A program made the position numbers and the translations under genes. 64,000 bases of DNA from an uncultured Candidatus Saccharibacteria bacterium. GTDB lineage: Bacteria > Patescibacteriota > Minisyncoccia > Phycocordibacterales > UBA918. Numbering within the stretch: the stretch's first letter is position 1; every line of letters starts with the position of its first letter. The stretch lies in assembly GCA_964643955.1 (NCBI GenBank), contig CAZXUO010000003.1, forward strand, positions 19,865-83,864, read 5' to 3'. This document shows, piece by piece, positions 1 to 64,000 of the stretch. The notes under the pieces were generated by a model that was not told where the DNA came from, ran no database searches, and saw nothing but the letters and a program-made list of their open reading frames with translations.

Positions 1-37
1 GTATCGGTACGAACTTGAGTTCCGCAAAGAGGCAATT

Positions 38-748
38 GTGCCATTTTATCGTCGAATGCTTGACGCTGCGCTTCAGTACGAGCATATATCAAAAACAGAA
101 TTCCTTAACGACGATGGTCTCCTCGAATACCTCGAGAGTGAGGAATTTTTGCAGATGTTTGACTACATTTCCAAGAATACATCGTTTGTGATCTGGGTTG
201 ATAGCGAGGGGCGCTTAGGAGCTATGGAATATTCAATGCGTCTCGTGCCACCTGATACGGCGATTCAGCTCAAAGACAAGCAAGCTGTTGCGACAATACG
301 ACTTATGTTATCTGAACTCAATGAAGAAATTCTTATTGAAGCACCACAGAATGCGAAGTCATTCACTGAGCTTTCAGAAGAGATAGATGCAAATCAATCA
401 AGTGCGCGTAGTAAAGGTGCTGCGGCGTCTGTCAAAGCCAATCTGAATAATGCACGCGCGCAGGCGAGTCTCGTGTATAACGAGACTAAGAGCTACGGTG
501 CTGCGGCATTTACGCTTGGGGCATGCGTAAAGAAACCAGGTACTCTTTTTGAAGATGATGGACTATTTAAGATGATTGATGCTGCTTCCGAGGTAGCAGG
601 AGGCGTGCCGCTTATGTGCGCGTCTACCAGGACTGCGTATGCGATTTCTGCTCCGCTACCGGGTTCTGATGGCTATAGTTGGTGCGTCGATAGTACCGGT
701 GCTTCGCAACAAATCCTCGGAGTGCTTAAAGGGACCTCGTGTCGCTAG
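38..748 (+). CDS. Hypothetical protein with four C-terminal Cys; frame is open to the window edge and may be 5'-partial
   Basis: 236-aa ORF with normal composition. No stop upstream in frame from position 2. No recognisable motif. Confidence 0.4.
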   Translation: MPFYRRMLDAALQYEHISKTEFLNDDGLLEYLESEEFLQMFDYISKNTSFVIWVDSEGRLGAMEYSMRLVPPDTAIQLKDKQAVATIRLMLSELNEEILIEAPQNAKSFTELSEEIDANQSSARSKGAAASVKANLNNARAQASLVYNETKSYGAAAFTLGACVKKPGTLFEDDGLFKMIDAASEVAGGVPLMCASTRTAYAISAPLPGSDGYSWCVDSTGASQQILGVLKGTSCR

Positions 749-783
749 TGCCTGAGTGATTCTATATTTGCTATGCTGTCGGT

Positions 784-1578
784 ATGCAGGATTCTGATAC
801 TGTGTCGCCGACGCTGCTCGTGATATTTAGGAGCTGTTCAGTGGTCGCTTCGTACCATGGACAGAAGCGGTTTCTTGATGTGCCAAAATCCGAGCTCTTG
901 CTCGGATGCTTTCGCTCGCTCGTTACTTCAATTGCGTATGCGCGTGAAAAAACGACGTGGAATATTACGCTTGCGCTCATTGATGATCACTCAGATGAGG
1001 CTGTGGTGAAAGAATTGCAACAGATCGCGCGCGCAAGCGGAACCACGTTTTCATTTGAAGCGCTAACCGAAACAACGGGGAATGGCGCGTCGCTTGCAGC
1101 GTGCTACGCGTATGCTGACACTGCAAGCGCAGACCTGCTCTACTTTGTCGAGGATGATTATTTGCATAGTGAGGGCGCACTTATTGAGATGCTTGAGGCG
1201 TACCAATATATGCGCATGCGTTTGGGCCAGGAGGTGGTCGTGCATCCGTATGATTCGCCCGATCGCTACGCAGCGCCGTACCTGTCGTTTATTTTTTCGT
1301 CGAGTGAGCGCTACTGGCGCACGGTGCGGCATACGACTGGTACTTTTTTAGTATCGAAAGATATTTTTACGAAGTACCGCGCAAAATACACTGATTTCTC
1401 AACTGAAGGCGAGCGTGGAATTATTGAAGACGGGACGATCAATACTATATATGAGGAAGTTCCATGTGTTGCTCCAATGCCGTCGCTTGCTGTGCATATG
1501 GAAAGTCCTGCTCATATTCCACCGTTTGTCCCGTGGAGGATGTGGTGGGAGCGTGCTGTCGAGAAAAAGGGTGAGTAG
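784..1578 (+). CDS. Putative family-2-like glycosyltransferase (nucleotide-diphospho-sugar transferase fold)
   Basis: 'LALIDDHSDE' and 'YFVEDDY' segments resemble the GT-A DxD/'DDGS' motifs. Upstream 'TTTGCTATGCT' −10-like element lies 7 nt before the ATG. Confidence 0.4.
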   Translation: MQDSDTVSPTLLVIFRSCSVVASYHGQKRFLDVPKSELLLGCFRSLVTSIAYAREKTTWNITLALIDDHSDEAVVKELQQIARASGTTFSFEALTETTGNGASLAACYAYADTASADLLYFVEDDYLHSEGALIEMLEAYQYMRMRLGQEVVVHPYDSPDRYAAPYLSFIFSSSERYWRTVRHTTGTFLVSKDIFTKYRAKYTDFSTEGERGIIEDGTINTIYEEVPCVAPMPSLAVHMESPAHIPPFVPWRMWWERAVEKKGE

Positions 1579-1613
1579 CACCCATGCAGCCGTGCTAGGA
1601 TAATGATACCTAT

Positions 1614-2174
1614 ATGAGTACTCCGACAAAGGTACTTCTCTGGAGTAGTAATCTCTGGCAGCTCGGCGCCGGTATGCTCGGCCCGCTCTTTGCTGTTTTT
1701 GCAGAGGAAGTCGGTGGGAATATTCTTGATATTTCGTGGGTATGGGCGGTGTATCTCATCGTGACGGGCATAGGTATCGTCCTCGTGGGGAGGATGGGTG
1801 ATGCGCGCGGACATTTTCCGCTCATGATGCTCGGCTACGGCCTCTCTTCTCTCGCAACATTTGCGTACCTGCTTGTTGATTCGCCACTTGATCTGATGGT
1901 GGTACAGATTGTCCAAGGTGTCGCGCTTGCGCTTTCGCAGCCGACGTGGCTTGCACTCTACGATCGCTTTTCGGGAGACGGTTCGCGCGATGGGTATTCG
2001 TGGGGACTTTCTTCAGGAGAGGGTTATATCTTCTCAGGACTCGCCATCATTGCAGGAGGTTCTATCGTGTATTATTCTTCGTTTGAAATACTGTTTATAG
2101 TGATGGGTACGATACTTGCACTTGCGACAGCATACCAAGCGCTCCTCGGGCGGTATCTCACAAAAAATATATGA
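1614..2174 (+). CDS. Half-size MFS-like membrane protein (6 predicted TM; N-terminal half of a major facilitator)
   Basis: Hydrophobic helices and a 'GRMGDARG' loop resembling the MFS TM2–TM3 motif. Only 186 aa, about half a normal MFS. Confidence 0.4.
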   Translation: MSTPTKVLLWSSNLWQLGAGMLGPLFAVFAEEVGGNILDISWVWAVYLIVTGIGIVLVGRMGDARGHFPLMMLGYGLSSLATFAYLLVDSPLDLMVVQIVQGVALALSQPTWLALYDRFSGDGSRDGYSWGLSSGEGYIFSGLAIIAGGSIVYYSSFEILFIVMGTILALATAYQALLGRYLTKNI

Positions 2175-2641
2175 GCGTCAAAACACTTCTCTTTTTATAT
2201 AAACCGAGTGAAAAAAAGATTCTGCTTGCGATGAAAAAGCGTGGGTTTGGTGAAGGCAAGTGGAATGGCGTCGGCGGGAAAGTAGAGGTGGGCGAGAGTA
2301 TTGAAGAGGCAGTTGCGCGTGAAGCGCTCGAGGAAATCGGCGTGGTCGTCGATCCTGACGTGCTCAAGAAGAAAGGTGTCATTCACTTTTCGTTTGAAGA
2401 CAAGCCCGAGTTTACGCAGGATGTACATGTATATTTTGCAACGCGCTGGGAAGAGGAGCCGACCGAGAGCGAAGAGATGAAGCCTGAGTGGTATGACATC
2501 GACGAGATTCCGTATAGCTCGATGTGGATTGATGATCAGTATTGGCTCCCGATGGTCCTCGACGGAGATACCATCACGGCGCATTTTCATTTTAATAACG
2601 CGGGTACGGAGGTGCTCGATATGGAGATCAATAAGGACTAG
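2171..2641 (+). CDS. NUDIX hydrolase (MutT-like)
   Basis: Nudix box 'GGKVEVGESIEEAVAREALEEIGV' (GX5EX7REUXEEXGU). Start overlaps the previous stop (ATGA). Confidence 0.8.
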   Translation: MSVKTLLFLYKPSEKKILLAMKKRGFGEGKWNGVGGKVEVGESIEEAVAREALEEIGVVVDPDVLKKKGVIHFSFEDKPEFTQDVHVYFATRWEEEPTESEEMKPEWYDIDEIPYSSMWIDDQYWLPMVLDGDTITAHFHFNNAGTEVLDMEINKD

Positions 2642-2649
2642 TCATATTT

Positions 2650-3264
2650 ATGCGTCATACCTTTACGCGTGCGGAGAAATGGATCGGTCTTCTCACGTTT
2701 GCATATCTTTTTGCCGCAGGCGCATATTTCGCACGTGATTTCAATCTTGAATTCGTTATCTACGTCGGTGTCATTGTGGCAATTCTCGGTTTCATATTTG
2801 CGACGCTCGCCGTCACGCGTTTCCCTGCATACCTGCTCGCACTCGTGAGTATCTGGGGACTCATGCATGTGCTCGGCGGTGGATTGCCGGTGGATGGTGG
2901 CGTACTTTTCGGATGGCGCATCTATCCGTTCCTCGATTACGGCGGAGAGTTTTATGTATTGAAATACGATCAGGTCGTGCACTTCTATCTGTATGGCGTG
3001 GTCGCGCTCATGTTTCATCATCTTCTGCGCACCATTTTCATGGTCCGTGGGCAGACATTGCTTGTTGCGATTGTGGCGATTATGGCGTCGCTCGGCGTGA
3101 GCGCGATGAATGAGATTATGGAGTTTCTCATTGCTGTGACGGTGGAGCGCAATGGTGTTGGTGGGTATGAAAATGCGATGCTTGATCTCATTTTCAATTT
3201 CTCAGGTGCACTACTTGCGGTGGCGGCGTATGAGGTCGCGCAGAAATTGAAAAGCCGGCGATAA
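2650..3264 (+). CDS. Integral membrane protein (DUF2238-like)
   Basis: 204 aa with multiple hydrophobic helices. No catalytic motif recognised. Confidence 0.45.
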   Translation: MRHTFTRAEKWIGLLTFAYLFAAGAYFARDFNLEFVIYVGVIVAILGFIFATLAVTRFPAYLLALVSIWGLMHVLGGGLPVDGGVLFGWRIYPFLDYGGEFYVLKYDQVVHFYLYGVVALMFHHLLRTIFMVRGQTLLVAIVAIMASLGVSAMNEIMEFLIAVTVERNGVGGYENAMLDLIFNFSGALLAVAAYEVAQKLKSRR

Positions 3265-3283
3265 TATACTACGATAGCGGCAC

Positions 3284-3356
3284 GCCACCGTAGCTCAGTT
3301 GGTAGAGCATTGCATTCGTAACGCAAAGGTCCGCAGTTCGATCCTGCGCGGTGGCT
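3284..3356 (+). tRNA. tRNA-Thr (anticodon CGU)
   Basis: Cloverleaf: acceptor gccaccg/cggtggc; D-arm gctc-agttggta-gagc; anticodon loop ttCGTaa with U33 and A37; T-arm cgcag-ttcgatc-ctgcg. CCA not encoded. Confidence 0.85.
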
Positions 3357-3363
3357 CAAACTT

Positions 3364-3624
3364 ATGAATCCCGAATCACTAGGACAAACACCCGAACATG
3401 ATGTGCTCAGCATCAGTCCTGATGAATTTCGTGCGATGGCTTTGCGTGATCGTGAAGGCACTCGTCTTTTGGTACGCCACGCGTTACTGCGCATCAGCAA
3501 CATTCTTGATGAGATGCCCCAACGTTTTTCAGAAGCAACAGCGGCAGAAATGCAGGCGACACGGGCAGACCTTAAGTCTCGAGCGGATGAACTTGCCGCG
3601 CTTGCTCGCACGTTGGAGCATTAG
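3364..3624 (+). CDS. Small hypothetical protein (86 aa) between the two tRNA-Thr genes
   Basis: Intact ORF of ordinary amino-acid composition starting 8 nt after the tRNA. No homology recognised. Confidence 0.35.
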   Translation: MNPESLGQTPEHDVLSISPDEFRAMALRDREGTRLLVRHALLRISNILDEMPQRFSEATAAEMQATRADLKSRADELAALARTLEH

Positions 3625-3691
3625 AAGTTTTTTGCTATGCTAGCCGAGTCGCACACTTTCCTTCGCCACCGCTTGTGAGAGTTGTGTGATG

Positions 3692-3767
3692 CCCGTCGCA
3701 GAAATGTTCATTCACCCTCAGGGCCCTACCCTTGGGGCGAGCCGTACTCCACATTTTCTGCGACGGG
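3692..3767 (+). other. Long-stem structured element (15-bp stem closing a ~45-nt interior) immediately 5' of tRNA-Thr(GGU)
   Basis: 5' arm cccgtcgcagaaatg (3692–3706) pairs with 3' arm cattttctgcgacggg (3752–3767) with one bulged T. The interior is GC-rich and palindromic ('agggccct', 'ccttgggg'). A 'TTTTTTGCTATGCT' promoter-like motif sits at 3627–3640. Confidence 0.3.
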
Positions 3768-3775
3768 CCCCTTTT

Positions 3776-3851
3776 GCCAATGTAGCTCAGTCGGTAGAGC
3801 ACGTCCATGGTAAGGACGAGGTCGTCGGTTCAATCCCGACCATTGGCTCCA
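3776..3851 (+). tRNA. tRNA-Thr (anticodon GGU), CCA encoded
   Basis: Acceptor gccaatg/cattggc; D-arm gctc-agtcggta-gagc; anticodon stem cgtcc/ggacg with loop atGGTaa; T-arm gtcgg-ttcaatc-ccgac; discriminator T then CCA. Confidence 0.85.
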
Positions 3852-3941
3852 TTAATTTGTACACAGGTGTGCAAATTCTCTGGTGTGTGTAACGTATGAT
3901 TGGTGTAATTGGTAGGGTTTTAATATCTTATTTTTAATTAC

Positions 3942-5375
3942 ATGCGTACGTTCAAAGTCGCACTTTTATTTGTAGGTTTATTTCTTTTCGTTTCGCCGGT
4001 ATTCGCACAAAGTAGCACAACACAGGCACAGATTGATGCGCTTCTCGCGCAAATCCGTGTCCTCCAAGAACGACTTGCGCAGATGCAAGGAAGTATGTCC
4101 TTAAAAGGATGTGTTGATCTTTCATATAATCTCTATGCTGATCGCACTGACGCGCAGACAGGCGGAGAGGTCTCGAAACTTCAAATGTTTCTCGCGCAAA
4201 CACCGCATATCTATCCATCTGGTCTTATCACAGGATATTTTGGTCCAGCCACTGAAGTAGCGGTACAAAAATGGCAGGCAGCTGCGGGTATTGTTTCGTC
4301 CGGTTCTCCAGAGACGACGGGGTATGGATATGTTGGTCCGAAGACTCGCTCGCTGATGTCGTGCGGTTCACCTATACCACAGACTATTCCTCCAGTAGTA
4401 ACCACACCTCCTATAGTAGTGTCGGAATCCTGTACCATTACCGCGAGCAAGACGAGCGTAGGGGTCGGAGAATCATATACGATCTCATGGACCACTCGAA
4501 ACATTGATGATCCCGTCATGTACGAGGAGGTCAAAGCTGGTGGTACTGTGGAAATAAATAAGCGGGGCTCGAAAGAATTTACGACGCCGTATGTTGGCAC
4601 CGATACGTATCAAATCGGCGCAGGTGGACTCAGTGCACCATATAGACCTCTTTGTTCGGTGTCGGTAACTGCTTCGGATGACGCAGTCGCAGAGATCGGC
4701 GAGGTGGATATTTCCGACAGCCGGGCACTTGAGGGAGAGATTGTGGAGTTTGAGTGGAGTATAAAAAATCCTGCTGGATCAGTGAAAATTGTCTTGAGAG
4801 AGTATGGGCGTGCTGACATTCCTGTGTATAGGGGAAGTGCGCAAGAGAGGGGACAATATAATTGGTCTGCCACACTTCCGTCAGGTAGATCAGTCTTTGG
4901 AGGCAGTGCGTATCTTGAGCTGTATAACGAAATGGGTCAAAAGATTGAGGAAGAACATATCTCTGCTCTTGCTATAAACAAGTCTTCTGATGGTCGTGAT
5001 CCTGACGTTACGGTTATTAGCCCAGACAGCGACCTGTCTGTTGGAAGAGGAGGTCAATTTTACATCAAGTGGAAGACGGATGATGTGGATCCGATGGATT
5101 ACATAGGATTCTCTCTTGTCGGCAGTGGCGGTGAGTATCCTGCAGGAGGTGGGTACTATGCAATTAATGGTACGACAGATTATGGAACAGTACAGCAAAA
5201 TGTACCAGACGGTTCTTATCGTGTGCGCGTATACGCATATCAAATAAGTTGTATGCCGCCAGAGTACGCACAAAGGTCATATGAAGAGAAAAGTGATTTC
5301 TCTCGGATGACAATGTGTCAAGATAGTCAGTATGGGTACGGTGATAGTGAAGGAATGATCACCGTTTCTCAGTAA
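3942..5375 (+). CDS. Secreted cell-surface protein: signal peptide, coiled-coil, PG_binding_1-like domain and Ig-like beta repeats
   Basis: N-terminal 'MRTFKVALLFVGLFLFVSPVFAQ' signal. 'GEVSKLQMFLAQ…GYFGPATEVAVQKWQAAAGI' matches the putative peptidoglycan-binding domain signature. Remaining sequence is Thr/Ser/Gly-rich beta-type. Confidence 0.6.
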   Translation: MRTFKVALLFVGLFLFVSPVFAQSSTTQAQIDALLAQIRVLQERLAQMQGSMSLKGCVDLSYNLYADRTDAQTGGEVSKLQMFLAQTPHIYPSGLITGYFGPATEVAVQKWQAAAGIVSSGSPETTGYGYVGPKTRSLMSCGSPIPQTIPPVVTTPPIVVSESCTITASKTSVGVGESYTISWTTRNIDDPVMYEEVKAGGTVEINKRGSKEFTTPYVGTDTYQIGAGGLSAPYRPLCSVSVTASDDAVAEIGEVDISDSRALEGEIVEFEWSIKNPAGSVKIVLREYGRADIPVYRGSAQERGQYNWSATLPSGRSVFGGSAYLELYNEMGQKIEEEHISALAINKSSDGRDPDVTVISPDSDLSVGRGGQFYIKWKTDDVDPMDYIGFSLVGSGGEYPAGGGYYAINGTTDYGTVQQNVPDGSYRVRVYAYQISCMPPEYAQRSYEEKSDFSRMTMCQDSQYGYGDSEGMITVSQ

Positions 5376-5383
5376 TACTCCGT

Positions 5384-5427
5384 AAACACACCTCTCGCGC
5401 TATGCGCGAGAGGTGTGTTTATTTTTG
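5384..5427 (+). terminator. Rho-independent terminator
   Basis: Perfect 17-bp inverted repeat aaacacacctctcgcgc / gcgcgagaggtgtgttt followed by ATTTTTG. Confidence 0.7.
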
Positions 5428-5441
5428 CTATACTGCTCTCC

Positions 5442-6320
5442 ATGAAGCCGGAAGACGTACAGAAACGTGTAGCGGAAATTGAGGCGGCAATGCTTGCGCC
5501 GGATTTTTGGAATGATTCTCGAAAAGCACAAGCACTCATTAAAGAGCTTCAAGAACTCAAGGAGCAAGCTGCTGGAAAAGGAAAATATGATCGCAACAAC
5601 GCGATTGTGACTATTGTGGCCGGCGCCGGTGGCGATGATGCCGAAGATTTTGCGCGCATGCTCGTGGAGATGTATCAGCGGTACGCTGAGGGGCGCAACT
5701 GGAGCGTCGGCATACTTGATGAAAATAGGAATGATCACAATGGGTATCGAAACATCGTACTAGAGATTGCAGGGAAGAATGCGTACGGGACATTGAAGCG
5801 TGAGTCGGGTGTGCATCGCCTCGTGCGCATGTCGCCATTTAATGCGTCGGGCAAACGGCAAACATCGTTTGTATTGGTCGAAGTGTCGCCAAAATTTGAA
5901 TCGCAAGAGGCTGCGGTTTTGAATGAAGATGATCTTGAGGTGTCATTTGCACGCTCGGGTGGCGCGGGCGGCCAAAATGTAAACAAACGTGAGACAGCGG
6001 TACGTATCGTACACAAGCCGACCAATATTTCTGTGAATGTTTCCTCTGAACGGAGCCAACAGCAGAATAAAGAGCGCGCGCTCGCGCTCATCGCGGGCAA
6101 GCTCTATGCTTTCGAGGAGGCGCAGCGCGCGCGTGAACAGCAGGGTCTTGCCGTGGAAAAGAGCGTAAAAATCGAATGGGGAAGCCAAATACGTTCGTAT
6201 GTCCTCCACCCATATCAGCTTGTAAAAGATCATCGTACCGACGTCGAGGTCCGTGATACGGATCGGGTGCTCGGAGGAGATATTTCGATGTTCCTCGACG
6301 CAGAAGCGCAGGTGGAGTAA
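5442..6320 (+). CDS. prfB: Peptide chain release factor 2, short form with a truncated N-terminal domain 1 and no programmed +1 frameshift
   Basis: SPF tripeptide ('[15 protein letters not shown]') and GGQ motif ('[18 protein letters not shown]'). '[24 protein letters not shown]' matches the RF2 domain-2 start. The ATG at 5442 is preferred over the tool's GTG at 5415, which lies inside the terminator hairpin. Confidence 0.85.
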
Positions 6321-6349
6321 AATAGTCAGGTTACAAGGTGTGCACGTTT

Positions 6350-7033
6350 ATGATCTATTTCGACAACGTATCAAAGGTATACAACAATAGAGGATCCGTG
6401 GCACTTGAAGATGTCACGTTCCAAGTTGCACCGGGTGAATTTGTCTCCATTGTCGGTCATTCAGGAGCGGGAAAGACGACGCTCATAAAGATGCTTATCG
6501 TTGAAGATCGTCCGACGTCCGGCACGGTCTTTTTTGAGTCGCTCGATGTGCACAGTATTCCGCACGGTCGTCTTCCACAGTATCGTCGCAAGATTGGTAC
6601 GGTCTTTCAGGATTTCAAACTGCTCCCGCACAAGACGGCGTATGAAAATATCGCATTTGCCATGGAGGCAAATGGTCGCACAGAAGAGGAGATTATAGAA
6701 AATGTGCCGCAGGCACTTGAGCTCGTCGATCTTGCCGACAAGATGGATAATTTCCCCGGAGAGCTCTCAGGTGGCGAGAAGCAGCGGGTCGCCATCGCGC
6801 GCGCGATCGTCAATCAGCCCGAGCTCATCATCGCCGACGAGCCGACCGGCAACCTTGATCCGATCGCAACGTACGAGGTGGTGCAGATTTTGAAGAAGAT
6901 CAATGATCTCGGCACGACTGTCATTATGACGACGCACAATAAAGGGGTGATTGACGCACTCGGACGCCGCGTGATCACGATGGATGGAGGTCGAATTGTT
7001 CGCGATGACAATGAGGGCCGGTACGTGCTTTAA
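6350..7033 (+). CDS. ftsE: Cell-division ABC ATPase FtsE
   Basis: Walker A 'GHSGAGKTT', signature 'LSGGEKQRVAIARA', Walker B 'LIIADEPTGNLD'. Conserved pairing with the downstream ftsX. Confidence 0.85.
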   Translation: MIYFDNVSKVYNNRGSVALEDVTFQVAPGEFVSIVGHSGAGKTTLIKMLIVEDRPTSGTVFFESLDVHSIPHGRLPQYRRKIGTVFQDFKLLPHKTAYENIAFAMEANGRTEEEIIENVPQALELVDLADKMDNFPGELSGGEKQRVAIARAIVNQPELIIADEPTGNLDPIATYEVVQILKKINDLGTTVIMTTHNKGVIDALGRRVITMDGGRIVRDDNEGRYVL

Positions 7034-7987
7034 TTGAACAGATATATGTGGACCACATTCAAACGAATAGTGCGGGGAGGCGTGATTAATTTTTGGCGCA
7101 ATGCGTTTGTTTCTTTTGCTTCTGTTCTCGTGATGACCATTGCGCTCTTTATGGTCGCAACGACGATGTTCAATAACCACTCGCTTGAAGCAGCGCTCGG
7201 AGAGCTTCAAGAAAAAGTTGATATCAATATTTATTTCCTCACGACAGCTCCCGAGGAGCGTATTATGGCGCTGAAGGGCGAGCTTGAGAGTTTCCCGGAG
7301 GTTGCTGAAGTGACATACACGTCGCGAGAACAGGCACTTGAAAATTTTAAAGCGCGTCACATCGACGATGAGCTCACGATTCAGGCGCTCAATGAGCTCG
7401 GTGACAACCCGCTTGGAGCAGTGCTCTCGGTTCGCGCTCGCGAGACCTCACAGTACGAGGGCATTGCCACTTACCTCGAGGAGCAGCGTGCTGCAGCTTC
7501 CGCTGAAACCGCGGTGATTGATCGTGTAAATTATTTCCAAAACAAATCAGCGATCGAGCGACTCACCGAAATCATCAACGACACACGCGACAACAACACC
7601 ATGAAGACGATTTTCCTCGTCATCGTCGCGCTCATTGTCGCCTTCAATACTATCCGCCTTGCGATTCACAATTCTCGTGAAGAAATCGGTGTGATGCGAC
7701 TCGTTGGTGCGTCAAATACGTATATCAGCAGTCCATTTATCATTACGGGTATCATGCAGGGTCTCATTGCGGGCGTGCTCGTACTTATTTTGCTCTATCC
7801 TGCACTCATCTTTTACGAAGGTGCGTTCTATCCATTCCCATTCTTTGATGAAGTAGGGTACGACGGACTCCTGTTCAATCATTTTGTGAATGATTTTCCA
7901 AAGATCTTCTTTACGATCGTTGGTAGTGGCATTCTTATTGGTGCAGTTTCAAGTTTCCTCGCGGTACGGCGATATCTTCATATCTAA
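7034..7987 (+). CDS. ftsX: Cell-division permease-like FtsX (TTG start at 7034; ATG alternative at 7046)
   Basis: N-terminal TM, large extracytoplasmic domain, then three C-terminal TM helices. Immediately follows ftsE. Confidence 0.7.
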   Translation: MNRYMWTTFKRIVRGGVINFWRNAFVSFASVLVMTIALFMVATTMFNNHSLEAALGELQEKVDINIYFLTTAPEERIMALKGELESFPEVAEVTYTSREQALENFKARHIDDELTIQALNELGDNPLGAVLSVRARETSQYEGIATYLEEQRAAASAETAVIDRVNYFQNKSAIERLTEIINDTRDNNTMKTIFLVIVALIVAFNTIRLAIHNSREEIGVMRLVGASNTYISSPFIITGIMQGLIAGVLVLILLYPALIFYEGAFYPFPFFDEVGYDGLLFNHFVNDFPKIFFTIVGSGILIGAVSSFLAVRRYLHI

Positions 7988-7990
7988 CCT

Positions 7991-9673
7991 ATGGCGCGCG
8001 CACAACGAACGACACGGAGCACCAACAAACACAGGAAATACATCTTCATCGTCGGCGGTGTCATGTCGGGAGTCGGCAAAGGTATTGCCGCTTCTTCTAT
8101 TGCGCATATCCTTCAGGCGCGCGGGCTTGTCGTGACGGCGATGAAGATCGATCCGTATATCAACGTGGACGCAGGTACGATGAATCCGACCGAGCACGGA
8201 GAAGTGTTTGTGCTTAAGGATGGCCTCGAGACGGATCAGGACATGGGTAACTATGAGCGTTTTCTCAATATCGACATTCCGAGCGCCAACTACATGACGA
8301 CCGGCAGCGTGTACCAGGAAGTCATCCGTCGTGAACGCAACCTCGAGTACGGAGGCAAGAATGTGGAGGTAGTACCCGATATTCCGCTTGAAGTTATCCG
8401 TCGCATCACAAAGGCGGGCGAGCTCGCGAAGGCACATGTGGTGATCACCGAGATCGGCGGCACCGTCGGTGAGTATCAAAATATTCTTTTCCTCGAGGCG
8501 GTCCGTATGATGAAGAGTCGTGCGCCGCAGAGTGTCGCCACGGTGCTCGTGAGCTACTTGCCGGTGCCGGGTTCGATCGGTGAGATGAAAACCAAGCCGA
8601 CGCAGTATGCGGCGCGTACGCTCAATAGCGCGGGTGTTTTTGCAGATGTGATCATCGCGCGCGCACCTGTCGCGATTGATCAGAAACGAAAAGAAAAAAT
8701 TGCGACGTTCTGCAACGTATCACCGGAGCATGTGATTGCTGCGCCTGATGTTGCAAGTATCTACGATGTGCCGATTAATTTTGAAAAAGACAATCTCTCG
8801 AAAAAACTCTGCGATCTGCTTTCGATAAAGAAGTGTAAAGGTACGGCGGATCTTGCTCCGTGGAAATCGTTTGTTGCGAAGTCAAAGAATACAAAGGGAA
8901 GCGTGAAGATCGCCGTGGTAGGGAAGTATTTTGATTCAGGTGACTTCGTCCTCTCGGACGTGTATATCTCAGTACTTGAGGCCATCAAGTCTGCGGCGTA
9001 CCACGAAGGGGTGAAGCCTGAGATTGACTACCTCTCGTCGGTGAAATTTGAAAAAGGATTGATGCCACTCTCGACACTCGACCATTACGACGGGGTACTT
9101 ATTCCTGGCGGATTCGGTTCAACGGGTATTGAGGGAAAAATAAAAGTGATTGAGTATGTGCGAAAGAAAAAGATTCCATACTTCGGCATTTGCTACGGCA
9201 TGCAGCTTGCGGTCGTTGAGTATGCGCGCAATATGTTGGGACTGAAGGGAGCATCGACTGGTGAGATTGATCCGAAGTCAAAGTATCTCGTGGTGGATGT
9301 GATGCTCGAACAAAAAGAGAAGATCGCAAAGAATGAGATGGGAGGTACGATGCGACTCGGTGAATATCCCGCGCATCTTGCAAAAGGAAGTATCGCCCGC
9401 GCGGCGTACGGAAAGGATGTCATCATTGAGCGCCACCGTCATCGCTATGAGGTGAATCCCGAGTATGTCGAGCGCCTCCGCGCGGGCGGCGCCATTTTCT
9501 CAGGCACCTCTCCAGATGGTCGTCTCATGGAAATCATGGAGCTCCCAAAAGAAAAACACCCATTTTTTGTAGGTGTCCAGTTTCATCCAGAATTTCACGC
9601 GCGACCACTTGCTCCGCATCCGATCTTTCGAGCGTTCATAGAAGCGTCGAAGAAAAACAGGAAAGTTAAATAG
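7991..9673 (+). CDS. pyrG: CTP synthase
   Basis: 'KYIFIVGGVMSGVGKGIAASS' N-terminal synthetase motif. C-terminal class-I glutamine amidotransferase 'GILIPGGFG…GICYGMQ' with the catalytic Cys. 560 aa. Confidence 0.95.
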   Translation: MARAQRTTRSTNKHRKYIFIVGGVMSGVGKGIAASSIAHILQARGLVVTAMKIDPYINVDAGTMNPTEHGEVFVLKDGLETDQDMGNYERFLNIDIPSANYMTTGSVYQEVIRRERNLEYGGKNVEVVPDIPLEVIRRITKAGELAKAHVVITEIGGTVGEYQNILFLEAVRMMKSRAPQSVATVLVSYLPVPGSIGEMKTKPTQYAARTLNSAGVFADVIIARAPVAIDQKRKEKIATFCNVSPEHVIAAPDVASIYDVPINFEKDNLSKKLCDLLSIKKCKGTADLAPWKSFVAKSKNTKGSVKIAVVGKYFDSGDFVLSDVYISVLEAIKSAAYHEGVKPEIDYLSSVKFEKGLMPLSTLDHYDGVLIPGGFGSTGIEGKIKVIEYVRKKKIPYFGICYGMQLAVVEYARNMLGLKGASTGEIDPKSKYLVVDVMLEQKEKIAKNEMGGTMRLGEYPAHLAKGSIARAAYGKDVIIERHRHRYEVNPEYVERLRAGGAIFSGTSPDGRLMEIMELPKEKHPFFVGVQFHPEFHARPLAPHPIFRAFIEASKKNRKVK

Positions 9674-9677
9674 AAAA

Positions 9678-9702
9678 GGTCGCCGCGCGAACGCGCGGCG
9701 AC
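9678..9702. terminator. Bidirectional GC hairpin terminator between pyrG (+) and a small minus-strand gene
   Basis: gtcgccgcgcg-aac-gcgcggcgac; flanked by A-run on the plus side and T-run on the minus side. Confidence 0.6.
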
Positions 9703-9713
9703 CAAGGCGCCGG

Positions 9714-9914
9714 TCATGCCGGTGCTCGCTCCTGCTCGACGAGACGGGGACTGGTCGAGCTGGTCGACATTCCCGCGTCGTGTGCCGGCTTGAAGGCATG
9801 GTCCCCCATCAGGCGCGGGAGCGTGTCGTGCTCCTCGCTCGTCCGGCCGCAGATGGCGCCTGTCTTCGGGTCGCGGTGCTGGCAGAGCTGTCCTCTCATG
9901 GCACTCTCCATCAT
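9714..9914 (-). CDS. Small hypothetical protein (66 aa) inside a ~63%-GC islet
   Basis: Own −10 (TATACT) and a GGAGA Shine-Dalgarno 6 nt before the ATG on the minus strand. Terminated by the bidirectional hairpin. Local GC is well above the ~50% window average. Confidence 0.4.
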   Translation of the reverse strand: MMESAMRGQLCQHRDPKTGAICGRTSEEHDTLPRLMGDHAFKPAHDAGMSTSSTSPRLVEQERAPA

Positions 9915-10017
9915 TCAGCTGGCGATAGTATGCCACATTTTCGCCAGCGCGCCATATGTTTGAGTGGAGCGCATTTTGATGTATTCTGAAGCCGTGGCAT
10001 TTTGCCATATATTTCAT

Positions 10018-10088
10018 TGCGGGATCGTCTAATGGTAGGACACTGGGTTTTGGTCCCAGGTATCTAGGTTCGAGTCCTAGTCCCGCAG
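10018..10088 (+). tRNA. tRNA-Gln (anticodon UUG)
   Basis: Acceptor tgcggga/tcccgca; D-arm gtct-aatggta-ggac; anticodon stem ctggg/cccag with loop ttTTGgt; T-arm ctagg-ttcgagt-cctag. No CCA. Confidence 0.8.
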
Positions 10089-10236
10089 CAGTCATGTGAG
10101 ATAGACTGAGACACCTAAACCAGTCATATTTCTCAAAGTATTTTTTGAACGAGTCATGGACACGAACCCTCATTATTTTCCTTGAAATTAAAACATCCAT
10201 ATTTCAAGGCGTTCTCTAGGTTCGTGCCCTAGAGAC
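10085..10236 (+). repeat. Repeat copy A: 75-bp core (10085–10159) abutting the tRNA-Gln 3' end, followed by a degenerate duplicate of the tRNA T-arm (ctctaggttcgtgccctagag, 10214–10236)
   Basis: Core gcagcagtcatgtgagatagactgagacAcctaaaCcagtcatatttctcaaagtattttttgaacgagtcatgg is 73/75 identical to copy B. Flanks ggttcgagtcc / ggacacgaacc are inverted. Confidence 0.7.
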
Positions 10237-10327
10237 TTTTTATCTTGCGACAGAAGCGATCCGTTTATCCGATAAATTTGAATTATTTTATTTATCGCGT
10301 CCATACTTCTGTTACAATTATTCGGTC

Positions 10328-12412
10328 ATGGAACTTTTTTCATACATGGGGCTGCACACAGCCTATCTATTTATCTTTTCGATTGGGCTAGCGCTTGGCA
10401 TTGGCGCGTCAGCTCTGAGTTACGCACTCTTTCTATTTGCAGGGCGAGACGGGCGCATATCGAAGGATGAGTTGGCTCTACTTTCGCTTTCTCGCAAGAC
10501 GGTATGGACTGCGTTTCTTTTGTATGGATTTAGTGGTATAGGGCTTTTCTCGCTCGCCTATGAATCAATGCTCTCTCTCGGCATCTTTTACGCAAGTATG
10601 ACGGTCGCGGCAATTCTTGTCGCGACCGAGCTTGCGTTTAGCTTCCGACATTTACCACGCGTACGGGATACGCGAGATGGAAGCGTGGCTCTTGATGCGT
10701 TCCTTCTCGAGAGCGGAGTCATCTCTGTCATTTCGTGGGTATTTCTTATGTTCCATCACGTAATCTATCGGACCGACATTGGCTATTTTGCGTTCATGGC
10801 TCTCTACACGGGCGCGCTTGCATTCGGGATGCTTGTTACGTGGGTAATCAGGCGCACGTCCATTCGTAGAAGCGATACGAAGATACTGAAGCGATCCATG
10901 ATTGCCGCGATTATGCTCGCGATCTGCTTTGGTGCCGCGTGGTTATTGGGTATCAGTACAATTGTCGATCCAGCGCAGATTGGAAAGGGTATCGTGCAGA
11001 ATGTAACTGGTACGAATTATACTGTTGACGACGTAGCACTCCACAACAACTCAGAGGACTGCTGGCTCATTATTGACGGCAAGGTATTCAATGCGACCGA
11101 GGCTTCAAAGCTGCACCCAGCCATGTTTGCGTGTGGTACTGATGTGAGCCTTAATTACCACAAGAATCACGGAGAGATTATTCGTGACAAGATGATGAAG
11201 TTCTATATCGGTGAACTTGGGGACGAGACCGGTGTTAAAAATGTTGACATTCCCTTTAAAAAACATGAGAACTTGAAGCCCTATCGCGAGCTGTATGCAA
11301 AGGAAGGTACGTGGGATCCCCATAATCTGATGCTCGTTGTTGAGAAAGATGAGGAAAAGCTCTTGGCGATAGATGGGTCGACGCATGAACTAGTCGGCCG
11401 GATCCATGAAGTTGGATTTCAGCCGCACACCTCGGTTTTCTCGTCGGATGCCGTATACATGTTCATCATCTCTCGCGACGGCTGGCTCACTAAGATCGAC
11501 CTTCGAACGCTCGAGCTGGTACGGACGGTGCATGTTGGGGAGAACTCGCGCGGCACCGCTCTTACGGATAATGACAAGTACGTCGCAATTGGAAACTACG
11601 CTCCGGGCAACCTGGTCATTCTCGACGCTGACACTATGGAGATGAAAAAGACTATACCCCTTGTCGAAGAGGTGAATGGAAAGGCCATTGAATCGCGCGC
11701 GGGCGCAGTCGTAGAGGATGGCAATCGCATTATCGTAGCACTAAAAGACGCTACGAGTGTCTGGGCGATTGATACAGACAATCCAGATTTCCCCGTCACA
11801 CATAAATTTAGAGACATTGGAGATAATGTCCCCGCACTGCACGATGCGTTTCTAACGCCAGGAGGATCGCACTACATAGTCGCCTCCCAAGGATCAAAGA
11901 CTGCATGGGTTCTCGATCTTGCGACTATGAAGCCGATTGCTGAAGTGGAGACTGGAGAGACGCCGCACACGGGTCCTGGAGCCGCGTGGGGTAACTACAT
12001 CTACATTCCTTCGCTTGGAGAAGGTCTCATCACCGTCATTGATACGACTACCTGGAAGACAGCCAAGTACATAAAGACAGGTGGCCCGGGGTTATTTGTG
12101 CGCAGCTACAGCAAGGATCCGTCGTATCCGTATGTATGGGCAGATACAGCATTTGGCGACCGCAAGGATGAGATATACGTTATCGATGGGCGAGTGAATG
12201 AGATAGTAAAGACCATCATTCCCGTGAAGGGAGAGAGCTCATGGCACCCAGAATTTACGTACGATGGAAAATTCGTGTACGTTGTCTCACCTTCGGCAAA
12301 TGAAGTTGAAGTATATGATGCGTACACGTTTGAGTTGATAAAACGCATTCCATCACAGATGCCATCAGCTATATCGAATGTGGGCCTTCGTATTGAGGAG
12401 CCGGGACTCTAA
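10328..12412 (+). CDS. Membrane-anchored cytochrome b5-like / cd1-nitrite-reductase-type (NirS/NirN/NirF-like) d1 beta-propeller fusion protein
   Basis: ~215-aa N-terminal multi-TM region. Then a cyt-b5-like heme domain ('LHNNSEDCWLIIDGKVFNATEASKLHPAMFACG', both axial His positions present). Then ~390 aa that align by eye to the NirS d1 domain ('FIISRDGWLTKIDL', 'YVAIGNYAPGNLVILDADTME', 'ETGETPHTGPGAAWGNYIY', 'GGPGLFVRSYSKDPSYPYVWADTAF'). Extended −10 TGTTACAAT lies 9 nt before the ATG. Confidence 0.6.
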   Translation: MELFSYMGLHTAYLFIFSIGLALGIGASALSYALFLFAGRDGRISKDELALLSLSRKTVWTAFLLYGFSGIGLFSLAYESMLSLGIFYASMTVAAILVATELAFSFRHLPRVRDTRDGSVALDAFLLESGVISVISWVFLMFHHVIYRTDIGYFAFMALYTGALAFGMLVTWVIRRTSIRRSDTKILKRSMIAAIMLAICFGAAWLLGISTIVDPAQIGKGIVQNVTGTNYTVDDVALHNNSEDCWLIIDGKVFNATEASKLHPAMFACGTDVSLNYHKNHGEIIRDKMMKFYIGELGDETGVKNVDIPFKKHENLKPYRELYAKEGTWDPHNLMLVVEKDEEKLLAIDGSTHELVGRIHEVGFQPHTSVFSSDAVYMFIISRDGWLTKIDLRTLELVRTVHVGENSRGTALTDNDKYVAIGNYAPGNLVILDADTMEMKKTIPLVEEVNGKAIESRAGAVVEDGNRIIVALKDATSVWAIDTDNPDFPVTHKFRDIGDNVPALHDAFLTPGGSHYIVASQGSKTAWVLDLATMKPIAEVETGETPHTGPGAAWGNYIYIPSLGEGLITVIDTTTWKTAKYIKTGGPGLFVRSYSKDPSYPYVWADTAFGDRKDEIYVIDGRVNEIVKTIIPVKGESSWHPEFTYDGKFVYVVSPSANEVEVYDAYTFELIKRIPSQMPSAISNVGLRIEEPGL

Positions 12413-12439
12413 TTTAAGCACTGAACTATTTTGCGTTTC

Positions 12440-12595
12440 GGTTCTAGACCGAGACGGTTTCGAGTCCCTGTCGGGCAGCAGTCATGTGAGATAGACTGAG
12501 ACGCCTAAATCAGTCATATTTCTCAAAGTATTTTTTGAACGAGTCATGGGCTCGAACCGTCTCGGGAGGGTGTCCTAGACGGGTCGTAAAATGAT
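12440..12595 (+). repeat. Repeat copy B: 75-bp core (12475–12549) enclosed by ~17-bp inverted flanks (ccgagacggtttcgagtcc / ggctcgaaccgtctcgg)
   Basis: Core is 97% identical to copy A. Flanks contain the T-loop-like 'ttcgagtcc' and 'tctagac' motifs. Confidence 0.7.
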
Positions 12596-12606
12596 ACGAT
12601 GTAGTT

Positions 12607-13638
12607 ATGCAAAAGCTTTCTAAATTATCAAAGGGAGACAAAGTGGCGATTCTTTCGCCAAGCTTTGCTGCGCCGGGTCGTTTCCCTGAAGTCTACAAAC
12701 TCGGATTGGAACGATTGCAGCAGGTTTTCGGACTCGTACCAGTTGAGTATCCAACTACAGCGAAACTCGGGGCTTCCGCTGAAGATAGAACCGCTGATCT
12801 CATTGAGGCTTTCGAAGACCCAGAAATCAAAGCCGTGATCGCAACTATTGGCGGCAACGACCAAGTTACCTATGTAAAAAATCTTCCACCAGAACCTTTC
12901 GTACAGAATCCAAAGTCTTTCTTTGGCTATAGTGACAACTCGCACCTTGCAAACTTCCTCTTCTTGAACGGCATTCCGTCATACTACGGCGGTTCAATTT
13001 TCACTCAATACGCTATGCAGGGTGAAATGGATGACTTTACTGTCGAATATCTTAAGCATGCTCTCTTTGACGAAGGAGAATTTGAACTCAAGGCATCCGA
13101 AACATACAACGACATGGGATTGAGTTGGGATGATTCTTCACTTCTTAAAACCAAGCGTCAGCACTGGCCGAACGAAGGCATGGTCTGGGACGGATCAGTT
13201 AATACCGAAGGATTGCTTTGGGGTGGCTGTGTTGAATCGGTCGATGAGATGTTACGTCATGGAGTGCCGATTCCGAGCCTCGAACAGTTTGAGAAAATCG
13301 TGTTAATGCTTGAGACCTCTGAAGAGATACCAAGTGCGGACTACGTATTCCGCGTTATGCGTGCGCTAGGTGAGCGCGGCATACTGGGACGGGTTCAAGG
13401 TGTCCTGATAGGACGAGCGAAAGCTTGGGAATTCGATAAGCCCAATTCATCAGAAGCAAAGACGGCGTACTGCAAAGAACAGCAGGAGACAATTCTTAAG
13501 GCAGTACGTTCGTATAACAAGACTGTTCCAGTGCTTCAGAACATGAATTTCGGACATACTGATCCTCAAATACCAATGCCGTACGGCGGTAAAGTACGAA
13601 TTGAGGGCGTAAATAAAAGGATCTTTTCCAGTTTCTAA
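12607..13638 (+). CDS. LD-carboxypeptidase (peptidase S66, LdcA/MccF-like)
   Basis: N-terminal 'GDKVAILSPSFAAP…TADLIEAFEDPEIKAVIATIGG' matches the S66 family signature; 343 aa. Confidence 0.7.
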   Translation: MQKLSKLSKGDKVAILSPSFAAPGRFPEVYKLGLERLQQVFGLVPVEYPTTAKLGASAEDRTADLIEAFEDPEIKAVIATIGGNDQVTYVKNLPPEPFVQNPKSFFGYSDNSHLANFLFLNGIPSYYGGSIFTQYAMQGEMDDFTVEYLKHALFDEGEFELKASETYNDMGLSWDDSSLLKTKRQHWPNEGMVWDGSVNTEGLLWGGCVESVDEMLRHGVPIPSLEQFEKIVLMLETSEEIPSADYVFRVMRALGERGILGRVQGVLIGRAKAWEFDKPNSSEAKTAYCKEQQETILKAVRSYNKTVPVLQNMNFGHTDPQIPMPYGGKVRIEGVNKRIFSSF

Positions 13639-13639
13639 G

Positions 13640-13757
13640 TCGCACCAGTCATGTGCGACCGAGAAGGTTCTAGACCGAAGAACACAGCAGCCATGTGAGA
13701 CCGACCGAGACGCTGATTATCGAGGATAGTAGTTCGCACCAGTCATGGGCACGAACT
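13640..13757 (+). repeat. Repeat copy C (diverged)
   Basis: Shares 'cagtcatgtg', 'ggttctagaccgaag', 'cagccatgtgagaccgaccgagacg' and 'cagtcatgggcacgaac' blocks with copies A and B. Confidence 0.5.
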
Positions 13758-13898
13758 TGTCCAGAATCAGCATTCGGAGTCTCCAGGTACTATTCCGAAA
13801 ATCGCATACCCGGTGAGTCCAGTATCCAGACAGAAAAACCACCTGCATGGGTGGTTTTTCTGTCCCGCTTGCGAATCCCTAACAGGGGGCGTCCTGTA

Positions 13899-14429
13899 CT
13901 AACAGGTTCTGCTAACGACACGCTGCGCGCCTGCACGCTTCTGCAACATGGCGAACACCCACTCAAATACTCCCAGAAGAGAAGCTGCGTAAAATAAGTC
14001 CCCGATAAACATATTTCTTAGAAACGGCAGACCGGCGACATAGGAAGCGATAAGGCCTTCAAGCGTCGGCGGATACCACGAAGAAGCAGCCCATACGGCA
14101 AAGTTCGTCACGAGGAAGAAGAGTATGGAGGAAGCCATGACAAGAAGCATGACCGTCGCGGGTCGCGTTCCTCGGGCGAGGATACCCACACCGCCAATCA
14201 CTGCAATGGATCCGTAGACGCTTAAGAGCACCTTCCAATCGTAGAATCCGATGACCAAATCTGCAGCGACCATTACGATAAGAGGAATGGCGATGGCCCA
14301 TAGAGGCCCGACATATTTTCCCGCAGCAAATGCGATTGCGGTCACGGGGGTTGTGTTAGGTGGGTGCGGCGCAAGCCGTCCGAGAAGGCCGACCCCTATA
14401 AGTCCTAGAATAGAGAGGAATGTCTTCAT
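13899..14429 (-). CDS. Small multi-TM membrane protein, putative ECF-type S-component (CbrT-like); start taken at the internal Met (MKTFLSIL)
   Basis: ~176 aa with 5–6 TM, the size and topology of an ECF S-component. Abuts the DUF4430 gene with a 1-nt spacer. The tool's longer ORF (to 14513) would overlap the upstream gene. Confidence 0.45.
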   Translation of the reverse strand: MKTFLSILGLIGVGLLGRLAPHPPNTTPVTAIAFAAGKYVGPLWAIAIPLIVMVAADLVIGFYDWKVLLSVYGSIAVIGGVGILARGTRPATVMLLVMASSILFFLVTNFAVWAASSWYPPTLEGLIASYVAGLPFLRNMFIGDLFYAASLLGVFEWVFAMLQKRAGAQRVVSRTC

Positions 14430-14430
14430 A

Positions 14431-15072
14431 CTAGAATCCCTTGAATTCCCAGACCACTGCCTTTCCGTCTGTAAGTTCGTACTGGTCTGCCCCGACCATC
14501 GGCGTTTCTCCATCCACCTGATACTGCCAGTAGTTCCCGTCGGTACCGTTTACAAGTCCGCCCATCGCGGTCACCAATATCCCCATATCTCCGTAGTCCT
14601 CGGTCGCAAGGTCAAGGTCCGGGTCAGTTGCATCGAGGCGTGTCAGAAGTTCAAGCACAGTTTCGCCGCTCTCGATTGGCGTGGTCGTTGCTTCGTATAC
14701 GCCTTCGATGGTGAGTGTTACGGTGTCGACCTCCTCTTCTTCCGTTTCGGTTTCGTTCGTGTACGTATTGTTCGTGACGTAATACGTGCGCGAAGTACGT
14801 GAACTCTCGTTGGATGTTTGGGCTGGCGCAGACTCCGTTGTAGCAAGCGTAGAGGTAGCAATTATCACATTGACTGTGATGACTGGTGGTGCTAGTTGGG
14901 GGGACGAGTTCTCAATGATAATTGGAGCGGTTGAGGGCGTTGACGTTGAAGTTACAAACACTTGAATGGGTGGTGTCTGTACGTCCGCTCTCGTACCGTT
15001 GCCATAGGTGAAGAGAAGTCCCACGACAAGAGTGAAGACTGAGAATACTGCGAGCCATGTGTAATCTTTCAT
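14431..15072 (-). CDS. Membrane-anchored surface protein with C-terminal DUF4430 domain (transcobalamin-like B12-binding fold)
   Basis: N-terminal TM, Thr/Ser-rich linker, then 'ILVTAMGGLVNGTDGNYWQYQVDGETPMVGADQYELTDGKAVVWEF' typical of DUF4430. Confidence 0.6.
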   Translation of the reverse strand: MKDYTWLAVFSVFTLVVGLLFTYGNGTRADVQTPPIQVFVTSTSTPSTAPIIIENSSPQLAPPVITVNVIIATSTLATTESAPAQTSNESSRTSRTYYVTNNTYTNETETEEEEVDTVTLTIEGVYEATTTPIESGETVLELLTRLDATDPDLDLATEDYGDMGILVTAMGGLVNGTDGNYWQYQVDGETPMVGADQYELTDGKAVVWEFKGF

Positions 15073-15090
15073 AAAGAGTGCGCTAGGGTG

Positions 15091-15612
15091 CTAATAAGTA
15101 GGCGACTTCTCTGCGTTTCCGCTTGTCTGCGCATCACGCCGCGCAAGCGCATAGAAGAAACTTGAGAGCCGATTGAGGAATGCGTTGAGCTCGATTGAAT
15201 CTTCTAGGCGTGCCCGCACGACTGCGCGTTCGGTTCGCCGCGTCACGGTTCGGGCGAAATCAAAGAGGGCTGAAAGCATGGTCGCGCCAGGGACGACAAA
15301 TGATGTTGGCTTCTCTATGGTCGTTTCGATAGAGTCGATGACGGTCTCAAGTGCGTTTACATGCGTATTCGTCACTCGCATCGTCGAACCGGCAAGCTGC
15401 GCTTGCGCGATGAAAAGAACTTCCTGTACCTGCTCTAGTTCATCCGCAGTTTCCTTATGGTCTTCGCGTACATATGCTTTGCAGAGCCCGGTGAGTGAAT
15501 TGAGCTCGTCGATGCTACCTAAAGCTTCAAACAAGGGGTGGTCCTTCGAAACACGCTCCTTAGTTCCAAAGAGTCCTGATGTACCGTTATCTCCTTTGCG
15601 GGTGTACAACAT
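15091..15612 (-). CDS. ATP:cob(I)alamin adenosyltransferase, PduO type
   Basis: N-terminal 'MLYTRKGDNGTSGLFG' matches the PduO-type 'IYTRTGDxGxT' motif; 173 aa. Confidence 0.8.
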   Translation of the reverse strand: MLYTRKGDNGTSGLFGTKERVSKDHPLFEALGSIDELNSLTGLCKAYVREDHKETADELEQVQEVLFIAQAQLAGSTMRVTNTHVNALETVIDSIETTIEKPTSFVVPGATMLSALFDFARTVTRRTERAVVRARLEDSIELNAFLNRLSSFFYALARRDAQTSGNAEKSPTY

Positions 15613-15616
15613 ATTT

Positions 15617-17956
15617 TTACTGTGTTGCGGCTGCTTCTAACGATTCGACAGGTAGCGTCATATCGACCTCGCATGTACCGCCAGCACAGGCTAGCTCGCG
15701 CTTTTGTTCCGTTTCGTCCGCATGTTCATACACGAGTAACTTCGAGTAATCAACAGCAGGTATTTTTTTTGCCATTTCCTCGTACTGTTCTTTAGTAATC
15801 GTCTCGTACGGTGCAAGTCGATAGACATGATCGAAGCGCGGTAGGAACGAAAGCCCGCCGATGATATCCCAATTCTTTTGCACCCAGTCAACAACGCTAA
15901 TCCACTCATCTTCTCCGACTGATATCGTCGCAGATGGATTGTGCTCTGTGTAATTGAGTTTGACCGTTTTCCAGTATTCGAGTTGTTCGAGCGCTGAGAA
16001 GTCGTCCTTGAATCTAGCGTTTCCTGGAGACTCAATCGGGAATTCTAAGACAAAAGTCGTCGCGTTCTCTTCTGTCTGGCCGACTTCCGGATGGTAGGGA
16101 ACTCCTTGATCTTTCAGCATTTTGAATAGAGAGTCGGTTGCTGATATGCGCACGCGCCGAATGTAATATTTTGCATGACGCGGATGAATACCAGAAGAGC
16201 AGTTGAATGTTTGCGAGACTGTTCCCGAGGGTTTTACAGCAGTAACTGAGAGGGATGGCTTAATCCCAAAACGTTTCGCATACACCTCATTGGTTCTGAC
16301 AGCTATGTCGCGCATTGCCTGCATTGCCTCGGGATTGCGTGCTGTCTCGGAATCCCACTGTCCCGTTACGGAAACTCCTAAAAGACGTTCCTCTTCGCAA
16401 TGTTCCGTCCAATCCTTGGAGATGTAGTTAAAGCGTGACAAAGAAGACTGATATGTACCAAGAAGCGATGCCAACCGGGCCTTTCGCACCAAGCTCTCAA
16501 GAGTGTCATCTTCGCGAGCGATAATTTCCGATAGATTACAGAACTGTTTCGATTGCAGAATAATCTCGCCGCATGGGTTAGTGCCTATAGGCCCCTGCAC
16601 CACACCATCTTCGCCGATGAATCCAACACTTTTGAAATACTTTTCACGTCGCTTCGGTAATGTATTTGCAAGCGATCCACGATTAAAGATTCCTCGTTCA
16701 CCAGATCCGCTTTTCATCAGGGCGACCCACTCTTCCATGAGTTCATTACTCGTCGGTCTCGTTCCATACACAGCTGAATTGTTCGCAACAGAACGATGCG
16801 GTTCCGCGAGGAAGAACTGGCCCTTTTTTGCATCACGCATATCAACGTCATCGAGGTCGGAGAGGCTGATCATGGCAGTTCGCCGCACGCCTCCCGACAC
16901 AACGCACTCGCCGATTTTGCATACGATGTCGTGGACATCAATCGGGCGCAGTCGTCTGCCTTGTCGTCTCAATATCTTTTCGCGTGCAAAAGCGAGAAGC
17001 GACTGAAGCGGTTCCGGTCCGGATGCTTTGCCTCCCATTGTTTTCAAACGTGCACCTGCCGGACGAATAAGGGAAAAATCAAAATTTATATCATTTCCTG
17101 CGTACCAAGTTTTGAGTCCAAGTGTTAGCGCGTCGCACCATCCCTCTTTGGAATCTGCTACGGCATGGGTCGGTAACTTTTTCTTTTGAGACTGTTTCTG
17201 TATTTGAGGCAGCTGTTCTATATTCTGGCTTTCAACTGCGAACCCAACACCGCATCCTTGCATGGAAAGATACATAATCTCCGCGAAGTCTTGGAGAGCT
17301 GCCGGAGCAATAAATGTGCAGTTATAGGCGCAAGTATTACAGCGACGCGCAGGTTCGCCCGCAAACTGCATCAGGCGCATTGAAGGCATGACCTCTTGCT
17401 TGAGAATTGCTTCACGCACTTCTGTGTACTCTTCTTCAGAGAGCTTATCGCCAAGATTCTCGCGCATAAACGCTACATAACGATCCACCGTCTCAACCCA
17501 TGTCTCGCGTCGCTTTTCGGCATCAATCCAGCGAGCATACGTGCGCAGGTAGACAAATTCACCCAGAGGGTTTCCTGCAAAGTATTTTTTGCTTTCCGCA
17601 GTCAAAGCACGAACATGATCTGGCACTTCACCTATTTCAAACCGCTTCTCTGCGCGCTCAGCACGGTACAAAATATATGCCTTTGCTGATTTAAGAAAGC
17701 CAAGCATCATAAGTTCTGTTTCTACTTCGTCCTGCACACCTTCAACGGTAGGGACAAAGTGCTCGTCGGCGCGTTTCTTTGCTTCGAGTTTCTTTTCAAC
17801 TGCACGAGCAACCGTCTTCATGGCGCTTTCCTCAAATTCACCAACTGATCTCATTGCTTTACTGATTGCAACTGCGATCTTCTCCCTCTCAAAGGGAACA
17901 GTGGTACCATTTCGCTTTATAATGCAGGTAATTTTGGGGAAAGTGGTTTGCGACAT
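15617..17956 (-). CDS. nrdJ: Ribonucleotide reductase class II (adenosylcobalamin-dependent, NrdJ) with N-terminal ATP-cone
   Basis: ATP-cone 'IKRNGTTVPFEREKIAVAI', 'LRTYARW', active-site 'TNPCGEI', C-terminal Cys pair 'CAGGTCEVD'; 779 aa. Confidence 0.85.
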   Translation of the reverse strand: MSQTTFPKITCIIKRNGTTVPFEREKIAVAISKAMRSVGEFEESAMKTVARAVEKKLEAKKRADEHFVPTVEGVQDEVETELMMLGFLKSAKAYILYRAERAEKRFEIGEVPDHVRALTAESKKYFAGNPLGEFVYLRTYARWIDAEKRRETWVETVDRYVAFMRENLGDKLSEEEYTEVREAILKQEVMPSMRLMQFAGEPARRCNTCAYNCTFIAPAALQDFAEIMYLSMQGCGVGFAVESQNIEQLPQIQKQSQKKKLPTHAVADSKEGWCDALTLGLKTWYAGNDINFDFSLIRPAGARLKTMGGKASGPEPLQSLLAFAREKILRRQGRRLRPIDVHDIVCKIGECVVSGGVRRTAMISLSDLDDVDMRDAKKGQFFLAEPHRSVANNSAVYGTRPTSNELMEEWVALMKSGSGERGIFNRGSLANTLPKRREKYFKSVGFIGEDGVVQGPIGTNPCGEIILQSKQFCNLSEIIAREDDTLESLVRKARLASLLGTYQSSLSRFNYISKDWTEHCEEERLLGVSVTGQWDSETARNPEAMQAMRDIAVRTNEVYAKRFGIKPSLSVTAVKPSGTVSQTFNCSSGIHPRHAKYYIRRVRISATDSLFKMLKDQGVPYHPEVGQTEENATTFVLEFPIESPGNARFKDDFSALEQLEYWKTVKLNYTEHNPSATISVGEDEWISVVDWVQKNWDIIGGLSFLPRFDHVYRLAPYETITKEQYEEMAKKIPAVDYSKLLVYEHADETEQKRELACAGGTCEVDMTLPVESLEAAATQ

Positions 17957-18013
17957 ATCGATGAATACGTTATATTGATAATGGTCTATGTATTATAATA
18001 TAGATGAGTATCT
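17957..18013. promoter_or_regulatory. AT-rich divergent promoter region between nrdJ (−) and the arsR–nirK operon (+)
   Basis: 57 bp with a palindromic 'tattataata' usable as −10 in both directions. No Shine-Dalgarno on either side. Confidence 0.5.
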
Positions 18014-18385
18014 ATGAATAAGAAAAAGTTGGGGAAAACGAATACTATTAAGCAGGGCGACACGAAAAATTCGGGCCGTACATACCCTCGCCCGTCGTGG
18101 GTGCCTAAAACCGTTTTAGGCGAGGAAGAACTGTGCCCTGATTGCTTTAAGGTTGTCGGAGAGAGAAGCCGCTATAATCTTGTGTGTACGTTGGGTAAGA
18201 ATGCAGAGGGTATGACGGTTGGCGAATTGACTGAAACCATGAAGTTGCGTCAGCCTACGGTTACGCATCATTTGCAAGTTCTTCGTTCCGTCGATGCTGT
18301 TGAGATGGAACCGCGAGGTCGGGAACGTATTTACAAACTTAATCGAGGAGCGCACTGCTTCGAAGAGTGTAAAATCCCTTATTAA
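18014..18385 (+). CDS. ArsR/SmtB-family transcriptional regulator with extra Cys pairs (CPDC…HCFEEC)
   Basis: wHTH recognition helix 'LRQPTVTHHLQVLRSVDAV' (ArsR 'QPTVSHHL' signature). The stop lies 6 nt before the nirK start. Confidence 0.7.
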   Translation: MNKKKLGKTNTIKQGDTKNSGRTYPRPSWVPKTVLGEEELCPDCFKVVGERSRYNLVCTLGKNAEGMTVGELTETMKLRQPTVTHHLQVLRSVDAVEMEPRGRERIYKLNRGAHCFEECKIPY

Positions 18386-18391
18386 CATTCT

Positions 18392-19612
18392 ATGGAACTA
18401 TTTTCATATCTTTGGCAGTATCTAGTGGGGGGCTTCGGTCTTGTGATCGCGTACGGCTTCGCGGCGATATTTATTTTTCTTGTGTTGCGCCAGTTCCATT
18501 CATGGAAAATCACTACAGCACTTGTCGCTATTTTTATAGGTGCCTCGATTGCCTTTTATGTTCCAAACGGTATTCCTCATGCATTTGAATATCCTCTGGG
18601 ACTCCGCACCTTTGGACCTTCCGAAGGTCCCGTTCTGCCGCTTTCAAATGTATTTTCGTTCTTGAAGAATTTCAGCTCGTTTGAGCGTGTCGCGAATATT
18701 GCCCGCAATCCCGATGACGTACCAGGCACAGCCGTGCAGAGTGTAGACGGTATCGTTGAAATCAACCTGGTTGCAAAGGAGGTGGTCGGTGAGATGGCCG
18801 ATGGAGTGACGTTTAACTATTGGACATTTGATGGCACCGTTCCAGGCCCATTCTTGCGAGTGCGCGAAGGCGATACGATTCGTCTAACACTTACGAACGA
18901 TCCATCGAGTCTGCATCATCACTCAATCGATCTTCATGCAGTAACTGGTCCAGGAGGAGGAGCGGCCGCCACTATAGTCGCGCCTGGCGAAAGCAAAACG
19001 ATAACGTTCAAGGCTTTGAATCCTGGCATTTTCATTTATCACTGCGCACATCCGAATGTTGCAAATCACATGGCACATGGGATGTATGGATTAATTCTTG
19101 TTGAGCCAGAGGAAGGACTACCTCCCGCAGACAAAGAATTTTACCTTGTGCAAGGTGAATTCTACAGTTCAGGATCACTTGGCCGTAAAGGACTTCAACT
19201 CTTTGACGCCCAGGCGATGCTTGAAGGGAAGCCACAATACATCGTTTTCAACGGCAAAACCGGCGCACTTGTTGATAATATGAAAGCCGATGTGGGTGAC
19301 ACCGTTCGCCTATATATTGGTAATGGCGGAGTCAATCTTATCTCCAGCTTCCACGTGATTGGCGAGATTTTTGACCGCGTATACCGAGAGGGAGACCTAG
19401 TAACTCCTCCTGCACAGAGCGTGCAGACTACGTTAGTTCCAGCTGGAGGCGCTGCAATGGTTGAGTTTAAGGTTGATTACCCGGGTAATTACGTTCTTGT
19501 TGACCACGCACTCTCTCGACTTGATCGTGGCGCGTGGGGAGTCCTGCATGTTGAGGGAGAAGCAGACCCAATGATTTTCGATGGAGAGATACAGAGCGGT
19601 CACGGACATTAA
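18392..19612 (+). CDS. nirK: Copper-containing nitrite reductase NirK with N-terminal two-TM anchor
   Basis: 'HHHSIDLHAVTGPGGGAA…PGIFIYHCAHPNVANHMAHGMYGLILVEP' carries the type-1 and type-2 Cu ligand pattern (H-x4-H, HC, H, M). Two cupredoxin domains. N-terminus 'MELFSY…' is hydrophobic. Confidence 0.85.
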   Translation: MELFSYLWQYLVGGFGLVIAYGFAAIFIFLVLRQFHSWKITTALVAIFIGASIAFYVPNGIPHAFEYPLGLRTFGPSEGPVLPLSNVFSFLKNFSSFERVANIARNPDDVPGTAVQSVDGIVEINLVAKEVVGEMADGVTFNYWTFDGTVPGPFLRVREGDTIRLTLTNDPSSLHHHSIDLHAVTGPGGGAAATIVAPGESKTITFKALNPGIFIYHCAHPNVANHMAHGMYGLILVEPEEGLPPADKEFYLVQGEFYSSGSLGRKGLQLFDAQAMLEGKPQYIVFNGKTGALVDNMKADVGDTVRLYIGNGGVNLISSFHVIGEIFDRVYREGDLVTPPAQSVQTTLVPAGGAAMVEFKVDYPGNYVLVDHALSRLDRGAWGVLHVEGEADPMIFDGEIQSGHGH

Positions 19613-19634
19613 TTTAGGTTTGCTGAAACTTCAA

Positions 19635-19976
19635 CTAAATTAAGCTCAGTTTTTTCTCTTTAAGAAGCATCCTGCTTCTTAGGTGGCTCAGCAATTCTCG
19701 CTTCTCGTACATCGGGCGCTTCCGTAAGATGTACTTTGCGTAATTCCGGATATCTATTTCCTTGATTTTTACCTTTTCCTTAACTTCGCGCCCTAGCACC
19801 GATTCTTGGAATTCATTGTGCGCCAATATCTCAGCTTTAATCCTGTCTTTCATTCCGATCTCGTCCAACGACACAGTATCGAGTATTTCCGCTAGCTGTT
19901 CGGTCAGTTCCTCCTCCCGGATGTAGCCGCATGGGCAATCCTTATCCCTGAATTTCGTGCATCCGTAGTGGGACAT
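19635..19976 (-). pseudogene. Remnant of a large serine recombinase (C-terminal zinc-ribbon and coiled-coil only)
   Basis: 'YGCTKFRDKDCPCGYIREEELTEQLAEIL…' resembles the recombinase zinc-beta-ribbon and coiled-coil region. No catalytic resolvase domain upstream. Sits in a ~42%-GC islet. Confidence 0.45.
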
Positions 19977-20007
19977 TAAGGTATCCGAAAGAACTGGTCA
20001 TCGTAGT

Positions 20008-20226
20008 TTGGTTAATCGCTATTACATACAGCAAGTGTTCAACAATATTGAAGTCATTCCTGACGACCTGTTGAAGAGAGCTCTAGATTTGATCGAAGAT
20101 ATCGGAGGCAGCTCACCCCAACCAGAGTTGATAATTTCAAAAGTGGAAGACTATATAGAAGGAACGTTACTTTTTATGAAAGATGAAATTGGCAATAGCG
20201 AGCTCTCAAAGTATCGTTTATCCTAG
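20008..20226 (+). CDS. Hypothetical small protein in the low-GC islet
   Basis: 72-aa ORF; AT-rich; no motif. Confidence 0.25.
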   Translation: MVNRYYIQQVFNNIEVIPDDLLKRALDLIEDIGGSSPQPELIISKVEDYIEGTLLFMKDEIGNSELSKYRLS

Positions 20227-20454
20227 TTAATATTTAACGTTTTTAGCAAGAATTGTAATTTTAGATTTTAGGCACGCAAGTAAGTCTCGTAATGACCATA
20301 AAATTTTGGTTTATCGATAGGATGGTTGGCCTCGTGGAGAAGAGCTAGTATTGTTTCTGGACTAATGTTTGGCGTGGGTTGTCGCGTAATGTATAGAGTG
20401 GGGATGTAAAGCTCGCTTTACTCTCTCGAAGTACCTGCATATAATGAGCGGCGT

Positions 20455-20667
20455 ATGCAGGAGAAGATAAAGAATGCGGTGAGTAAGTACCGAATGCAAA
20501 TGGGCGTGACTCAAGAGGAGCTTGCTTCCAAAGTGAATGTAAGCCGCCAGACGATCATTGCTCTGGAGAAAGGGAATTACACACCATCAATCTTACTAGC
20601 GTTAAAAATTGCTGGTTTTTTTAAGATGCCTGTAGAAAAGCTCTTTAACATTTCATATGAGAAATAA
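20455..20667 (+). CDS. XRE-family (Cro/C1-type) HTH transcriptional regulator, YozG-like
   Basis: 'MGVTQEELASKVNVSRQTIIALEKGNYTPSILLALKIAGFF' is a classic XRE HTH; 70 aa. Confidence 0.75.
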   Translation: MQEKIKNAVSKYRMQMGVTQEELASKVNVSRQTIIALEKGNYTPSILLALKIAGFFKMPVEKLFNISYEK

Positions 20668-21019
20668 TCTAATCGAGGCAGTGGTCACGATCGCGCTGGT
20701 TGGTATTGCGGTGTTACTCCTCAATCCATTTCATTTCTGGATGCCTGACATGATGGTGATCTGCATGCTTGCAATCACTCTCGGTCTGTTTGGAATATTT
20801 GCAAGCTTTATTCTCCGAGAGGGTGCCGCGGATGAACGCGATAGTGTGCACCGCACGCTCGCCGGAAGAAATGCATTTCTTGCAGGCTCTGGCGTACTGA
20901 CGCTTGGGATCGTTATTCAGGGATACACACACTCGGTTGATCCGTGGCTTGTTGCGGCGCTCGTCGTGATGATTGTTGTGAAGATTGTGACGCGGGTGTG
21001 GAGTGACAAAAATCGGTAA
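20657..21019 (+). CDS. Small membrane protein (DUF2178-like) translationally coupled to the XRE regulator
   Basis: Overlaps the regulator stop by 11 nt; three to four TM helices. The yozG-like regulator plus DUF2178 is a known two-gene module. Confidence 0.5.
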   Translation: MRNNLIEAVVTIALVGIAVLLLNPFHFWMPDMMVICMLAITLGLFGIFASFILREGAADERDSVHRTLAGRNAFLAGSGVLTLGIVIQGYTHSVDPWLVAALVVMIVVKIVTRVWSDKNR

Positions 21020-21129
21020 AGCCAGACCAAGTTATCCACCAAAGCAGATGTAAAGTACACTTTACATCTGCTTTGGTGTTTATTACACTTATGTTCATAC
21101 AAGAGCATTAAGCGGCAAACATCTTTCTT

Positions 21130-21630
21130 ATGAACAAGCTCACGGGAATCATTTTAGGAATCGTCATCATCATAATCATTGCAGGTGTTGCATATGCGTC
21201 GCTCATGCAGCGTGAGGACGAGATGGTCGATGCAAAGATGGAAGAGGCAGGCATGATGGATGAAAAGATGATGTCACCAGAAGACGAGAAGATGATGGCT
21301 GATGAAAAAGAGATGGCCGCGCCAGGAGTTTATGAATCGTATGCGCCCGAGAAGCTCGCGCGAGCAGAGACGGGCGACGTCGTGTTGTTCTTCCACGCAT
21401 CGTGGTGCCCTTCGTGCCGCGGACTCAATGCAGATATTGAGAAAAATCTCGATGCAATACCGTCTGGGGTAAATATCTTGAAGGTGGATTATGACTCAGA
21501 GACAGAGCTCAAGAAGAAGTACGGCATTACCTACCAGCACACACTCGTGCAGGTTGCGGCCGACGGCACGATGATTAATAAGTGGAGCGGCAGTCCAACG
21601 CTCAGTAGCGTAGTCTCAAACATCAATTAA
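21130..21630 (+). CDS. Membrane-anchored thioredoxin-like protein (TlpA/ResA-like, WCPSC active site) with a Met/Glu/Asp-rich linker
   Basis: TM helix 'LTGIILGIVIIIIIAGVAYA'. Linker 'MVDAKMEEAGMMDEKMMSPEDEKMMADEKEMAAP' has 11 Met in 34 aa. Thioredoxin fold with 'FHASWCPSCRG'. Confidence 0.7.
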   Translation: MNKLTGIILGIVIIIIIAGVAYASLMQREDEMVDAKMEEAGMMDEKMMSPEDEKMMADEKEMAAPGVYESYAPEKLARAETGDVVLFFHASWCPSCRGLNADIEKNLDAIPSGVNILKVDYDSETELKKKYGITYQHTLVQVAADGTMINKWSGSPTLSSVVSNIN

Positions 21631-23445
21631 ATGATTTTTTTCGGCATCTCAGTACTCGCAGGTATCTTCACCGTCGTTGCGCCTTGTATATTGCCGCTTC
21701 TCCCGGTGGTGATGGGCGCATCAGAGACGGGTGATCGGCATGTTGGGAAGCGGGCGCTCATCGTCATTGGTGCGCTCTCGCTCTCGGTCATCATCTTCAC
21801 GCTTTTACTCAAAGCAACAACCCTCCTCATTGGTATTCCGCAAGTATTCTGGAGTTGGTTTTCTGGTAGTATCATCATCGCCGTAGGGTTTGCGATCACG
21901 TTTCCTTCATGGTGGGCGCGCGTGCCATACATTAATAAAGTGAGTGTACTCAGCAATCAGGCGGTCGGTGCGGGATATCAGAAGAAAAGTTATACCGGTG
22001 ATGCGCTGATGGGACTTGCGCTCGGTCCAGTTTTTACCACGTGCTCACCGACATACCTCTTCATTATTGCGACCGCGCTCCCTGCGACGTTTGCAACCGG
22101 CCTTTTGTATCTCTTCGGCTTCACGTTTGGGCTTGCTCTCTCACTTCTTGTGATTGCGTATTTTGGACAAACGCTCATCAATGCGTTGAATGCGCGCATG
22201 GATACTGCCGGAAGGGCGAAGCAAGTATTCGGGATTCTCATCATCGTGGTCGGGGTTTTGATCGTGACTGGTTTTGATAAAAAGATAGAGGCGTACATCC
22301 TCGATTCCGGCTATGGCGCGACGATACAATTAGAAAATAAACTCATCGAGCAATTTGCTCCCACATCTATGTCGACAAAAGAAGCACGCACGAGTGGTGG
22401 TGCCTACGAAACGATCACGCTCGCAGGAGGTTGTTTCTGGTGTACCGAGGCGTACTTTCAAGAACAAGAGGGAGTCATTGATGCAGTGTCGGGATATGCA
22501 GGTGGAGACGAATCGACTGCGTCGTATCTCGTGGTTGCGCAAGGTACGACGAAGCATCGAGAGGCAGTACAGGTGACGTACGACCCAGAAATTATTTCTA
22601 CTGAAAAGATTCTCGATATTTATTGGTCACACATCGATCCGACAAATACGGTCGGACAGTTTGCTGATGAGGGTTTCCAGTACACAAGCGCAATCTTTTA
22701 TCACACCGATGAGCAGCATGCGGTTGCGCATGATTCCAAGAATCGACTTGAAGTGAGTGGTCTCTTTGATAAACCAATTGCAACTGAAATTCTTCCGTTC
22801 AGTACTTTCTTTAAGGCGGAGGAGTATCATCAGGACTATTATAAGAAGGCGTCCGATCATTATGAGCGGTACAAGGAAGCGTCGGGTCGCGCTGGATTTG
22901 TCGAGGAGACGTGGGCGAAAGATGCAGCTATTCAATTTTTAGAATCGGAAGAAACAAAAACTATGAACACAAACGAGTCGTCGAAGAGTGACAACAAGTA
23001 CGAGTATACCGATGAGGAAATTGCAGAAAAGTTAAAAAACCTTGATCCACTTGCGTATCATGTGGTTGCTGAAAATGGTACCGAGTCACCATTTAATAAC
23101 GCCTACTGGGATAATAAGGCGGACGGCATCTATGTGGACATCGTGACAGGTAAGCCGCTGTTTTCGAGCACGCATAAGTATGACTCGGGTACCGGCTGGC
23201 CAAGTTTCTGGAGGACTATCGATGATGATTCGGTGACGATGCATGAAGATAATTCGCTTTCAACGACCCGCACCGAAATACGAACTGAGGCAGGGCATGT
23301 CGGGCATGTGTTTGAGGATGGGCCCGCAGAAGAAGGGGGAAGGAGATTTTGTACCAACTCCGCATCACTTCGGTTTGTACCAAAAGCGGACATGGAAAGA
23401 GAAGGATATGGTCAGTACCTGTATCTCTTCACGGAATCAGTTTAG
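21631..23445 (+). CDS. msrAB: CcdA-MsrA-MsrB tri-domain fusion (membrane thiol-disulfide transporter fused to both methionine sulfoxide reductases)
   Basis: N-terminal ~230-aa CcdA/DsbD-type domain with Cys in TM helices ('VVAPCILPLLP', 'FTTCSPTYLF'). MsrA motif 'LAGGCFWCTE'. MsrB domain 'GTGWPSF…HVGHVFEDGP…RFCTNSASLRF'. Start ATG overlaps the upstream stop (TAAATGA). Confidence 0.85.
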   Translation: MIFFGISVLAGIFTVVAPCILPLLPVVMGASETGDRHVGKRALIVIGALSLSVIIFTLLLKATTLLIGIPQVFWSWFSGSIIIAVGFAITFPSWWARVPYINKVSVLSNQAVGAGYQKKSYTGDALMGLALGPVFTTCSPTYLFIIATALPATFATGLLYLFGFTFGLALSLLVIAYFGQTLINALNARMDTAGRAKQVFGILIIVVGVLIVTGFDKKIEAYILDSGYGATIQLENKLIEQFAPTSMSTKEARTSGGAYETITLAGGCFWCTEAYFQEQEGVIDAVSGYAGGDESTASYLVVAQGTTKHREAVQVTYDPEIISTEKILDIYWSHIDPTNTVGQFADEGFQYTSAIFYHTDEQHAVAHDSKNRLEVSGLFDKPIATEILPFSTFFKAEEYHQDYYKKASDHYERYKEASGRAGFVEETWAKDAAIQFLESEETKTMNTNESSKSDNKYEYTDEEIAEKLKNLDPLAYHVVAENGTESPFNNAYWDNKADGIYVDIVTGKPLFSSTHKYDSGTGWPSFWRTIDDDSVTMHEDNSLSTTRTEIRTEAGHVGHVFEDGPAEEGGRRFCTNSASLRFVPKADMEREGYGQYLYLFTESV

Positions 23446-23556
23446 ACCGATAATCAACCGGATAGGCCTCCGCTTGCAGAGATTTCAGTGGTTCACAATG
23501 GGCGGGTTTCAAGGGTACTTTTCATTGGTATAATTTTTCTAATGGGTCACGTATTG

Positions 23557-25455
23557 ATGCGGAGCGCATGGACAGCGGTTTTTGCTATTGCGCTCATGTT
23601 TCCTTCATACATTTTTGCAGCAGATGAGCCGATCATGCATCTGAAATTTGATGATGGTTCTGGTACGACACCGCAGGATAGTAGTGCAAACAATGTCGAT
23701 GGCTCTTTCACTGCGACGCAGCCGACATGGTCGACGACGGTTCCTGATGTGGCATTTGATAATCCCCGTTCGCTCGACTTCACGGGATCAAATGATGGTG
23801 TGAATGTGACGTGGCCTGAAGCACTCGACTTTGCCGCAACTGACCCACGTACATTTTCATTCTGGTATCGTCCGACAGCGAATGGAGAAGGAGCGTATTC
23901 ACGCCTCTTGAGCTGGACGAGTGACCAGTTGGAAATTGCCGGTACGGAGGCTGGTGGGTCAACGCACAAGATCACATACTACGATGGTGAGTGGCATGCG
24001 ACTGACATCACATTGTCGATTGGTACGTGGTATCACGTGACGTTTACGTATGATGGAACGACTGCAAAGTTTTATATTGGTGATGAACTCCAAGATGAGC
24101 ATGCACTCGCAGGGCGTGCACTGAGCGGAACTCTTAAAATAGGTAATCGTGTTCAGGATGGAAATGAAGGTATCAATGGTCAGATGGATGATATTCGCAT
24201 CTATGACTATGCACTCAATGCGACGCAAGTCGGGAATCTTGCGTCGGGATCAAATGATCCAGACTCAGCGCCGGATGAGACCGCACCAACGTTTTCGAGT
24301 ATTAGCGCAAGTGCATCCTCGAGTGGTGCGACCGTGACATGGACAACCAATGAAGCGGCTTCGACTAAAGTCGTCTACTCAGTCGATGGTACCTACGCAT
24401 CTTCGACAGCGCACACCGATACATCGACGCGCGTGACGAGTCATAGTACAAGCGTGAGTGGACTTCTCTCGTGTACGTTGTATTGGTATCGAGTCGTTTC
24501 AGCTGATGCGGCGGGGAATTATGCGACCTCCACCGCAAGTCAGACTACGTTTAGTACAACCGGCTGTACGGGAGGAGACTCACCACAGATCTCGTCTGCA
24601 ACTCTGGCCACCAATGCAGGTGCAACGACAACACGCACGACGAGTGGACGAAGTTTGGCTGTCCATACACCAGAAAATTTTACCGATGATGTGGATTCGG
24701 TTGTGTTGCAAGTCGCATCATTGACGTCAAGTAGTGCACTTGGCGTGATCGGAAAACCTAATAGCAGCCTCACGAGTGCTGCCGCGTATGTGTTTGATGT
24801 GAAAGCATTGATCAACAACACAACTGAACTCGATTCATTTGATCTTCCGGTCAGGCTCACACTTACGTATACCGACGCAGACATGAGCGGACTCGATGAA
24901 AGTTCACTTGCTATGTATCACTACTCAGATAGTGCATGGTCAGAGCTTGATGACTGTACGGCCAATACGACAGCGAATACCATCACCTGTGAGACAGACA
25001 GTTTTTCGATATTTGGAATTTTTGGGACAGGGACGAGTGGAAGTGGTAGTACATCTGGTAGTGGCGGCGGTATACGATATGGATGCAAGGATAAGTCTGC
25101 ATTGAATTACGAGTATTTTTCTTCACACCGACAAGATTTGTGCAGATATACTGAGGTTCAGACAGGTTTGTGTCCGCGATACCAATTCACACGTCGACTC
25201 CAGTTTGGAAGTGAAGGAGAGGATGTGCGGGCATTACAAAAATTCTTGAATTGTGCCGGATTTACGATTGCATACGAAGGGCTTGGTGCGCCCAGTAACG
25301 AGACTTTATATTTTGCAGACCGTACGCTCGCAGCAGTGAAGCTCTTTCAAACAGCGTATGCTACTGAGATACTTTTGCCAGGTGGCTTCTTGAGTCCAAC
25401 TGGAATTTTTGCAACATTTTCACAAGCTAAAGCATACAGTCTGATGCAGCCATAA
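23557..25455 (+). CDS. Secreted surface protein: LamG/concanavalin-like lectin domain, FN3-like domain, C-terminal PG_binding_1 domain
   Basis: Signal peptide 'MRSAWTAVFAIALMFPSYIFAADEP' chosen over the tool's upstream start. 'GQMDDIRIYDYALNATQV' is typical of LamG_3. The C-terminus 'GSEGEDVRALQKFLNCAGF…AVKLFQTAYATE' is peptidoglycan-binding-like. TGGTATAAT lies at 23524–23532. Confidence 0.6.
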   Translation: MRSAWTAVFAIALMFPSYIFAADEPIMHLKFDDGSGTTPQDSSANNVDGSFTATQPTWSTTVPDVAFDNPRSLDFTGSNDGVNVTWPEALDFAATDPRTFSFWYRPTANGEGAYSRLLSWTSDQLEIAGTEAGGSTHKITYYDGEWHATDITLSIGTWYHVTFTYDGTTAKFYIGDELQDEHALAGRALSGTLKIGNRVQDGNEGINGQMDDIRIYDYALNATQVGNLASGSNDPDSAPDETAPTFSSISASASSSGATVTWTTNEAASTKVVYSVDGTYASSTAHTDTSTRVTSHSTSVSGLLSCTLYWYRVVSADAAGNYATSTASQTTFSTTGCTGGDSPQISSATLATNAGATTTRTTSGRSLAVHTPENFTDDVDSVVLQVASLTSSSALGVIGKPNSSLTSAAAYVFDVKALINNTTELDSFDLPVRLTLTYTDADMSGLDESSLAMYHYSDSAWSELDDCTANTTANTITCETDSFSIFGIFGTGTSGSGSTSGSGGGIRYGCKDKSALNYEYFSSHRQDLCRYTEVQTGLCPRYQFTRRLQFGSEGEDVRALQKFLNCAGFTIAYEGLGAPSNETLYFADRTLAAVKLFQTAYATEILLPGGFLSPTGIFATFSQAKAYSLMQP

Positions 25456-25502
25456 TTTGGCTCGTTATAAAAGAGAGTTTATGCAGTTAATAGTAGTGAC
25501 TA

Positions 25503-25528
25503 ACAGCCTGCTCCGGCAGGCTGTTTTT
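25503..25528 (+). terminator. Rho-independent terminator
   Basis: cagcctgc-tccg-gcaggctg followed by TTTTTAT. Confidence 0.65.
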
Positions 25529-25618
25529 ATATGGATGTACGTGTTAATCCGCGCAGATAGTTTTGGATGTTTGTTATAATAGGGAGCGCACTTAAGAACT
25601 AACTTACACAAGCTTTAT

Positions 25619-26371
25619 ATGGATTTGAATCGACAAAGAATTATTATTGGAGGAATTGCCGTATTTGTCGGCCTCCTCGTCATCGCCGCCGCAATCTTTT
25701 TTGTAAGAGGGGGAATGTCGGGTGGCTTTACGCAGGAAGTTTCAACGTCTGATGCGGCAAACACCGTTCTTGATTTCTATGATCCATGGTTGCTCGCGGC
25801 ACAATCAACGAGCACCGATCCATATAAAGAAGGACTGGCTGACACATCGATATTGAGCAAGGAGCTACGTGAACGTCTTTCAAATACCGACGGCGAGGTT
25901 GATCCGGTGCTCTGTTCGGCGACTGTACCTGAGCAGATTTCTGCGCGGGTCGTGTTTGAGAATGAAGAGAGAGCTGAGGTACTTGTCTTGGCTACGGATC
26001 GAACGCGGACGGAGCAGTCGATTGTAGAGCTTTTACGTCACAACAACGGTTGGTATATCAATGATATTGAGTGTTCTCCGGGAGAGTTTGCACCAGATCG
26101 TGAGTTTAGCTTTGAGCAAGAGGGCTTTCTTCTGAAGAGCGTCGTGCCGCCGCTTGATCCTCAATACTGGCATCTCGTTTTTGAGCAAAATGGCCAGCAA
26201 GGACATGTTGCACAACTTTTCTTTGACGCTAATAGTGTTTGTGTGATGCCTGAAGGTCAGGAATCTACATGCGCACCTGATCAATTTATCGAGCCATCTC
26301 GAGCGCTCGTGAAGGGTGAGATGTCTGAGCGTGGCGTCCAAGTGAAGCGCGTCGAAATGCGAGGGGAGTAG
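25619..26371 (+). CDS. Membrane-anchored hypothetical protein
   Basis: N-terminal TM 'IIIGGIAVFVGLLVIAAAIFFV'. TGTTATAAT lies at 25572–25580 upstream. No motif recognised. Confidence 0.45.
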   Translation: MDLNRQRIIIGGIAVFVGLLVIAAAIFFVRGGMSGGFTQEVSTSDAANTVLDFYDPWLLAAQSTSTDPYKEGLADTSILSKELRERLSNTDGEVDPVLCSATVPEQISARVVFENEERAEVLVLATDRTRTEQSIVELLRHNNGWYINDIECSPGEFAPDREFSFEQEGFLLKSVVPPLDPQYWHLVFEQNGQQGHVAQLFFDANSVCVMPEGQESTCAPDQFIEPSRALVKGEMSERGVQVKRVEMRGE

Positions 26372-26609
26372 TAATGAGAACGGCCTCTCTCGATTTTTCG
26401 AGTGAGGCCGTGAGTGCGCTCCTGAACTGATAGAAACTTATATCACCAACCTCTTTAGGTGTCGGGGACTCATTTCTAAAACAACTTTATCTACACAGGT
26501 TCTTCATTCATGAAGTAATAGAGTGAGAGGGATGTCGTCACCACTTATGAGTGGGGCGGCACTTAGTTTGTTAATTCCTTATAAGTATTAACCACTAATA
26601 ACCACTCAT

Positions 26610-27980
26610 ATGATCATAGGAAATATTGGTGCATTTTTACTCGCTCCGTTTATGATGACGTCCGCATTTACGGGAGTCAGTGTGGAGAGTCCGGCGTTCG
26701 ATCAGGCGATGGCGCGTGCGTCGTCGCACTGGGAACGTGTCATGGATGCTCCGCGATGGAGTAACTCATTCTTTAATCGCGTTGCACAGGCGCAGACTGA
26801 CGAAGACGAGCTTGCGGTAACTGAGATTGATCCGACTGAAGGTCCGACAGGAACGGAGGTCGTGCTTACTGGTGAAGGATTTACGGACGATAGTATCGTG
26901 CGCTTTGGAAAGGGTGCGATACATGATGTCGTGGTAAATGCGAGCGGTACGACACTCGCATTCACGGTTCCCGAATCGATGGGTAAGTATTGTCCGGACG
27001 GACGATTCTGTACGCAGATTGCGTACGAGGTGGAGCCGGGAGATTATCGTGTGCGCGTACAGGATGGCGACGAGACCAGTAATCGCGTTTGGTTTGAAGT
27101 AACTGAAGATGGTGGAAATGGTGATGGTGATCTTGCAATCGAAAAGATCGACGGACCAACTGCACTTGAGGTAGGTGCAGAGGGCACATGGACGGTTGAT
27201 GTTGCTGGAGATTTTGAAGGGAATCTCCAGTACTCGGTGAAGTGGGGAGATGAGGGCTTTAGTCCAATGCGTCTCCTGGGATTGTCTGATGATACACAGG
27301 CATCAGCAACCTTTACTCACACGTACAATGAGCCAGGTACGTACGCACCAGAGTTTACGGTGACAGACGAAGATGGAAATGAGGTGACAAAGGCAAGTGC
27401 GTCGGTCGTCGTCTCTCACGAGACTGATGTACATATTGCTTCCATTAATCCAGAAAAGGCAACGGTCGGTACCACGGTGACATTGACGGGTCATGGATTT
27501 GATTCTGATAGTACGGTCATGGTCGGCAGTACTACCGCCGAGGACATCATTGTCGAAGATGATGAAACCATCACCTTCACCGTTCCTAAGGTCTCGCTCG
27601 ACACTGAGCATATGGTCGTGGTGAAGAATGACGACGGAACAAGCAATACGATCGGCTTGATGGTGATAGCCGAGAAGGGTCGGGTGTCAGTCTCGGGTAT
27701 TGACGCACCAACGCGACTTCTTGTCGGCGAGGATGGCACATGGACGGTCGATGTGATGACAAATCTCTCGGGTAATTTGAGCTACTCAGTTGTCTGGGGG
27801 GATGAAGGTTCAAGTATGAGTGCACGAAGTGCGCTCAGCGAGAATACGCAGTCATCAGCGACATTCACTCATGCGTATGATGAAGCAGGTATTTATAAAC
27901 CAAAGTTCACGGTGATTGATGAGCAGGGCCATTCGGCAAGCGTGAGTGCATCAGTGGTTGTAACTGCAAATGATGAGTAA
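26610..27980 (+). CDS. Secreted protein with tandem (IPT/TIG-like + PKD) module duplication
   Basis: Two consecutive ~190-aa units, each with an IPT-like part ('GTEVVLTGEGF' / 'GTTVTLTGHGF') and a PKD part ('YSVKWGDEG…ATFTHTYNEPGTY' / 'YSVVWGDEG…ATFTHAYDEAGIY'). Confidence 0.6.
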   Translation: MIIGNIGAFLLAPFMMTSAFTGVSVESPAFDQAMARASSHWERVMDAPRWSNSFFNRVAQAQTDEDELAVTEIDPTEGPTGTEVVLTGEGFTDDSIVRFGKGAIHDVVVNASGTTLAFTVPESMGKYCPDGRFCTQIAYEVEPGDYRVRVQDGDETSNRVWFEVTEDGGNGDGDLAIEKIDGPTALEVGAEGTWTVDVAGDFEGNLQYSVKWGDEGFSPMRLLGLSDDTQASATFTHTYNEPGTYAPEFTVTDEDGNEVTKASASVVVSHETDVHIASINPEKATVGTTVTLTGHGFDSDSTVMVGSTTAEDIIVEDDETITFTVPKVSLDTEHMVVVKNDDGTSNTIGLMVIAEKGRVSVSGIDAPTRLLVGEDGTWTVDVMTNLSGNLSYSVVWGDEGSSMSARSALSENTQSSATFTHAYDEAGIYKPKFTVIDEQGHSASVSASVVVTANDE

Positions 27981-28021
27981 GATGACGCGATGGTGTAGTT
28001 GTGCTGGGATGTAGTGAGATG

Positions 28022-28060
28022 GAAACCACCCGCAAAGCCTTTGGCTTTGCGGGTGGTTTC
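28022..28060 (+). terminator. Strong hairpin terminator (18-bp perfect stem)
   Basis: gaaaccacccgcaaagcc-tt-tggctttgcgggtggtttc. Confidence 0.6.
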
Positions 28061-28118
28061 GTCTATGGAGAGTCTGCATCTTCATCCTGCCCTCACGATT
28101 TTTTGCTATACTGCGCAT

Positions 28119-28652
28119 ATGAATTATCTTCTTGGGCTCGCTGTTGTTATTTTTGCGGTTACTGGCGTTTTCTTTTTTACCCGAGATGAGAATACAAATC
28201 TGATTTCTCCAGAGACTCAGTCTCAAGAATACGAGCAAGGAGAAGAGAGGGCGGAGACAGTCGAGACATCTGATGATACAAAACTCGACTTAAGTGGGCA
28301 GGGTCTCACGAGCGTTTCGCGCTCAGTATTTGATCGGACCGATATCGAAGTACTCGATCTCTCGGATAATGAACTGAGCGGCGCCTTGCAGGGGGAGGTA
28401 CGTTTTCTCAAAAATCTCCACACACTTGATCTTAGCGATAACAATTTTACGGGCGTTCCTGCTGAGGTCGGACAATTGTCTCGTCTTGAGATTCTTGATC
28501 TCTCAAACAATCCACTGACGGGATTGCCGAATGAAATAGGAAATTTGAAAAATCTCAAGGTCCTCGACTTACGCGGTACGTCATATTCAACGCAAGATCT
28601 TGAAGTTATTCGGCAAGGTCTCTCGTCGGGCGTAGATATTCGAGTTGATTAA
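28119..28652 (+). CDS. Membrane-anchored leucine-rich-repeat (LRR) protein
   Basis: N-terminal TM, then LxxLxLxxNxL repeats ('LDLSDNELSG', 'LDLSDNNFTG', 'LDLSNNPLTG', 'LKVLDLRG'). Start chosen at the ATG that follows the TGCTATACT-gcgcat motif. Confidence 0.7.
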   Translation: MNYLLGLAVVIFAVTGVFFFTRDENTNLISPETQSQEYEQGEERAETVETSDDTKLDLSGQGLTSVSRSVFDRTDIEVLDLSDNELSGALQGEVRFLKNLHTLDLSDNNFTGVPAEVGQLSRLEILDLSNNPLTGLPNEIGNLKNLKVLDLRGTSYSTQDLEVIRQGLSSGVDIRVD

Positions 28653-28675
28653 TTACGAAACGAAATATATCCACT

Positions 28676-29584
28676 ATGCAAAAAATCATTCCACATCTTT
28701 GGTTCGACACCGAGGCAAAGGAAGCTGCGGAGTTTTATGTTTCAATCTTCCCAACATCACGCATCACCCATGTGTCGACGCTCCATGACACGCCATCGGG
28801 AGATGCTGACGTTGTTTCTTTTGAGCTCGCCGGCTTCACCTTTATGTCGATCAGTGCGGGACCGTACTTTAAGATAAACCCAGCACTATCTTTTATGGTA
28901 AATTTTGATCCATCAAAAGATAGTGATGCGGAAGCACGGCTCGATACGCTATGGGGCGCGCTCTCGGAGGGCGGCAAAGTACTGATGCCGCTCGATACAT
29001 ATCCGTTTAGTAAAAAGTATGGATGGGTCGAAGATAAGTACGGCGTCTCATGGCAGCTCATTCTCACAAACCCCGATGGCGAGGAACGCCCGTTCATTAT
29101 TCCGTCAATGCTTTTCACAAACGATGTATGTGGCAAGGCGAAAGAAGCAACTGATTTCTACCTTTCAGTTTTTAAGGATACAAAGCGCGGGGCGCTCGCG
29201 CGCTATCCTGCCGGAATGGAGCCGGATAAAGAAGATACGGTGATGTTTACGGATTTCCAGCTTGAGGGACAGTGGTTTGCTGCAATGGACAGCGCACGCT
29301 CACACGATTTCTTTTTTAACGAAGCGATTTCATTTATCGTAAAGTGCGATACGCAGGATGAGATTGATTACTATTGGGAAAAGCTCTCAGCTGTTCCTGA
29401 GGCGGAGCAGTGTGGTTGGCTGAAAGACAAGTATGGCCTTTCGTGGCAGATCACTCCCGCAAGGATGGATGAGATGATGCGCGACGGTACGCCCGAGCAG
29501 ATCAGTCGTGTCACGCAGGCATTTTTGCAAATGAAGAAGTTTGATCTCGCGACACTTGAGCGCGCGTACCGTGGGGAATCCTGA
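28676..29584 (+). CDS. Tandem-duplicated PhnB-like / VOC (glyoxalase-bleomycin-resistance fold) protein
   Basis: Two homologous halves ('IIPHLWFDTEAKEAAEFYVSIF…' and 'IIPSMLFTNDVCGKAKEATDFYLSVF…'), each matching the 3-demethylubiquinone-9-methyltransferase-like/PhnB family. Confidence 0.6.
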   Translation: MQKIIPHLWFDTEAKEAAEFYVSIFPTSRITHVSTLHDTPSGDADVVSFELAGFTFMSISAGPYFKINPALSFMVNFDPSKDSDAEARLDTLWGALSEGGKVLMPLDTYPFSKKYGWVEDKYGVSWQLILTNPDGEERPFIIPSMLFTNDVCGKAKEATDFYLSVFKDTKRGALARYPAGMEPDKEDTVMFTDFQLEGQWFAAMDSARSHDFFFNEAISFIVKCDTQDEIDYYWEKLSAVPEAEQCGWLKDKYGLSWQITPARMDEMMRDGTPEQISRVTQAFLQMKKFDLATLERAYRGES

Positions 29585-29617
29585 TGAGCTGAGGACGGGC
29601 TGTGGTAGTCTGAGAAG

Positions 29618-29908
29618 ATGCGAGTGAAGAAGATCGTCCATCGACATTTTATTGATAGGGTCGCACTCATTAATGCGTTCGTGAGTGCGTTTGCGCTCTA
29701 CCCACAGCTTTTTGTGCTGCTTACCAATGTGCATGTTGATACGAAAAGTTTTTCGATGGTCTCCTTTATACTCATATTTACAAGTAGTATCTTGTGGCTT
29801 TGGTACGGTGTGCACCAGCGTGTCGTCCCACTCATCGTCTCATCGTTACTAAATGCGGGTGCTGCTGGCGGCATCATCCTGCTACTTCTATTTCATCGCA
29901 TGTTCTAA
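29618..29908 (+). CDS. Small 3-TM PQ-loop protein (SemiSWEET-like transporter)
   Basis: 96 aa with three hydrophobic helices and a 'YPQLF' PQ motif in helix 1. Confidence 0.45.
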   Translation: MRVKKIVHRHFIDRVALINAFVSAFALYPQLFVLLTNVHVDTKSFSMVSFILIFTSSILWLWYGVHQRVVPLIVSSLLNAGAAGGIILLLLFHRMF

Positions 29909-29910
29909 TA

Positions 29911-30567
29911 TCAAGCAAGAACTCTCTTAAGCTTTTCAATATCGGGGATGTGGATGATTTTGTTTGAGACTTTGATGATTCTCTTTTTGATGAATATGCG
30001 CATGATAGTGTTGGTGCTTTCCCGTGTCATATGGAGGAAGTTTGCGATGGTGGTTTGTGTGAGTGGTATGTAGATGTGGCACCCATTCTTTACTTCAGTG
30101 CCGTAATGCTTTGCCATAAAGAGAAGCCATCGAGCAAATTTGCGCTCGATGCCATTTTCGCCTTGGTAGATGATGCGTTCGATAAGATAGATGCGACTTC
30201 GCAATACCATGTCGAGGTATTCTTGCGCGAACTCCGGATCACGCCCGAGGTGCATAAAAAAGTCAGACCGCTTGACCCGATAGAGCGACACTGCTGTCTC
30301 TGCGGTGTACTCGAGTTTGCCGCCTTCGTCGCCAAAAAAAGATCCGCTCTGCGCGAAGGTTGTACCGGGACGGAAGAATCCGATGATGCGAGTAGTACCG
30401 TCCGAGAGGGTAAATGAGGAGCGTACATACCCTGACACAAGGAAGTACACCCATGGATATTGTTCGGCAGGCCAGACGAGAAGCTGGTCTTTTTTGTACC
30501 ACAGGAGTTCTCCGTGTTTCTTGAAAAATGTCTCGTGTACGTGGGAGTACTTGTAGAGAAGCGGCAT
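29911..30567 (-). CDS. Crp/Fnr-family transcriptional regulator
   Basis: cNMP-binding beta-roll (N-terminal half) and C-terminal HTH 'LTQTTIANFLHMTRESTNTIMRIF'; 218 aa. Confidence 0.75.
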   Translation of the reverse strand: MPLLYKYSHVHETFFKKHGELLWYKKDQLLVWPAEQYPWVYFLVSGYVRSSFTLSDGTTRIIGFFRPGTTFAQSGSFFGDEGGKLEYTAETAVSLYRVKRSDFFMHLGRDPEFAQEYLDMVLRSRIYLIERIIYQGENGIERKFARWLLFMAKHYGTEVKNGCHIYIPLTQTTIANFLHMTRESTNTIMRIFIKKRIIKVSNKIIHIPDIEKLKRVLA

Positions 30568-30645
30568 ACCGGTGGATAAGTTTCCACTACTATATCATTT
30601 TGTGAAATAAGTCACAGTATTTATATGGGTTTTTTTATACCGTTA

Positions 30646-30661
30646 GAGCACCTAGGTGCTC
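30646..30661. promoter_or_regulatory. Perfect 16-bp palindrome GAGCACCTAGGTGCTC in the divergent intergenic region
   Basis: Lies between the crp/fnr-family gene (−) and the surface-protein gene (+), 15 nt upstream of the latter's ATG. Confidence 0.3.
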
Positions 30662-30675
30662 GATAATGGATACAT

Positions 30676-32307
30676 ATGCGGGACGTATATGTGCCACTTT
30701 TTTTGCGTACCGGAATTTTTATTTTGGTTTTATTGGCCGCGCTTTCTTTGTGGATACCTTCGGTTTATGCAACGACTGTTTTGAGTAACATTGGTGAGAC
30801 GAATGATAAATCGACAACTTCTGTTCGAAGCAATGTGTGGAAGGCGTGGAAATTTACTGCAGGAGGTCCGGCGACAATAACAAGTGTCACTATGGCAGTC
30901 GATCTCGTCCAGTCTGTTACCGGACTTGATATTAAATTTTACAACGATAATAACGGCAATCTTGGCACGCAGATTGGTGGCTATCTTGACTACACCTCGA
31001 CAAATACTGATGCAAGTCAGGCAACATATGGAACACTTGTAGGAAACAGTATTGTCATTCCGAGTGCTGGCTCGTACTGGATTGGTCTGGTACCACCTTC
31101 GTCAGCAAATATTTATTTGAAATTGACATCTTCTACGAATGAGACCGGTATTGCGGGATGGGAGATGTTTTTAGGAAACAATGGTTTTGTTTCATTTTAT
31201 TCTGGACAGTTTTATAACAACACGGCAACAATTGGTACTCTTATGTTAACGATGTCAGGCGATACTACTGATGAGACTGCCCCGACGATCAGTACACTTT
31301 CGCCTGCGGATGGTGCGACGACAACTGCAACCACGGCGAACCTCGTTATGACGTTTAGTGAAGCAGTTGATGCGGAGACGGGTAATATCACCATCAAAAA
31401 GGGAAGCGACAACAGCACCATTGAGACAATTGCTGTGACGAGTGGTCAAGTGACGGGAAGTGGTACGGCAACAATTACCATAAATCCATCGAGTAATCTT
31501 TTAGAGAATACTGCGTACTATGTACAGGTAGACGCAACTGCATTTGATGATGCTGCGGGTAATAGCTATGCCGGTATCTCAAATACGACCTCATGGAATT
31601 TTACGACGGCAGATGCTTCAGGTGGTACGACACAAGGTTGGTCGCGACCACCATCGCCAAGAATTGAGGTTTCTTTAAAAGATGCTACGTCAGTGATAGT
31701 AGCTGGTTCGCTTACAGATAGTAGTGTGCGTGTAAATGAAATGGGCTTTGAATATTGGCGAACAAAGAAGAATCCTGAAAAGATAGTACTCTCGGGGACG
31801 CCGCGCTCATACCGATACACTGTTCGAGATCTTTTGTGTGGTACAACATATACTCTTCGTGGGTTTACCAAAAATATAACAGGTACTACCTATACTGATG
31901 AGGTGACATTTGAGACAGAAGATTGTGAGGCAGAGGAAGACAATTCTAAAGACGACGAAAGTATGTCAGAAGATGAAGATGTGACGGATACTGAGGATTC
32001 AGTTTTCATGACGCCGTCAGTCTCACTTCAGTCGTCGACGTATGAATCACTTGATGAGCGCGATCTCTTTTTAGAGGCTGAGGGTGAGGATGTGCGTGTG
32101 CTTCAGTTATTCTTAATAGAGCAAACCGTCGGTCCTGCCGCACGTGAGCTTGCACGTGTTGGTGCGACTGGATATTTTGGTACGTACACACAAAATGCGC
32201 TTGGTGAATTTCAAAAAGCTAATGGAATTGTGCCGCATGCGGGATATTTTGGTCCCATCACTCGCTTGTTTATAAAAAATATGAGCAGCCTCTCATTTGG
32301 TTCTTGA
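30676..32307 (+). CDS. Secreted surface protein: Ig-like (Big_5-type) domain, FN3-like domain, acidic linker, C-terminal PG_binding_1
   Basis: Signal/TM 'GIFILVLLAALSLWIPSVYA'. 'APTISTLSPADGATTTATTANLVMTFSEAVD…YYVQVDATAFDDAAGN' is Ig-like. The C-terminus 'GEDVRVLQLFL…NALGEFQKANGI' is peptidoglycan-binding-like. Confidence 0.6.
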   Translation: MRDVYVPLFLRTGIFILVLLAALSLWIPSVYATTVLSNIGETNDKSTTSVRSNVWKAWKFTAGGPATITSVTMAVDLVQSVTGLDIKFYNDNNGNLGTQIGGYLDYTSTNTDASQATYGTLVGNSIVIPSAGSYWIGLVPPSSANIYLKLTSSTNETGIAGWEMFLGNNGFVSFYSGQFYNNTATIGTLMLTMSGDTTDETAPTISTLSPADGATTTATTANLVMTFSEAVDAETGNITIKKGSDNSTIETIAVTSGQVTGSGTATITINPSSNLLENTAYYVQVDATAFDDAAGNSYAGISNTTSWNFTTADASGGTTQGWSRPPSPRIEVSLKDATSVIVAGSLTDSSVRVNEMGFEYWRTKKNPEKIVLSGTPRSYRYTVRDLLCGTTYTLRGFTKNITGTTYTDEVTFETEDCEAEEDNSKDDESMSEDEDVTDTEDSVFMTPSVSLQSSTYESLDERDLFLEAEGEDVRVLQLFLIEQTVGPAARELARVGATGYFGTYTQNALGEFQKANGIVPHAGYFGPITRLFIKNMSSLSFGS

Positions 32308-32363
32308 TTATTATGTGGAGTGCTGAGCTGACGTCGTGTAGTGGGAGGTGAGATACTAGAGAA

Positions 32364-32918
32364 GTGAGAAAGAAGAGTCGTCAGAAAAAATGGGCGTATC
32401 AGAATACGATACTTTTGTTATTGTCGCTTACGGCACTTTTTATACTTGCTGATTCCGCACCTGTACAGAAACTCCTTCATGATGTCTCTTCGTACGGATA
32501 TCTCGGCACGTTTATAGCGGGTATATTTTTCGTTTCGACGTTTACGATTGCGCCCGCGTCGCTTGTTCTACTGCATCTTGCTGACAGTCAGCCACTTGCG
32601 ATACTCGCGCTTGTCGCAGGATTGGGCGGTATGATCGGAGATTTACTCATTTTCCGCTTCTTCAAGGATCAGATTTTTTCGGAGCTTGCGCCGCTTTTCT
32701 CACGGATCACTGGGAAGGGCGTGTGGTGTCTGGCATGCAGTCCGTATTTCAGCTGGCTCATGCCGGTCTTCGGAGCGCTCATTATCGTCTCACCATTTCC
32801 TGACGAGATTGGTGTCGGCTTGATGGGGGTGAGCAAGATAAAGACCTGGCAGTTTATGGCGCTCACGTTTGTCCTCAATGTCTTTGGAGTGCTCCTCATT
32901 ATCTTTCTATTTCGATAG
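32364..32918 (+). CDS. Integral membrane protein (GTG start)
   Basis: Four to five TM helices; GGAGGTGA lies ~15 nt upstream. No motif recognised. Confidence 0.4.
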   Translation: MRKKSRQKKWAYQNTILLLLSLTALFILADSAPVQKLLHDVSSYGYLGTFIAGIFFVSTFTIAPASLVLLHLADSQPLAILALVAGLGGMIGDLLIFRFFKDQIFSELAPLFSRITGKGVWCLACSPYFSWLMPVFGALIIVSPFPDEIGVGLMGVSKIKTWQFMALTFVLNVFGVLLIIFLFR

Positions 32919-33000
32919 TCAACAAAGTCGAGAAAAAACGCTATAATCAAGAGTAATTCACTTGATTGTGTGATTATTTTAACTGTAATTTAGTCTGCTC

Positions 33001-33438
33001 ATGGAGGATTATTTTTTAGTGAATGAAGCGAAGGTGGTGAGTCAGACTCTTGAGGGAGAGGCGATCGTGATCAATCTCGAAAAAGGAAACTACTACAGTT
33101 TCAACGTGACTGGCTCAGAAATATGGGACCTCATGGTTGCTGGGCATGCGCTGCATGCCATCGAGCAATATATCTCTGATCGGTACAATGTCTCACTTGA
33201 GCAGGCAGAGGAGGATGTGCGCGCGTTTGTGACGTCTTTGGAACAGGAGGATCTCGTCACACGTACAGAGAAAGGTGAGACAGCGCATTCTGCGCCGACA
33301 GTGACAAAAGCAACAGAACAATTCGTACGCCCTTCGTTTGAACGATACGACGATATGCAAGAAATGCTGCTCGCCGATCCAATCCACGATGTGGGCGAGG
33401 CTGGGTGGCCTGTTCTCAAAAAAGAAGAAGCGGTATGA
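33001..33438 (+). CDS. PqqD-family RiPP-recognition-element (peptide chaperone) protein with a ~55-aa C-terminal extension
   Basis: 'VSQTLEGEAIVINLEKGNYYSFNVTGSEIWDLMVAGHALHAIEQYISDRYNVSLEQAEEDVRAFVTSLEQEDLV' fits the PqqD/RRE profile. The stop overlaps the next start (ATGA). Confidence 0.7.
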   Translation: MEDYFLVNEAKVVSQTLEGEAIVINLEKGNYYSFNVTGSEIWDLMVAGHALHAIEQYISDRYNVSLEQAEEDVRAFVTSLEQEDLVTRTEKGETAHSAPTVTKATEQFVRPSFERYDDMQEMLLADPIHDVGEAGWPVLKKEEAV

Positions 33439-34094
33439 GTGATCTACCACGCATCTCTGTAGTCACTCCGGTATTTAACGGAGTCAGGTACATTGAAGCA
33501 ACCGTCCACTCAGTGCTCGAACAGGGGTATCCCAACCTCGAGTACATTCTCGTTGATGATGGTTCAACTGATGCGACTCGTGAAGTCCTTGCACAATTTG
33601 GCGACGCTGTGCGTGTGATTGTTCAGAAAAATACAGGACATGTCATTGCTCGAAACGTAGGGCTGCGCGCTGCAACAGGAAGCATAATCTCGTTTATTGA
33701 TCAGGATGATGTGTGGCCGCATGGTCGGCTCGAGAAAATGCTCCCGTTCATAATGAGTGGGGAATACGATTATGTTCGAGGGAAGACACTTTTGTTTGGA
33801 GATTATATTGAAAAAGATCTACCGATTCATCGTTATCCGATCATTGGCGCGTGTCTGTATCGAAGTGAGATATTTCAAAGTATCGGTCTTTTTGATGAAG
33901 GGATGGATGCGGGAGAGGATTTCGACTGGAATGTTCGTCTGGGAGAATCAACATTTCGCGAAAAACGGATTGACGATGTGACGCTCTTGTACCGCCAGCA
34001 TGATACAAATCTGTCTCACACGGATGGTTTTCTTGCGCGCGGACAGTTTGATACGCTCCGGAAAAAATTGAAGCGCGCACGTACACACATATAA
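33435..34094 (+). CDS. Family 2 glycosyltransferase
   Basis: 'ISVVTPVFNGVRYIEATVHSVLEQGYPNLEYILVDDGSTD' and a 'DQDD' DxD motif. Confidence 0.8.
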   Translation: MSDLPRISVVTPVFNGVRYIEATVHSVLEQGYPNLEYILVDDGSTDATREVLAQFGDAVRVIVQKNTGHVIARNVGLRAATGSIISFIDQDDVWPHGRLEKMLPFIMSGEYDYVRGKTLLFGDYIEKDLPIHRYPIIGACLYRSEIFQSIGLFDEGMDAGEDFDWNVRLGESTFREKRIDDVTLLYRQHDTNLSHTDGFLARGQFDTLRKKLKRARTHI

Positions 34095-34107
34095 CTATCC
34101 AGCAGCC

Positions 34108-35178
34108 ATGAACTCGCAATTACCAACTAGAAACTTTCTCGGAATTTCTGCATCATATTTTGAAAAAGAATTTTTGCCAACATTCACGAGAGTGTCTGCA
34201 CGCACGTCGCCGCAGGAGGTCCAGTACGAGATTGCAGGAGTGAAGATATCTTTGCGATTTTTTTGCGAGCAACTTGCAGAGCGGCTCATGCCGGCATTCG
34301 CTCATTTGCCGAAATTCTCGGGGGCGCCGGACATTGTTGTTAATCTTGTAGACGGATCGATCATGCCGCTTATGCCTCCGTGGTCGCGCGCAGATTTTTT
34401 ACAAAGTGGTGCAGATGTTTCTCTAAACCGTTCTTCATTTCGCGGAGTGTACATAAGTGGGGAGGAATCTTTGAACTTCTATGATGCTGAATCCAGAGTT
34501 GCGTATTTTTGGACAAATGACGTTGGTGCACTGCCGGGTTGGGTTGTTGGCGCGCCGCTTCGAGCAATTTTGCATTGGGTGTTATCTTCTCGAGATATAC
34601 AACTAGTCCACGCGGCTGCAGTCGGACGTGGTGATGAGACGGTGCTTTTAACGGCGAAGAGTGGGTCGGGAAAATCAACAACAGCTCTCTCGTGCGTACT
34701 CTCAGGCATGACTTACTTGGGGGATGATTATGTCGGAGTCACTGCGGGTGCGAATGATTTGGTGGCACATAGCTTGTATGATTCAGCGAAGATGACTCCG
34801 AACACGCAAAAGATGTTTCCTGAGTATGCAGAAGGTGTTGTCACGGTCCCGTCAGTAGATGATCGGAAATCAGTCGTGTACCTCTCTCAGATTTTTCCTG
34901 AACGAGTACGAACGGTATCCAGTGTGCGCGCTATTTTAATACCGAGTATTGATTCTGCCGCGGAAGCGTCGTTTCTCATTCCCGCACGAAAGCATGAAGC
35001 ACTTCGTGCGCTTGCTCCGACCGTGCTTTTTCAGCTGCCCGGGGCAGGCACTATGCTCCTCGGTCGACTCGCTGAAATCGTTTCGTGCGTGCCGTCGTAC
35101 CATCTGCGACTCGGCTCTGATGTGCGCGCAATCCCGAGCGTGATCGATACTGTTTTTTCTTACCATCGCTCGATATGA
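34108..35178 (+). CDS. HPr-kinase-related P-loop kinase (HprK C-terminal-domain-like; 'HprK-related kinase A'-type)
   Basis: 'VLLTAKSGSGKSTTALSCVLSGMTYLGDDYV' parallels the HprK/P P-loop plus 'ADD' segment. The N-terminal ~200 aa are unrelated to HprK. The stop overlaps the ABC start. Confidence 0.6.
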   Translation: MNSQLPTRNFLGISASYFEKEFLPTFTRVSARTSPQEVQYEIAGVKISLRFFCEQLAERLMPAFAHLPKFSGAPDIVVNLVDGSIMPLMPPWSRADFLQSGADVSLNRSSFRGVYISGEESLNFYDAESRVAYFWTNDVGALPGWVVGAPLRAILHWVLSSRDIQLVHAAAVGRGDETVLLTAKSGSGKSTTALSCVLSGMTYLGDDYVGVTAGANDLVAHSLYDSAKMTPNTQKMFPEYAEGVVTVPSVDDRKSVVYLSQIFPERVRTVSSVRAILIPSIDSAAEASFLIPARKHEALRALAPTVLFQLPGAGTMLLGRLAEIVSCVPSYHLRLGSDVRAIPSVIDTVFSYHRSI

Positions 35179-36842
35179 GTGCAACGTTTCAAAACTTGAG
35201 AGGATTTTATACACAATATTTTGCAAAGCATACGCGGCGCTTTGGTGTGAGTCTCATGCTCGCTATTGTTCAAGCGTTACTACTCGTACCTATTCCGTTT
35301 TTAGTACATGCGCTGTTTAAAACACTTTCGACGCACGGAGAAGTACGTTCACTCTTCCTCATCCTCGGGTCCATTATTTGTTTGATTATAGGTGCAGCTA
35401 CTGCTGCGATAATGAATCGCCGCATAACACTTTCTCTCATTAAAGAATCTGTTGGGGATTTGCGCGCTCATCTTGTAGAGCAGACGCTTGCACGCTCTCG
35501 CGCTGAGTACGCAACACTTGAAGTTGATGCGATTCACTCCGACATCGTGTACGGTACCGAGCGGATTGATTGCATGATGAGTGCGCTTTTCACACAGGTG
35601 GTACCTGGCATTCTGGTTGGTCTCGGAATCGGTATCGTCCTCCTCTACCTCAGTCCGCTCCTCACGCTCGTTGTCGTGCTCTCACTCCCAATTCTGTATG
35701 TGTGCGCACGGGCGTTCGGGAGACGGGTGCAGATACTTGTGAAGAAATTTCATGGTGACTTCTCAACTTTTAGTGAAAAGATTTCTTTCGTTACTCATTT
35801 TCATGAGCTTATAAAAATATCAGGGTCAGAGAGATTTGAATTGTCGCAGCAGCGACGATCGATACAAGATCTACGTTTTTCAAGTAGCGCGATGGCATTC
35901 TTTTCGACGATCCATACGATCATGCAGGGGAACGTGATGGTGCTCGTCGGTGTGATTGTGCTACTCGTGGGTGGTATACAGATTATCTCTGGCACGATGA
36001 CGCTCGGTGTAGTCCTCTCATTTTATATTGCACTAAGTGTGCTGATATCGCATATGCGCGTCGCGGTTGGAGCGCTCCCGACAGTCTTGGAGGGCTGGGA
36101 ATCTCTTCACGCACTCAGTGTGCATCTCGGATGGACGCCGACACTCTCGTCGGGTGGTCGTAACATCGATTCGATTACCCGTATCGATATGGAAGATGTT
36201 TCGTTTGGTTATGGGGATGAGCGTATGCTGCAGGGCGTCAGTCTGACGCTCACGCACGGTGAAATGATCGGGCTGTACGGCCCTTCGGGCTCAGGCAAAT
36301 CAACACTTGCGAGCCTGCTTTCGGGTCTTTATCAACCGCAGTCAGGCAGGGTGAGTTTCAATGGAGTTGATCTTCAGGATATTAATCCCGAGAGCTATCG
36401 GTCACGTATTGGAATGCTCACACAAGGATTATTGATCTTCTCGGGTTCAATCCGAGACAATCTTACCTACGGCATTGCGGATGTTTCTGATGATCTCTTG
36501 CGAGAAGTTTGTACGATGTGTGGGATACAAGAATATATTGATGCGCTGCCGGAGGGATATGATACACCGGTCGGTGCGAACGGCACGCAGCTTTCGGGTG
36601 GACAGCGGCAGCGTGTAGCACTTGCTCGTGCGCTCGTTCGGCAGCCCGATATACTGATACTTGATGAGCCCGATAATAATCTCGATCAGATGATGATCGA
36701 GAGCATACTTACTCACATCCACCAAAAGAAGATCACTACACTCGTGATCACACACAATCGATCATTGGCGCATCATTTTGATCGGGTTTACGAATGTACA
36801 AAAGTAGGCGGCGTGACTTTAGTGCGTGAGCAGAAAATATAA
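35175..36842 (+). CDS. ABC exporter, fused TMD-NBD (MsbA/lasso-peptide-D-like)
   Basis: Six-TM N-terminal domain, Walker A 'GPSGSGKST', signature 'LSGGQRQRVALARAL', Walker B 'ILILDEP'. Confidence 0.85.
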   Translation: MSATFQNLRGFYTQYFAKHTRRFGVSLMLAIVQALLLVPIPFLVHALFKTLSTHGEVRSLFLILGSIICLIIGAATAAIMNRRITLSLIKESVGDLRAHLVEQTLARSRAEYATLEVDAIHSDIVYGTERIDCMMSALFTQVVPGILVGLGIGIVLLYLSPLLTLVVVLSLPILYVCARAFGRRVQILVKKFHGDFSTFSEKISFVTHFHELIKISGSERFELSQQRRSIQDLRFSSSAMAFFSTIHTIMQGNVMVLVGVIVLLVGGIQIISGTMTLGVVLSFYIALSVLISHMRVAVGALPTVLEGWESLHALSVHLGWTPTLSSGGRNIDSITRIDMEDVSFGYGDERMLQGVSLTLTHGEMIGLYGPSGSGKSTLASLLSGLYQPQSGRVSFNGVDLQDINPESYRSRIGMLTQGLLIFSGSIRDNLTYGIADVSDDLLREVCTMCGIQEYIDALPEGYDTPVGANGTQLSGGQRQRVALARALVRQPDILILDEPDNNLDQMMIESILTHIHQKKITTLVITHNRSLAHHFDRVYECTKVGGVTLVREQKI

Positions 36843-36844
36843 AT

Positions 36845-37531
36845 ATGGATACGACTGGTCTCGTGAGTGTCATTGTGCCTGCATATAACGCTGAGCGTTA
36901 TATAGGTGAGGCGCTTGAAAGTGTCTTTGCTCAGTCATACCAATATATGGAGGTAATCTGTGTGAATGACGGATCGACTGACAAGACGGGCGAGATCATT
37001 CGTTCGTACGGTGATCGAGTCGTATTTATCGATCAAGAAAAAAATAGTGGCATAGCGACGACTCGGAATGTTGCGCTACGACACGCTCGCGGCGCGTGGA
37101 TTGCTCTCATGGATGCAGATGATGTATGGGAGCCAGAGAAATTGCAGCTACAACACGCCTATGCAGATGGTCATCCGGACGTCGGTATTATTTTTACACA
37201 CGCGCAATGCTTCATCAGTCCTGATCTTCCGCCTGAAGTTCGAAGACTTCGACATTGTCCAGTTGAACCTTTGCCGGGGTTGCTTGCTGCATCTGCTTTT
37301 ATAAAAAAAGAACTTTTTGATACGGTCGGTTTTTTTGATGAGCGTTGGAGAGTAGGGGAATTTATCGATTGGTTTTCGCGAGCCCAGAGTATGGGAATTG
37401 AACATAAAGTGCTTGATGAAGTACTCTTGCGTCGTCGTATACATGATACGAACACGGGCGTCGAGAAGCGTCCTGAACGCGTCGACTATGTTGGTATTGT
37501 GCGTGAAGCTTTGAAGCGTCGGAGGGTATAG
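36845..37531 (+). CDS. Family 2 glycosyltransferase (second copy)
   Basis: 'VSVIVPAYNAERYIGEALESVFAQSYQYMEVICVNDGSTD' and 'DADD'. Confidence 0.8.
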   Translation: MDTTGLVSVIVPAYNAERYIGEALESVFAQSYQYMEVICVNDGSTDKTGEIIRSYGDRVVFIDQEKNSGIATTRNVALRHARGAWIALMDADDVWEPEKLQLQHAYADGHPDVGIIFTHAQCFISPDLPPEVRRLRHCPVEPLPGLLAASAFIKKELFDTVGFFDERWRVGEFIDWFSRAQSMGIEHKVLDEVLLRRRIHDTNTGVEKRPERVDYVGIVREALKRRRV

Positions 37532-37535
37532 AAGT

Positions 37536-38741
37536 ATGTCGCATACCATGTTATTTCCACTAAGTTTCCCAAACACTGAGGAGGAATCATTTCTCAGACT
37601 ATTACTTGCTGATCGCGAGCATTTTCGCGAGCTTTGGGAAGCATGGAAGACAACAGTTGTTTTTGATGATATTGATTTTGCAACGCTTCGACTGCTTCCA
37701 CTCTTGTACATGCGGCTGCGTGAAGCGGGGATTACGGACGACAAATATGTCGGGAAAATACGCGGCGTATATCGCATGGTGTGGGCGCGTAATCAGTGTC
37801 TCATCAACGAGGTGGCTGCGGTCGCTGATACATGTAGGGAGCGCGGCATTGACGTGCTACTTCTCAAAGGGCTCGCATTGCTTATTGATATGTATCGAGA
37901 TCCAGCAGCGCGGTTTTTGGGAGATGGAGATATTTTAATAAAAAAAGAGGATGTGCCGAGAGTTTTTGAAATCTTAGAAGAACTCGGGTGGACATGCGTC
38001 GATCCGTCGGTGTCACTAAAACATAACGCGCGCTACGAGGGGCTATTTGAGGTTACGCACGCAGTCGCGTTTAGAAATAAAACGGGTGTAGAGATCGAGG
38101 TACATTGGCATGTTTTTCATGTTGAGCTCGAGCGAGATCTTTTACGCTTGCTATTACTTTTGAGTCCGCACAATCGTGCAAATACAACCCTGTCGTGGCA
38201 GCGCGCTCGCGCGATCAAGCTCAAGGAAGTGCCAGTAAAAATGCTCTCGTATGAAGATATGCTCGTACATGTAATCGTGCACGGTGCTGAGGGTAATGAT
38301 AATCATCGGACATTGCGATGGGTCGTTGATGCTGCCTATATCATAAATACAACTTCGCTCGATTGGGATCGTGTACTTGAGATCACTCGTGATGGGGCGC
38401 ATATCGTCGCGATGCGTTACGGGATCACGTATCTCAAAGATAAGATGCATACAGATATTCCCTCTGTGTTTGTCTCAAAGCTTATGCAGCTTACATATTC
38501 ATCCCGTGAACATAGAAATTATCTACGTCGCACGCGTGTATGGTTTCCGCCACTTGGTAATTTTCCGTCACTCTGGTATCGATATTGGAAATATGAATCT
38601 TATGGCTCGTATCTGGAGCGCCTACGCCACTTCTCTTCATATCTGAAGCAAGTGTGGTCTGTTTCTCCTGCAGAGAGCCTGCTCACTTTCATTTATCGTA
38701 AGTATTGCGGCCGGATGATGCGAAAGTTCGGTAGAAAATGA
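37536..38741 (+). CDS. Nucleotidyltransferase-family protein (NTP_transf_5 / 'uncharacterised nucleotidyltransferase' type)
   Basis: 'IDVLLLKGLALL…FLGDGDILIKKEDVPRVFEILEELGWTC' matches the family's GDxD…GW core. 401 aa, 4 nt after the previous gene. Confidence 0.55.
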   Translation: MSHTMLFPLSFPNTEEESFLRLLLADREHFRELWEAWKTTVVFDDIDFATLRLLPLLYMRLREAGITDDKYVGKIRGVYRMVWARNQCLINEVAAVADTCRERGIDVLLLKGLALLIDMYRDPAARFLGDGDILIKKEDVPRVFEILEELGWTCVDPSVSLKHNARYEGLFEVTHAVAFRNKTGVEIEVHWHVFHVELERDLLRLLLLLSPHNRANTTLSWQRARAIKLKEVPVKMLSYEDMLVHVIVHGAEGNDNHRTLRWVVDAAYIINTTSLDWDRVLEITRDGAHIVAMRYGITYLKDKMHTDIPSVFVSKLMQLTYSSREHRNYLRRTRVWFPPLGNFPSLWYRYWKYESYGSYLERLRHFSSYLKQVWSVSPAESLLTFIYRKYCGRMMRKFGRK

Positions 38742-38805
38742 TGCTGCATTTGATTTGGTATAATGCGGTGTGCATTTACTACAGTAACGAATTTATCTCA
38801 TATAT

Positions 38806-39513
38806 ATGACAAAAACACTTATCATTGGCTTGGTAGTAGTTGCAGTGATTGCTCTCGGTGGATTCTTTTTGTGGACTCCCGCAGGAGCGCCTGAGACGAC
38901 TGATGAAGCGCGTCAAGAAGCGCAATCTGAAGCAATTACTGAAGAATCAAAAGTAGTAACTTCAGGAACGTACGTGGTCGTTCCTGAAGAAAGTGATGTG
39001 CGATGGGCAGGAAAGAAACCGCTTATCGATGGGTATGTAAATTCAGGCTCACTCGCACTCGAGAGCGGTTCAATCGTGGTGACTGAAACGACAGCAACTG
39101 GTGACTTTGTGATTGATATGAACACACTTTCTGTCTCACAGACGCCTACGAAACCAGGAAAAGAATCATCGCTTGAAGGACATTTGAAGGGTGAGAATTG
39201 GTTTAATGTCGCTGCGTTTCCTACCGCAACCTTCGATATTGTTGAAGTTTCTCCGCGCGCAGATAGCGGAACTGCATTTGTCTACAACGTCCGCGGCAAT
39301 CTCACGATGAAAGGGGAGACACATGAACTCTCATTTCCCGCACTGATTTACCTTGATGCAAATGGCGTGCTCCATGCAGATGCAACGCTTGAGTTTGATC
39401 GTACACTCTGGGGTATCACCGCAGGTTCAGGCTCGTTTTTCGACAATCTCGCAGATAACGCGATTGACGACATGGTTTCGCTCTCATTCAATCTTGTTGC
39501 TGAGAAGCAATAG
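38806..39513 (+). CDS. Membrane-anchored YceI-like domain protein
   Basis: N-terminal TM, then a YceI-like beta-barrel ('SDVRWAGKKPLIDGYVNSG…FNVAAFPTATFDIVEV…NVRGNLTMKGETHELSF'). TGGTATAAT lies at 38757–38765. Confidence 0.65.
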   Translation: MTKTLIIGLVVVAVIALGGFFLWTPAGAPETTDEARQEAQSEAITEESKVVTSGTYVVVPEESDVRWAGKKPLIDGYVNSGSLALESGSIVVTETTATGDFVIDMNTLSVSQTPTKPGKESSLEGHLKGENWFNVAAFPTATFDIVEVSPRADSGTAFVYNVRGNLTMKGETHELSFPALIYLDANGVLHADATLEFDRTLWGITAGSGSFFDNLADNAIDDMVSLSFNLVAEKQ

Positions 39514-39518
39514 TAGAC

Positions 39519-41282
39519 ATGCACGCGCGTCTCTCACAAGGTGCCGCGTTCTGGATGCCGGCAGTAGTGGCCGTCTTACTCATACTCAGCTTTTTTGATG
39601 CGCCGTTCGTACTGTTATGCGCAATCGGACTCGGACTCATTCGAATTCTTTTTGAGTCGTATCGGGAAATCCGTGAGGGGAGATATGCGCTCGACTATAT
39701 CGCGCTGGTTGCGCTCGGCGTCTCAATCATTGCTGGAGAGTATCTTGCAGGTGCGCTTGTCGCGTTGATGTTTACGGGAGGAAAAGCGTTGGAGGATTTT
39801 GCATCACGTAAAGCGTATGCTGCACTGAAGTCGCTTAGCGAGACGATTCCTAAAACGGTCTTTGTTGAGCGTGGAGGAAAATTTGAGGAAGTGCCGTTGC
39901 AAGAAGTACGTGATGGTGAACATATACTCGTAAAGCAAGGGGAGCTCGTGCCGCTCGATGGTATTGTGCGTGCTCCTGCGCAGGGACTGTTTGATCTTGC
40001 AAATCTCACCGGTGAAGCAGGCGCGCAGTATTTTGCTGCCGGAACATTTGTAAAAAGCGGTGCGATAAACAGAGGCGAGACCGTTACACTACAGGTTGTT
40101 GGCACCTTTGCTTCATCGACGTATCACAAGATTGCCGAACTCGTAGCTCAAGCAAAGTCGCATCCTGCGCGCATGGTGCTGCTCTCTGCACGTGCGAATA
40201 TCTACTTCACGGTGATTACCTTTGTTATTGCCGGGATTGCATTTGTACTTGGTGATGGTGTGACGCGCGCACTTGCGGTGCTCGTCATTGCGACGCCGTG
40301 TCCACTCATCATCGCGGCACCAGTTGCGTTTATTGGCGGTATGTCGCGACTTGCACGTTCGGGCATCATTGTGAGAGTGCCGGCGGCGCTTGAGGGAATC
40401 GCGCAGTCCGACACGGTCTTCTTCGACAAGACCGGTACGCTCACACTCGGAGAGCCGGCTCTCACAAGAATAGAGATTTGTCAGACCACAATGTCAGAAG
40501 AAGAACTTTTGCGCATCGCGGCCGGTATTGAGATTCACTCACTCCACCCACTTGCACGAGCGATAGTAGCTGAAGCTGAGCGTCGTCAGATTACCTACCA
40601 GATCGCGGATGTTGCTGCGGAAAAGATTGGAAAGGGAATCTCGGGCAAAATCGGAGGAAAGACATACATCATCTCTGGAACTGACGAGGAATATCGAGGC
40701 ATTACGCTCGCACTTAAATCGAACGATACAATCCTCGCGCGTTTTCATTTTGCTGACGTGCTTAAGGATGGCGCTTTAGATTTTATTGGAGAGCTCAAGA
40801 AAAGCGGGGTGCGCACCGAGATCATTACAGGAGATACAAAAGAGAATGCGAACGAGATTTTCGGCAAGACGGCTCTCCTCGTCCACGCTGCAGCATCGCC
40901 TCAAGATAAACATCACTTTGTTGAGGAAGCGCATGCGCGCGGCGCTGTCGTAACAATGATCGGTGATGGACTCAATGATGCGCCTGCGCTCGCTCGAGCA
41001 GACGTCGGTGTTGTGTATTCGGGTACTGAGAATAGCGCCTCGATCGAGGCGGCTGACATCGCGATACTCGATCGGCGTATCGATCGAGTGCGAGAACTTT
41101 TTTCGGTCTCGCACCGGACTGTGTCTATTGCGCGACAAAGTATCTACGGGGGAATTGTGCTCTCAACGATCGGCATGATAGCTGCGGCGCTCGGATATAT
41201 TCCACCCGTTTACGGCGCCCTTCTTCAGGAGACTATTGATATTATTGTGATTCTCAATGCACTGCGTGTGCTGCGTGCCTAA
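39519..41282 (+). CDS. P-type ATPase, P1B-like (TPCP membrane motif), lacking an N-terminal metal-binding domain
   Basis: 'DKTGTLT' phosphorylation motif, 'GDGLNDAPALARADVG' hinge, 'ATPCPLIIAAP' in TM6. 587 aa, short for the family. Confidence 0.75.
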   Translation: MHARLSQGAAFWMPAVVAVLLILSFFDAPFVLLCAIGLGLIRILFESYREIREGRYALDYIALVALGVSIIAGEYLAGALVALMFTGGKALEDFASRKAYAALKSLSETIPKTVFVERGGKFEEVPLQEVRDGEHILVKQGELVPLDGIVRAPAQGLFDLANLTGEAGAQYFAAGTFVKSGAINRGETVTLQVVGTFASSTYHKIAELVAQAKSHPARMVLLSARANIYFTVITFVIAGIAFVLGDGVTRALAVLVIATPCPLIIAAPVAFIGGMSRLARSGIIVRVPAALEGIAQSDTVFFDKTGTLTLGEPALTRIEICQTTMSEEELLRIAAGIEIHSLHPLARAIVAEAERRQITYQIADVAAEKIGKGISGKIGGKTYIISGTDEEYRGITLALKSNDTILARFHFADVLKDGALDFIGELKKSGVRTEIITGDTKENANEIFGKTALLVHAAASPQDKHHFVEEAHARGAVVTMIGDGLNDAPALARADVGVVYSGTENSASIEAADIAILDRRIDRVRELFSVSHRTVSIARQSIYGGIVLSTIGMIAAALGYIPPVYGALLQETIDIIVILNALRVLRA

Positions 41283-41382
41283 TCTTCATCTTTTGTTCAT
41301 GAGGTTTTTGTCATGATGTGTATGTCGAGCGGTGTGGCCACTTTTATGCGTAATGCCACATATACGCGCGCACATAAAAAAT

Positions 41383-41703
41383 ATGAACAACAGCACCGTA
41401 ATGTATCGATGGTTGGCGGTAGTGCTCGCAATCGCTTTAGTGTGTGTGGTAGTGCTCTGGATTAATGCAAAAAATGATCTTGGCAACGTCACCGAAGATT
41501 TTCAGGGTGGTGTTGCGGAGTATCGTGCAGAAATTGCTGAAAAATGTACATTCACCGCAACTACTACGCAGGCAGAGCGTCGCGAGTGTGAAGAACTGCT
41601 TGAAGAATTCTCAGATGTCTTGCGTGATTACCGTGATGTCTTTATTGATATGACAGGTACATCAACGGCACCTGTTGCAACAACGACCGAGATTGAAGGG
41701 TAA
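41383..41703 (+). CDS. Membrane-anchored hypothetical protein
   Basis: TM 'WLAVVLAIALVCVVVLWI' then a soluble acidic domain. Start taken at the internal ATG. Confidence 0.35.
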   Translation: MNNSTVMYRWLAVVLAIALVCVVVLWINAKNDLGNVTEDFQGGVAEYRAEIAEKCTFTATTTQAERRECEELLEEFSDVLRDYRDVFIDMTGTSTAPVATTTEIEG

Positions 41704-41739
41704 TAGGGAGTATTATGAGATTATGTTGACATAAATACC

Positions 41740-41943
41740 ATGATTACATCAAGTGAGATGCAGCGGTACTTGGAAGGTATTGAGTATCCGACCAGTAAAG
41801 CGCAGATCATAGAAGTTGCGCGCATGCAGGGTGCGCCCGATAGCGTTGTCGAAATTCTTGAACATGTGCGTGATGGTGAATATTTTAGCCTCCCTGATCT
41901 TATGGGTGAACTTGAGGAGGAAGAGAATGAATCAGAGGGGTAG
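41740..41943 (+). CDS. DUF2795-family small protein
   Basis: 'LEGIEYPTSKAQIIEVARMQGAPDSVVEILEHVRDGEYFSLPDLMGEL' matches the DUF2795 consensus. Confidence 0.5.
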   Translation: MITSSEMQRYLEGIEYPTSKAQIIEVARMQGAPDSVVEILEHVRDGEYFSLPDLMGELEEEENESEG

Positions 41944-41977
41944 ACCATTGTAGCTATCAACTAGAAGAAAAAACTCT

Positions 41978-42235
41978 ATGAACATTCTATTGTGGATTAT
42001 ATTTGGTGGAGCAGCAGGATGGGTGGCGAGCCTCATTGTGGGGACGGATGAGCGCATGGGGCTTATTGCTAATATCGTAATTGGTATTATCGGCGCGTTT
42101 ATTGGAGGCTGGCTTTCACATAGCCTCGGTATGGATCCCGATAGCAACCCTGAACGACCTACGTCGTTCTTCAGTTTTGTGTGGGCAGTCGCTGGCGCAG
42201 CGATCCTTCTCATCGGCCTCAACCTTATTTTGTAG
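41978..42235 (+). CDS. GlsB/YeaQ/YmgE-family stress-response membrane protein
   Basis: 85 aa; 'ILLWIIFGGAAGWVASLIVG…GLIANIVIGIIGAFIGGWL' is the family hallmark. Confidence 0.7.
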   Translation: MNILLWIIFGGAAGWVASLIVGTDERMGLIANIVIGIIGAFIGGWLSHSLGMDPDSNPERPTSFFSFVWAVAGAAILLIGLNLIL

Positions 42236-42244
42236 AAGCGATAT

Positions 42245-43360
42245 TCACTTCGCTTTCTTTGAAAAGTTGAACGCAATGTGCGCTGGGGACGTTAGTTCCT
42301 CGGCGCCATTTGCTTCTGGCTTGATTGGTAGGGAGAGGGTAAACGTCGTGCCTGATCCTTCAGAACTCTCGACCTCGATCGCACCTTTGTGAAGCTTGAT
42401 AATTTCAAATACCACCGCGAGCCCGATACCGGTGCCCGACAATTTTCCTGTTTTCTCTGATCGGTAGAATGGTTCAAAGATATGCGGGAGGTCCTTTTGC
42501 GGTATGCCAATACCAGTGTCAGCAACACTCACAGAGATGGCAGTGCTTGTCTTGCCGGAATAGGTGAAAAGTACTTTGCCACCTTTTGGTGTGTACGAGA
42601 TCGCATTTTTTATGAGATTGAAGAATACTTGCTCGAGCGCGGTTTTGTTGCCGATGATTGGCGGTATGTGTGTTGAGGTGATTGAGATCGTAACCTCTTT
42701 CTTTTCGGCAAGCTCTGAAAGCTGTGCGGCAACTGAGAGAGCGATTGCGCGTACGTCTACTTCTTCAAATCGTAAGGAGTCGGCTGAGACCATGCGTTCA
42801 AAGAGGAGGAGATTATTGAGAATCTCATTGATCTTGTCGATATCCGCGATATTTTCTTCAAACGTTGTGGTTGCTGCGGTGTTTGCCTCTGCCTCAGCAT
42901 CGAAGCGCGCTATTTCGTTGTTCATGCGGAGGATACTGAGTGGCGTGCGAAGCTCGTGAGCGATGCCCGAGATGAAGCGCTTTTGCATTTCAAAGGCGTG
43001 GCGAATAGGGCCAAGTGCAAGTCGAGATACGGTAAAGCCAGTGAGGATTGCCAAAAGTATCACGAGTGCAATGGTACTGTATGTTGCGACCTCTGCTCCT
43101 CGACTTGATTCTGCAATGATCGACGGATCATTTACTCCACTTGCAACCGCGAGAAGAAGTGATTCAATCACACCCGTCATGAGGACGCGCTTGATATGCC
43201 AGAGTAAAGTAATAAAGCCTGCAGCAGTAATCGCCACGAAGATCGTCAAGGATATGAGTATCTTGACGCGCGTCGAAAAAAATATGTCGTGCTTAAACTT
43301 ATGCCGCAAAGCGGTAACCAACCCCACTGACTGTTTCAATATAGTCATCACCGTATTCAT
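42245..43360 (-). CDS. Sensor histidine kinase (HisKA + HATPase_c); true start probably downstream of the tool's start
   Basis: H-box 'ISGIAHELRTPLSIL', N/G boxes 'FNLIKNAISYT…ADTGIGIP…GTGIGLAV'. Two N-terminal TM helices. The annotated 5' end overlaps the response-regulator gene by 61 nt. Confidence 0.8.
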   Translation of the reverse strand: MNTVMTILKQSVGLVTALRHKFKHDIFFSTRVKILISLTIFVAITAAGFITLLWHIKRVLMTGVIESLLLAVASGVNDPSIIAESSRGAEVATYSTIALVILLAILTGFTVSRLALGPIRHAFEMQKRFISGIAHELRTPLSILRMNNEIARFDAEAEANTAATTTFEENIADIDKINEILNNLLLFERMVSADSLRFEEVDVRAIALSVAAQLSELAEKKEVTISITSTHIPPIIGNKTALEQVFFNLIKNAISYTPKGGKVLFTYSGKTSTAISVSVADTGIGIPQKDLPHIFEPFYRSEKTGKLSGTGIGLAVVFEIIKLHKGAIEVESSEGSGTTFTLSLPIKPEANGAEELTSPAHIAFNFSKKAK

Positions 43361-43976
43361 TTTTACCTAGCTTTTTTCGTAAATTCTTTACGTGCACATC
43401 GACCACGTTACTAAATGAGTTGAAATTGAAATCCCATACATGGTCGAGTATGTGTTCGCGATCGAGGACTTTGTCAGGATTTCGCATAAAGAACTCAAGC
43501 AGTGCGAACTCTTTGACGGTCAGTGGCACCTCGTTCTCGCCACGGTACACCTTGTGTTTTGCAACATCAAGTCGAAGATCATGCGTACGGAGCTCTGAAG
43601 GATAGTGCGTATCAGGGCGGCGCAGGAGCGCATGGCCACGTGCGATAAGTTCAGCGATCGCAAATGGTTTTGTCATATAGTCGTCTGCACCAGCATTGAG
43701 GAGACTCACTTTGTCAGCAGTTTGGTCCTTTGCGGTGAGGATAAGGATAGGTACATTTACACCATGTTCACGCACTGAGGTGCAGATTGCGAGTCCATCA
43801 GCACCGGGGAGCATGAGGTCGAGGATGACGAGGTCGTATACCGAATGGTGGATCAAGAGATGTTCGCGCGCCTCGATGCCGTCATGTCGCGCATCAACTG
43901 CAAATCCATGCTGCTCAAGGCCGCGTTTTAAAGCGTTTGCAAGGCGACGTTCATCTTCTACGATGAGTACTCTCAT
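43299..43976 (-). CDS. OmpR-family response regulator
   Basis: Receiver domain 'MRVLIVEDERRLANALKRGL…DLVILDLMLPGADG' plus winged-helix 'YDDYIETVSGVGYRF'. Confidence 0.85.
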   Translation of the reverse strand: MRVLIVEDERRLANALKRGLEQHGFAVDARHDGIEAREHLLIHHSVYDLVILDLMLPGADGLAICTSVREHGVNVPILILTAKDQTADKVSLLNAGADDYMTKPFAIAELIARGHALLRRPDTHYPSELRTHDLRLDVAKHKVYRGENEVPLTVKEFALLEFFMRNPDKVLDREHILDHVWDFNFNSFSNVVDVHVKNLRKKLGKNEYGDDYIETVSGVGYRFAA

Positions 43977-44383
43977 AGCGTATATGTTGAATTAGTCTAA
44001 CAAAAAGCGGCGTCAATCTCACGGTACGCCTTTTGGTATGAAGAGTTCATGAAGAATACTTCATGTACCGAGATATGGCCGGAGGCCGTGCTCCCATACA
44101 GGTATGCACGGCCTCCGGCGATCACGTCTTGTAGCTATCTGCTGATGGCAGATGAAGTTTTTCTTGCATGGGCGGATGCAAAAAATTATCTACCGTTAAA
44201 TAACACAACACACAATGTCGCATGCCAACTCCAAAAGAACGCGCGACTCCATACACTCTACGCGCATTGTGATGAAATCCGTATGAACGAGGAATGTACA
44301 CTTCGGTCCCGCTCGCGTGTGGTATTTTTAGGGTGTAAGTACCGGGAGATTGTTCCGTCTCAGTAAAGGTATACTTCTTATAT

Positions 44384-45580
44384 ATGGTTATTTCTCGTTT
44401 CCTCAGTAATACAGCTGTCGTAGGGCTCTGTGCCCTTATCTTCTTCGGAGTACCGTATGCAGCATCTGCGGCAGGCGATCTTGAGGTTTCAGGATGGATT
44501 CCGTATTGGAGCGGTACTGACGGTATCCATGATGCAGAAAAGCGTCTCTCGGTACTTGATGAAATCCACCCATTCTCTTTTTCAGTAAAGAGCGATGGCA
44601 CACTACTCGATCTCCTCGGTCTTGATAAAAGTGCATGGAAGCGCCTCATTAGAAAAGCAGAAGCGAAAGATGTGCTTGTGACGCCGACGGTGATGACGAG
44701 CGATGGTGCGATGCTCCATGCGCTCTTGAGTGATCCTCTGCGTCGTACTGCGCACGTTGCTTCTATTGCGCGTATGGTTGAAGAGGGAGGATATGACGGC
44801 GTCAATATAGACTATGAAGCAAAGCGTTCGGAGACAAAAGATTTTTTCTCACTTTTCTTAAAAGAGCTTAAAGTCGCACTTGGTAATAAACGACTGAGCT
44901 GTGCGGTAGAAGCACGCACGCCACCCGACTCACTCTACCGTACGCCGCCAGCAGTCATCGAGTATGCAAACGATTATGCAGAGATAGGCGCACACTGTGA
45001 TCGTGTGCAGATTATGGCATACGACCAGCAGCGTGCTGATATAAAACTCAACGACGCGCGCCGCGGCGCACCGTACATGCCGGTGTCTGATACTGAGTGG
45101 GTGCGGAAAGTCGTTGCACTTGCAGTACAAAACATTCCGAAAGAAAAACTCGTGCTCGGCATCCCGACCTATGGATATGAATACGAGGTGACAGTGTCAC
45201 CTGATTGGTACCAAAACTACACGCGCGTACGCGCACTCAATCCGGGTGATGCAAAATCACTTGCACGAAAGAAAAAAGTCTCAGCAACGCGAAATGCTGC
45301 GGGTGAGATGAGCTTTACGTACGCAACTACCTTTACCGATAAGAGTGTGAAGTCATATAAAGTCCCGCGCGACACGACAAAAGGAAATACGGTTGCGGCG
45401 CAAGCACTTGCGTATGCAAACAAAACCGGAAAGACGACGTACTTCAATATCGTTTCGTGGAGCGATGCTGAGTCAATAGAGGCAAAAGTTGATCTCGCAG
45501 AAGAATTTGATCTCCGTGGCGTTGCCATCTTTAAGATTGATGGGGAAGAAGATGCGAAGTTGTGGAGCATTTTCCGCTAG
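44384..45580 (+). CDS. Secreted glycoside hydrolase family 18 (chitinase/peptidoglycan-hydrolase-like)
   Basis: Signal peptide, then GH18 catalytic 'GGYDGVNIDYE' (DxxDxDxE). Confidence 0.7.
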   Translation: MVISRFLSNTAVVGLCALIFFGVPYAASAAGDLEVSGWIPYWSGTDGIHDAEKRLSVLDEIHPFSFSVKSDGTLLDLLGLDKSAWKRLIRKAEAKDVLVTPTVMTSDGAMLHALLSDPLRRTAHVASIARMVEEGGYDGVNIDYEAKRSETKDFFSLFLKELKVALGNKRLSCAVEARTPPDSLYRTPPAVIEYANDYAEIGAHCDRVQIMAYDQQRADIKLNDARRGAPYMPVSDTEWVRKVVALAVQNIPKEKLVLGIPTYGYEYEVTVSPDWYQNYTRVRALNPGDAKSLARKKKVSATRNAAGEMSFTYATTFTDKSVKSYKVPRDTTKGNTVAAQALAYANKTGKTTYFNIVSWSDAESIEAKVDLAEEFDLRGVAIFKIDGEEDAKLWSIFR

Positions 45581-45610
45581 TTAGAGCAGTGCTCGTTGTA
45601 TACTTTGTGT

Positions 45611-46024
45611 ATGACACTCATACAATATGTGTACGTGTACCTCGTATCCGTACCCGTCTTTTTTGCGATCGACATGGTGTGGCTTGGGTTGGTTGCAAAG
45701 AATTTTTATCAGGGACGGCTTGGACATTTGCTTTCAGAAACAGTCAATTGGCCCGTTGCCATTAGCTTTTATCTTTTGTTCCTCGTCGGACTTTTGATTT
45801 TTGCTATTGCTCCGGCGCTTGCGGCAGGAGATAGTCAGCGCGCACTCATATATGGTGCGCTCTTTGGCTTCTTTACTTATGCAACATACGACCTCACCAA
45901 CTGGTCGACCCTCCGTGATTGGCCTGCATCGGTCGCTCTTGTCGATATGTTGTGGGGTACGGTGCTCTCTGCATCGGTCGCATACCTCACGTATCTTATT
46001 GCAAGTTCGCTCATCGTCCGCTAA
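45611..46024 (+). CDS. Small membrane protein (DUF2177-like)
   Basis: Four TM helices. Start at the ATG 6 nt after a TGTATACT −10. Confidence 0.4.
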   Translation: MTLIQYVYVYLVSVPVFFAIDMVWLGLVAKNFYQGRLGHLLSETVNWPVAISFYLLFLVGLLIFAIAPALAAGDSQRALIYGALFGFFTYATYDLTNWSTLRDWPASVALVDMLWGTVLSASVAYLTYLIASSLIVR

Positions 46025-46026
46025 GT

Positions 46027-46800
46027 ATGGATATACTTCTTTTTGGACTTGCTGCGCTCGGCATCTACATGAGCTTTCTCTTTGTGTGTGCGCTCATCGG
46101 TAAGAATAATGGTATTGCGGATGTGGGGTATGGAGTTGCGTTTATGGTGCTCGTGGCGACGGTCTGGTGGTGTGCGCCAAACGTAAGTGAGTATGCGCTC
46201 ATACTCGCGGCGCTGCCATTTATATGGGGTGTGCGATTGGCATTTCGCATTGGTCGAAAGAATTGGGGGAAACCTGAGGATTTTCGATATCGCGCATGGC
46301 GCGAGGCATGGGGACGTACTTTTGTCGTGCGGAGTTTTCTCCAGATTTACATGCTGCAAGGTCTCGTCGTGTTTGTCGTTGCGCTACCAGTGACGCTCGC
46401 ACTCGTGTTTCCAGCTCTGATCGTCAATCCACAGATCTTTTTTCTCGGCATCGGGCTGTGGATCGTTGGCTTTCTTTTTGAATCAGTTGCAGATCTCCAG
46501 CTTGATCGCTTCATTCGAAATCCTGAGAATAAGGGAAAGATCATGATGAGCGGTCTTTGGCGCTATTCTCGTCATCCAAATTATTTTGGAGAGAGCATGA
46601 TGTGGTGGGGAATTGCGATTGCTGCTTCAGGTATCTCGGCGCTCCCACTGCTCGGCTTTGTGAGTCCACTACTCATCACATACCTCCTCCTCTTTGTATC
46701 GGGCGTGCCACTCCTTGAAAAGCGTTGGGAAGGAAATCCTGAATGGGATGCATATAAAGCGCGTACGTCGGTGTTTATTCCACTACCGGTGAAAAAGTAG
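46027..46800 (+). CDS. DUF1295-family membrane protein (steroid-5α-reductase/ICMT-like fold)
   Basis: 'LWRYSRHPNYFGESMMWWGIAI' is the hallmark of the DUF1295/isoprenylcysteine-carboxyl-methyltransferase-like superfamily. Start overlaps the previous stop. Confidence 0.65.
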   Translation: MDILLFGLAALGIYMSFLFVCALIGKNNGIADVGYGVAFMVLVATVWWCAPNVSEYALILAALPFIWGVRLAFRIGRKNWGKPEDFRYRAWREAWGRTFVVRSFLQIYMLQGLVVFVVALPVTLALVFPALIVNPQIFFLGIGLWIVGFLFESVADLQLDRFIRNPENKGKIMMSGLWRYSRHPNYFGESMMWWGIAIAASGISALPLLGFVSPLLITYLLLFVSGVPLLEKRWEGNPEWDAYKARTSVFIPLPVKK

Positions 46801-46862
46801 GAAGCGTATAGCGGAGGTTTGGTATACTGGAGCGTGCTTTATTTACCTGTGTATTTTTCTGT

Positions 46863-47732
46863 ATGAATAAAATCATTGTTGCTGTGTTTCTACTCGTCAT
46901 CCTCGCGGTCGCTGCCGGCGGTATTGTCTTTTTTCTAAAATATAAAAAAGAAGAACCGGTCGTAGTCGAGACAATAGATACGCAGACAATACCGGAGACA
47001 GATATTCAGGCAGTCTTTTCGTGCGCGGAAGGCAAAATGATCATTGCTGATTTTTCTGATCGACAGGTGACGCTGACACTCAGTGATAAGCGCGCATATA
47101 CACTTCCGCAGACCATTTCAGCATCAGGCGCGCGCTATGCAGATGAAGGAGAGACCATCGTATTTTGGAATAAAGGAAATACAGCGTTTATTCAAGAAGA
47201 CGGCACTGAGACATTTAGAGATTGCGTCGCATCAGAAACACCTGCGGTAGGTACCGCATTGTACGGATCGGAGGCACATGGCATCTCATTTGCATACCCG
47301 ACTGCGTACTACCTTCGTGAGACTGAGGCGGGTACTCCGGAGCTGCCGCAAGGATCGATTGTACTTGTCGAAGATACACAAGAGAATCGTGATCTGATCG
47401 ACGGTGTATCTACCGAGCCGCGTGAGGGTCCGACCAGCATCACTATCGATGTGTATGAAAACCTTGATCAACTTTCTGCGATTTCATGGGCAGAGCGCGA
47501 TACAAATTGGACAATCTCAAGTCGCGCAACAACAACGATCTCGGTCGGTGGATTTGAAGGCATTTCAGTTCCATGGGATGGATTGTACGCAGGCAAGACT
47601 CTCGTAGTCGCAGCAGGCGATAAAGCGTATGTATTTTCAGTGACATGGATGACCGCAGAAGATCGTATCCTCGCTGATTTTGAAGCATTACTTGAAACGG
47701 TTGGATTCTCCGCGCCGGTGCCCGTCATGTAG
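46863..47732 (+). CDS. Membrane-anchored protein with MliC-like (lysozyme-inhibitor) domain plus a second domain
   Basis: 'FSCAEGKMIIADFSDRQVTLTLSDKRAYTLPQTISASGARYADEGETIVFWNKGNTAFIQ…CV' shows the MliC two-Cys/'SGARY' pattern. Confidence 0.5.
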   Translation: MNKIIVAVFLLVILAVAAGGIVFFLKYKKEEPVVVETIDTQTIPETDIQAVFSCAEGKMIIADFSDRQVTLTLSDKRAYTLPQTISASGARYADEGETIVFWNKGNTAFIQEDGTETFRDCVASETPAVGTALYGSEAHGISFAYPTAYYLRETEAGTPELPQGSIVLVEDTQENRDLIDGVSTEPREGPTSITIDVYENLDQLSAISWAERDTNWTISSRATTTISVGGFEGISVPWDGLYAGKTLVVAAGDKAYVFSVTWMTAEDRILADFEALLETVGFSAPVPVM

Positions 47733-47761
47733 TCTTCATGTATGCGTGCTATAGTGCGCAT

Positions 47762-48142
47762 ATGAAATCATTCTTCACAATATTTTTTGTGGTGCTCGGA
47801 GTCATCTTTTTGATGATCATTATTGCGACGACTCTATTTGTGATTCTTGATCCCTTCGGATTGCGTGCGGCATTTTTTAGCACAAACGAGTCCGGAACAT
47901 CTGCAGGTGTGACATCTGAGAATGGAGGTGTCGTTGAGGATAAAAATCCAGTATTGTCGCCGGCACAAGAACAAGCACTCGAGACCTTTGGTATAGATCC
48001 TGCGCGCGTGCCGTCAGAGATTACTCCGGAGCAAGAAGCATGTTTCGTTGCTCGTCTGGGTGAAGCGCGGGTAGCAGAAATCAAAGCAGGCGCGACGCCG
48101 ACCTCTGCAGAGTTTTTCAAGGCACGCGACTGCATTGAGTAG
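47762..48142 (+). CDS. Small membrane-anchored hypothetical protein
   Basis: ATG follows the TGCTATAGT-gcgcat motif; TM then soluble domain. Confidence 0.35.
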   Translation: MKSFFTIFFVVLGVIFLMIIIATTLFVILDPFGLRAAFFSTNESGTSAGVTSENGGVVEDKNPVLSPAQEQALETFGIDPARVPSEITPEQEACFVARLGEARVAEIKAGATPTSAEFFKARDCIE

Positions 48143-48324
48143 TAGAGAGGTGCTACGATAGAAGTATTATCGGATAATTTCATCACTATGGCAGAGCGAC
48201 AAATGTACCGAAAGGAGAAGAAAAAGCCAAAGAAAGATAAGAAGAAGTAATACATGCGCGCCCTCTGGGCGCGCATGTTTGTCCTCGACACGCGACTGTG
48301 CGCAGTGTATTGTCGAGTGATTCT

Positions 48325-49575
48325 ATGAAGAAACAACAGACACATCATTTTGATGTCATTGTGATCGGCGGCGGAGCCTCGGGCCTCATGGCTGCGGGGC
48401 GTGCTGCAGAACGCGGCCGCCGCGTACTCATCCTTGAGAAAAACGCGCAGGTGGGCGAGAAGCTCAAGATCACGGGCGGCGGCCGCTGCAACATCACGAA
48501 CGCCGAGATGGATACGCGAGCATTGCTTCCACACTACGGTGATGCGGAGCAGTTTCTATACTCTCCATTTTCACAATTTGGCGTGAAGGAGACATTCTCT
48601 TTTTTTGAGGAGCTCAAGCTTCCGATTGTTGTACAGAGCCGTAAGCGCGCATTCCCAGAAACCGAAAAGGCACCCGATGTTGTGCGTGCACTCGAGCGAT
48701 ACTTGCGAAAGGGCAAGGTGACCGTGCGGACAAATGCAAAAGTCACGCGCTTTGTGCGCAGTGATGCGCGTATTACGGGCGTTGTTGCTGACGGCGTTAC
48801 CTACACGGCCGAATCATACATTCTTGCGACCGGTGGGCTTTCGCATCCTGAGACGGGATCAACCGGTGATGGTTTTCGATACCTGGCGAAGCTCGGTCAC
48901 ACCGTCGTGAAGCCGACGCCGACGATTGTGCCGCTTGCAGTTGCCGATGCGTGGGTAAAGTCGCTCGCGGGTACCTCGATCTCGTTTATGAAGATCACGT
49001 TTCGTGGCGAAGATGGAAAGAAACTCGTAAAGAAAGGAAAGGTACTCTTTACTCACTTCGGACTTTCCGGTCCGTTGATCCTCAATGCGGCGGGTGCCGT
49101 CGGCGACATGCTCCACGCAGGTAGTGTGACTGCGTCGATTGATGTGTATCCTGATACCGACGAGGGCTCGCTCGAACGAAAAGTAATGGCGGCATTTGAT
49201 GCAAACAAAAACAAGATGTTTAAAAATGTTTTTAGTGAGATTGCTCCACGTGGTACGACCGATGCACTTCTCACCTTATTGCCAGCTATTGATCCAATGA
49301 CGGAGATCAACAGCATCACGAAAGAACAGCGTAAGGCTATTGTTTCGCTTCTTAAAAATCTTCCGATTACGGTGACGGGTCTTATGGGCTTTGATCGCGC
49401 GGTTGTTGCTGATGGTGGTATTCCACTTACTGAGGTCGATACGCGCACGATGCGTTCACAGAAATTTGAGAATCTTTTCCTCACCGGCGACCTCCTCCAT
49501 ATCACACGACCTTCAGGCGGTTACTCGCTCCAGCTCTGCTGGACGACCGGCTTCGTCGCAGGAAGTAACGCGTAG
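48325..49575 (+). CDS. HI0933/BaiN-like FAD-dependent oxidoreductase
   Basis: 'FDVIVIGGGASGLMAAGRAAERGRRVLILEKN' Rossmann, 'GGGRCNITN' and the C-terminal segments typical of the HI0933-like family. Confidence 0.75.
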   Translation: MKKQQTHHFDVIVIGGGASGLMAAGRAAERGRRVLILEKNAQVGEKLKITGGGRCNITNAEMDTRALLPHYGDAEQFLYSPFSQFGVKETFSFFEELKLPIVVQSRKRAFPETEKAPDVVRALERYLRKGKVTVRTNAKVTRFVRSDARITGVVADGVTYTAESYILATGGLSHPETGSTGDGFRYLAKLGHTVVKPTPTIVPLAVADAWVKSLAGTSISFMKITFRGEDGKKLVKKGKVLFTHFGLSGPLILNAAGAVGDMLHAGSVTASIDVYPDTDEGSLERKVMAAFDANKNKMFKNVFSEIAPRGTTDALLTLLPAIDPMTEINSITKEQRKAIVSLLKNLPITVTGLMGFDRAVVADGGIPLTEVDTRTMRSQKFENLFLTGDLLHITRPSGGYSLQLCWTTGFVAGSNA

Positions 49576-49576
49576 C

Positions 49577-49828
49577 ATGTCGTATTTTGTATATATCGTT
49601 GAGTGCAACGACGGGACGTATTACACGGGAAGTACGGATGATGTTGCCCGGAGGATAAAGGCACATAACGAGGGTAAGACGGGAGCAAAGTATACGAAGC
49701 CGCGCAGACCGGTGCGGCTCATATATAAGGAGGCGTGTAAAGACAAAGGTGCTGCGCTTTCACGCGAGGCTGCCATCAAGCGCCTCTCAAAAATGGGGAA
49801 ACGAGCGCTTATTAAGGCCGTAAATTGA
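49577..49828 (+). CDS. GIY-YIG nuclease-family small protein (UPF0213-like)
   Basis: '[37 protein letters not shown]' GIY-YIG core. Start placed 1 nt after the previous stop rather than at the tool's overlapping upstream ATG. Confidence 0.7.
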   Translation: [83 protein letters not shown]

Positions 49829-49860
49829 CGAGGCTTATTTTTTAGTGTAAAGTAATTGTT

Positions 49861-49887
49861 CGCGCGGAGGTTCGCGCGTTTTTATTT
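49861..49887 (+). terminator. Rho-independent terminator
   Basis: cgcgcg-gaggtt-cgcgcg followed by TTTTTATTTT. Confidence 0.6.
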
Positions 49888-49891
49888 TCAT

Positions 49892-51682
49892 ATGAACGGA
49901 CAAGAAATACGAAATATTGCCATTATTGCGCACGTGGACCACGGCAAAACCACGCTCACTGACGCTATCATGCGCCAGACCGGAGCCTCAAAAGAGGGTG
50001 TCTCAATGGACTCAAACTCGCTTGAACAAGAGCGCGGCATTACTATTTACGCAAAGAATGCGTCAATTTCATACAAGGGGACGAAGCTTAATATTGTCGA
50101 TACGCCCGGCCACGCAGACTTCGGTTCTGAGGTAGAGCGCGTACTCCGATCGATCGACTCGGTGCTGCTCGTCGTCGACGCACAGGAAGGTCCGATGCCA
50201 CAGACACGTTTCGTATTGAAGAAATCACTCGAGCTCGGACTCAAGCCGATTGTCGTCATCAACAAGATCGACAAGCCTGCTGCAGATCCTGATCGCGCAG
50301 AAGAGCAGGTACTTGAGCTTTTCCTTGAGCTTGGCGCTACTGACGAGCAAGCTGACTTTACGGTCGTGTACGCAATCGGTCGCGAGGGTATTGCGAAGCG
50401 TGCGCTTTCAGATGATTCGAAAGATCTTTCTCCACTCCTCGATACTATTCTTGAGAAAGTTCCTGCCGCTGCACCTTATAAAGAGGGAGATCCACTTCGT
50501 ATGCAGGTGTTCAATCTCGGGTACGACAATTTCATGGGTCGTCTTGCGATCGGCCGCATCTACGAAGGTTCGATTTCATTTGGTCAGCAAGTATTTGTAC
50601 GCAAAGAAGGTGAAGAGACGCGCAAAGGAAAAATCACGAAGCTCTTCAGCTTCGCTGGTCTCGAGCGTGTAGAGGCGCAGACTGCGTATGCGGGCGATAT
50701 CGTACTCGTAGCAGGTCTTCCCGACATTTTCATCGGCGAAACAATTACCGATGGTCCTGATGTACCAGCGCTCAAAGCGATTGCGGTGGATGAGCCGACG
50801 ATCGGTCTTGATTTCCTCGTCAACAATTCTCCATTTGCGGGTCGCGAAGGTAAGTTTGTGACGACACGCCAGATTAAGGATCGTCTCGAGAAAGAACTTG
50901 AGATCAACGTAGGTTTGCAGGTTGATTTTTCAAATCCTGACGCATTTCGTGTGTATGGTCGTGGAGAAATGCACATTGCGATTCTCCTTGAAAATATGCG
51001 CCGTGAAGGATATGAGCTTCAGGTTTCTCAGCCACAGGTAATTGAGCGCGAGATTGATGGCGCAAAGCACGAGCCGTTTGAGGAAGTGACCGTCGACGTG
51101 CCGAGTGAATACCAAGGTGTGGTGATCGAACGTTTGAGTCTTCGTGGTTTCCTTTTACAAAACGTGATCATGCACGGAAATCAGGTGCGCCTCATCCTCG
51201 AAGGACCAACGCGCGGACTTCTTGGATACCGCGGACAGTTTATTATTGATACGAAAGGCGAGGGTATTCTGTGCTCACGTGTGCTCGGCTTCCGTCCATA
51301 CGCAGGCGAAATCAAGAAACGCGCTGCAGGCTCTATGATTTCGATGGCTACCGGCAAGGCGCTCGGCTTCTCGCTCTGGAATCTCCAGGATCGCGGTACG
51401 CTCTACATTGCACCAGGTGTTGAGGTGTACGAAGGTATGGTTATTGGAAATACCTCAAAGGGTGAAGAGATGATCGTAAATCCTACCAAGGGCAAGCAGC
51501 TTTCAAACGTGCGCGCCTCTGGATCGGATGAAGCACTTGATCTCGTACCCGCACATCCTATTTCAATTGAAATTGGTCTTGAAGTGATGGCTGATGATGA
51601 GTATCTTGAAGTGACACCAAACTCAGTCCGCCTCCGCAAGCAGCATTTGAAGGAAAGCGAACGCGCGAAGAATCGCCGATAA
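49892..51682 (+). CDS. typA: Translational GTPase TypA/BipA
   Basis: 'IRNIAIIAHVDHGKTTL' G1, 'DTPGHADF' G3, 'NKIDK' G4, EF-G-like domains; 597 aa. Confidence 0.9.
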   Translation: MNGQEIRNIAIIAHVDHGKTTLTDAIMRQTGASKEGVSMDSNSLEQERGITIYAKNASISYKGTKLNIVDTPGHADFGSEVERVLRSIDSVLLVVDAQEGPMPQTRFVLKKSLELGLKPIVVINKIDKPAADPDRAEEQVLELFLELGATDEQADFTVVYAIGREGIAKRALSDDSKDLSPLLDTILEKVPAAAPYKEGDPLRMQVFNLGYDNFMGRLAIGRIYEGSISFGQQVFVRKEGEETRKGKITKLFSFAGLERVEAQTAYAGDIVLVAGLPDIFIGETITDGPDVPALKAIAVDEPTIGLDFLVNNSPFAGREGKFVTTRQIKDRLEKELEINVGLQVDFSNPDAFRVYGRGEMHIAILLENMRREGYELQVSQPQVIEREIDGAKHEPFEEVTVDVPSEYQGVVIERLSLRGFLLQNVIMHGNQVRLILEGPTRGLLGYRGQFIIDTKGEGILCSRVLGFRPYAGEIKKRAAGSMISMATGKALGFSLWNLQDRGTLYIAPGVEVYEGMVIGNTSKGEEMIVNPTKGKQLSNVRASGSDEALDLVPAHPISIEIGLEVMADDEYLEVTPNSVRLRKQHLKESERAKNRR

Positions 51683-51689
51683 ACGAAAA

Positions 51690-51720
51690 ATCCGCACTCA
51701 CCCCGAGTGCGGATTTTTTG
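51690..51720 (+). terminator. Rho-independent terminator
   Basis: aaaaatccgcactc-acccc-gagtgcggattttttg. Confidence 0.75.
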
Positions 51721-51742
51721 ATGCGCTATATACTATACGCAT

Positions 51743-52288
51743 ATGTTTCCAAATAAGATCGCCGTGGTGATCGCACTCGCACTTGTCGTAGTTGCTGGAC
51801 TCGTGGGCTATTCAATCGGTGTGCGGGTCGCACCAATGGAAGATACGAATGGATTAGAGCAGCCAGAAGCTGTTGCGTGTACGATGGAAGCAAAGATGTG
51901 TCCGGATGGATCGTACGTGGGTCGCATTGGGCCGAGCTGTGAGTTTGCTGCGTGCCCTTCGGTGGTTGCGCCGCTTGAGACTTCGATGATACTTGAAGCG
52001 AAATTGGGTGAGACGGTGTCAGCGTTTGGAGCCATCATTACTCCTGAAGTTCTCCTTGAAGATAGTCGATGTCCGACTGATGTGGTGTGTATACAAGCAG
52101 GAACCGTCCGCGTCCGCGCCGCACTCATGAGTGGTATGGGAAATGCGGTACAGGAATTTACGCTCGGCGAGACCTATACAACTGAAGCTGAAATGATCAC
52201 GCTTACTGAAGTCTCACCTCTACCAATCTCAACAGAATCGATTTCCGACAGTGAATATCAGTTTACCTTCCAAGTAGAAAAGCGTTAG
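51743..52288 (+). CDS. Membrane-anchored/secreted hypothetical protein with paired Cys
   Basis: N-terminal TM; no motif. Confidence 0.4.
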   Translation: MFPNKIAVVIALALVVVAGLVGYSIGVRVAPMEDTNGLEQPEAVACTMEAKMCPDGSYVGRIGPSCEFAACPSVVAPLETSMILEAKLGETVSAFGAIITPEVLLEDSRCPTDVVCIQAGTVRVRAALMSGMGNAVQEFTLGETYTTEAEMITLTEVSPLPISTESISDSEYQFTFQVEKR

Positions 52289-53103
52289 TCGTGCGCGTGG
52301 TCGTGGTGCATATCCTCTGCATGCATCTCTTCGTCTCCATGTGCGTCTTCATGGCCAATGTAGGTGTTGATGCTAAACATAAGAAGTGCGCCTGCAACAA
52401 ACCAGACGAAGTGTCGAAGGTATTGCTCATTCCGAATCGTTGATCGGATTGAGTGGGGAACAAGGTCGTAGAGAACAACGACGAAGATCGCACCAGCTGA
52501 AAGGCCAAGGAGCGGCAGCTTAAACATTTCAAACGTATCGAGCAAAAAGAATCCACCGAGCGCACCAATGAGGATGGTCGATGAGACGAAGAAATTGATG
52601 AGGAGCGCTCGCGTGGTGCTGTAGCCTGCTTGGCGAAGCACAAAGAATTCAGACACTTCTTGCACGATCTCATGGACGAGTACGCTCGCGGTTGTTGCAA
52701 TACCAAAGGGAACGCTGACTGCAAATGCAGCAGCGAGCAAGATGCCGTCTCCGGCATTGTGAAGCGCATCGCTTAAGAGTACGCGCCGTGCATCGAGTGG
52801 TTCGTGCGTATGGCTTTCGTCATGAGTATCGTGGTGATGGTGAAATGCAGGAAGTATTTTGAAAATAGTGAAGACGAGAAGTGCGCCGAGTGCAATCCAG
52901 ACGAGTGCATCGAGTGGCTCGTCGGCGTGCGCGAAGGTCTCTTTTGTGAGGCCGTATCCGATGAGGAGGAAAACGCCGGCAGAAAAGCTTACGAGCACAC
53001 TCAAGTTTCGCTCAATGATGGTGCCGAGGTGTTTCCAAACTGAGACGACGCCAATAAGCGAAGCGAGCATGACGGTAAGCGCGGCGAGTGTTGTATAAAT
53101 CAT
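52285..53103 (-). CDS. zupT: ZIP-family divalent-metal (zinc) transporter, ZupT-like
   Basis: His-rich loop 'HHHHDTHDESHTHE' and conserved 'HNAGDGILLAAAF…HEIVQEVSEF' TM motifs. Confidence 0.8.
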   Translation of the reverse strand: MIYTTLAALTVMLASLIGVVSVWKHLGTIIERNLSVLVSFSAGVFLLIGYGLTKETFAHADEPLDALVWIALGALLVFTIFKILPAFHHHHDTHDESHTHEPLDARRVLLSDALHNAGDGILLAAAFAVSVPFGIATTASVLVHEIVQEVSEFFVLRQAGYSTTRALLINFFVSSTILIGALGGFFLLDTFEMFKLPLLGLSAGAIFVVVLYDLVPHSIRSTIRNEQYLRHFVWFVAGALLMFSINTYIGHEDAHGDEEMHAEDMHHDHAHD

Positions 53104-53115
53104 AATGGTTATTTT

Positions 53116-53136
53116 AAATGCAAATTATTTGCATTA
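53116..53136. promoter_or_regulatory. Zur/Fur-box-like 10-1-10 palindrome in the zupT–zur divergent promoter
   Basis: aaatgcaaat-t-atttgcatta (9/10 symmetric). Overlaps the TGATATACT −10 of the zur gene and lies 13 nt from the zupT start. Confidence 0.55.
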
Positions 53137-53151
53137 TGATATACTACTCCT

Positions 53152-53589
53152 ATGAAACGCACAAGTATAACGGAAGCCCGTGCGAGCGCTGAAATACTGC
53201 TCGCCGAACGTGGACTGAAGCGCACGAGCACCCGGGTGCACGTCCTTGCGGAGCTCATGCGCGCGCATGAGCCGCTTTCGATTGATGTGCTCACAAAGCG
53301 CGTTCCTGATGTACACATGGTGACGCTCTACCGGATGCTTGAGCGATTTGTCGAAGAAGGAATTGTCTATCAGACGGATTTTAGAAATGGAAAGGCGTGG
53401 TTTGAGTTTCAGCCACATCACCACCATCACATTACCTGCACGGGATGTGGTCGCACCGAAGATATCGATATCTGCATAAAAAAAGAAGAGGAAAATGCGC
53501 TCCGTGCATCGCGCCATTTCACGTCGGTCAAAAGCCACATCCTCGAATTCTTTGGTCGGTGCCGTACGTGCAAAACCTTATCAACTTGA
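53152..53589 (+). CDS. zur: Fur-family metalloregulator (likely Zur)
   Basis: Winged helix, 'HHHHITCTGCG…CRTCK' metal sites. Divergent from the ZIP transporter gene. Confidence 0.75.
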   Translation: MKRTSITEARASAEILLAERGLKRTSTRVHVLAELMRAHEPLSIDVLTKRVPDVHMVTLYRMLERFVEEGIVYQTDFRNGKAWFEFQPHHHHHITCTGCGRTEDIDICIKKEEENALRASRHFTSVKSHILEFFGRCRTCKTLST

Positions 53590-53598
53590 TAGGATGGG

Positions 53599-54726
53599 AT
53601 GATGCGAGCACTATTTTCGTTAAGCCTTCTCTTAGGAGCCGCTTTTTCTTTTGCGGCCCCGTTTACCTATGCGCAGGAGCTCCATAATGAGGACCGCGGT
53701 ACGTATCGGGCGGTAGTGCATGAGATCATCGCGCAAGAGATGCGCGAGATTCCCGGTACCGAAGCAACGCACCTCTATCAGACCATCCGTGTAGAAATAC
53801 TCGAGGGCCCGATGGAAGGAAAGGAGGTCATTATTGAGAATGATTATCTCGAACTTTCAGAAGGAGATCGATTTTATCTCAGTCATACGGTGTTGATCGA
53901 CGGTTCGGAGCTGTATGGTGTCATCGGTATCGACCGCACAGTGGCGCTCTATTGGCTTGTCGGACTTTTTGTGGTGGTCGTGATTATGTTTGGTGGCTGG
54001 CAGGGTGTTCGCTCGCTGCTTGCGCTCGCCGGAAGCTTCGCAGCAATCATTTATATATTGATGCCCGGATTGCTCGGTGGATGGCCGCCGCTCGCGGTGA
54101 GTTTTCTCGTTGCCGCTGCAGTACTTTCAGTCGCGATCTTTTTTACGCACGGCTTCAATCGTGAATCAGTCGTTGCGTTTTCAGGTACGATGTTCGCCGT
54201 GCTTGCGACCGGTCTCTTTGCTGTTTTTGCAGTGTCACTCACGAGTCTCTCGGGGTTTGCTGCTGAAGAATCGGTTTATCTCAATTTTAATACAAAAGGC
54301 ACGCTCGACTTTCAAGGCCTTTTGCTTGGCGCGATCATCATTGGTGTGCTCGGAATTCTCGATGATATCGCGGTGACACAAGCGGCAGTGGTCGGAGAGC
54401 TCTATGCAGCAAAGCCTACTATGAGCCGCTTTGAGGCATACAAGCGTGCAATCCGTGTGGGGCGTGAGCACGTGAGTGCGCTCGTCAATACACTCGTGCT
54501 TGCATACACCGGTGCATCGCTTCCGCTCCTTCTTCTTTTTTATCTTTCTCCCGCTGATCCGTCTTCGACCATCAATATGGAAATATTTGCGACCGAGATC
54601 GTGCGTACGATTATAGGCTCTATCGGCCTTATCCTTACGGTGCCGGTTGTGACGGGGCTTGCCGCGTATTTCCTCCATGGTCATGTCCGAAAGGAAGGGA
54701 AGCATCTTCATACGCACGCGCATTGA
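53599..54726 (+). CDS. YibE/F-family membrane protein
   Basis: Signal peptide, extracytoplasmic N-domain, ~7 TM. Immediately downstream of zur (10-nt spacer). Confidence 0.6.
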   Translation: MMRALFSLSLLLGAAFSFAAPFTYAQELHNEDRGTYRAVVHEIIAQEMREIPGTEATHLYQTIRVEILEGPMEGKEVIIENDYLELSEGDRFYLSHTVLIDGSELYGVIGIDRTVALYWLVGLFVVVVIMFGGWQGVRSLLALAGSFAAIIYILMPGLLGGWPPLAVSFLVAAAVLSVAIFFTHGFNRESVVAFSGTMFAVLATGLFAVFAVSLTSLSGFAAEESVYLNFNTKGTLDFQGLLLGAIIIGVLGILDDIAVTQAAVVGELYAAKPTMSRFEAYKRAIRVGREHVSALVNTLVLAYTGASLPLLLLFYLSPADPSSTINMEIFATEIVRTIIGSIGLILTVPVVTGLAAYFLHGHVRKEGKHLHTHAH

Positions 54727-54777
54727 CGCGAAGAGACGGGTAGTGTCTAATGGCAGTCTTGTTCTTGTGGGGAGGTA

Positions 54778-55131
54778 GTGATGACGCAATCGATTCTGAG
54801 GATTCCGCCGCAGTCCGAAGTGCTGCTGCGTCGACCGCGGTTTCGGGTAGTGCGCTTCTTCGAGCTGCTCTTCACTCAGAATGTGCTCCATGTGTTGGAG
54901 CACGAGTTGGGTGTTCGGCCAGGGTCTTTCCAAGAACTCAAGTTTGCAGAGGAGCGGGATGACCGGCCCTCTGACTTCCCTGATATCATCATCGTCGCGC
55001 TCGGAGGGACCTATACGAAGAGTGGTCGCACGTACGTTCCGGTATGGAGGCCGGCAAGTGGTGCGCCAATCGAGTTCGTGCGCGACTATGGCGCTGCGTG
55101 GCCGGCGGACACTCGCTTCATTCTTCGGTAA
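54778..55131 (+). CDS. Hypothetical protein
   Basis: 117-aa ORF followed by a strong hairpin terminator. The large overlapping minus-strand ORF is Arg-rich antisense junk. Confidence 0.35.
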   Translation: MMTQSILRIPPQSEVLLRRPRFRVVRFFELLFTQNVLHVLEHELGVRPGSFQELKFAEERDDRPSDFPDIIIVALGGTYTKSGRTYVPVWRPASGAPIEFVRDYGAAWPADTRFILR

Positions 55132-55157
55132 GCCGCACTTTGCGGCGAGAGTTGGTT

Positions 55158-55190
55158 GGCCCGCGCGCTTGCGCGCGGGCCTTTTTCTAT
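55158..55190 (+). terminator. Rho-independent terminator
   Basis: ggcccgcgcgc-ttg-cgcgcgggcc followed by TTTTTCTAT. Confidence 0.7.
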
Positions 55191-55228
55191 GCTCGCGCAC
55201 CAAGATACGAGTGTTATACTAGCCCTAT

Positions 55229-55603
55229 ATGTCACATGGAAAAATCGTGATGCTCGGCATCGCATTCGTCGTCATTATCTTTGTTGGGTTTGGGATTTGG
55301 AATCGTACAACTCCCGGGAAATACGATACGTTTGCACAGTGCATCAGTGATGCAGGCGCGACCTTTTACGGCGCGTTTTGGTGTCCTCACTGCCAGGATC
55401 AGAAGTCGATGTTCGGACGTTCTGCTGAAAAACTTCCGTACAAAGAATGTTCGACACCAAATGGTCAAGATCAAGTTGCAGAATGTGATGAGGCTGGTGT
55501 AACTGGTTATCCAACATGGTTCTTCTCAAACGGTGAGAAGCTCGAAGGAATTCAAGAGTTCTCAACGCTTTCTGAAAAGACTGGTTGTGCGCTTCCTGTA
55601 TGA
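55229..55603 (+). CDS. Membrane-anchored thioredoxin-fold oxidoreductase (DsbA/BdbD-like, CPHC)
   Basis: TM then 'GAFWCPHCQDQ'. TGTTATACT lies 9 nt before the ATG. The stop overlaps the dsbB start. Confidence 0.65.
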   Translation: MSHGKIVMLGIAFVVIIFVGFGIWNRTTPGKYDTFAQCISDAGATFYGAFWCPHCQDQKSMFGRSAEKLPYKECSTPNGQDQVAECDEAGVTGYPTWFFSNGEKLEGIQEFSTLSEKTGCALPV

Positions 55604-56148
55604 TCCCACTCGAGACACTGAACTATTGGCTTGCGCTGGGAGCAATCGTACTCCAGCTCGTGACGCTCTATATCCTTGTCGAACATTTCTTTCTTAAAGA
55701 AAAGTACGTAACACCGTACCTTCATCGATTTGGATTGCATATCGTTTTTCTCGTGAGTGCCGCTGCAGCGCTGCTCACCCTCGTGTATTCGGAAGTCTTC
55801 GGTTTTATTCCTTGTGGACTTTGTTGGATGGAGCGCGTGTTCCTGTATCCTATTGCGATCATCTCGCTTGTTGCGCTCTACAAGCTGCGTCACGGCGCAC
55901 GTGATACTGCTGTTGCAGATTACGGCATAGCGCTTTCGGGTATCGGTGCAGTCATTGCGACATACCACCATTACCTCCAGATGGGTGGCAGTGCACTCAT
56001 CGCGTGTCCGACTGCAGGCGAAGGTGTTGATTGTGCAAAACGTGTCATCTTCGAATTTGGCTATGTGACGTTTCCGCTCATGGCTGCGATTGTCTTTGCG
56101 TTCATCATTATGACGCTCCTCGTGTATCGTACGGGTTCGCGTACCTAA
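55600..56148 (+). CDS. dsbB: Disulfide bond formation protein B (DsbB/BdbC family)
   Basis: Four TM helices. First-loop 'PCGLCWMERVFLYP' Cys pair and second-loop Cys pair 'ACPTAGEGVDC'. Confidence 0.7.
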   Translation: MIPLETLNYWLALGAIVLQLVTLYILVEHFFLKEKYVTPYLHRFGLHIVFLVSAAAALLTLVYSEVFGFIPCGLCWMERVFLYPIAIISLVALYKLRHGARDTAVADYGIALSGIGAVIATYHHYLQMGGSALIACPTAGEGVDCAKRVIFEFGYVTFPLMAAIVFAFIIMTLLVYRTGSRT

Positions 56149-56153
56149 CACTC

Positions 56154-56873
56154 ATGCGCACACTTGTTTTTGACATCGAGACGATTGGTGAAGAATGGGA
56201 TACGCTCGATGAGACAACGCAGCACGTGCTCACGCGCTGGATTGATCGCAACATAAAAAGCGAAGAGGAACGGGCTGCGGAACTTACTGACCTGAAAGAG
56301 GGACTCGGTTTTTCTCCACTTACCGGCTCTATCGTCGCGATTGGTTTGCATGACCTCGAGCAGGGGAAGAATGTCGTGTACTACCAAGCGCCCGGCGCGT
56401 CGGGTGAGATTGTCGATGGATCGACGACACTCAAAGTACGAAGTGAGCGTGATATGCTCGCAGACTTTTGGGCTGGCGCAAAAGCGTATGATACATTCGT
56501 GACATTTAATGGTCGGGGTTTTGATGTGCCGTTTCTTTTGCTTCGCTCGGCGATCTTGGGCGTCGCACCGACTCGTGATCTGATGGATGGTCGGTATCTT
56601 TATCAGCAGAAGGGCGCAAAGCATGTTGATCTTGCGGACCAGCTCTCTTTTTATGGTGCGGTCTTTCGCAAAGCGTCGCTCCATCTGTACTGCCGCGCAT
56701 TTGGCATCGAGAGCCCAAAAGCTGCGGGCGTGACCGGAGATGATGTTTCCGCACTTTTTCGAGAAGGGAAGTATGAGGATATTGCACGCTATAACGTACG
56801 AGACATTATTGCGACTGCCGAACTATACGAGCGGTGGCGTACGTACCTCGCGCCGTCGGCATTTCGGCCGTAG
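56154..56873 (+). CDS. RNase-H-like 3'-5' exonuclease-domain protein (YprB/PolB-exo-like)
   Basis: 'LVFDIETIG' Exo-I motif and later 'FNGRGFDVPFL'. Start at the ATG after the dsbB stop. Confidence 0.55.
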   Translation: MRTLVFDIETIGEEWDTLDETTQHVLTRWIDRNIKSEEERAAELTDLKEGLGFSPLTGSIVAIGLHDLEQGKNVVYYQAPGASGEIVDGSTTLKVRSERDMLADFWAGAKAYDTFVTFNGRGFDVPFLLLRSAILGVAPTRDLMDGRYLYQQKGAKHVDLADQLSFYGAVFRKASLHLYCRAFGIESPKAAGVTGDDVSALFREGKYEDIARYNVRDIIATAELYERWRTYLAPSAFRP

Positions 56874-56894
56874 CTCGTCTGGTATACTTTTCTC

Positions 56895-58130
56895 ATGTCA
56901 GAACCGAAAGAATTAACCTTCCCCGAAGGATTTTACTGGGGTGCGGCGTCCGCGTCGTACCAAGTTGAAGGTGGTATCGAAGATGTCGACTGGGCGCAAG
57001 CTGCACGCGAAGGAAAAGTGCCGCCGTGTGGACGTGCATGTGATCACTACAATCGCTTTGAAGAAGATTTTGACCTTGCAAAAGAGATCGGACACAACTG
57101 CCACCGTATTTCAATCGAGTGGGCGCGTATCGAACCTGAAGAAGGAAAATTTAATGAAGCGGAGATTGAACACTATCGTAAAGTGCTTGCAGCACTCCGT
57201 GCGCGCAGATTGAAGCCGTTTATTACGCTCTGGCACTTCACGCTCCCGCAGTGGTTTGCGGATAAAGGTGGTTTCCTCCATCCGGACGCGCCAGAGATTT
57301 TTGCGCGCTATTGTGGGTATGTGGCGAAGAAGCTTGGTAATGATTGTCGGCATTTCTCGACCATCAATGAACCAACAGTGTATGCCTCGCTCGGATGGCT
57401 CGCGGGAGTGTGGCCGCCGTTCCGACGATGGACAGGATTTAGTATCTTTAAACGCACACATCATCGCCAAGCGGTCCCCGGACAGAAACTTTCGTTTTGG
57501 CATATCTTCCAGTATCGAAAGGTTGTACGTCAGCTTGTACGTGCACACAATCTCGCATACGACGCGATCAAGCGTTCTGCCTTTGGTGCGGAAGTGGGCA
57601 TTGTGCATCACGTCGTGCTTTTCCATGCAAATGGCAATCCGATCAACAAGCTTCGAGCAGTGGTGATGAATCGGCTTTCAACACACAGCTTGATCAGACA
57701 GGTCTACAAGAAGTGTGATTCGATCGGCGTCAATTATTATCAGCACAAAAAATTCGGTGATCGTGCGACGTATCAGAAGACCGATATGGGCTGGGATGTG
57801 TATCCTGAAGGGCTTTGTAATGCACTCCTCATGCTTCGTCGGTACAAGAAGCCGCTCTGGGTTTCAGAAGCTGGTATTGCCGATGAAAAAGATACGATGC
57901 GTGCTGACTACATTACGCGGCTCATTCGCTGCATGCATGTCGCAATCCAAAAGGGAGCCGACGTGCGCGGATACATGTATTGGTCGCTTCTTGATAACTA
58001 TGAGTGGGCGCAAGGTTTTGAAAAACGCTTCGGACTGATTACCATCAATTACGAGACGCTCGAGCGTACAGTTCGTCCGTCTGCGTACGTGTATAAAGAG
58101 ATCATTCTGCGGAACGCAGTGCTAAAATAA
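56895..58130 (+). CDS. Glycoside hydrolase family 1 (beta-glucosidase/galactosidase)
   Basis: 'FPEGFYWGAASASYQVEGG' N-terminal signature; 'TINEP' acid/base and 'VSEAGIA' nucleophile regions. TGGTATACT lies 7 nt before the ATG. Confidence 0.85.
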   Translation: MSEPKELTFPEGFYWGAASASYQVEGGIEDVDWAQAAREGKVPPCGRACDHYNRFEEDFDLAKEIGHNCHRISIEWARIEPEEGKFNEAEIEHYRKVLAALRARRLKPFITLWHFTLPQWFADKGGFLHPDAPEIFARYCGYVAKKLGNDCRHFSTINEPTVYASLGWLAGVWPPFRRWTGFSIFKRTHHRQAVPGQKLSFWHIFQYRKVVRQLVRAHNLAYDAIKRSAFGAEVGIVHHVVLFHANGNPINKLRAVVMNRLSTHSLIRQVYKKCDSIGVNYYQHKKFGDRATYQKTDMGWDVYPEGLCNALLMLRRYKKPLWVSEAGIADEKDTMRADYITRLIRCMHVAIQKGADVRGYMYWSLLDNYEWAQGFEKRFGLITINYETLERTVRPSAYVYKEIILRNAVLK

Positions 58131-58134
58131 GTAC

Positions 58135-59073
58135 ATGGCAGTTTGGATCATACTTGCAGTCGCCGCGCAGATCATGCACGCGATTGTCGCACTTCTCGAT
58201 AAGTACATCGTGACGTCAAAAAACGTGCTCCCGCAGCCGTTTGTGTACGCATTCTATATGTGCGTGCTTTCTGCAGCGTCAATCGGCGTCTATGCGTTTA
58301 CGTGGGTACCGGTGCCGCTTGAAGGTGTCGCATTTCCAAGTCTTGCAAATGTCGGCTTTCCTTCGCTCACGGTCGTCGCGCTCTCAATGCTTGCTGCATA
58401 CACATTTTTCTATGCGCTCGTCTCGATGTTTACAGCGCTCCAAGAAGCCGATGCGTCAGACGTCGTACCAGTCGTGGGTGCCGTCTCTGCAGTGAGCTCG
58501 TACGGTCTTGCGTATCTCTTTTTGGATGCAGCACTCTCGCACAATTTTCTCTTTGGCGTACTCTTGCTCGCTGCGGGTACGGCATTTGTTTCGCGCATGC
58601 GCTTCTCATGGAAGACAGCGCTCCTCTCGGTGCATGCGGGCGTATTTTTTGCATTCCACTACGTCGTCATCAAAGGGCTTTTCAACACCACTTCGTTTGA
58701 CGACGGCTTTTTCTGGAGTCGTGTCGGCTTCGTCGTGTTTGCACTCACGCTTCTGTTGGTGCCTGCCTACGCGATCAAGATTTTTGCGCAGACACGCGCG
58801 ACCGGAAAGCGCGCCGGCGCGCTCGTCTTGGTCAACAAAGTGATTGCAGGTTTTGCGTCGATCATGGTGCTCAAAGCAACTGAGCTTGGGGATGTGTCGG
58901 TTGTACAGGCGCTCGGTGGATTACAGTACGTCTTCATTTTTATTTTTAGTTTGCTTCTTGGTCCCTACGGTCCGAATATCTGTAGTGAAGGGAAGTGCAG
59001 TACGCGAGAAATCATACACAAGGCTGTCTTTATCGCAGTCATTACGCTCGGCTTCTTTATACTTTTCAAATAA
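58135..59073 (+). CDS. Polytopic membrane protein (DMT/EamA-like; function unknown)
   Basis: Eight to ten hydrophobic helices; 4 nt after the GH1 gene. Confidence 0.45.
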   Translation: MAVWIILAVAAQIMHAIVALLDKYIVTSKNVLPQPFVYAFYMCVLSAASIGVYAFTWVPVPLEGVAFPSLANVGFPSLTVVALSMLAAYTFFYALVSMFTALQEADASDVVPVVGAVSAVSSYGLAYLFLDAALSHNFLFGVLLLAAGTAFVSRMRFSWKTALLSVHAGVFFAFHYVVIKGLFNTTSFDDGFFWSRVGFVVFALTLLLVPAYAIKIFAQTRATGKRAGALVLVNKVIAGFASIMVLKATELGDVSVVQALGGLQYVFIFIFSLLLGPYGPNICSEGKCSTREIIHKAVFIAVITLGFFILFK

Positions 59074-60084
59074 ATGATACGGCGACACTGGAAAGCAATT
59101 ATTCTATGGATACTCGGAGTGCTCGCCGTGTGTGCACTCGCGGTGCTTTTCCTCTTGCAAAAAGAGGTGCCTGAGACGATTACCTACGGCATGTCATTTA
59201 ATACGCCATACGTCGAGGAGCTCGGTCTCAACATGGAAGAGACGTACACGGCAATTCTCTCAGATCTCGGCGTACGACACCTCAGGCTTGCAGCGCATTG
59301 GACTATGATTGAGGAAAATCGAGATGCGTATGATTTTGCTGCCCTTGATTATCAAATCGAGCAGGCAAAAGTGTACGGAGCTGACGTCATTCTCGGCGTA
59401 GGGCGTCGGCTTCCGCGATGGCCAGAATGCCATGTGCCAGGATGGGCGCGCGAGCTCTCGTGGGATGAGCAGAAGGAAGAAATTCGTGCGTACATCACCG
59501 CGGTTGTTGAGCGATACAAAGACGAACCGCACATCATTTACTGGCAGGTTGAAAATGAACCGTATCTTGAAGTGTTTGCGAATGAACATTGCGGAGATCT
59601 CGATGAGAATTTCTTGCGTGAGGAAATCGAGCTCGTGCGCTCACTCGATGGCTCGCGGCCAATACTCGTGACCGATAGCGGTAACCTCGGTACGTGGCGT
59701 GGCGCGTATTCTCTCGGTGATGTGTTCGGTACGAGCGTGTACGTGTATTTTTGGAATCACCACCTCGGACAGTTTCGGACTATTCTTCCGCCAGCATTTT
59801 ATCGGGTGAAAGAAAATCTCGTTTCACTTTTCTATGGAGAGAAACCGACAATCTTGATTGAACTTTCAGCTGAGCCATGGCTCCTTGAACCGGTGGTTGA
59901 TGTGCCGATCGAGACGCAGTTCACGCGTATGGATCCTGAAAAATTTGATTCTATTATTGAGTATGCAAAAGAGACGCGGTACGCACGGCAGTATCTGTGG
60001 GGCGTTGAGTGGTGGTATTGGTTGAAGAAAAACAATCATCCAGAAATGTGGGAGAAGGGAAAGGAGTTGTTTGAGAAGAAATAA
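59074..60084 (+). CDS. Membrane-anchored TIM-barrel glycoside hydrolase (GH5/cellulase-superfamily-like)
   Basis: TM, then 'WQVENEP' acid/base region and a downstream Glu nucleophile region. Start overlaps the previous stop (TAAATGA). Confidence 0.55.
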   Translation: MIRRHWKAIILWILGVLAVCALAVLFLLQKEVPETITYGMSFNTPYVEELGLNMEETYTAILSDLGVRHLRLAAHWTMIEENRDAYDFAALDYQIEQAKVYGADVILGVGRRLPRWPECHVPGWARELSWDEQKEEIRAYITAVVERYKDEPHIIYWQVENEPYLEVFANEHCGDLDENFLREEIELVRSLDGSRPILVTDSGNLGTWRGAYSLGDVFGTSVYVYFWNHHLGQFRTILPPAFYRVKENLVSLFYGEKPTILIELSAEPWLLEPVVDVPIETQFTRMDPEKFDSIIEYAKETRYARQYLWGVEWWYWLKKNNHPEMWEKGKELFEKK

Positions 60085-60086
60085 AA

Positions 60087-60117
60087 AACCGCCGGCACGC
60101 AAGCGTGCCGGCGTCAG
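60087..60117. terminator. Bidirectional hairpin terminator between convergent genes
   Basis: aaaaaac-cgccggcacg-caag-cgtgccggcg. Confidence 0.65.
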
Positions 60118-60633
60118 TCACCGAAGCGGAACATTACGGAATGGTCCGCGGTCTCCGATTTGTCCGCGGCCGATCTCCTTGATACGGATTTGTGATCCGT
60201 CATCGGCGAGACCGAAGAAACGGACCGGGTCCTTACCGAGGAGGACGCGAACGGGGCCGTCGAGCGGAATCTGCGAGATCCCGGCGCAGCCATCGGATGC
60301 AATCCATCCGATGTACCAGGTCTCCCGTCGCAACTTCGCGTGTGGCTCGAGCACGACGTAGTCGCGCCACCCACCGAAGATCGGCATGTGGAAGATCGGG
60401 ATGATCCTCCAGTTGAATCGTGCGGCTGCTGTCGGAATGCCTTCGTAGTAGAGCATGCCGACCTCGCGAAGGAAGGACGCCTCACCCGCGAGCAACTTCT
60501 GGTTGTTCCAGAAGTGGGTCCGCTGCGGCGCTGGCTCAAACATGTAGAGGACATACATGATCGGCCATATGAGTGTATCCGCGATTTTCGCCCCTCGTCC
60601 GAGAGGCTGAATCACGAGCCGATTTTTGGCCAT
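60118..60633 (-). CDS. Hypothetical protein in a GC-elevated (~58–60%) segment
   Basis: 171-aa ORF with codon usage rich in CCG/GCG/CGC, unlike its neighbours. No motif recognised. Confidence 0.4.
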   Translation of the reverse strand: MAKNRLVIQPLGRGAKIADTLIWPIMYVLYMFEPAPQRTHFWNNQKLLAGEASFLREVGMLYYEGIPTAAARFNWRIIPIFHMPIFGGWRDYVVLEPHAKLRRETWYIGWIASDGCAGISQIPLDGPVRVLLGKDPVRFFGLADDGSQIRIKEIGRGQIGDRGPFRNVPLR

Positions 60634-60766
60634 CGTCTCCTCCCGTTGAGGGTGTAGAGTCTATACTTATTATAGCATATTTATTTATAAAAGTCAATTG
60701 AGTGGTGTATTCATTTTTCTACATACTTCCGATAAAAAGCGCTGTAAAAAGGTATACTGAAACAAT

Positions 60767-61882
60767 ATGAAAAAGCTTCTTACGGTGAGCGCTGTAATCG
60801 CACTCATTCTTATCGTCTCTGTGCCGTTTACTATTGCTGCGTCTCCTGTCTTGCGAAGTGGTGAAGCAATCTCTATCACCGAATCACAAGAAGTGCTCGG
60901 AGATTTTTATGCTGCAGGTGGTACGGTCTCGATGTCAGGCGCTGTTGCGGGTGATCTCTATGCTGCAGGTGGTACTGTCGCGCTCGATGGCGAAGTTGCA
61001 GAAGATGTCGTCGTCTTTGGTGGTTCGGTACAGATTGCAGGCGCAGTGGGAGATGATGTGCGTGTCATAGGAGGCGAAGTGACGATTTCAGGAGAAGTTG
61101 AGGGAGACGTGCTCGTACTCGGTGGTATCGTCCGCATTCTTGAAACATCGCAGATACGTGGCGATGTACTTTTTCTTGGTGGAGAAGTGAGTATCGAGGG
61201 TACGGTGAATGGCTCGGTCACGGGTCGTGCTGAGGGTATTCGCATTGATGGTCCGGTGATGGGGGACGTGTCTATTACGAGTGCTCGCCCGCTCGAGCTT
61301 GGCGACCGTGCAAATATCGACGGCGATGTTGAGTATCGTAGTCTACAGGACGTCGTGCGCGCCCCCGGCTCGGTGGTTGCAGGTGACGTGACAAAGAAAG
61401 AGACGTCGGCAGCGATGGAGGCGTCTTCGTTTAGTATGCTTTCGCTCCTCATTCTTTTTTTCACGTCGCTCGTGTACCTCTTTTTGTTCAAGAAAAAGCT
61501 CGATCCATTTATGCGCGAGACGATGCACTCATTTGGCAAGCGTGGAGCTATTGGCCTCGCGACGATCGTCGCCGTACCGGTAGCAGTCGTGATCTTGATG
61601 ATTACCGTGATTGGTATGCCGATCGGTATCGCGCTCGCATCTGCGCTCACATTTCTCTCGGTCATCGCATGGTCGCTCGGCGGTATCTTTCTCGGTGTGG
61701 TCCTTGCGCGTCTGGTAGAAGGGCAGGCAACACTTACACTCAAGTGGACACTCGTCGGCACCCTCGTATTTGGACTGTTTTCGTACATACCATTTATCGG
61801 TGGACTTCTTATTGCCGTGGTGGTGCTGATCGTTTTGGGAAGCATGGTACGTACCATCTACATCCGTATTCGACGCGCATAG
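60767..61882 (+). CDS. Bactofilin-like (polymer-forming cytoskeletal repeat) protein with C-terminal four-TM domain
   Basis: Signal peptide, then ~200 aa of 'GDxxAAGGTVxxxGxVxGDV' beta-helix repeats, then four TM helices. Confidence 0.5.
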   Translation: MKKLLTVSAVIALILIVSVPFTIAASPVLRSGEAISITESQEVLGDFYAAGGTVSMSGAVAGDLYAAGGTVALDGEVAEDVVVFGGSVQIAGAVGDDVRVIGGEVTISGEVEGDVLVLGGIVRILETSQIRGDVLFLGGEVSIEGTVNGSVTGRAEGIRIDGPVMGDVSITSARPLELGDRANIDGDVEYRSLQDVVRAPGSVVAGDVTKKETSAAMEASSFSMLSLLILFFTSLVYLFLFKKKLDPFMRETMHSFGKRGAIGLATIVAVPVAVVILMITVIGMPIGIALASALTFLSVIAWSLGGIFLGVVLARLVEGQATLTLKWTLVGTLVFGLFSYIPFIGGLLIAVVVLIVLGSMVRTIYIRIRRA

Positions 61883-61903
61883 GGGTTGTGCTAAAATCTT
61901 CGC

Positions 61904-62485
61904 ATGGCTAAAAACACGAAGAAGAAAAAAGTTGCGAAGAAGGTTACAAAAAAGGCGGTAAAGAAAACAGCAAAAAAGGCGGCGTCGAAGAAAAAGAGCG
62001 CCCCAAAAGCTCCTAAACAAAAGGTGGTCATGGGGATGATGGCGCCTGACTTCACGCTTCCAGGAAGCGACGGCAAGGATCATACACTTTCTGCGCAGAA
62101 CGCATGGACGTTGATATATTTTTATCCAAAGGACAATACGCCGGGCTGTACGGTTGAGGCGGAAGTATTTCGTGATACGCACGCGGATTTCAAGAAGCGC
62201 AAGATCGCTGTGTGGGGTATCAGTACTGATTCGATGCCAAGCCATATCAAGTTCCGCGACAAGTTTAATTTGCCGTTCGTACTCCTTTCGGATGTCGACA
62301 AAAAAGTCGTGCGCGCCTATGGTGTGTGGGGAAAGAAGAAGTTTATGGGACGTGAGTACCTCGGTACATTTAGACACTCATTTCTCGTGCGTCCCGACGG
62401 CGCCGTATTCCGTACATATACCGACGTAAAGCCTGCACTCCACGCACGTGAAGTGCTTGCTGATTTTGACGCACAAGCTAAATAG
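61904..62485 (+). CDS. bcp: Thiol peroxidase Bcp/PrxQ, as annotated carrying a 40-aa Lys/Ala-rich histone-H1-like N-terminal tail (alternative start at 62030)
   Basis: 'APDFTLPGSDGKDHTL…IYFYPKDNTPGCTVEA' peroxiredoxin motif. N-terminal 'AKNTKKKKVAKKVTKKAVKKTAKKAASKKK'. An AAGGTGG Shine-Dalgarno-like string precedes the internal ATG. Confidence 0.75.
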   Translation: MAKNTKKKKVAKKVTKKAVKKTAKKAASKKKSAPKAPKQKVVMGMMAPDFTLPGSDGKDHTLSAQNAWTLIYFYPKDNTPGCTVEAEVFRDTHADFKKRKIAVWGISTDSMPSHIKFRDKFNLPFVLLSDVDKKVVRAYGVWGKKKFMGREYLGTFRHSFLVRPDGAVFRTYTDVKPALHAREVLADFDAQAK

Positions 62486-62493
62486 TATTTTCG

Positions 62494-63162
62494 GTGAACG
62501 CTCGTAAGAAAAAAGAGCGCACGCTCCGCGTGCGGGCAATGAATCGTATTCTCAAACGGCTTTATCCGGAGGCGTTGATCGCGCTCAATTTCTCAAATCC
62601 TTGGGAGCTTATGGTCGCGGTGCAGCTCTCCGCGCAGTGTACTGATAAGCGAGTCAATCAGGTGACGGAGAAACTATTTAAAAAGTATCCGACACTTGAT
62701 GACTATGTGAAGGCGAAGCCACGGGAATTCGAGAAGGATATTTTCACGTGCGGCTTCTATAAAAACAAAACAAAAAATATCCTCGCTGCTGCAAAGATCG
62801 TCGCGCGAGATTTTGGTGGTGAAATCCCGCGGACAATGCCCGAGCTCCTCGCGCTTCCCGGAGTTGCACGAAAGACTGCCAATGTCGTGCTCTCAAACTT
62901 GTATGAGACGGCGGAGGGAATTGCGGTTGATACGCACGTAAGGCGCTTCGCAATACGGTTCGGTCTCTCTGACTTCACTGACCCCGTACGTATTGAGCGG
63001 GATTTGATGGAAATAATGCCAAAGAGTGAGTGGTGGATGTTCAATCATCGCCTTGTCCACTATGGGCGTGATATCTGTCCTGCGCGCATCCATGATTGTG
63101 AAGCGCATCCATTGACAAAAGTCTATCCCAAGGCTGCAATGCTGTGGCCGAAAGCGCACTAG
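62494..63162 (+). CDS. nth: Endonuclease III
   Basis: HhH-GPD 'LPGVARKTANVVL' and the [4Fe-4S] cluster loop 'CPARIHDCEAHPL'. Confidence 0.85.
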   Translation: MNARKKKERTLRVRAMNRILKRLYPEALIALNFSNPWELMVAVQLSAQCTDKRVNQVTEKLFKKYPTLDDYVKAKPREFEKDIFTCGFYKNKTKNILAAAKIVARDFGGEIPRTMPELLALPGVARKTANVVLSNLYETAEGIAVDTHVRRFAIRFGLSDFTDPVRIERDLMEIMPKSEWWMFNHRLVHYGRDICPARIHDCEAHPLTKVYPKAAMLWPKAH

Positions 63163-63226
63163 GCGCCCTGTCCGTGCCAAAAACTCCCGGCGGTGGTATA
63201 GTGCAGCCACTTCTTATACGACACGT

Positions 63227-64000
63227 TATGCGGGTACTTCTGGCTGTCATCGACGATCTCTACACCTTTGCCGTTTATATGCTTTTCGGTTGGTATGCTG
63301 ATCGCACACCGACACAGCCACTCTATTTACCGACGCCGCGCGTGCAAGTGCTCTCGACGACTGTTTCTCCACGTACGTTGCTCGAACAAAATCCTGAAGA
63401 GCCTGCCGTGCAGTTTGCGGATGCAGATGTCGTCATCACTGACGGATTGCCGAAGAAAAATACGATCGTGTATTGTGCGCGTGAATTTGTGCCGATGCGT
63501 ACGACGTCTGATGCTTCGCACGATACAGAGATCGCCACACTTTCGTACGGTGATATGCTCATGGTGCTTGATGCGGGAGAAGAGTGGTCGTATGTCGCAT
63601 TTGGAAATAAACAAGGCTACGTACCGACTGCAACGCTCGCACATACTGCTGCAGAGGTATATCCAGATTTTGAGATCGGTGTTGAATACGGCCCGCGCAA
63701 CGCAAGTACGGTCCGTCTCCGGTATGTGATTCGTGATGAGTTTTCTGCAAGTCTCAGCCAGCTTCCATTGCAGGCGCATGAGTATGCGTACTACAAACTT
63801 CTCCGAAGAAGTGTGCGGATTGCGTGGCCAGACATCCGTCCGCGTACGCCGGGTTCGTGGACACGAATTCTTTCGCTCTTGGACGGCGTTACGGTGGGGC
63901 ATGTGCCGACGGTGGGTGCGGTTATGGAGTTTACGCTCCACGATGGAAAGGCGCATCTCGCGTACGTTGAAAAGGTTTTCCCCGATCTCTCGATTCAGGT
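63227..64000 (+). CDS. Hypothetical protein with SH3b-like segment, 3'-partial (runs off the window)
   Basis: Open frame from the ATG at 63227 to the window end with ordinary composition ('GDMLMVLDAGEEWSYVAFGNKQGYVP' is SH3b-like). The overlapping minus-strand ORF is Arg-rich antisense. Confidence 0.45.

Follow-up and report, generated by a model that had tools for sequence, protein, structure and literature searches.

The window, i.e., the whole stretch of 64,000 nt that was analysed, carries TGnTAnnnT boxes directly in front of many start codons, and these boxes are in all likelihood -35-independent extended -10 promoters of the sigma-70 type, which would give rise to widespread leaderless mRNAs. 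Transcription is predicted from promoter geometry only to start at the A of the AUG or 0–2 nt before it. The host is a Parcubacteria/Paceibacteria-like CPR bacterium, and the pattern is common to its close relatives. A preliminary description of this DNA had proposed the leaderless reading from ten start codons, all of which are present in the sequence together with their upstream hexamers, and all sequence-level tests that were run support it.

Some details of that description have to be amended. One motif coordinate is off by one: the box before ATG 47762, TGCTATAGT, is located at 47747–47755 and not at 47748–47756. The TGn element is found at the listed sites except 60767 (AGG) and 45611, where the TG directly abuts the hexamer (TTG-TATACT), so that no proper extended -10 is formed. 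The spacing of 6–9 nt was confirmed, with 9 nt at the NirS-like gene and 6–8 nt at the other listed sites, as was the longer shared block TGCTATA(C/G)TGCGCATATGAA, for which the 20-mers 28104–28123 and 47747–47766 are identical at 19 of 20 positions. The ten sites are real but form an incomplete list, to which 784, 12607, 23542, 44384, 51743, 53103 on the minus strand, 53602 and 58135 must be added. The sites and their context, including that in the related locus L001, are given below.

769–786, plus strand: TGC-TATGCT, 6-nt spacer, ATG 784 of a 264-aa protein with no Pfam match and no in-frame start upstream.
3265–3283, plus strand: TATACT 13 nt 5' of tRNA-Thr(cgt) (tRNA at 3284–3357), an untranslated gene.
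5382–5444, plus strand: terminator hairpin 5382–5422 (dG -33.9) with T-run, then TGC-TATACT at 5426–5434, 7-nt spacer, ATG 5442 of RF2 (prfB).
10310–10330, plus strand: TGT-TACAAT, 9-nt spacer, ATG 10328 of the cytochrome d1/NirS-like gene.
12592–12609, plus strand: TGA-TACGAT, 6-nt spacer, ATG 12607 of an LD-carboxypeptidase whose Pfam domain begins at residue 13.
23526–23544, plus strand: TGG-TATAAT, 7-nt spacer, ATG 23542 of a 637-aa LamG/PG-binding protein.
28104–28121, plus strand: TGC-TATACT, 6-nt spacer (GCGCAT), ATG 28119 of an LRR protein.
44370–44386, plus strand: TATACT, 8-nt spacer, ATG 44384 of a GH18 protein.
45599–45613, plus strand: TATACT, 6-nt spacer, ATG 45611 of a DUF2177 protein in which position 1 of the Pfam profile corresponds to residue 6.
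47747–47764, plus strand: TGC-TATAGT, 6-nt spacer (GCGCAT), ATG 47762; in L001, TGA-TATAGT, 6 nt and ATG.
51684–51745, plus strand: terminator hairpin 51684–51720 (dG -24.6) with T-run, then TATACT(AT), 6–8-nt spacer, ATG 51743; conserved in L001.
53104–53151, no strand: 48-bp divergent intergenic region between the ZIP transporter gene and zur, containing the palindrome ATGCAAATNATTTGCAT, a presumed Zur operator.
53111–53116, minus strand: TAAAAT, 7 nt to ATG 53103 of the ZIP transporter gene.
53137–53145, plus strand: TGA-TATACT, 6 nt to ATG 53152 of zur.
53587–53604, plus strand: zur stop codon TGA doubling as TGn, TAGGAT, 6-nt spacer, ATG 53602 of a YibE/F-like gene; in L001, TGT-TAGGAT, 6 nt and ATG.
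55212–55231, plus strand: TGT-TATACT, 8-nt spacer, ATG 55229 of a thioredoxin-like (dsbA-like) gene; L001 keeps hexamer, spacer length of 8 nt and ATG, with the spacer sequence replaced.
56880–56897, plus strand: TGG-TATACT, 6-nt spacer, ATG 56895 of GH1.
58120–58137, plus strand: TGC-TAAAAT, 6-nt spacer, ATG 58135; putative promoter within the 3' end of GH1, whose stop codon TAA contributes its T as the final base of the box.
59058–59076, plus strand: a weaker case, TATACT with a 10-nt spacer (or TACTTT with 8 nt), ATG 59074 of a GH5/42-like gene with a zero-nt gap from the upstream gene.
60634–60697, minus strand: a counter-example, full promoter TTGACT-17-TGcTATAAT, leader of about 30 nt and GGGAGGAG 4 nt before ATG 60633.
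60753–60769, plus strand: TATACT, 8-nt spacer, ATG 60767 of a bactofilin-domain protein; conserved in L001.
61889–61906, plus strand: TGC-TAAAAT, 6-nt spacer, ATG 61904 of AhpC/Bcp (bcp).
ATG 3942 and ATG 29618: weaker sites.

Genes were called as the longest ORF from the first ATG, a crude procedure that makes the leaderless fractions approximate. A TAnnnT hexamer ends 6–8 nt 5' of the first ATG in 20 of 68 window ORFs, with about 3% expected (per-position frequency 0.011; binomial p 6e-14), and in 41 of 144 ORFs from nine related loci (p 2e-26). Spacers of 6, 7 and 8 nt occur at 9, 4 and 7 window ORFs, as opposed to about 1.5–2 at each of the other offsets, and at 29, 4 and 8 ORFs of the relatives. 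The mode is exactly 6 nt, both in the relatives (29 of 41) and among the TGn boxes of the window (10 of 15). When the motifs are counted independently of gene calls, 10 of 80 TGnTAnnnT motifs on both strands of the window are followed by an ATG at a distance of exactly 6 nt, compared with about 1.5 expected (p 3e-6), as are 26 of 146 motifs of the nine related loci; ATG is the commonest triplet at this distance in the window and in the relatives alike. With a control hexamer not ending in T, it is found 6 nt downstream in only 4 of 286 cases. TATACT itself is present 23 times on the gene-rich plus strand versus 5 times on the minus strand, and 10 or 11 of the 23 plus-strand copies are followed within 6–10 nt by the ATG of an ORF with 120 aa or more. 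The preliminary description had named as its refutation the lack of any excess of the motif ahead of starts; this comparison was made and revealed the strong enrichment described here.

The base composition around the starts points to the same kind of element. In a profile of 212 starts, on which no motif was imposed, peaks appear at T-15 (0.36), G-14 (0.32), T-12 (0.42), A-11 (0.43), A-9 (0.37) and T-7 (0.38), and G is depleted at the Shine-Dalgarno (SD) position. This is the profile of a sigma-70 extended -10 element in its canonical register, with the predicted transcription start at the A of the ATG. In sigma-70 promoters of the extended -10 type, TG is located one base 5' of the TAnnnT hexamer and a -35 match is dispensable. 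The boxes described here share both the TG placement and the independence from a -35 element, but would differ from the known examples in serving as the standard promoters of leaderless genes. Of 23 window sites, 15 have the T and 13 the G of this TG; of 45 sites in the relatives, 27 have the T and 30 the G. The pair would be expected in 1/16. No -35 enrichment was found (mean best match 2.52 versus 2.41 at random TAnnnT sites, p 0.2), two-hexamer full promoters were not enriched (14 found, 18.5 expected), and at 5442 and 51743 the -35 position is occupied by the terminator T-run. A pyrimidine at -1, an expected signature of start sites, does not discriminate between boxed starts (43 of 58) and other starts (105 of 154). 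The boxes are presumably recognised by a CPR sigma factor.

SD-like 4-mers, defined as GGAG, GAGG or AGGA at -17 to -4, precede about 10% of starts, compared with a background of 8%. The lack of an SD at the genes listed previously is borne out, since only 1 of 23 boxed window sites and 1 of 45 in the relatives carry such a 4-mer, as opposed to 6 of 45 and 16 of 99 of the remaining starts, respectively. The remaining genes of the relatives show a weak SD peak at spacers of 6–8 nt, and no other motif was found at the unboxed genes. A recognisable SD is present at only about 10–15% of the remaining genes. The genome is SD-poor and not SD-free, as GGGAGG-type SDs occur at 60633 (minus strand), 54781 and 37536. 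The mRNA of 60633 is conventional and SD-led, and its GGGAGGAG is conserved, with GTG as the start codon in L001; such conserved strong SDs suggest that the lineage keeps a working anti-SD.

Conservation extends this picture to the relatives. Footprinting against L001 (79% nucleotide identity) shows that box, spacer length and ATG are kept while the spacer sequence varies. In relatives with 62–92% protein identity, the promoters of GH1 and of the gene after it are retained: a -10-like hexamer lies 5–9 nt before the ATG in 8 of 10 GH1 orthologues of the window and nine relatives, and the 6-nt spacer before 58135 is retained in L001, L003, L008, L068 and L007.

Three other explanations were considered. 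A chance pattern, or one produced by AT-rich intergenic sequence and mis-assigned starts, has a negligible probability. TAnnnT is admittedly a loose pattern with 1,453 copies on both strands, a few of the listed hexamers are weak, and TATTTT at 3942, TACCAT at 35175 and TAAGGT at 42213 are probably chance matches. However, the enrichment is sharply positional and disappears when the control hexamer or the opposite strand is examined. The identical analysis did not find it in more distant CPR loci or in those of other bacteria and archaea, and the box is conserved at orthologous sites. The starts themselves are backed by the lack of an alternative in-frame start upstream at 10 of 17 sites, by Pfam domains that begin a few residues from the N-terminus, and by an independent public gene call with the same start for bcp. 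The enrichment statistics already refute this explanation. Somewhat more weight, although it is still unlikely, can be given to real promoters whose transcripts begin a few nt 5' of the AUG, resulting in leaders of 2–6 nt and another SD-independent mode of translation. Start-site choice can shift by 1–2 nt, and spacers of 8–11 nt do exist, namely at 10328 (9 nt), 44384, 55229 and 60767 (8 nt), 59074 (10 nt) and 48325 (TATTGT, 11 nt). Against this, the dominant 6-nt spacer puts the canonical +1 on the A of the ATG, and the unbiased profile is in the exact canonical register. The transcripts with spacers of 8–10 nt (10328, 44384, 55229, 59074 and 60767) may nevertheless carry leaders of 1–3 nt and not be strictly leaderless; for 10328, with the longest spacer among the sites listed previously, a leader of 2–3 nt is possible.

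A further alternative, a non-SD ribosome-binding or translation-enhancer element within a longer leader, recognised at the RNA level by the ribosome or S1, is very improbable. Its distance from the start codon is that of a ribosome-binding site, another signal might be expected in an SD-poor genome, and the box also precedes the tightly spaced genes 53602, 58135 and 59074 (gaps of 12, 4 and 0 nt). Conversely, the conservation of T1, A2, T6 and TG with a degenerate middle is typical of DNA recognition by sigma-70 and not of base-pairing, and the box is also found before a tRNA gene and, as TGCTATAAT, about 36 nt upstream of the SD-led start 60633. At 5442 and 51743, intrinsic terminators with T-runs abut the box, so that there is no room for a leader and no upstream transcript would carry the box. 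An ATG is almost obligatory downstream: among ORFs of at least 80 codons, the start codon 6 nt after TGnTAnnnT is ATG in 32 cases, GTG in 2 and TTG in none. In group B of GeneMarkS-2 (Bacteroidota-like), the same non-SD motif stands before essentially all genes within leadered mRNAs, whether they come first or are internal, whereas here the box is found before about one third (about 33%) of ORFs, an approximate value owing to the crude gene calls. It is present at 7 of 12 ORFs lying 13–40 nt past a same-strand gene and is rarer at gaps of up to 12 nt (4 of 18); among the 49 ORFs that either have over 12 nt free on their 5' side or adjoin a gene on the other strand, the window-edge ORF included, 18 carry it. 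Judged by this context, the box acts as a promoter and not as a ribosome site.

In the preferred reading of leaderless transcription from extended -10 promoters, a box 6 nt, less often 7–8 nt, 5' of the ATG would direct RNA polymerase to start at the A of the ATG or 1–2 nt earlier, and the resulting mRNAs would have neither a 5' UTR nor an SD. By analogy with characterised leaderless mRNAs, the 5'-terminal AUG would be bound directly by the ribosome and initiator tRNA. The promoters would be packed against the preceding terminator T-run or would lie within the final codons, or the stop codon, of the preceding gene. Most remaining genes lie 0–8 nt past an upstream stop codon, which would be compatible with termination-reinitiation, and others would have short SD-less leaders. 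A clade-wide extension, to which we give slightly less than an even chance, is that a whole clade of Parcubacteria-like CPR bacteria has largely abandoned SD-led initiation: about half of the transcription units would be leaderless, with extended -10 promoters that lack a -35 element and are either joined to terminators or concealed in the stop codons of upstream genes, and most others would be translated via reinitiation at 0–8-nt junctions or from SD-less short leaders. If true, this would provide the functional side, so far missing, of the anti-SD motif loss reported for about half of the Parcubacteria, and standard gene callers trained on SDs would systematically misplace starts in these genomes.

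Leaderless mRNA is a known strategy. The kind described here corresponds to the leaderless transcription of the "group C" type of GeneMarkS-2, in which a Pribnow box is located 6–8 nt from the start codon of many first-in-operon genes without an SD (PMC6028130); the lineage is new, as no report of leaderless mRNA in this CPR lineage was found in the literature consulted. Group C comprises genomes of Actinobacteria and Deinococcus-Thermus, e.g., Mycobacterium tuberculosis and Deinococcus deserti, for which 25–50% leaderless transcripts are predicted (PMC6028130). The window has the same spacer distribution and a comparable share of boxed ORFs, but belongs to the CPR/Patescibacteria and has about 49% GC in contrast to the high GC of group C. 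Other differences are the frequent TGn without a detectable -35 element and the position of the promoters, which directly adjoin terminators or lie within the stop codons of upstream genes. In M. tuberculosis, leadered genes have SD-type ribosome-binding sites (PMC6028130), whereas most of the non-leaderless genes here have none. In the parts of the literature consulted, Nanosynbacter lyticus was the only CPR organism found cited with data on transcription start sites.

For the Parcubacteria, the anti-SD motif CCTCCT was reported in only 48% of 16S genes, in a study of its loss in a subgroup that leaves the mode of translation start open and says nothing of leaderless mRNAs (Tsurumaki et al., 2022; PMC9297842). 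The SD-poor, leaderless architecture of the window, which comes from the same broad group, is a plausible counterpart to this loss. A difference is that a few conserved strong SDs here point to a retained anti-SD in this particular lineage. Archaeal leaderless genomes ("group D", e.g., haloarchaea) are similar in their many transcripts without a 5' UTR and their tightly packed downstream genes; their promoter box, however, is located about 26 nt upstream (PMC6028130), while the bacterial -10 element lies here at -12 to -7.

The box considered here is a −10-like hexamer, TAnnnT, often with TGn directly upstream (TGnTAnnnT, extended −10), which lies 6–9 nt before an ATG. In the preliminary description, ten start codons with this box and no Shine-Dalgarno (SD) sequence had been read as starts of leaderless mRNAs, and all ten, together with their upstream boxes, were found in the sequence. 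The spacing was borne out, the longest being 9 nt at the NirS-like gene, and the motif positions agreed with the exception of TGCTATAGT, which lies at 47747–47755, one base away from where it had been placed. The TGn element is present except at 45611 and 60767, which have no proper TGn. The list of affected starts was incomplete, and the following sites were added (single positions denote the A of the ATG).

784, 12607, 23542, 44384, 51743, 53602, 58135: ATG preceded by the box
53103, minus strand: ATG preceded by the box
3942, 29618, 59074: ATG preceded by a weaker box

TATACT occurs 23 times on the plus strand as opposed to 5 times on the minus strand, and 10 or 11 of the plus-strand copies have, 6–10 nt downstream, an ATG that begins an ORF of 120 aa or more. 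The gene caller was deliberately simple and its calls are crude (longest ORFs chosen greedily, with a minimum of 90 aa and the first ATG taken as start). Among the 68 ORFs in the window, TAnnnT ended 6, 7 and 8 nt before the start in 9, 4 and 7 cases, compared with 1.5–2 at other offsets (binomial p = 6e-14 for 6–8 nt). A test on both strands that uses no gene calls found ATG exactly 6 nt after TGnTAnnnT in 10/80 cases, where it is the commonest triplet, versus 4/286 for a control hexamer whose last base is other than T, so that by either measure the motif is enriched before starts, as had been proposed. With three documented start corrections applied on top of the first-ATG rule, the box was found at 6–8 nt in 22/67 ORFs, distributed by upstream context as listed below. 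A greedy shift of starts to any internal ATG or GTG with a box or SD was dropped, as it moved starts implausibly far (10328 to 10796).

Occurrence of the box at 6–8 nt by upstream context
Same-strand gap of 12 nt or less: 4/18 ORFs
Same-strand gap of 13–40 nt: 7/12 ORFs
Same-strand gap above 40 nt: 7/22 ORFs
Neighbour on the other strand: 3/14 ORFs
Window edge: 1/1 ORF

To describe the motif, 212 starts from the window and nine related loci were aligned on the start codon with no motif imposed. Counted from the A of the ATG, the base profile peaks at T−15 (0.36), G−14 (0.32), T−12 (0.42), A−11 (0.43), A−9 (0.37) and T−7 (0.38), and G is depleted at the SD position. Relative to the transcription start, an extended −10 promoter has TG at −15/−14 and TATAAT at −12 to −7. 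Since the profile peaks coincide with this textbook numbering, promoter geometry would place +1 on the A of the ATG. The TG of the extended −10 is frequent at box sites: among 23 sites in the window, 15 have the T and 13 the G, and among 45 in the relatives the corresponding numbers are 27 and 30, the expectation for the pair being 1/16. A −35 signal was not found, the best −35 match at box sites not exceeding that at randomly chosen TAnnnT, and full two-hexamer promoters were not enriched in 44–64 kb (14 found vs 18.5 expected); because of this missing enrichment, classical two-hexamer promoters were ruled out. A pyrimidine at −1, sought as a start-site signature, is equally common at other starts and therefore uninformative. 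The 20-mer common to 28104 and 47747 was rejected as a separate element and treated as convergence or chance: it consists mostly of box, ATG and a GC-rich 'GCGCAT' spacer, the encoded proteins are unrelated, and spacers of this type are common at other box sites too.

Related loci were recovered with the GH1 protein (56895–58130) as query against species-representative genomes. The nearest relatives are MAGs labelled Candidatus Saccharibacteria (automatic labels), Kaiserbacteria, Paceibacterota and Parcubacteria group, and because the closest GH1 relatives carry these group labels, the window is assigned by similarity to a CPR/Patescibacteria bacterium of the Parcubacteria/Paceibacteria type. 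Its GC content is ~49% and its genes lie mostly on the plus strand. The nearest locus, L001, is collinear with 46979–63998 at a nucleotide identity of ~79%; at the GH1 protein, identity to the window is 92% in L001, 77% in L002, 73% in L003 and L004, 70% in L008, 69% in L068 and ~62% in L005–L007. Beyond the CPR relatives, the nearest GH1 homologues (~26–33% identity) are largely archaeal (Thermoproteota, Nitrososphaeria), which suggests an unusual evolutionary history of this glycosidase. Unusual for a CPR genome are genes for a NirS-like cytochrome d1 protein that carries a cytochrome b5-like domain, for a multicopper oxidase, and for a class II (B12-dependent) ribonucleotide reductase beside a cobalamin adenosyltransferase (10328–12412, 18392–19612, 15617–17956).

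Comparison with L001 shows an unchanged hexamer, spacer length and ATG beside an altered spacer sequence and altered upstream DNA, as the following sites illustrate.

55229, thioredoxin-like gene: window TGTTATACT-agccctat-ATG, L001 TGCTATACT-tcaggcat-ATG
53152, zur: window TGATATACT-actcct, L001 TGGTATAGT-actttc
61904, bcp: window TGCTAAAAT-cttcgc, L001 TGCTAGAAT-ttccgc

A −10-like hexamer stands 5–9 nt before the ATG in 8/10 GH1 orthologues. The promoter of the gene following GH1 (58135) lies within the 3' end of GH1, the final T of TAAAAT at the same time beginning the TAA stop codon of GH1, and its 6-nt spacer is kept in L001, L003, L008, L068 and L007. Similarly, the zur stop codon TGA doubles as the TGn of the next gene's promoter (53602). 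On its other side, zur (plus strand) shares a 48-bp divergent region (53104–53151) with a ZIP transporter gene (minus strand), which contains two boxes and a conserved palindrome, ATGCAAATNATTTGCAT, overlapping or adjoining both of them; the palindrome is probably a Zur operator. In L002, one gene (~3722, minus strand) is likewise preceded by a similar palindrome.

Whether the box is a promoter or a ribosome-binding site can be weighed with four observations, all of which argue for a promoter. TATACT (3265–3270) also occurs 13 nt 5' of a tRNA-Thr. The sole clearly conventional gene, 60633 on the minus strand, has TTGACT-17-TGcTATAAT ~36 nt upstream of a conserved GGGAGGAG SD, and the leader between the two has diverged in L001, with an indel, the L001 start codon being GTG. 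Strong intrinsic terminators with a T-run adjoin the boxes at 5442 (prfB; 19-bp stem, −33.9 kcal/mol) and 51743 (−24.6 kcal/mol), with ~26 nt from terminator stem to ATG and the same layout in several relatives. Finally, sigma-70 reads T1, A2, T6 and TG on DNA, and it is these bases that the box conserves, the middle bases being free. For further cases of boxes before tRNAs, the nine related loci were searched for tRNA genes, of which they contain none, and Rfam identified only three tRNAs in the window. TGcCATATA precedes tRNA-Gln (10018–10089), with only 6 nt (10012–10017) between it and the mature tRNA. In this one instance, with its weak hexamer, transcription could begin at the 5' end of the tRNA or very close to it, and the overlapping ORF 9595–10200 (minus strand) is probably spurious. 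The gene at 60633 (60118–60697) encodes a 171-aa protein without Pfam match, and its promoter is the only near-consensus two-hexamer one in 44–64 kb; the conserved SD hints at a still functional anti-SD.

The start codons themselves are well defined. An alternative in-frame start upstream is absent at 10/17 sites, the Pfam domains of GH1, DUF2177, Fur and LD-carboxypeptidase start no more than a few residues from the proposed N-termini, the alignment of GH1 relatives begins at residue 1, and for bcp a public gene call made independently places the start at the same codon. Before ORFs of at least 80 codons, the codon 6 nt after TGnTAnnnT is ATG in 32 cases, GTG in 2 and TTG in 0, a bias as expected for leaderless initiation. 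For a PspC-domain gene ~860 nt past the right end of the window (3548–3600 of locus L080), the publicly called start is 12 codons 3' of an ATG preceded at 6 nt by TGCTAAAGT, and translation from this upstream ATG gives a typical MKKRLYRS... N-terminus; automated callers appear to overlook leaderless starts in this lineage. The RF2 encoded by prfB (5442–6320) has only 292 aa, with SPF and GGQ motifs and without ~70 residues of N-terminal domain 1 found in solved RF2 structures. The gene has no programmed +1 frameshift and begins approximately where the classical frameshift site would be, directly after the terminator.

Judged from these sequence features, the box genes are quite likely transcribed leaderless in this lineage; the main residual doubt concerns sites with 8–10-nt spacers, which may give leaders of 1–3 nt. 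The gene-call-free signal of 10/80 in the window extends to close relatives (26/146) and is absent from more distant CPR loci (6/251, a small sample), non-CPR bacteria (7/575) and archaea (18/890), a restriction with which the per-locus table agrees. Leaderless mRNA is well known from Actinobacteria, Deinococcus-Thermus and archaea, and CPR bacteria have reduced ribosomes. The architecture corresponds to GeneMarkS-2 group C, in which a Pribnow box lies 6–8 nt from the starts of leaderless first genes and which is frequent in Actinobacteria and Deinococcus-Thermus; CPR are not mentioned there (PMC6028130). Tsurumaki et al. 2022 (PMC9297842) detected an anti-SD motif in only 48% of Parcubacteria and report 3–4 domains for most S1 proteins of CPR; they do not discuss leaderless initiation and leave initiation without anti-SD unexplained. 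Our full-text search returned no paper connecting leaderless mRNA with CPR/Patescibacteria, and in the literature passages found, Nanosynbacter lyticus is the only CPR organism cited with TSS data. What is new is hence the lineage, the mechanism being of a known kind, with local peculiarities: the near-absence of SD in the remaining genes, TGn promoters without −35 as the standard type, and promoters packed extremely tightly against terminators and stop codons. A conserved, lineage-wide leaderless architecture would give a concrete, testable answer on translation initiation for at least one CPR clade, and for annotation the −10 box can place start codons in such genomes. It also illustrates the compaction of expression signals in streamlined genomes, with terminator, −10 and ATG within ~26 nt of each other and one 48-bp region serving two divergent genes plus a candidate operator.

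SD-like 4-mers at −17 to −4 precede 7/68 window ORFs (10%), versus 8% in random 14-mers and 38–46% in identically processed Firmicute control loci. Box-less genes in the relatives show a weak SD peak at spacers of 6–8 (16/99), and no other upstream motif was found in non-leaderless genes besides stop-codon and A/T-rich 4-mers and a weak AGGA/AGGT excess. Many box-less genes lie 0–8 nt from the upstream stop codon or overlap it as ATGA, junctions that are compatible with termination-reinitiation. Others have short SD-less leaders, such as typA/bipA (49825–49894), for which a promoter, TTGACG-17-TAAAGT, is predicted, followed by a leader of ~32 nt. This leader contains a conserved GC hairpin with compensatory changes in L001 and a U-tract, TTTTTATTTTCAT, which ends 3 nt before or runs into the ATG; it resembles a terminator or an attenuator, or else a leader that is U-rich and lacks an SD. 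A further structure follows TGCTATGCT (3633–3641), a long hairpin of ~80 nt (3691–3768; −43 kcal/mol for 3668–3775, z = −3.5) that ends in CCCCTTTT directly 5' of tRNA-Thr(ggt) at 3776. Rfam gave no match for 3633–3775 even at E ≤ 1, and the hairpin may be a small RNA of a new type or a tRNA leader structure.

Follow-up and report, generated by a model that had tools for sequence, protein, structure and literature searches.

A Probable Integration Hot Spot Just 3' of tRNA-Gln in a Patescibacterial Genome, with Cargo Cassettes That Each Bring a Repeat Unit

Introduction

The SCC and pseudo-SCC islands of staphylococci employ serine recombinases (CcrAB) and enter a conserved gene, rlmH (orfX), at its 3' end. 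Direct repeats delimit their tandem composite arrays, and the movement of recombinase-less cassettes is ascribed to enzymes acting in trans. Their target is a protein-coding gene and their repeats are of about 15–30 bp, involving neither a tRNA nor a long structured unit. For large serine recombinases (LSRs) more generally, att sites normally are of about 40–50 bp with a 2-bp crossover, and a canonical serine integrase will not join attL to attP. The DNA that follows a tRNA can instead supply an RNA, as 3'ETS-leuZ of E. coli is a functional RNA derived from a tRNA 3' trailer. Among tRNA-anchored islands, the tycheposons of Prochlorococcus mostly carry tyrosine recombinases (910 of 937) along with replication modules (bioRxiv 10.1101/2020.12.28.424599).

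Considered here is a tRNA-Gln locus within a 64-kb stretch of DNA, the whole of which is termed the window. The region likely is a site-specific integration hot spot found just 3' of tRNA-Gln, with each insertion bringing its own repeat unit. L-numbers designate loci or contigs of other genomes that were compared with the window.

The Array in the Window

Three repeat copies, A, B and C, follow the tRNA (Table 1), and a profile search of the 64-kb window found no copy beyond these. A 24-mer from the core occurs twice versus zero times expected from shuffles. Copies A and B differ at 2 of 75 positions (10085-10159 vs 12475-12549), re-comparison returning the same 73/75 core identity that the initial annotation had given. 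The full repeat, that is, 103 nt at 91% (10069-10171 vs 12459-12561), is longer than first stated and therefore starts within the tRNA T-arm rather than exactly at the tRNA 3' end, as had been proposed. On the host side, the left arm of the insertion site consists of the T-arm and acceptor 3' strand of this tRNA.

Table 1. Features of the tRNA-Gln array, in window coordinates
Feature	Position	Strand	Basis
tRNA-Gln(UUG)	10018..10089	+	ARAGORN; Rfam tRNA 61.3 bits
Unit A core, 76 nt, CAGCAG TCAT GTGAGA ... AGTCATGGAC	10086..10161	+	sequence comparison, profiles
'Anti-T' motif GGACACGAACCC, inverted copy of T-loop motif	10158..10169	+	
Unit A 'tail 1'	10162..10245	+	fold; terminator scan; kept in 25 loci
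Cargo 1, membrane protein, cytochrome b5 + cytochrome d1 (NirS/NirF-like) beta-propeller fusion	10328..12412	+	Pfam
Copy B element-side arm ('P-arm'), GGTTCTAGACCGAGAC then degenerate T-arm and acceptor-like strand	12436..12475	+	
Unit B core, 76 nt	12476..12551	+	sequence comparison, profiles
Unit B short tail TCGAACCGTCTCGGGAGGGTGTCCTAGACGGGTC, truncated 'tail 2'	12552..12585	+	fold z = -4.3
Cargo 2, LD-carboxypeptidase (Peptidase_S66), LdcA	12607..13638	+	Pfam
Copy C left arm, truncated core-5'-like piece (CACCAGTCATGTGCGACCGAGA), then GGTTCTAGACC	13639..13684	+	
Unit C core, 66-nt variant	13685..13750	+	profiles
Unit C 'tail 2', module GGTACTATTCCG..GCATACC-hairpin-ATCCAGAC	13751..13864	+	
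Presumed cargo block of older decayed element	13899..19612	mixed	Pfam
LSR remnant, C-terminal ~111 aa only	19635..19976	-	tblastn

The core of unit A is 97% identical to that of B and near-identical to those of L019 and L026. Its tail consists, in order, of an AT-rich hairpin (10180-10188 / 10201-10209), a T-arm-like hairpin (10213-10235) and a T-run, is terminator-like, and is homologous to the resident unit of a syntenic relative, L050. The inverted T-loop-like flanks that had been noted, GGTTCGAGTCC / GGACACGAACC, are present and complementary at 10 of 11 positions. The anti-T motif has two complementary partners, one in the T-arm of the tRNA (10066-10076) and one in the T-arm-like hairpin (10219-10229). 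Also present is the T-arm duplicate following copy A (10063-10080 vs 10215-10232, 16 of 18 matching). Its original reading as a local target duplication is not supported, as this hairpin recurs, conserved within the unit, at 25 loci of other genomes.

With copy B, the inverted flanks, i.e., the P-arm and the short tail, close a stem of roughly 19 bp. That tail type occurs as well in L026, L044, L144, L145 and L151. The P-arm travels with upstream cargo, being found also 3' of the NirS-like gene of L005 with no core after it. Derivation of the tRNA-like piece of copy B from the local tRNA was considered and rejected, given an acceptor strand of TCGGGCA versus TCCCGCA and a broken T stem.

Copy C, the diverged third copy of the initial annotation, is real. 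It spans 13639-13864 and is recovered using two profiles (nhmmer, 13660-13761, E = 5e-19; 'tail 2', 13685-13863, E = 1e-41). Its core variant is present in other genomes (L016, L034), with 86% identity to L034, where the variant sits directly on a tRNA-Gln(CUG), and its left arm is homologous to L016 5270-5317. Tail 2 contains a conserved module (Table 1) and a perfect 15-bp bidirectional terminator (13829-13864), and this conserved module adjoins the LSR stop codon in L064, L092 and L145.

Exactly two ORFs lie between the three copies, as originally claimed, these being the Cyt-b5 plus cytochrome d1 fusion and the LD-carboxypeptidase. The cargo genes appear to possess their own -10 boxes. Neither cassette includes a recombinase gene, and the sole LSR trace in the window is a 113-codon remnant found 6 kb from the cassettes. 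By tblastn this remnant matches the LSRs of L069, L017 and L014 at 69-84% identity, over their residues ~338-449; an N-terminal part was not found in the window, and the fragment itself has no Pfam or PHROG match. It is located downstream of and antisense to the units, the same relative position as in intact elements. The block preceding it encodes, on the minus strand, DUF6580, DUF4430, a cobalamin adenosyltransferase and a class II ribonucleotide reductase (RNR), followed on the plus strand by an ArsR-type HTH protein and a multicopper oxidase. Presumably these genes are cargo of a decayed element, because they lie between unit C and the LSR remnant, which is the place of cargo in intact elements.

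Distribution of Cores and Recombinases

A genome scan showed the unit to be conserved and tied to tRNA-Gln, and recovered 73 cores in 67 true loci, all in Patescibacteria MAGs. The repeat is not a lineage-specific MITE. The core (CAGCAG....GTGAGA-N50-AGTCATGGGC) is exactly 76 nt in 69 of the 73. A tRNA-Gln abuts 39 of these 73 cores (22 UUG, 17 CUG), in the register of copy A.

Association of LSR and unit is strict in both position and orientation, with all 15 LSR genes (15 loci) downstream of and antisense to a core. These LSRs display Resolvase, Recombinase and Zn_ribbon_recom domains (phrog_95 integrase, 3e-67), and behind them are TerL (phrog_38, 9e-82), TerS and methylase genes. The interval from core to LSR holds cargo, e.g., CsoR-CopA or Hachiman HamA/B. 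In CAYLHB010000002.1 an element of roughly 25 kb has one unit on each flank. Relatives of the LSR are contained in 58 IMG/VR viral contigs. The 76-nt core was sought in IMG/VR contigs and not found. The tRNAs of these viral LSR loci (Gln, Ser, Asp, Trp, Asn) are downstream of and antisense to the LSR, except for one sense tRNA-Lys (L119) that is beside an antisense tRNA-Ser. Some related LSR elements reside at tRNA-Gln without the core (L092, L103), and the core therefore is not obligatory for targeting.

Cassette Mobility and the Insertion Junction

The same cassettes are found in different arrays, and both empty and occupied sites exist. Thus a MarR-MATE-FMNred cassette recurs in L012, L016, L061, L073 and L146 at 92-100% identity, with the following unit and cargo differing each time, and the NirS-like cassette (10308-12479) is 85.5% identical to 5963-8133 of L005, a different array. 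LdcA cassettes are found also in L021, L052 and L144. The NirS-like cassette is absent from L144 and L050: in L144 unit B and LdcA (92.6% aa) come straight after a tRNA-Gln(CUG), and the syntenic L050 (PyrG 70% aa) has no cargo. L016 and L034 are 99.85% identical for 2.7 kb from the core on, while their upstream DNA differs. The earlier suggestion of an insertion hot spot, or repeated site-specific integration, is supported by this insertion polymorphism (L144, L050, L016 vs L034), as also by cassettes that recur across arrays and by a recombinase family tied to the site.

Identity between loci is lost at the tRNA 3' end. Of 22 pairs of units that match at 95% or more over 160 nt, 21 fall to 54-84% identity in the 69 nt upstream of CAGCAG, and the mobile-DNA junction is therefore placed at the tRNA 3' end.

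Proposed Mechanism and Alternatives

Users of the hot spot would be LSR-encoding, temperate phage-like elements of Paceibacteria/Parcubacteria (CPR), together with small, integrase-less cargo cassettes of the same element family. Every inserted element would have at its tRNA-proximal end a unit, i.e., the 76-nt core plus a tail with terminator-like hairpin, and at its distal end a short, T-arm-like P-arm. An element entering after the tRNA 3' end and ahead of the resident unit would link the tRNA to the incoming unit, and the older unit, pushed downstream, would then be preceded by the incoming P-arm. Repeated insertion would yield tRNA-unit-cargo-unit-cargo-unit. The window accordingly may be read as tRNA-Gln, then unit A, NirS-like gene and P-arm, then unit B, LdcA and arm, and then unit C, the RNR/B12, ArsR and multicopper oxidase genes, and a truncated LSR, or two single-gene cassettes stacked before a decayed LSR element.

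The LSR presumably is the enzyme that moves cassettes. Mobilisation in trans is assumed for those of the window, as these lack a recombinase and the LSR remnant is 6 kb away. Crossover probably takes place at or next to CAGCAG. The repeated block, at 100-220 nt, is far above what recombination needs, which counts against this reading, and beyond its first ~25 nt the unit may well serve the element, such as in transcription stop or insulation next to the integrase gene, rather than recombination. Since canonical integrases do not join attL with attP, stacking at the same site needs relaxed specificity or a still-working attB. Against this reading too, neither a circular nor an excised form was observed.

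The chief alternative, though one to which we give distinctly less credence, is that the unit primarily is a structured RNA from the tRNA-Gln 3' trailer, i.e., a terminator, attenuator or trailer-derived small RNA whose anti-T would pair with either of two partners, the T-arm of the tRNA or the T-arm-like hairpin further downstream. Mobile elements then would just target that RNA while bringing a replacement copy, so the two readings are not exclusive. Every copy indeed is co-oriented with the tRNA, a hairpin plus T-run closes both tail 1 and tail 2, and each element carries ~200 nt, far above LSR site need. Copies A and B fold more stably than shuffled sequence (z = -2.6 and -4.3, respectively), and over 25 loci the anti-T : T-like helix shows pairing in 97% of cells versus 15-50% when slid. 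That helix includes G-U pairs, which are mismatches on the other strand, along with a compensatory change in the window copy (CACGAAC / GUUCGUG), and the tail-2 hairpin changes from CUGC..GCAG to CCGG..CCGG. Covariation, by contrast, is not above shuffles, the helix columns being almost invariant. Nor is there an Rfam match even at E <= 5, RNAalifold over 75 copies gives no consensus structure, with the 50-nt interior fold varying by variant, and related tRNA-Gln elements exist without the core. Very different tRNAs bear identical units, and the unit therefore is passed on by mobile DNA and not along with the tRNA of the host. Of the terminators or attenuators first suggested, terminator-like hairpins are found at the ends of A and C, while a regulatory-RNA role is only possible.

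Rather improbable is homologous recombination, e.g., after natural transformation, with units and tRNA as portable homology arms and no site-specific recombinase needed for integrase-less cassettes. Stretches of 76-200 nt at 90-100% identity are common to units of different genomes, which suffices for RecA-type recombination; core variants occur with tail types in every combination; and the cassettes do lack recombinases. Identity nonetheless breaks sharply at the tRNA 3' end instead of at varied points in the unit, and the LSR-unit association has no exceptions. Conserved P-arms that move with upstream cargo are predicted by a site-specific mechanism but are not explained by homologous exchange. 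The MITE-like or tRNA-derived mobile element of the initial annotation is not supported, and its spread to many genomic sites as a non-autonomous transposable element or SINE-like repeat seems very improbable indeed. Copy B does have inverted termini of 14-19 bp (CCGAGACGGTTTCGAG / CTCGAACCGTCTCGG) about a body of roughly 95 nt, but such termini are limited to one tail type. Copies are not dispersed in the window, the three all belonging to one array, and elsewhere are in tRNA-Gln-anchored arrays wherever a tRNA or several cores fall within the 8-kb block retrieved, with the 34 non-abutting cores not all traced to a tRNA-Gln. A consistent target-site duplication is lacking, and no transposase is associated with the copies.

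Comparison with Described Systems

Site-specific integration just 3' of tRNA-Gln, the preferred reading, may be compared with several known systems. Like tRNA-trailer RNAs, the unit is conserved, directly 3' of a tRNA, co-oriented and ended by a terminator; unlike them, it moves with mobile DNA and several copies are away from any tRNA. Integron cassettes (attI/attC, IntI) similarly form mostly co-oriented arrays of one- or two-gene cassettes downstream of a fixed entry site, with imperfect inverted-repeat separators of about 60-140 nt. Here, however, there is neither an IntI tyrosine recombinase nor an attC R''/L''/L'/R' organisation, entry takes place at a tRNA gene, an LSR is the enzyme found in association, and cargo apparently has its own -10 boxes. 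With SCC the array shares a serine recombinase, 3'-end insertion, composite arrays and recombinase-less cassettes, though recombinase clade and hosts are unrelated.

Islander/TIGER-type tandem arrays (PMC7192596) also involve insertion at tRNA 3' ends, direct repeats with a tRNA-like fragment, an integrase gene by one end, and successive insertions resulting in arrays with integrase-less 'satellite' units. The integrase here instead belongs to the large serine recombinases, the block that is repeated (100-220 nt) extends mostly past the tRNA 3' end and not within the tRNA, the tRNA is seemingly uncut, and single-gene cassettes of 1-3 kb make up many of the units. Tycheposons (bioRxiv 10.1101/2020.12.28.424599), lastly, are likewise cargo elements at specific tRNAs of streamlined genomes, with newcomers pushing older elements inward, fragmented integrases and partial tRNAs remaining, and adaptive cargo (metals, nutrients, defence). 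The present array differs from these in its LSRs and terminase genes, its conserved core-plus-tail unit, its cassettes without any mobility gene, and its phylum, Patescibacteria.

The Repeat Unit and Its Layout

The repeat that the initial annotation had pointed to at this locus is real, a 75-nt stretch whose copies differ at two positions. It forms part of a 103-nt direct repeat that begins inside the T-arm of tRNA-Gln and includes T-loop as well as acceptor-like sequence. Copy A, that is, overlaps the tRNA-Gln 3' end, as expected of insertion at the 3' end of a tRNA gene. A 24-mer from the 75-nt stretch occurs twice in the window versus not at all in 100 shuffles. The claimed diverged third copy, which carries the T-loop-like sequence GGTTCTAGACC, is recovered as well (nhmmer E = 5e-19 for the core), with no further copies beyond these three found by profile search of the 64-kb window. 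Exactly two ORFs, as had also been claimed, lie between the copies, i.e., a Cyt-b5/cytochrome d1 fusion and an LD-carboxypeptidase, and the inverted flanks and T-arm-like duplicate are both present.

Here the term 'unit' describes a 76-nt core, starting with CAGCAG, together with one of a few types of tail, and 'cassette' describes an integrase-less cargo segment found between units. 'P-arm' refers to the T-arm-like, element-side arm that precedes those units which are not located on a tRNA. The tail of copy B is a truncated tail 2, the same tail type being seen in five related loci from other genomes or metagenomes (L026, L044, L144, L145, and L151).

Features of the tRNA-Gln array and its surroundings, in window positions
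Feature	Position	Strand	Basis or composition
tRNA-Gln(UUG)	10018-10089		ARAGORN and Rfam
Direct repeat (copies A and B)	10069-10171; 12459-12561		91% identity
Terminator-like hairpins	10213-10235; 13829-13864		
T-arm-like duplicate	10215-10232		
NirS cassette, P-arm included	10308-12479		
Membrane protein, Cyt-b5 fused to cytochrome d1 propeller (NirS-like)	10328-12412		
P-arm motif GGTTCTAGACCGA	12440-12452; 13666-13678		identical in copies B and C
LD-carboxypeptidase (LdcA)	12607-13638		
Copy C, match to 'tail 2' profile	13685-13863		nhmmer, E = 1e-41
ArsR/RNR block	13899-19612		
LSR remnant, 113-codon ORF	19635-19976	-	69-84% identity to residues ~338-449 of intact LSRs
Tail 1 (copy A and 25 loci)			AT-rich hairpin, then T-arm-like hairpin, usually T-run
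Tail 2 (copy C)			conserved module GGTACTATTCCG..GCATACC-hairpin-ATCCAGAAC plus strong bidirectional terminator

Short-read assemblies of the window's organism are broken exactly at the repeats, and it is because the repeats are found there that assemblies break at this site, which is of value to annotation. Proteins of the window occur in the samples SRR12762303 and SRR12762304. The Logan contig L001, of 2390 nt, corresponds to window 10130-12519 and carries the NirS-like gene, its length being exactly one repeat period. As the ends of this contig adjoin identical k-mers, collapse at the repeat is expected, and a circular cassette would give the same result. Many Logan contigs with the fusion gene measure no more than ~2.2-2.4 kb, a hint that repeats may flank the gene in more distant relatives as well.

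A sigma-70 consensus scan of window 9650-14000 returned no promoter-like sites versus 5.4 expected from shuffles. By eye, -10-like boxes are seen 10-15 nt before both cargo start codons (TACAAT at ~10306-10311 and TAAAAT at ~12587-12592), positions which suggest very short or absent leaders for both genes.

Conservation Across Patescibacteria

In L005, a related locus with a NirS-like gene of 89% amino acid identity, the element is present in three or more full copies plus a partial one, which lie between different genes, with no tRNA found within 14 kb. A degenerate pattern derived from these copies, CAGCAG-N4-GTGAGA-N35-65-AGTCATGGRC, was scanned against one genome per prokaryotic species, resulting in 74 stretches. 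Sixty-seven of these are in Patescibacteria MAGs, i.e., Paceibacterota/Parcubacteria, Nomura-, Campbell-, Kaiser-, Yonath-, Vogel-, and Taylorbacteria along with MAGs labelled Saccharibacteria, and the remaining seven are chance matches in other phyla and of other lengths. Among the 73 cores in these 67 loci, 69 are exactly 76 nt long, and 39 abut a tRNA-Gln in the register of copy A (22 UUG, 17 CUG). A core can be present on both tRNA-Gln genes of one genome (L063 and L069).

Units found off a tRNA are preceded by conserved P-arms, e.g., GACCGAGACGGTTCGAATCC..GCGG or GGTTCTAACATCGTC.., which are not derived from a local tRNA. The P-arm motif GGTTCTAGACCGA, with its loop TTCTAGA, could be folded into a stem-loop like that of an anticodon arm, where CTA (amber) would be the anticodon. 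This motif is probably not a suppressor tRNA remnant, however, because the loop varies between copies and genomes (TTCTAGA, TTCGAGA, TTCTGGA). ARAGORN finds nothing at the P-arm, and a split or permuted tRNA, a tmRNA piece, and an amber-suppressor pseudo-tRNA were all rejected. Also rejected were a small ORF starting from the conserved ATG of AGTCATGGGC, the frame and stop of which are not conserved between tail variants, and a ribozyme core, there being no hammerhead-type motif by eye or in Rfam.

The core had no matches among IMG/VR viral contigs, nor did the exact window sequence of tRNA-Gln plus CAGCAG in JGI metagenomes. A unit and large serine recombinase (LSR) element typical of Paceibacteria are found in one locus binned as Chitinophagaceae (L046) and in numerous MAGs with the label 'Saccharibacteria', and these bin or taxon labels probably are wrong. 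Behind PyrG, the anticodon of the syntenic tRNA-Gln varies, being UUG in the window and L049 and CUG in L050, L020, L067, and L069; it is likewise variable at the DnaX-linked tRNA-Gln locus. Either C/U changes are frequent or tRNA parts are swapped by recombination at the site.

Evidence for Mobility of the Segments Between Units

An insertion hot spot, or repeated integration, at tRNA-Gln had been proposed, and presence/absence polymorphism argues that this was correct. On the metagenome contig L144, the C-terminus of PyrG is followed by tRNA-Gln(CUG), unit B, and LdcA, without the NirS cassette, and as judged by this order the contig is an empty site for that cassette. Its LdcA is 92.6% identical to that of the window at the amino acid level versus only 73% for the PyrG fragment, with unit B and leader about 93% identical as DNA, as estimated by eye from printed sequences rather than computed. 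These sequences provide evidence for a horizontal transfer of the LdcA cassette. L050 is syntenic and lacks both cassettes, i.e., PrfB-FtsEX-PyrG (70% amino acid identity), tRNA-Gln, core, tail 1, and ArsR/RNR.

A third polymorphism involves a MarR-MATE-FMNred cassette, which, along with its unit and P-arm, recurs at 92-100% identity in L012, L016, L061, L073, and L146, followed in each of these five loci by a different unit and cargo. From the 66-nt core onward, L016 and L034 share a 2.7-kb block at 99.85% identity, which in L034 is found directly on a tRNA-Gln(CUG) behind DnaX-HisPhos, and in L016 follows the MarR cassette at a different tRNA-Gln(UUG). The NirS cassette is 85.5% identical to that of L005, where it is part of a different array, and the LdcA cassette recurs in L021 and L052. 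Unit pairs that are at least 95% identical over 160 nt from CAGCAG are in 21 of 22 cases only 54-84% identical in the 69 nt upstream, and therefore the left boundary of the mobile DNA falls at the tRNA 3' end.

Other suggestions of the initial annotation fared less well. The unit does not behave as a MITE, there being three copies in 64 kb, all within one array, with those elsewhere found in tRNA-Gln arrays wherever a tRNA or several cores fall within the 8-kb locus, and no consistent target-site duplication. Nor is a local target duplication borne out, as the T-arm-like hairpin of tail 1 recurs in 25 loci. In two distant NirS-like relatives, L006 and L009, the fusion gene has quite different neighbours, namely aminoacyl-tRNA synthetase genes on both sides in one case and PNPase ahead of it in the other. 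No unit is found near the fusion gene in either, though Val, Lys, and Ala tRNA genes are nearby, and these two loci are uninformative regarding the repeat.

Serine Recombinases and Phage Genes

All ORFs of the 8-kb loci were clustered and recurrent protein clusters were examined over the 67 loci. Fifteen loci encode an LSR of 440-470 amino acids (Resolvase, Recombinase, and Zn_ribbon_recom domains; phrog_95 integrase, 3e-67), e.g., PF00239, PF07508, and PF13408 in L080, and in 15 of 15 it is downstream of the core and on the opposite strand. Pairwise identity among these LSRs is 59-90%. Behind the LSR are large terminase TerL (phrog_38, 9e-82), small terminase TerS (2e-9), and DNA methylase genes, with accessory genes such as CsoR-CopA-HMA and the Hachiman pair HamA/HamB lying between core and LSR. 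The Hachiman cargo of L013 and L027 consists of HamA (PF08878, 8e-62) and a DEAD/ResIII helicase. The unit terminator abuts the LSR stop codon in L064, L092, and L145, and in CAYLHB010000002.1 ~25 kb with LSR and terminase genes is bracketed by two units. An integron was considered and rejected, with no tyrosine recombinase among the recurrent clusters and with PyrG, FtsEX, and PrfB as the neighbours of the tRNA-Gln.

Neither window cassette encodes an integrase, the NirS-like protein and LdcA being their only products, and no phage packaging or structural genes were found in the window, though these are present in the elements of relatives. What the window does possess is an LSR remnant, consisting of the last ~111 residues only and missing the catalytic N-terminal part, with position and orientation relative to copy C as expected from intact elements. 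Between copy C and this remnant are a B12-dependent RNR operon, an ArsR-type regulator, and a multicopper oxidase. The RNR/B12 operon may itself be cargo of the hot spot, because a block of ArsR-HTH, class II RNR, cobalamin adenosyltransferase, and DUF4430 genes adjoins the tRNA-Gln unit both in the window and in L050 (1-3852), is inverted in the window relative to L050, and in the window is followed by the multicopper oxidase and LSR remnant.

Relatives of the LSR (42-82% identity) are found on 58 IMG/VR viral contigs, with tRNAs downstream of and antisense to the LSR being Gln (4), Ser (6), Asp (1), Trp (1), and Asn (1). The sole exception is a sense-strand tRNA-Lys in L119, which lies beside the antisense tRNA-Ser of the same locus. 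In the IMG/VR loci L090-L133, relatives of 42-63% identity are found by Ser, Asp, Trp, and Asn tRNAs, in every case antisense and usually at the very end of the contig, to which provirus-boundary software may contribute. Such positions point to an entire clade of serine integrases whose sites are linked to tRNAs.

Proposed Serial Insertion and Its Difficulties

The simplest account would be that site-specific insertions have followed one another immediately 3' of tRNA-Gln. A circle arriving with a P-arm/unit junction would recombine with the tRNA-Gln/resident-unit junction, giving rise to tRNA/incoming unit-cargo-...-P-arm/resident unit. It would be because of such serial insertion that a P-arm always accompanies the upstream cargo, that the tRNA-proximal unit can be unlike the rest, that the last unit of an array has a full tail 2 and terminator, and that a (decayed) LSR is distal to the last unit. 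By association we infer the LSR to be the catalyst, acting in trans on recombinase-less cassettes. A candidate attP would span about 60 bp across P-arm/CAGCAG, e.g., GAGGTTCTAACATCGTCTAAGACTCG/CAGCAGTCATGTGAGATAGAC, and a candidate attB would join ~30 nt from the 3' end of tRNA-Gln to the ~30 nt with which a core begins. The identity break places the junction at the tRNA 3' end/CAGCAG, though the exact crossover is not readable from sequence.

Serine integrase attB and attP sites are simple, of ~40-50 bp with a 2-bp crossover, and need no long repeats. The conserved, repeated block here is 100-220 nt versus the about 50 bp needed by LSR sites, and the 76-nt core is absent from related LSR elements at tRNA-Gln (L092, L103). 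Stacking, too, needs explanation, because attL is not a target for canonical serine integrases, and no excised form of the cassettes was seen. Homologous recombination between units is a possible route, either as an alternative to or in addition to site-specific insertion.

It is also possible that the unit acts as RNA, i.e., in transcription termination or insulation beside the integrase gene, or instead as an attenuator, a reading which is compatible with a DNA-level explanation. Units invariably share the orientation of the tRNA, hairpins resembling terminators lie at their ends, and copies A and B fold better than shuffles. An 'anti-T' segment, GGGCUCGAAC, is complementary to both the tRNA T-arm and the T-arm-like hairpin of tail 1, which gives the classic three-segment layout of an attenuator. 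Almost every locus has 10-11 of the 11 pairs, G-U pairs included, and the window copy shows a single compensatory change. That helix, however, is 97% paired but almost invariant, with covariation not above shuffles. RNAalifold over 75 copies gave no consensus structure; folds of sub-families suggested helices, with a formal count of pairs finding near-invariant columns. The 50-nt core interior, though of fixed length, folds differently in different variants, and Rfam 15 over 9950-13950 returned nothing but the tRNA, whether at the gathering threshold or credibly at E <= 5.

Combining serial insertion with this RNA-level role, it is conceivable, if rather doubtful as a whole, that CPR of the Paceibacteria group possess a serine-recombinase-driven platform for cassette capture at the tRNA-Gln 3' end, with LSRs supplied in trans by resident phage-like elements. 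One- or two-gene cassettes, each with an attP-like P-arm/core junction and structured unit, would be captured, stacked, and swapped between species, with unit RNA, read from the tRNA promoter, serving as a terminator/attenuator or insulator between cassettes.

Significance and Comparison with Known Systems

CPR/Patescibacteria have tiny genomes and their acquisition of accessory genes is poorly known. The locus type described here represents a concrete, widespread route of such acquisition, that is, of small modules behind tRNA-Gln, shared between species and bringing in genes for copper resistance, efflux, Hachiman defence, the cell wall, and redox functions. Identity reaches 92-100% for some cassettes versus only about 70% for housekeeping genes. 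The locus also points to an LSR clade linked to the 3' ends of tRNAs (Gln, Ser, Asp, Trp, Asn), and such LSRs could be of practical use as tools for integration, their natural sites being defined. No earlier description of this locus type was found in the open-access literature searched, and the CPR literature found reports islands and prophages with no mention of a tRNA-linked site or recombinase.

A 2020 survey stated that no serine integrase was known to have a tRNA gene as its target (PMC7192596). The architecture seen here matches that of integrative elements arrayed in tandem at tRNA genes (PMC7192596), differing in that the repeated block extends beyond rather than within the tRNA, that the unit is long and conserved, and that cassettes of a single gene, lacking any mobility gene, are abundant. 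Functionally, the window array is like the composite islands of SCC and pseudo-SCC elements. It is like integron cassette arrays as well, but does not display what defines an integron, and a cassette platform of this kind may, by analogy, be a functional analogue of the integron.

Follow-up and report, generated by a model that had tools for sequence, protein, structure and literature searches.

A candidate cobamide-scavenging operon joining a class II ribonucleotide reductase to a DUF6580 membrane protein in a Patescibacteria bacterium

How might a bacterium with a tiny genome provide an adenosylcobalamin-dependent ribonucleotide reductase with its cofactor? The question is raised by four minus-strand genes (13899-17956) in a 64,000-nucleotide stretch of DNA from a Patescibacteria bacterium, which we call the window. 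The original prediction proposed that these genes couple B12 scavenging directly to DNA precursor synthesis, and our analysis supports that interpretation: the four genes probably constitute one operon that scavenges external cobamide for deoxyribonucleotide synthesis. Within the window, we found no cob/cbi genes, none of the corrinoid-remodelling genes cobS/T/U and cbiB, and no cobalt-reducing partner.

In the pathway that we propose, an N-terminal helix and an extended Thr/Ser/Pro-rich stalk would tether the DUF4430 protein to the outer side of the membrane, where it would bind the corrinoid through its transcobalamin-beta-like domain. The corrinoid would presumably be handed over to the DUF6580 protein, which would carry it across the membrane. 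Inside the cell, PduO would convert the reduced corrinoid into adenosylcobalamin for use by the RTPR-like NrdJ in ribonucleotide reduction.

Layout of the four-gene block

As originally described, the four open reading frames are co-directional and tightly spaced, with gaps of 4, 18, and 1 nt in the order nrdJ-pduO-DUF4430-DUF6580. The features are as follows.

15617..17956, minus strand: nrdJ, probable RTPR-like class II AdoCbl-dependent reductase with an ATP-cone, 779 aa (Pfam, TIGR02505, PDB match)
15091..15612, minus strand: probable pduO-type ATP:cob(I)alamin adenosyltransferase, 173 aa (PF01923, TIGR00636)
14431..15072, minus strand: CbrS-like candidate cobamide-capture protein, DUF4430, 213 aa (PF14478, profile, AF2 fold)
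13899..14429, minus strand: DUF6580 membrane protein, S-component-fold candidate cobamide translocator, 176 aa (PF20221, fold, context)
13830..13863, minus strand: hairpin with a 14-bp stem, probable operon terminator (RNA fold)
17957..18013, no strand assigned: intergenic spacer between nrdJ and a divergent ArsR-family regulator gene, presumably the promoter region (sequence read)

The longest open reading frame for DUF6580 spans 13899-14513, and the start was set at the ATG at 14429 by comparison with homologues, resulting in 176 residues. The hairpin is located 36 nt 3' of the DUF6580 stop codon and has a folding energy of -28.3 kcal/mol (z = -6.05 against shuffled sequences); the consensus terminator scan left it unflagged because its U-run is part of the stem. 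The spacer between nrdJ and the ArsR-family gene is 57 bp long and AT-rich. The sole promoter-like match near it is on the plus strand (17948-17976), and no Rfam riboswitch was matched in the window at gathering or permissive thresholds.

That neither a promoter nor a riboswitch was identified for the block would fit an incidental adjacency of four unrelated co-directional genes. The gaps of 1-18 nt and the single strong hairpin after the last gene argue against it, and the order of the four genes is retained in relatives with DUF6580 proteins only about 50% identical. Moreover, DUF4430, an adenosyltransferase, and a class II reductase are found all together in 30 of the 80 best-matching DUF6580 loci. 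The four-gene arrangement is more than chance, and the synteny counts effectively refute incidental adjacency, to which we give almost no weight.

The two enzymes and the DUF4430 protein

The 779-residue NrdJ comprises the Pfam domains ATP-cone, RNR_Alpha, Ribonuc_red_lgC, and RNR-II_ins_dom, the last being the class II insertion domain (PF21995, 28.6 bits with a cutoff of 27). Its best match in the PDB is the RTPR from L. leichmannii (1L1L, E = 1.3e-48), and the motifs NPCGE, CNL, NC(T/W)FIA, and the C-terminal CxGGxC (C-x4-C) align with RTPR and are kept. We take the roles of the conserved cysteines, including the C-terminal redox pair, to be those of RTPR. With 314 bits, NrdJ narrowly misses the 340-bit cutoff of the RTPR equivalog HMM (TIGR02505); it is divergent and carries an extra N-terminal ATP-cone (residues 12-102, nt 17651-17923), which presumably confers allosteric control by ATP/dATP. 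Judged by its sequence, NrdJ is an RTPR-like (monomeric-type) class II AdoCbl-dependent ribonucleotide reductase, in agreement with the predicted reductase class. The product of 15091..15612 is likewise assigned as the PduO-type adenosyltransferase that had been anticipated, as it passes the curated cutoffs of both PF01923 (150 bits, cutoff 24, residues 2-158) and TIGR00636 (133 bits, cutoff 108).

The third gene encodes a protein in which we read an N-terminal membrane anchor (nt 15004-15057), a Thr/Ser/Pro/Glu-rich stalk (nt 14698-15003), and a C-terminal DUF4430 domain resembling the transcobalamin beta domain (nt 14440-14667). The domain matches PF14478 with 45.4 bits (cutoff 23.8, residues 136-211), which is the correct Pfam entry for DUF4430 instead of the PF15461 given in the original prediction. 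The DUF4430 family profile matches haptocorrin (4KKI, 8e-8), intrinsic factor (1.8e-7), and the beta domain of TC2. The AF2 model, built from a five-sequence alignment, is of moderate confidence (pLDDT 72), and its top 19 Foldseek matches comprise the bacterial DUF4430 structure 3U7Z and the beta-domain regions of haptocorrin, intrinsic factor, and transcobalamin, with TM-scores of 0.62-0.76. Profile and model thus bear out the predicted transcobalamin beta-domain fold. For no bacterial DUF4430 protein did the searchable literature yield a demonstration of B12 binding. Corrinoid binding by the DUF4430 protein is suggested by the riboswitches, gene fusions, and gene linkage described below.

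Genomic context of the DUF6580 family

DUF6580 (PF20221) is a Pfam family without assigned function that comprises about 6,000 clusters at 50% identity. We found it in at least 566 species genomes; the context counts refer to the 80 best-matching species-level loci, mostly from Patescibacteria. DUF4430 accompanies DUF6580 in 69 of these 80 loci and is located directly upstream in 60. An adenosyltransferase is present in 36 of the 80, either PduO (23) or the unrelated CobA/BtuR type (13), and 39 of the 80 contain a class II ribonucleotide reductase, which is RTPR-like in 20 and a dimeric NrdJ in 19. Since non-homologous enzymes have been swapped while the function is kept, the linkage argues for a B12 module. 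Natural fusions of two types exist, one joining DUF6580 through an extra transmembrane helix to DUF4430 and the other joining DUF6580 and an extra transmembrane helix to an alpha-alpha toroid. Secreted proteins encoded near DUF6580 in related loci also carry the transcobalamin alpha domain (PF01122), an alpha-alpha toroid. Some DUF6580 operons contain a PP-loop enzyme of unknown role as well.

B12 riboswitches were found in nine of the 43 scanned DUF6580 loci, seven of them directly upstream of the operon. In five loci of the Patescibacteria type, an AdoCbl or cobalamin riboswitch directly precedes a DUF4430-...-DUF6580 operon. Four DUF6580 loci from other phyla have cobalamin riboswitches as well: two of these head TonB-receptor operons ending in DUF6580, one of which also includes a BtuF-like gene, and a third closely follows DUF6580 and precedes a TonB receptor. 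At locus L070, transcription behind a cobalamin riboswitch covers both DUF6580 and the gene for a BtuF-like protein. In loci of Ignavibacteria and Bacteroidota, DUF6580 resides within riboswitch-btuB(-btuF) operons at the place expected for btuCD.

These contexts bear on a rival reading, in which the ligand of DUF4430 and DUF6580 is not a complete cobamide but, for example, cobalt, cobinamide alone, a lower-ligand base, or some unrelated nutrient, or in which DUF6580 serves as a membrane receptor or anchor instead of a transporter. The PDB label of 3U7Z, "putative metal binding protein", the transport of cobinamide by ECF-CbrT (PMC5997447), and the PP-loop enzyme would be in line with such a role. 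We nevertheless consider it improbable, because the linked enzymes, with two types of adenosyltransferase and two types of AdoCbl-dependent reductase, have a complete corrinoid as their substrate or cofactor. Domains resembling transcobalamin alpha and beta and AdoCbl/cobalamin riboswitches, which are likewise linked to these genes, also speak against it, as does the absence of cobS/T/U and cbiB from the window.

Fold, relatives, and energisation of the DUF6580 protein

The original prediction regarded the protein of about 176 residues as an ECF substrate-capture component of family PF12822. The length was right, and the predicted fold and an apparent distant kinship with CbrT fit this reading, but the family is a different one. 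PF20221 is the sole Pfam match (141 bits); neither the curated S-component families (PF12822, PF07155, and similar) nor NCBIfam gave a match. A CbrT fragment, in contrast, matched PF12822 and PF07155 in Pfam and did not match PF20221. The AF2 model (pLDDT 91, pTM 0.82) suggests a six-helix protein with the fold of ECF S-components: the top 17 Foldseek matches in the PDB are all of S-component type, including BtuM, ThiT, FolT, PanT, RibU, and 4huq_S, with TM-scores of 0.52-0.63 except for one of 0.42 and modest E-values of about 1e-2. The best of them is BtuM with cobalamin (TM-score 0.59, probability 1.0). The S-component fold and the apparent CbrT kinship thus speak against a non-transporter family, the outcome that would have refuted the original prediction.

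At the sequence level, the family profile has a single, weak match in the PDB, CbrT (6FNP_A, E = 5.7e-4 over 78 columns), and no BtuM chain appears at E ≤ 10. The alignment pairs the loop-1 motif "PN..P" and the loop-3 motif "GF..W" common to DUF6580 and CbrT. A comparison with CbrT-like sequences by hhalign gave a probability of only 78% (E = 1.8e-5, 61 columns), and phmmer with a single DUF6580 sequence found nothing. These matches indicate that DUF6580 is a distant relative of CbrT outside the CbrT family itself. The invariant residues include His22, Asn25, and Asp57; no cysteine is among the invariant columns, and the one cysteine of the window protein is a non-conserved C-terminal residue.

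The closest known system is the nrdJ-cbrS-cbrT-pduO cluster of Lactobacillus delbrueckii, which is reportedly the subject of a prediction made by Rodionov in 2009. It is associated with the B12-specific ECF-CbrT (Santos et al., 2018, PMC5997447; PDB 6FNP). In Lactobacillus-type contigs with the order nrdJ-DUF4430-CbrT-PduO, we identified the occupant of the cbrS position as a DUF4430 gene. All four parts, an RTPR-type reductase, a DUF4430 protein, an S-component-fold protein, and PduO, thus have their counterparts in the window, and only the transporter family differs (PF20221 DUF6580 here, PF12822 CbrT there). A riboswitch was found in neither cluster. The gene order is nrdJ-pduO-DUF4430-S here and nrdJ-DUF4430-S-pduO there, and NrdJ, here with an ATP-cone, is only 27% identical and PduO 36% identical to their counterparts, so that the window cluster is no recent transfer. 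The host here belongs to the Patescibacteria, and no ECF module is encoded within the 64-kb window. Compared with the Lactobacillus-type cluster, the new part would be an importer from DUF6580.

How transport would be energised is a separate question. CbrT alone, without an ECF module, does not transport B12, and solitary CbrT gave no growth in an E. coli ΔFEC complementation assay (PMC5997447). Going by the closest sequence relative of DUF6580, which needs an ECF module, an ECF-independent mode is not the default expectation. Within the same B12 module, DUF6580 could be an ordinary group-II S-component that docks, like CbrT, on a shared EcfA/A'/T encoded elsewhere. CbrT as its sole sequence relative in the PDB and the fold shared with the ECF-dependent ThiT, FolT, RibU, and PanT are consistent with this. 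Genes for group-II S-components are typically unlinked to the ECF module, so a lack of A/T genes near DUF6580 would be expected. We regard this reading as the less likely one. The window contains neither CbiQ/EcfT nor a paired EcfA, its only ABC ATPases being FtsE and one of an exporter, and neighbourhood clustering of related loci revealed no recurrent ABC-type gene around DUF6580. For ECF S-components, which bind the substrate themselves, it is unusual to be so closely paired, and even fused, with a dedicated binder. Furthermore, the riboswitch-btuB(-btuF) operons of Ignavibacteria and Bacteroidota create a BtuM-like situation (PMC6072759).

BtuM from Thiobacillus denitrificans is a solitary S-component-like B12 transporter (PMC6072759; PDB 8C7P/8OVV), which co-localises with btuB in organisms without ECF modules (PMC6072759). 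Like DUF6580, it is a small membrane protein of S-component fold, and both families are found together with btuB. However, DUF6580 has no detectable sequence similarity to BtuM and no conserved cysteine matching its cobalt-binding cysteine, and no dedicated DUF4430 partner is described for BtuM. We lean towards a BtuM-like mode for DUF6580, in which it would need no ECF module and would be fed by the tethered binding protein. Corrinoid binding by DUF6580 and the inward direction of transport are predictions of the proposed pathway as a whole. More tentatively, DUF6580 could be a third, previously unrecognised S-component-type family of cobamide transporters after CbrT and BtuM, ECF-independent and loaded by a membrane-tethered transcobalamin-like binder. 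If so, it would represent a "binding-protein-dependent S-component", in which the binder consists of a beta domain alone or of alpha and beta domains.

The proposed relay from a binder outside the membrane to a membrane translocator resembles BtuB-BtuF-BtuCD, as does the BtuF-like protein in the operon at L070, but fold and binder are unrelated, and no BtuC or BtuD homologue was detected in the window or in the examined DUF6580 operons. Among the eukaryotic B12 carriers, transcobalamin, intrinsic factor, and haptocorrin, the C-terminal beta domain matches DUF4430 both in the profile comparison and in the predicted fold, with the conserved "YW" motif as part of the match, and related Patescibacteria loci encode the alpha domain beside DUF4430 and DUF6580. 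Unlike these carriers, the window protein has the beta domain only and is tethered to the membrane by a transmembrane helix and a stalk, and it would deliver to a membrane translocator rather than to an endocytic receptor. If the proposed role holds true, the eukaryotic B12 carriers would have their prokaryotic relatives in the bacterial alpha/beta proteins.

Operon anatomy and the two enzymes

Four co-directional minus-strand genes had been predicted between positions 13899 and 17956, and the ORF listing of the 11-21 kb region recovered ORFs at exactly these positions.

Features of the operon and its flanks (positions in the window)
15617-17956, minus strand: ribonucleotide reductase (nrdJ), 779 aa
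15091-15612, minus strand: PduO-type adenosyltransferase, 173 aa
14431-15072, minus strand: DUF4430 protein, 213 aa
13899-14513, minus strand: DUF6580 membrane protein, longest ORF; start favored by homologues, ATG at 14429 (176 aa)
13830-13863, minus strand: hairpin with a 14-bp stem, 36 nt past the last stop; -28.3 kcal/mol, z = -6.05 against shuffles
18014-19612, plus strand: ArsR-family regulator, then a NirK-like copper oxidase with two domains and a membrane anchor; divergent from nrdJ over 57 bp

The four genes have the anatomy of a single operon, with intergenic gaps of 4, 18, and 1 nt and a spacer of only 57 bp between nrdJ and the divergent ArsR-family gene. A start at 14513 is possible for the membrane protein and would overlap the neighboring gene by 83 nt. 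The family alignment begins at the ATG at 14429 (MKTFLS...), 1 nt past the preceding stop and immediately 3' of a purine-rich AAGGGA, and an identical 176-aa protein is on record. A scan for consensus promoters and terminators gave a lower number of sites than in shuffled controls and did not pick up the hairpin at 13830-13863. No cobalamin riboswitch was found in the window at gathering or permissive thresholds. The ArsR, copper oxidase, and nrdJ arrangement is preserved in roughly 10 related loci, and within the 57-bp spacer TCTATAT-N6-ACATAGA forms an imperfect palindrome and is a possible operator.

By Pfam and NCBIfam profiles, NrdJ contains the ATP-cone and RNR_Alpha domains, a portion of the barrel, and the insertion domain of class II reductases; it scores 314 bits against the RTPR equivalog TIGR02505, just below the cutoff of 340. 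Among solved structures it is closest to the triphosphate reductase of L. leichmannii (1L1L, E 1.3e-48). The cysteines of the NPCGE, CNL, and NC(T/W)FIA motifs and the C-terminal CxGGxC pair all align with those of RTPR, which we take to be its thiyl-radical, redox-pair, and re-reduction cysteines. The adenosyltransferase clears both curated PduO thresholds, bearing out its assignment to the PduO type.

The DUF6580 membrane protein and its transcobalamin-like partners

The membrane protein belongs to PF20221 (DUF6580, 141 bits) and has no PF12822 assignment. The original prediction of an ECF S-component-like protein therefore survives for the fold but not for the PF12822 label. Its members carry the NCBI name "DUF6580 family putative transport protein". 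No paper in the literature searched names DUF6580, and that literature likewise yielded nothing relevant on cobalamin, adenosyltransferases, or ECF transporters in Patescibacteria. The family comprises about 6,270 clusters at 50% identity in an exhaustive profile search, and a scan of species-representative genomes found its genes in at least 566 species.

AlphaFold predicts the structure with high confidence (pLDDT 91, pTM 0.82), and the 17 best Foldseek matches of the model in the PDB are without exception ECF S-component-type proteins. The first two are BtuM-cobalamin structures (TM 0.59, probability 1.0), with an E-value of only ~1e-2. The family profile matched a single PDB chain, 6FNP_A, with weak similarity (E 5.7e-4); this chain is the CbrT subunit of a vitamin B12 ECF transporter (PMC5997447). 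The aligned stretch includes the loop-1 "PN..P" and loop-3 "GF..W" motifs, and profile-profile comparison with CbrT-like sequences gave 78% probability (E 1.8e-5). The CbrT fragment itself matches PF12822/PF07155, not PF20221. Because of these profile and predicted-fold matches, and with CbrT outside PF20221, DUF6580 is a separate family with the S-component fold that appears distantly linked to the B12-specific member CbrT. Single-sequence phmmer searches of the PDB with the membrane protein and the DUF4430 protein returned nothing useful, and family profiles were required. Invariant residues in an alignment of 35 DUF6580 sequences are R18, P21, H22, and N25 in loop 1; D57 and G61-F62-Y63 at the end of helix 3 and in loop 3; T108, N109, and W113 in helix 5; and G125-L126, P135-F136, and G143 in or around the last two predicted helices.

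The DUF4430 protein consists of an N-terminal hydrophobic helix, a Thr/Ser/Pro/Glu-rich stretch of ~100 residues, and the C-terminal DUF4430 domain, the correct accession of which is PF14478 rather than the proposed PF15461. The B12-binding fold proposed for it agrees with both profile and model, which are transcobalamin-beta-like. A profile of 38 DUF4430 proteins adjoining DUF6580 or CbrT matched the solved structures of haptocorrin (8e-8), intrinsic factor (1.8e-7), the Ruminococcus gnavus DUF4430 protein 3U7Z (1.2e-4), and the isolated transcobalamin beta domain (2.5e-3). The word-indexed homologue search with the domain alone gave 4 proteins, so the structure model was built on a shallow five-sequence alignment and is of moderate confidence (pLDDT 72). 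Its top 19 structural matches are 3U7Z and the beta-domain regions of the carriers (TM 0.62-0.76). DUF4430 has been described as the C-terminal domain of TCN proteins (PMC4350170). We considered BtuH, a Bacteroides surface binder, as a precedent for DUF4430 and rejected it: its fold is not evidently that of DUF4430, as the BtuH paper names neither DUF families nor transcobalamin. Going by the title of a paper on DUF4465 B12-binding domains, BtuH-type binders may instead be DUF4465 proteins.

The alpha domain of the eukaryotic carriers also has counterparts: in large secreted neighbors of DUF6580, Pfam confirmed this alpha domain (PF01122) as well as the alpha-alpha toroid.

Large secreted Patescibacteria proteins adjoining DUF6580, with PF01122 or a prenyltransferase-like alpha-alpha toroid (positions within each related locus)
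L012, 3167-5005
L029, 1999-4719
L045, 2801-4606

Proteins of this type sometimes carry DUF4430 in the same chain and are then bacterial proteins with both transcobalamin domains.

The DUF6580 family search also returned natural fusion proteins. P0175 (337 aa) joins DUF6580 through an extra transmembrane helix to DUF4430, and P0168 (1062 aa) joins it through such a helix to an alpha-alpha toroid, PG_binding, and Ig-like domains. S-components generally have a cytoplasmic C-terminus. If this holds for DUF6580, the extra helix would place the binder domain outside the cell, which is also how the free-standing DUF4430 protein of the window, anchored at its N-terminus, is predicted to be oriented.

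Gene neighborhoods, riboswitches, and the Lactobacillus cluster

The best homologues are all from Patescibacteria/Paceibacterota, and the window is therefore from that group. The four-gene operon with its divergent ArsR/NirK-like pair is also present in relatives whose DUF6580 proteins are 78% and 51% identical. Other relatives combine DUF6580 with a different, dimeric NrdJ and NrdR, with PduO or with DUF4430, and one has DUF4430 alone.

Genes near DUF6580 (HMM-based counts in the 80 best-matching loci from at least 566 species with DUF6580)
DUF4430: 69/80; directly upstream of DUF6580: 60/80
Transcobalamin-alpha-like secreted protein: 25/80
Any adenosyltransferase: 36/80; PduO type: 23/80; CobA/BtuR type: 13/80
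Any class II reductase: 39/80; RTPR-like: 20/80; dimeric NrdJ: 19/80
DUF4430, adenosyltransferase, and reductase together: 30/80
At least one of these links: 71/80

The adenosyltransferase type tracks the reductase type (loci L010-L089): PduO occurs mostly with the RTPR-like NrdJ and its ATP-cone, and CobA/BtuR mostly with the dimeric NrdJ, often with NrdR upstream. Pfam confirmed the CobA type (PF02572, 204 bits). The organism label "uncultured Gammaproteobacteria" may be unreliable for some of these loci, whose gene contexts resemble those of Patescibacteria. Non-homologous enzymes of the same role swap around a constant DUF4430-DUF6580 core, which is the signature of a functional module.

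B12-class riboswitches were found in 9 of the 43 related loci scanned.

Riboswitches in related loci (positions within each locus)
L029, 1313-1436; L033, 2936-3094; L050, 2176-2317; L082, 2895-3034 (Patescibacteria-type): AdoCbl riboswitch directly upstream of DUF4430-(transcobalamin-alpha-like)-DUF6580
L044, 5010-5188 (Patescibacteria-type): cobalamin riboswitch 3' of nrdJ, just 5' of a second DUF4430-DUF6580 pair
L070 (Ignavibacteria): cobalamin riboswitch, then TonB-dependent receptor, PP-loop protein, BtuF-like binding protein, and DUF6580
L073 (Bacteroidota): cobalamin riboswitch, then TonB receptor, then DUF6580
L075 (Bacteroidota): cobalamin riboswitch immediately 3' of DUF6580 and preceding a TonB receptor
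L087 (Actinomycetes-labelled): cobalamin riboswitch present

No riboswitch heads the nrdJ-containing operons in the window, in L002, L004, L006, and L008, or in the Lactobacillus-type L090, and none was found in five close Patescibacteria loci scanned. Such a distribution makes sense, since a switch repressed by B12 would shut off a B12-dependent enzyme encoded on the same transcript just when its cofactor is available. The PP-loop gene in the L070 operon (4240-4932) is of the "Diphthami_syn_2" type (PF01902), and an ORF with the same SWSGGKD motif adjoins DUF6580 on a Rhizomicrobium-labelled contig (L055, 5159-5950); an unrecognised B12-related role of this gene is possible.

The closest known system is the nrdJ-cbrS-cbrT-pduO cluster of L. 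delbrueckii (PMC5997447). The 81-aa CbrT fragment from 6FNP as the query returned only truncated CbrT-like proteins. Lactobacillus-type contigs with a CbrT 69-75% identical to this fragment have the order nrdJ, DUF4430 (1-2 copies), CbrT, and PduO. In these contigs, a DUF4430 protein is thus what the gene at the cbrS position encodes, and both modules have the same four parts; both also lack a riboswitch in the operons scanned. They differ in gene order, host phylum, the S-component family (PF20221 in the window, PF12822 in Lactobacillus), and the ATP-cone, which sets the NrdJ of the window apart. Identities of 27% for NrdJ and 36% for PduO rule out a recent horizontal transfer from Lactobacillales.

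Proposed pathway, mode of transport, and implications

In the best-supported reading, the stalked, membrane-tethered transcobalamin-beta-like DUF4430 protein would capture a cobamide, DUF6580 would translocate it, PduO would adenosylate it, and the ATP-cone-bearing RTPR-like reductase would use the resulting adenosylcobalamin. The original view of a B12 acquisition-and-use module was essentially right apart from its Pfam labels, considering the families, folds, linkage, riboswitch control, and fusions observed; from these we infer cobamide binding, hand-over, and import.

We consider it somewhat probable that DUF6580 transports without an ECF module, as the solitary BtuM does. For this mode BtuM, which also matches DUF6580 best in structure, is the closest analogue. 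The two have no detectable sequence similarity, and the cobalt-ligating cysteine of BtuM has no counterpart in DUF6580. Dependence on an ECF module is the less probable, still quite plausible alternative. Group-II S-component genes usually lie distant from their own ECF module, and a remote module would fit this habit. Furthermore, CbrT, the nearest sequence relative of DUF6580, gave no B12-dependent growth without its ECF module (PMC5997447). Against such dependence, the 64-kb window contains no EcfT/EcfA genes, and no recurrent ABC-type neighbor was seen in the related loci. Moreover, DUF6580 occupies the expected position of btuCD in the operons of Ignavibacteria and Bacteroidota and is accompanied by a dedicated binder, both of which argue for ECF-independent transport. 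Within its 64 kb the window also has no cob/cbi or BtuCDF genes.

Patescibacteria, most of them uncultured, are extremely abundant, have reduced genomes, and depend on other organisms for cofactors. Judging by this operon, many of them may be able to make DNA precursors only if B12 can be obtained from neighbors, and the operon names their likely B12 uptake genes. It yields a specific, well-supported functional prediction for DUF6580, a family of unknown function, and its transcobalamin-like partners, and hints at bacterial relatives of both human B12-carrier domains acting beside a membrane transporter. DUF6580 is thereby a candidate addition to the known bacterial B12 importers, whose list is still incomplete; identifying B12 transport systems in numerous gut-microbe genomes is an open problem (PMC6593275).

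Several other features were observed in the window and a close relative.

10328-12412, plus strand: 694-aa protein combining several membrane helices at its N-terminus with a cytochrome b5-like domain and a beta-propeller of the cytochrome d1 (NirS) type (PF02239, 230 bits)
21130-23445, plus strand: membrane-anchored thioredoxin, then a DsbD_TM-MsrA-MsrB fusion
33001-38741, plus strand: in a row, a PqqD-like protein, two family-2 glycosyltransferases, a 356-aa ORF of no assigned family, a fused ABC exporter, and an NTP_transf_5 nucleotidyltransferase
L002, 20359-20609, minus strand: group I intron (RF00028, 65.7 bits); the contig, from a close relative, is 608 kb long

The cytochrome d1 protein is unexpected in a Patescibacterium. 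The pair at 21130-23445 looks like an extracytoplasmic methionine-sulfoxide repair unit, and the genes at 33001-38741 are possibly a peptide-modification and export cluster.
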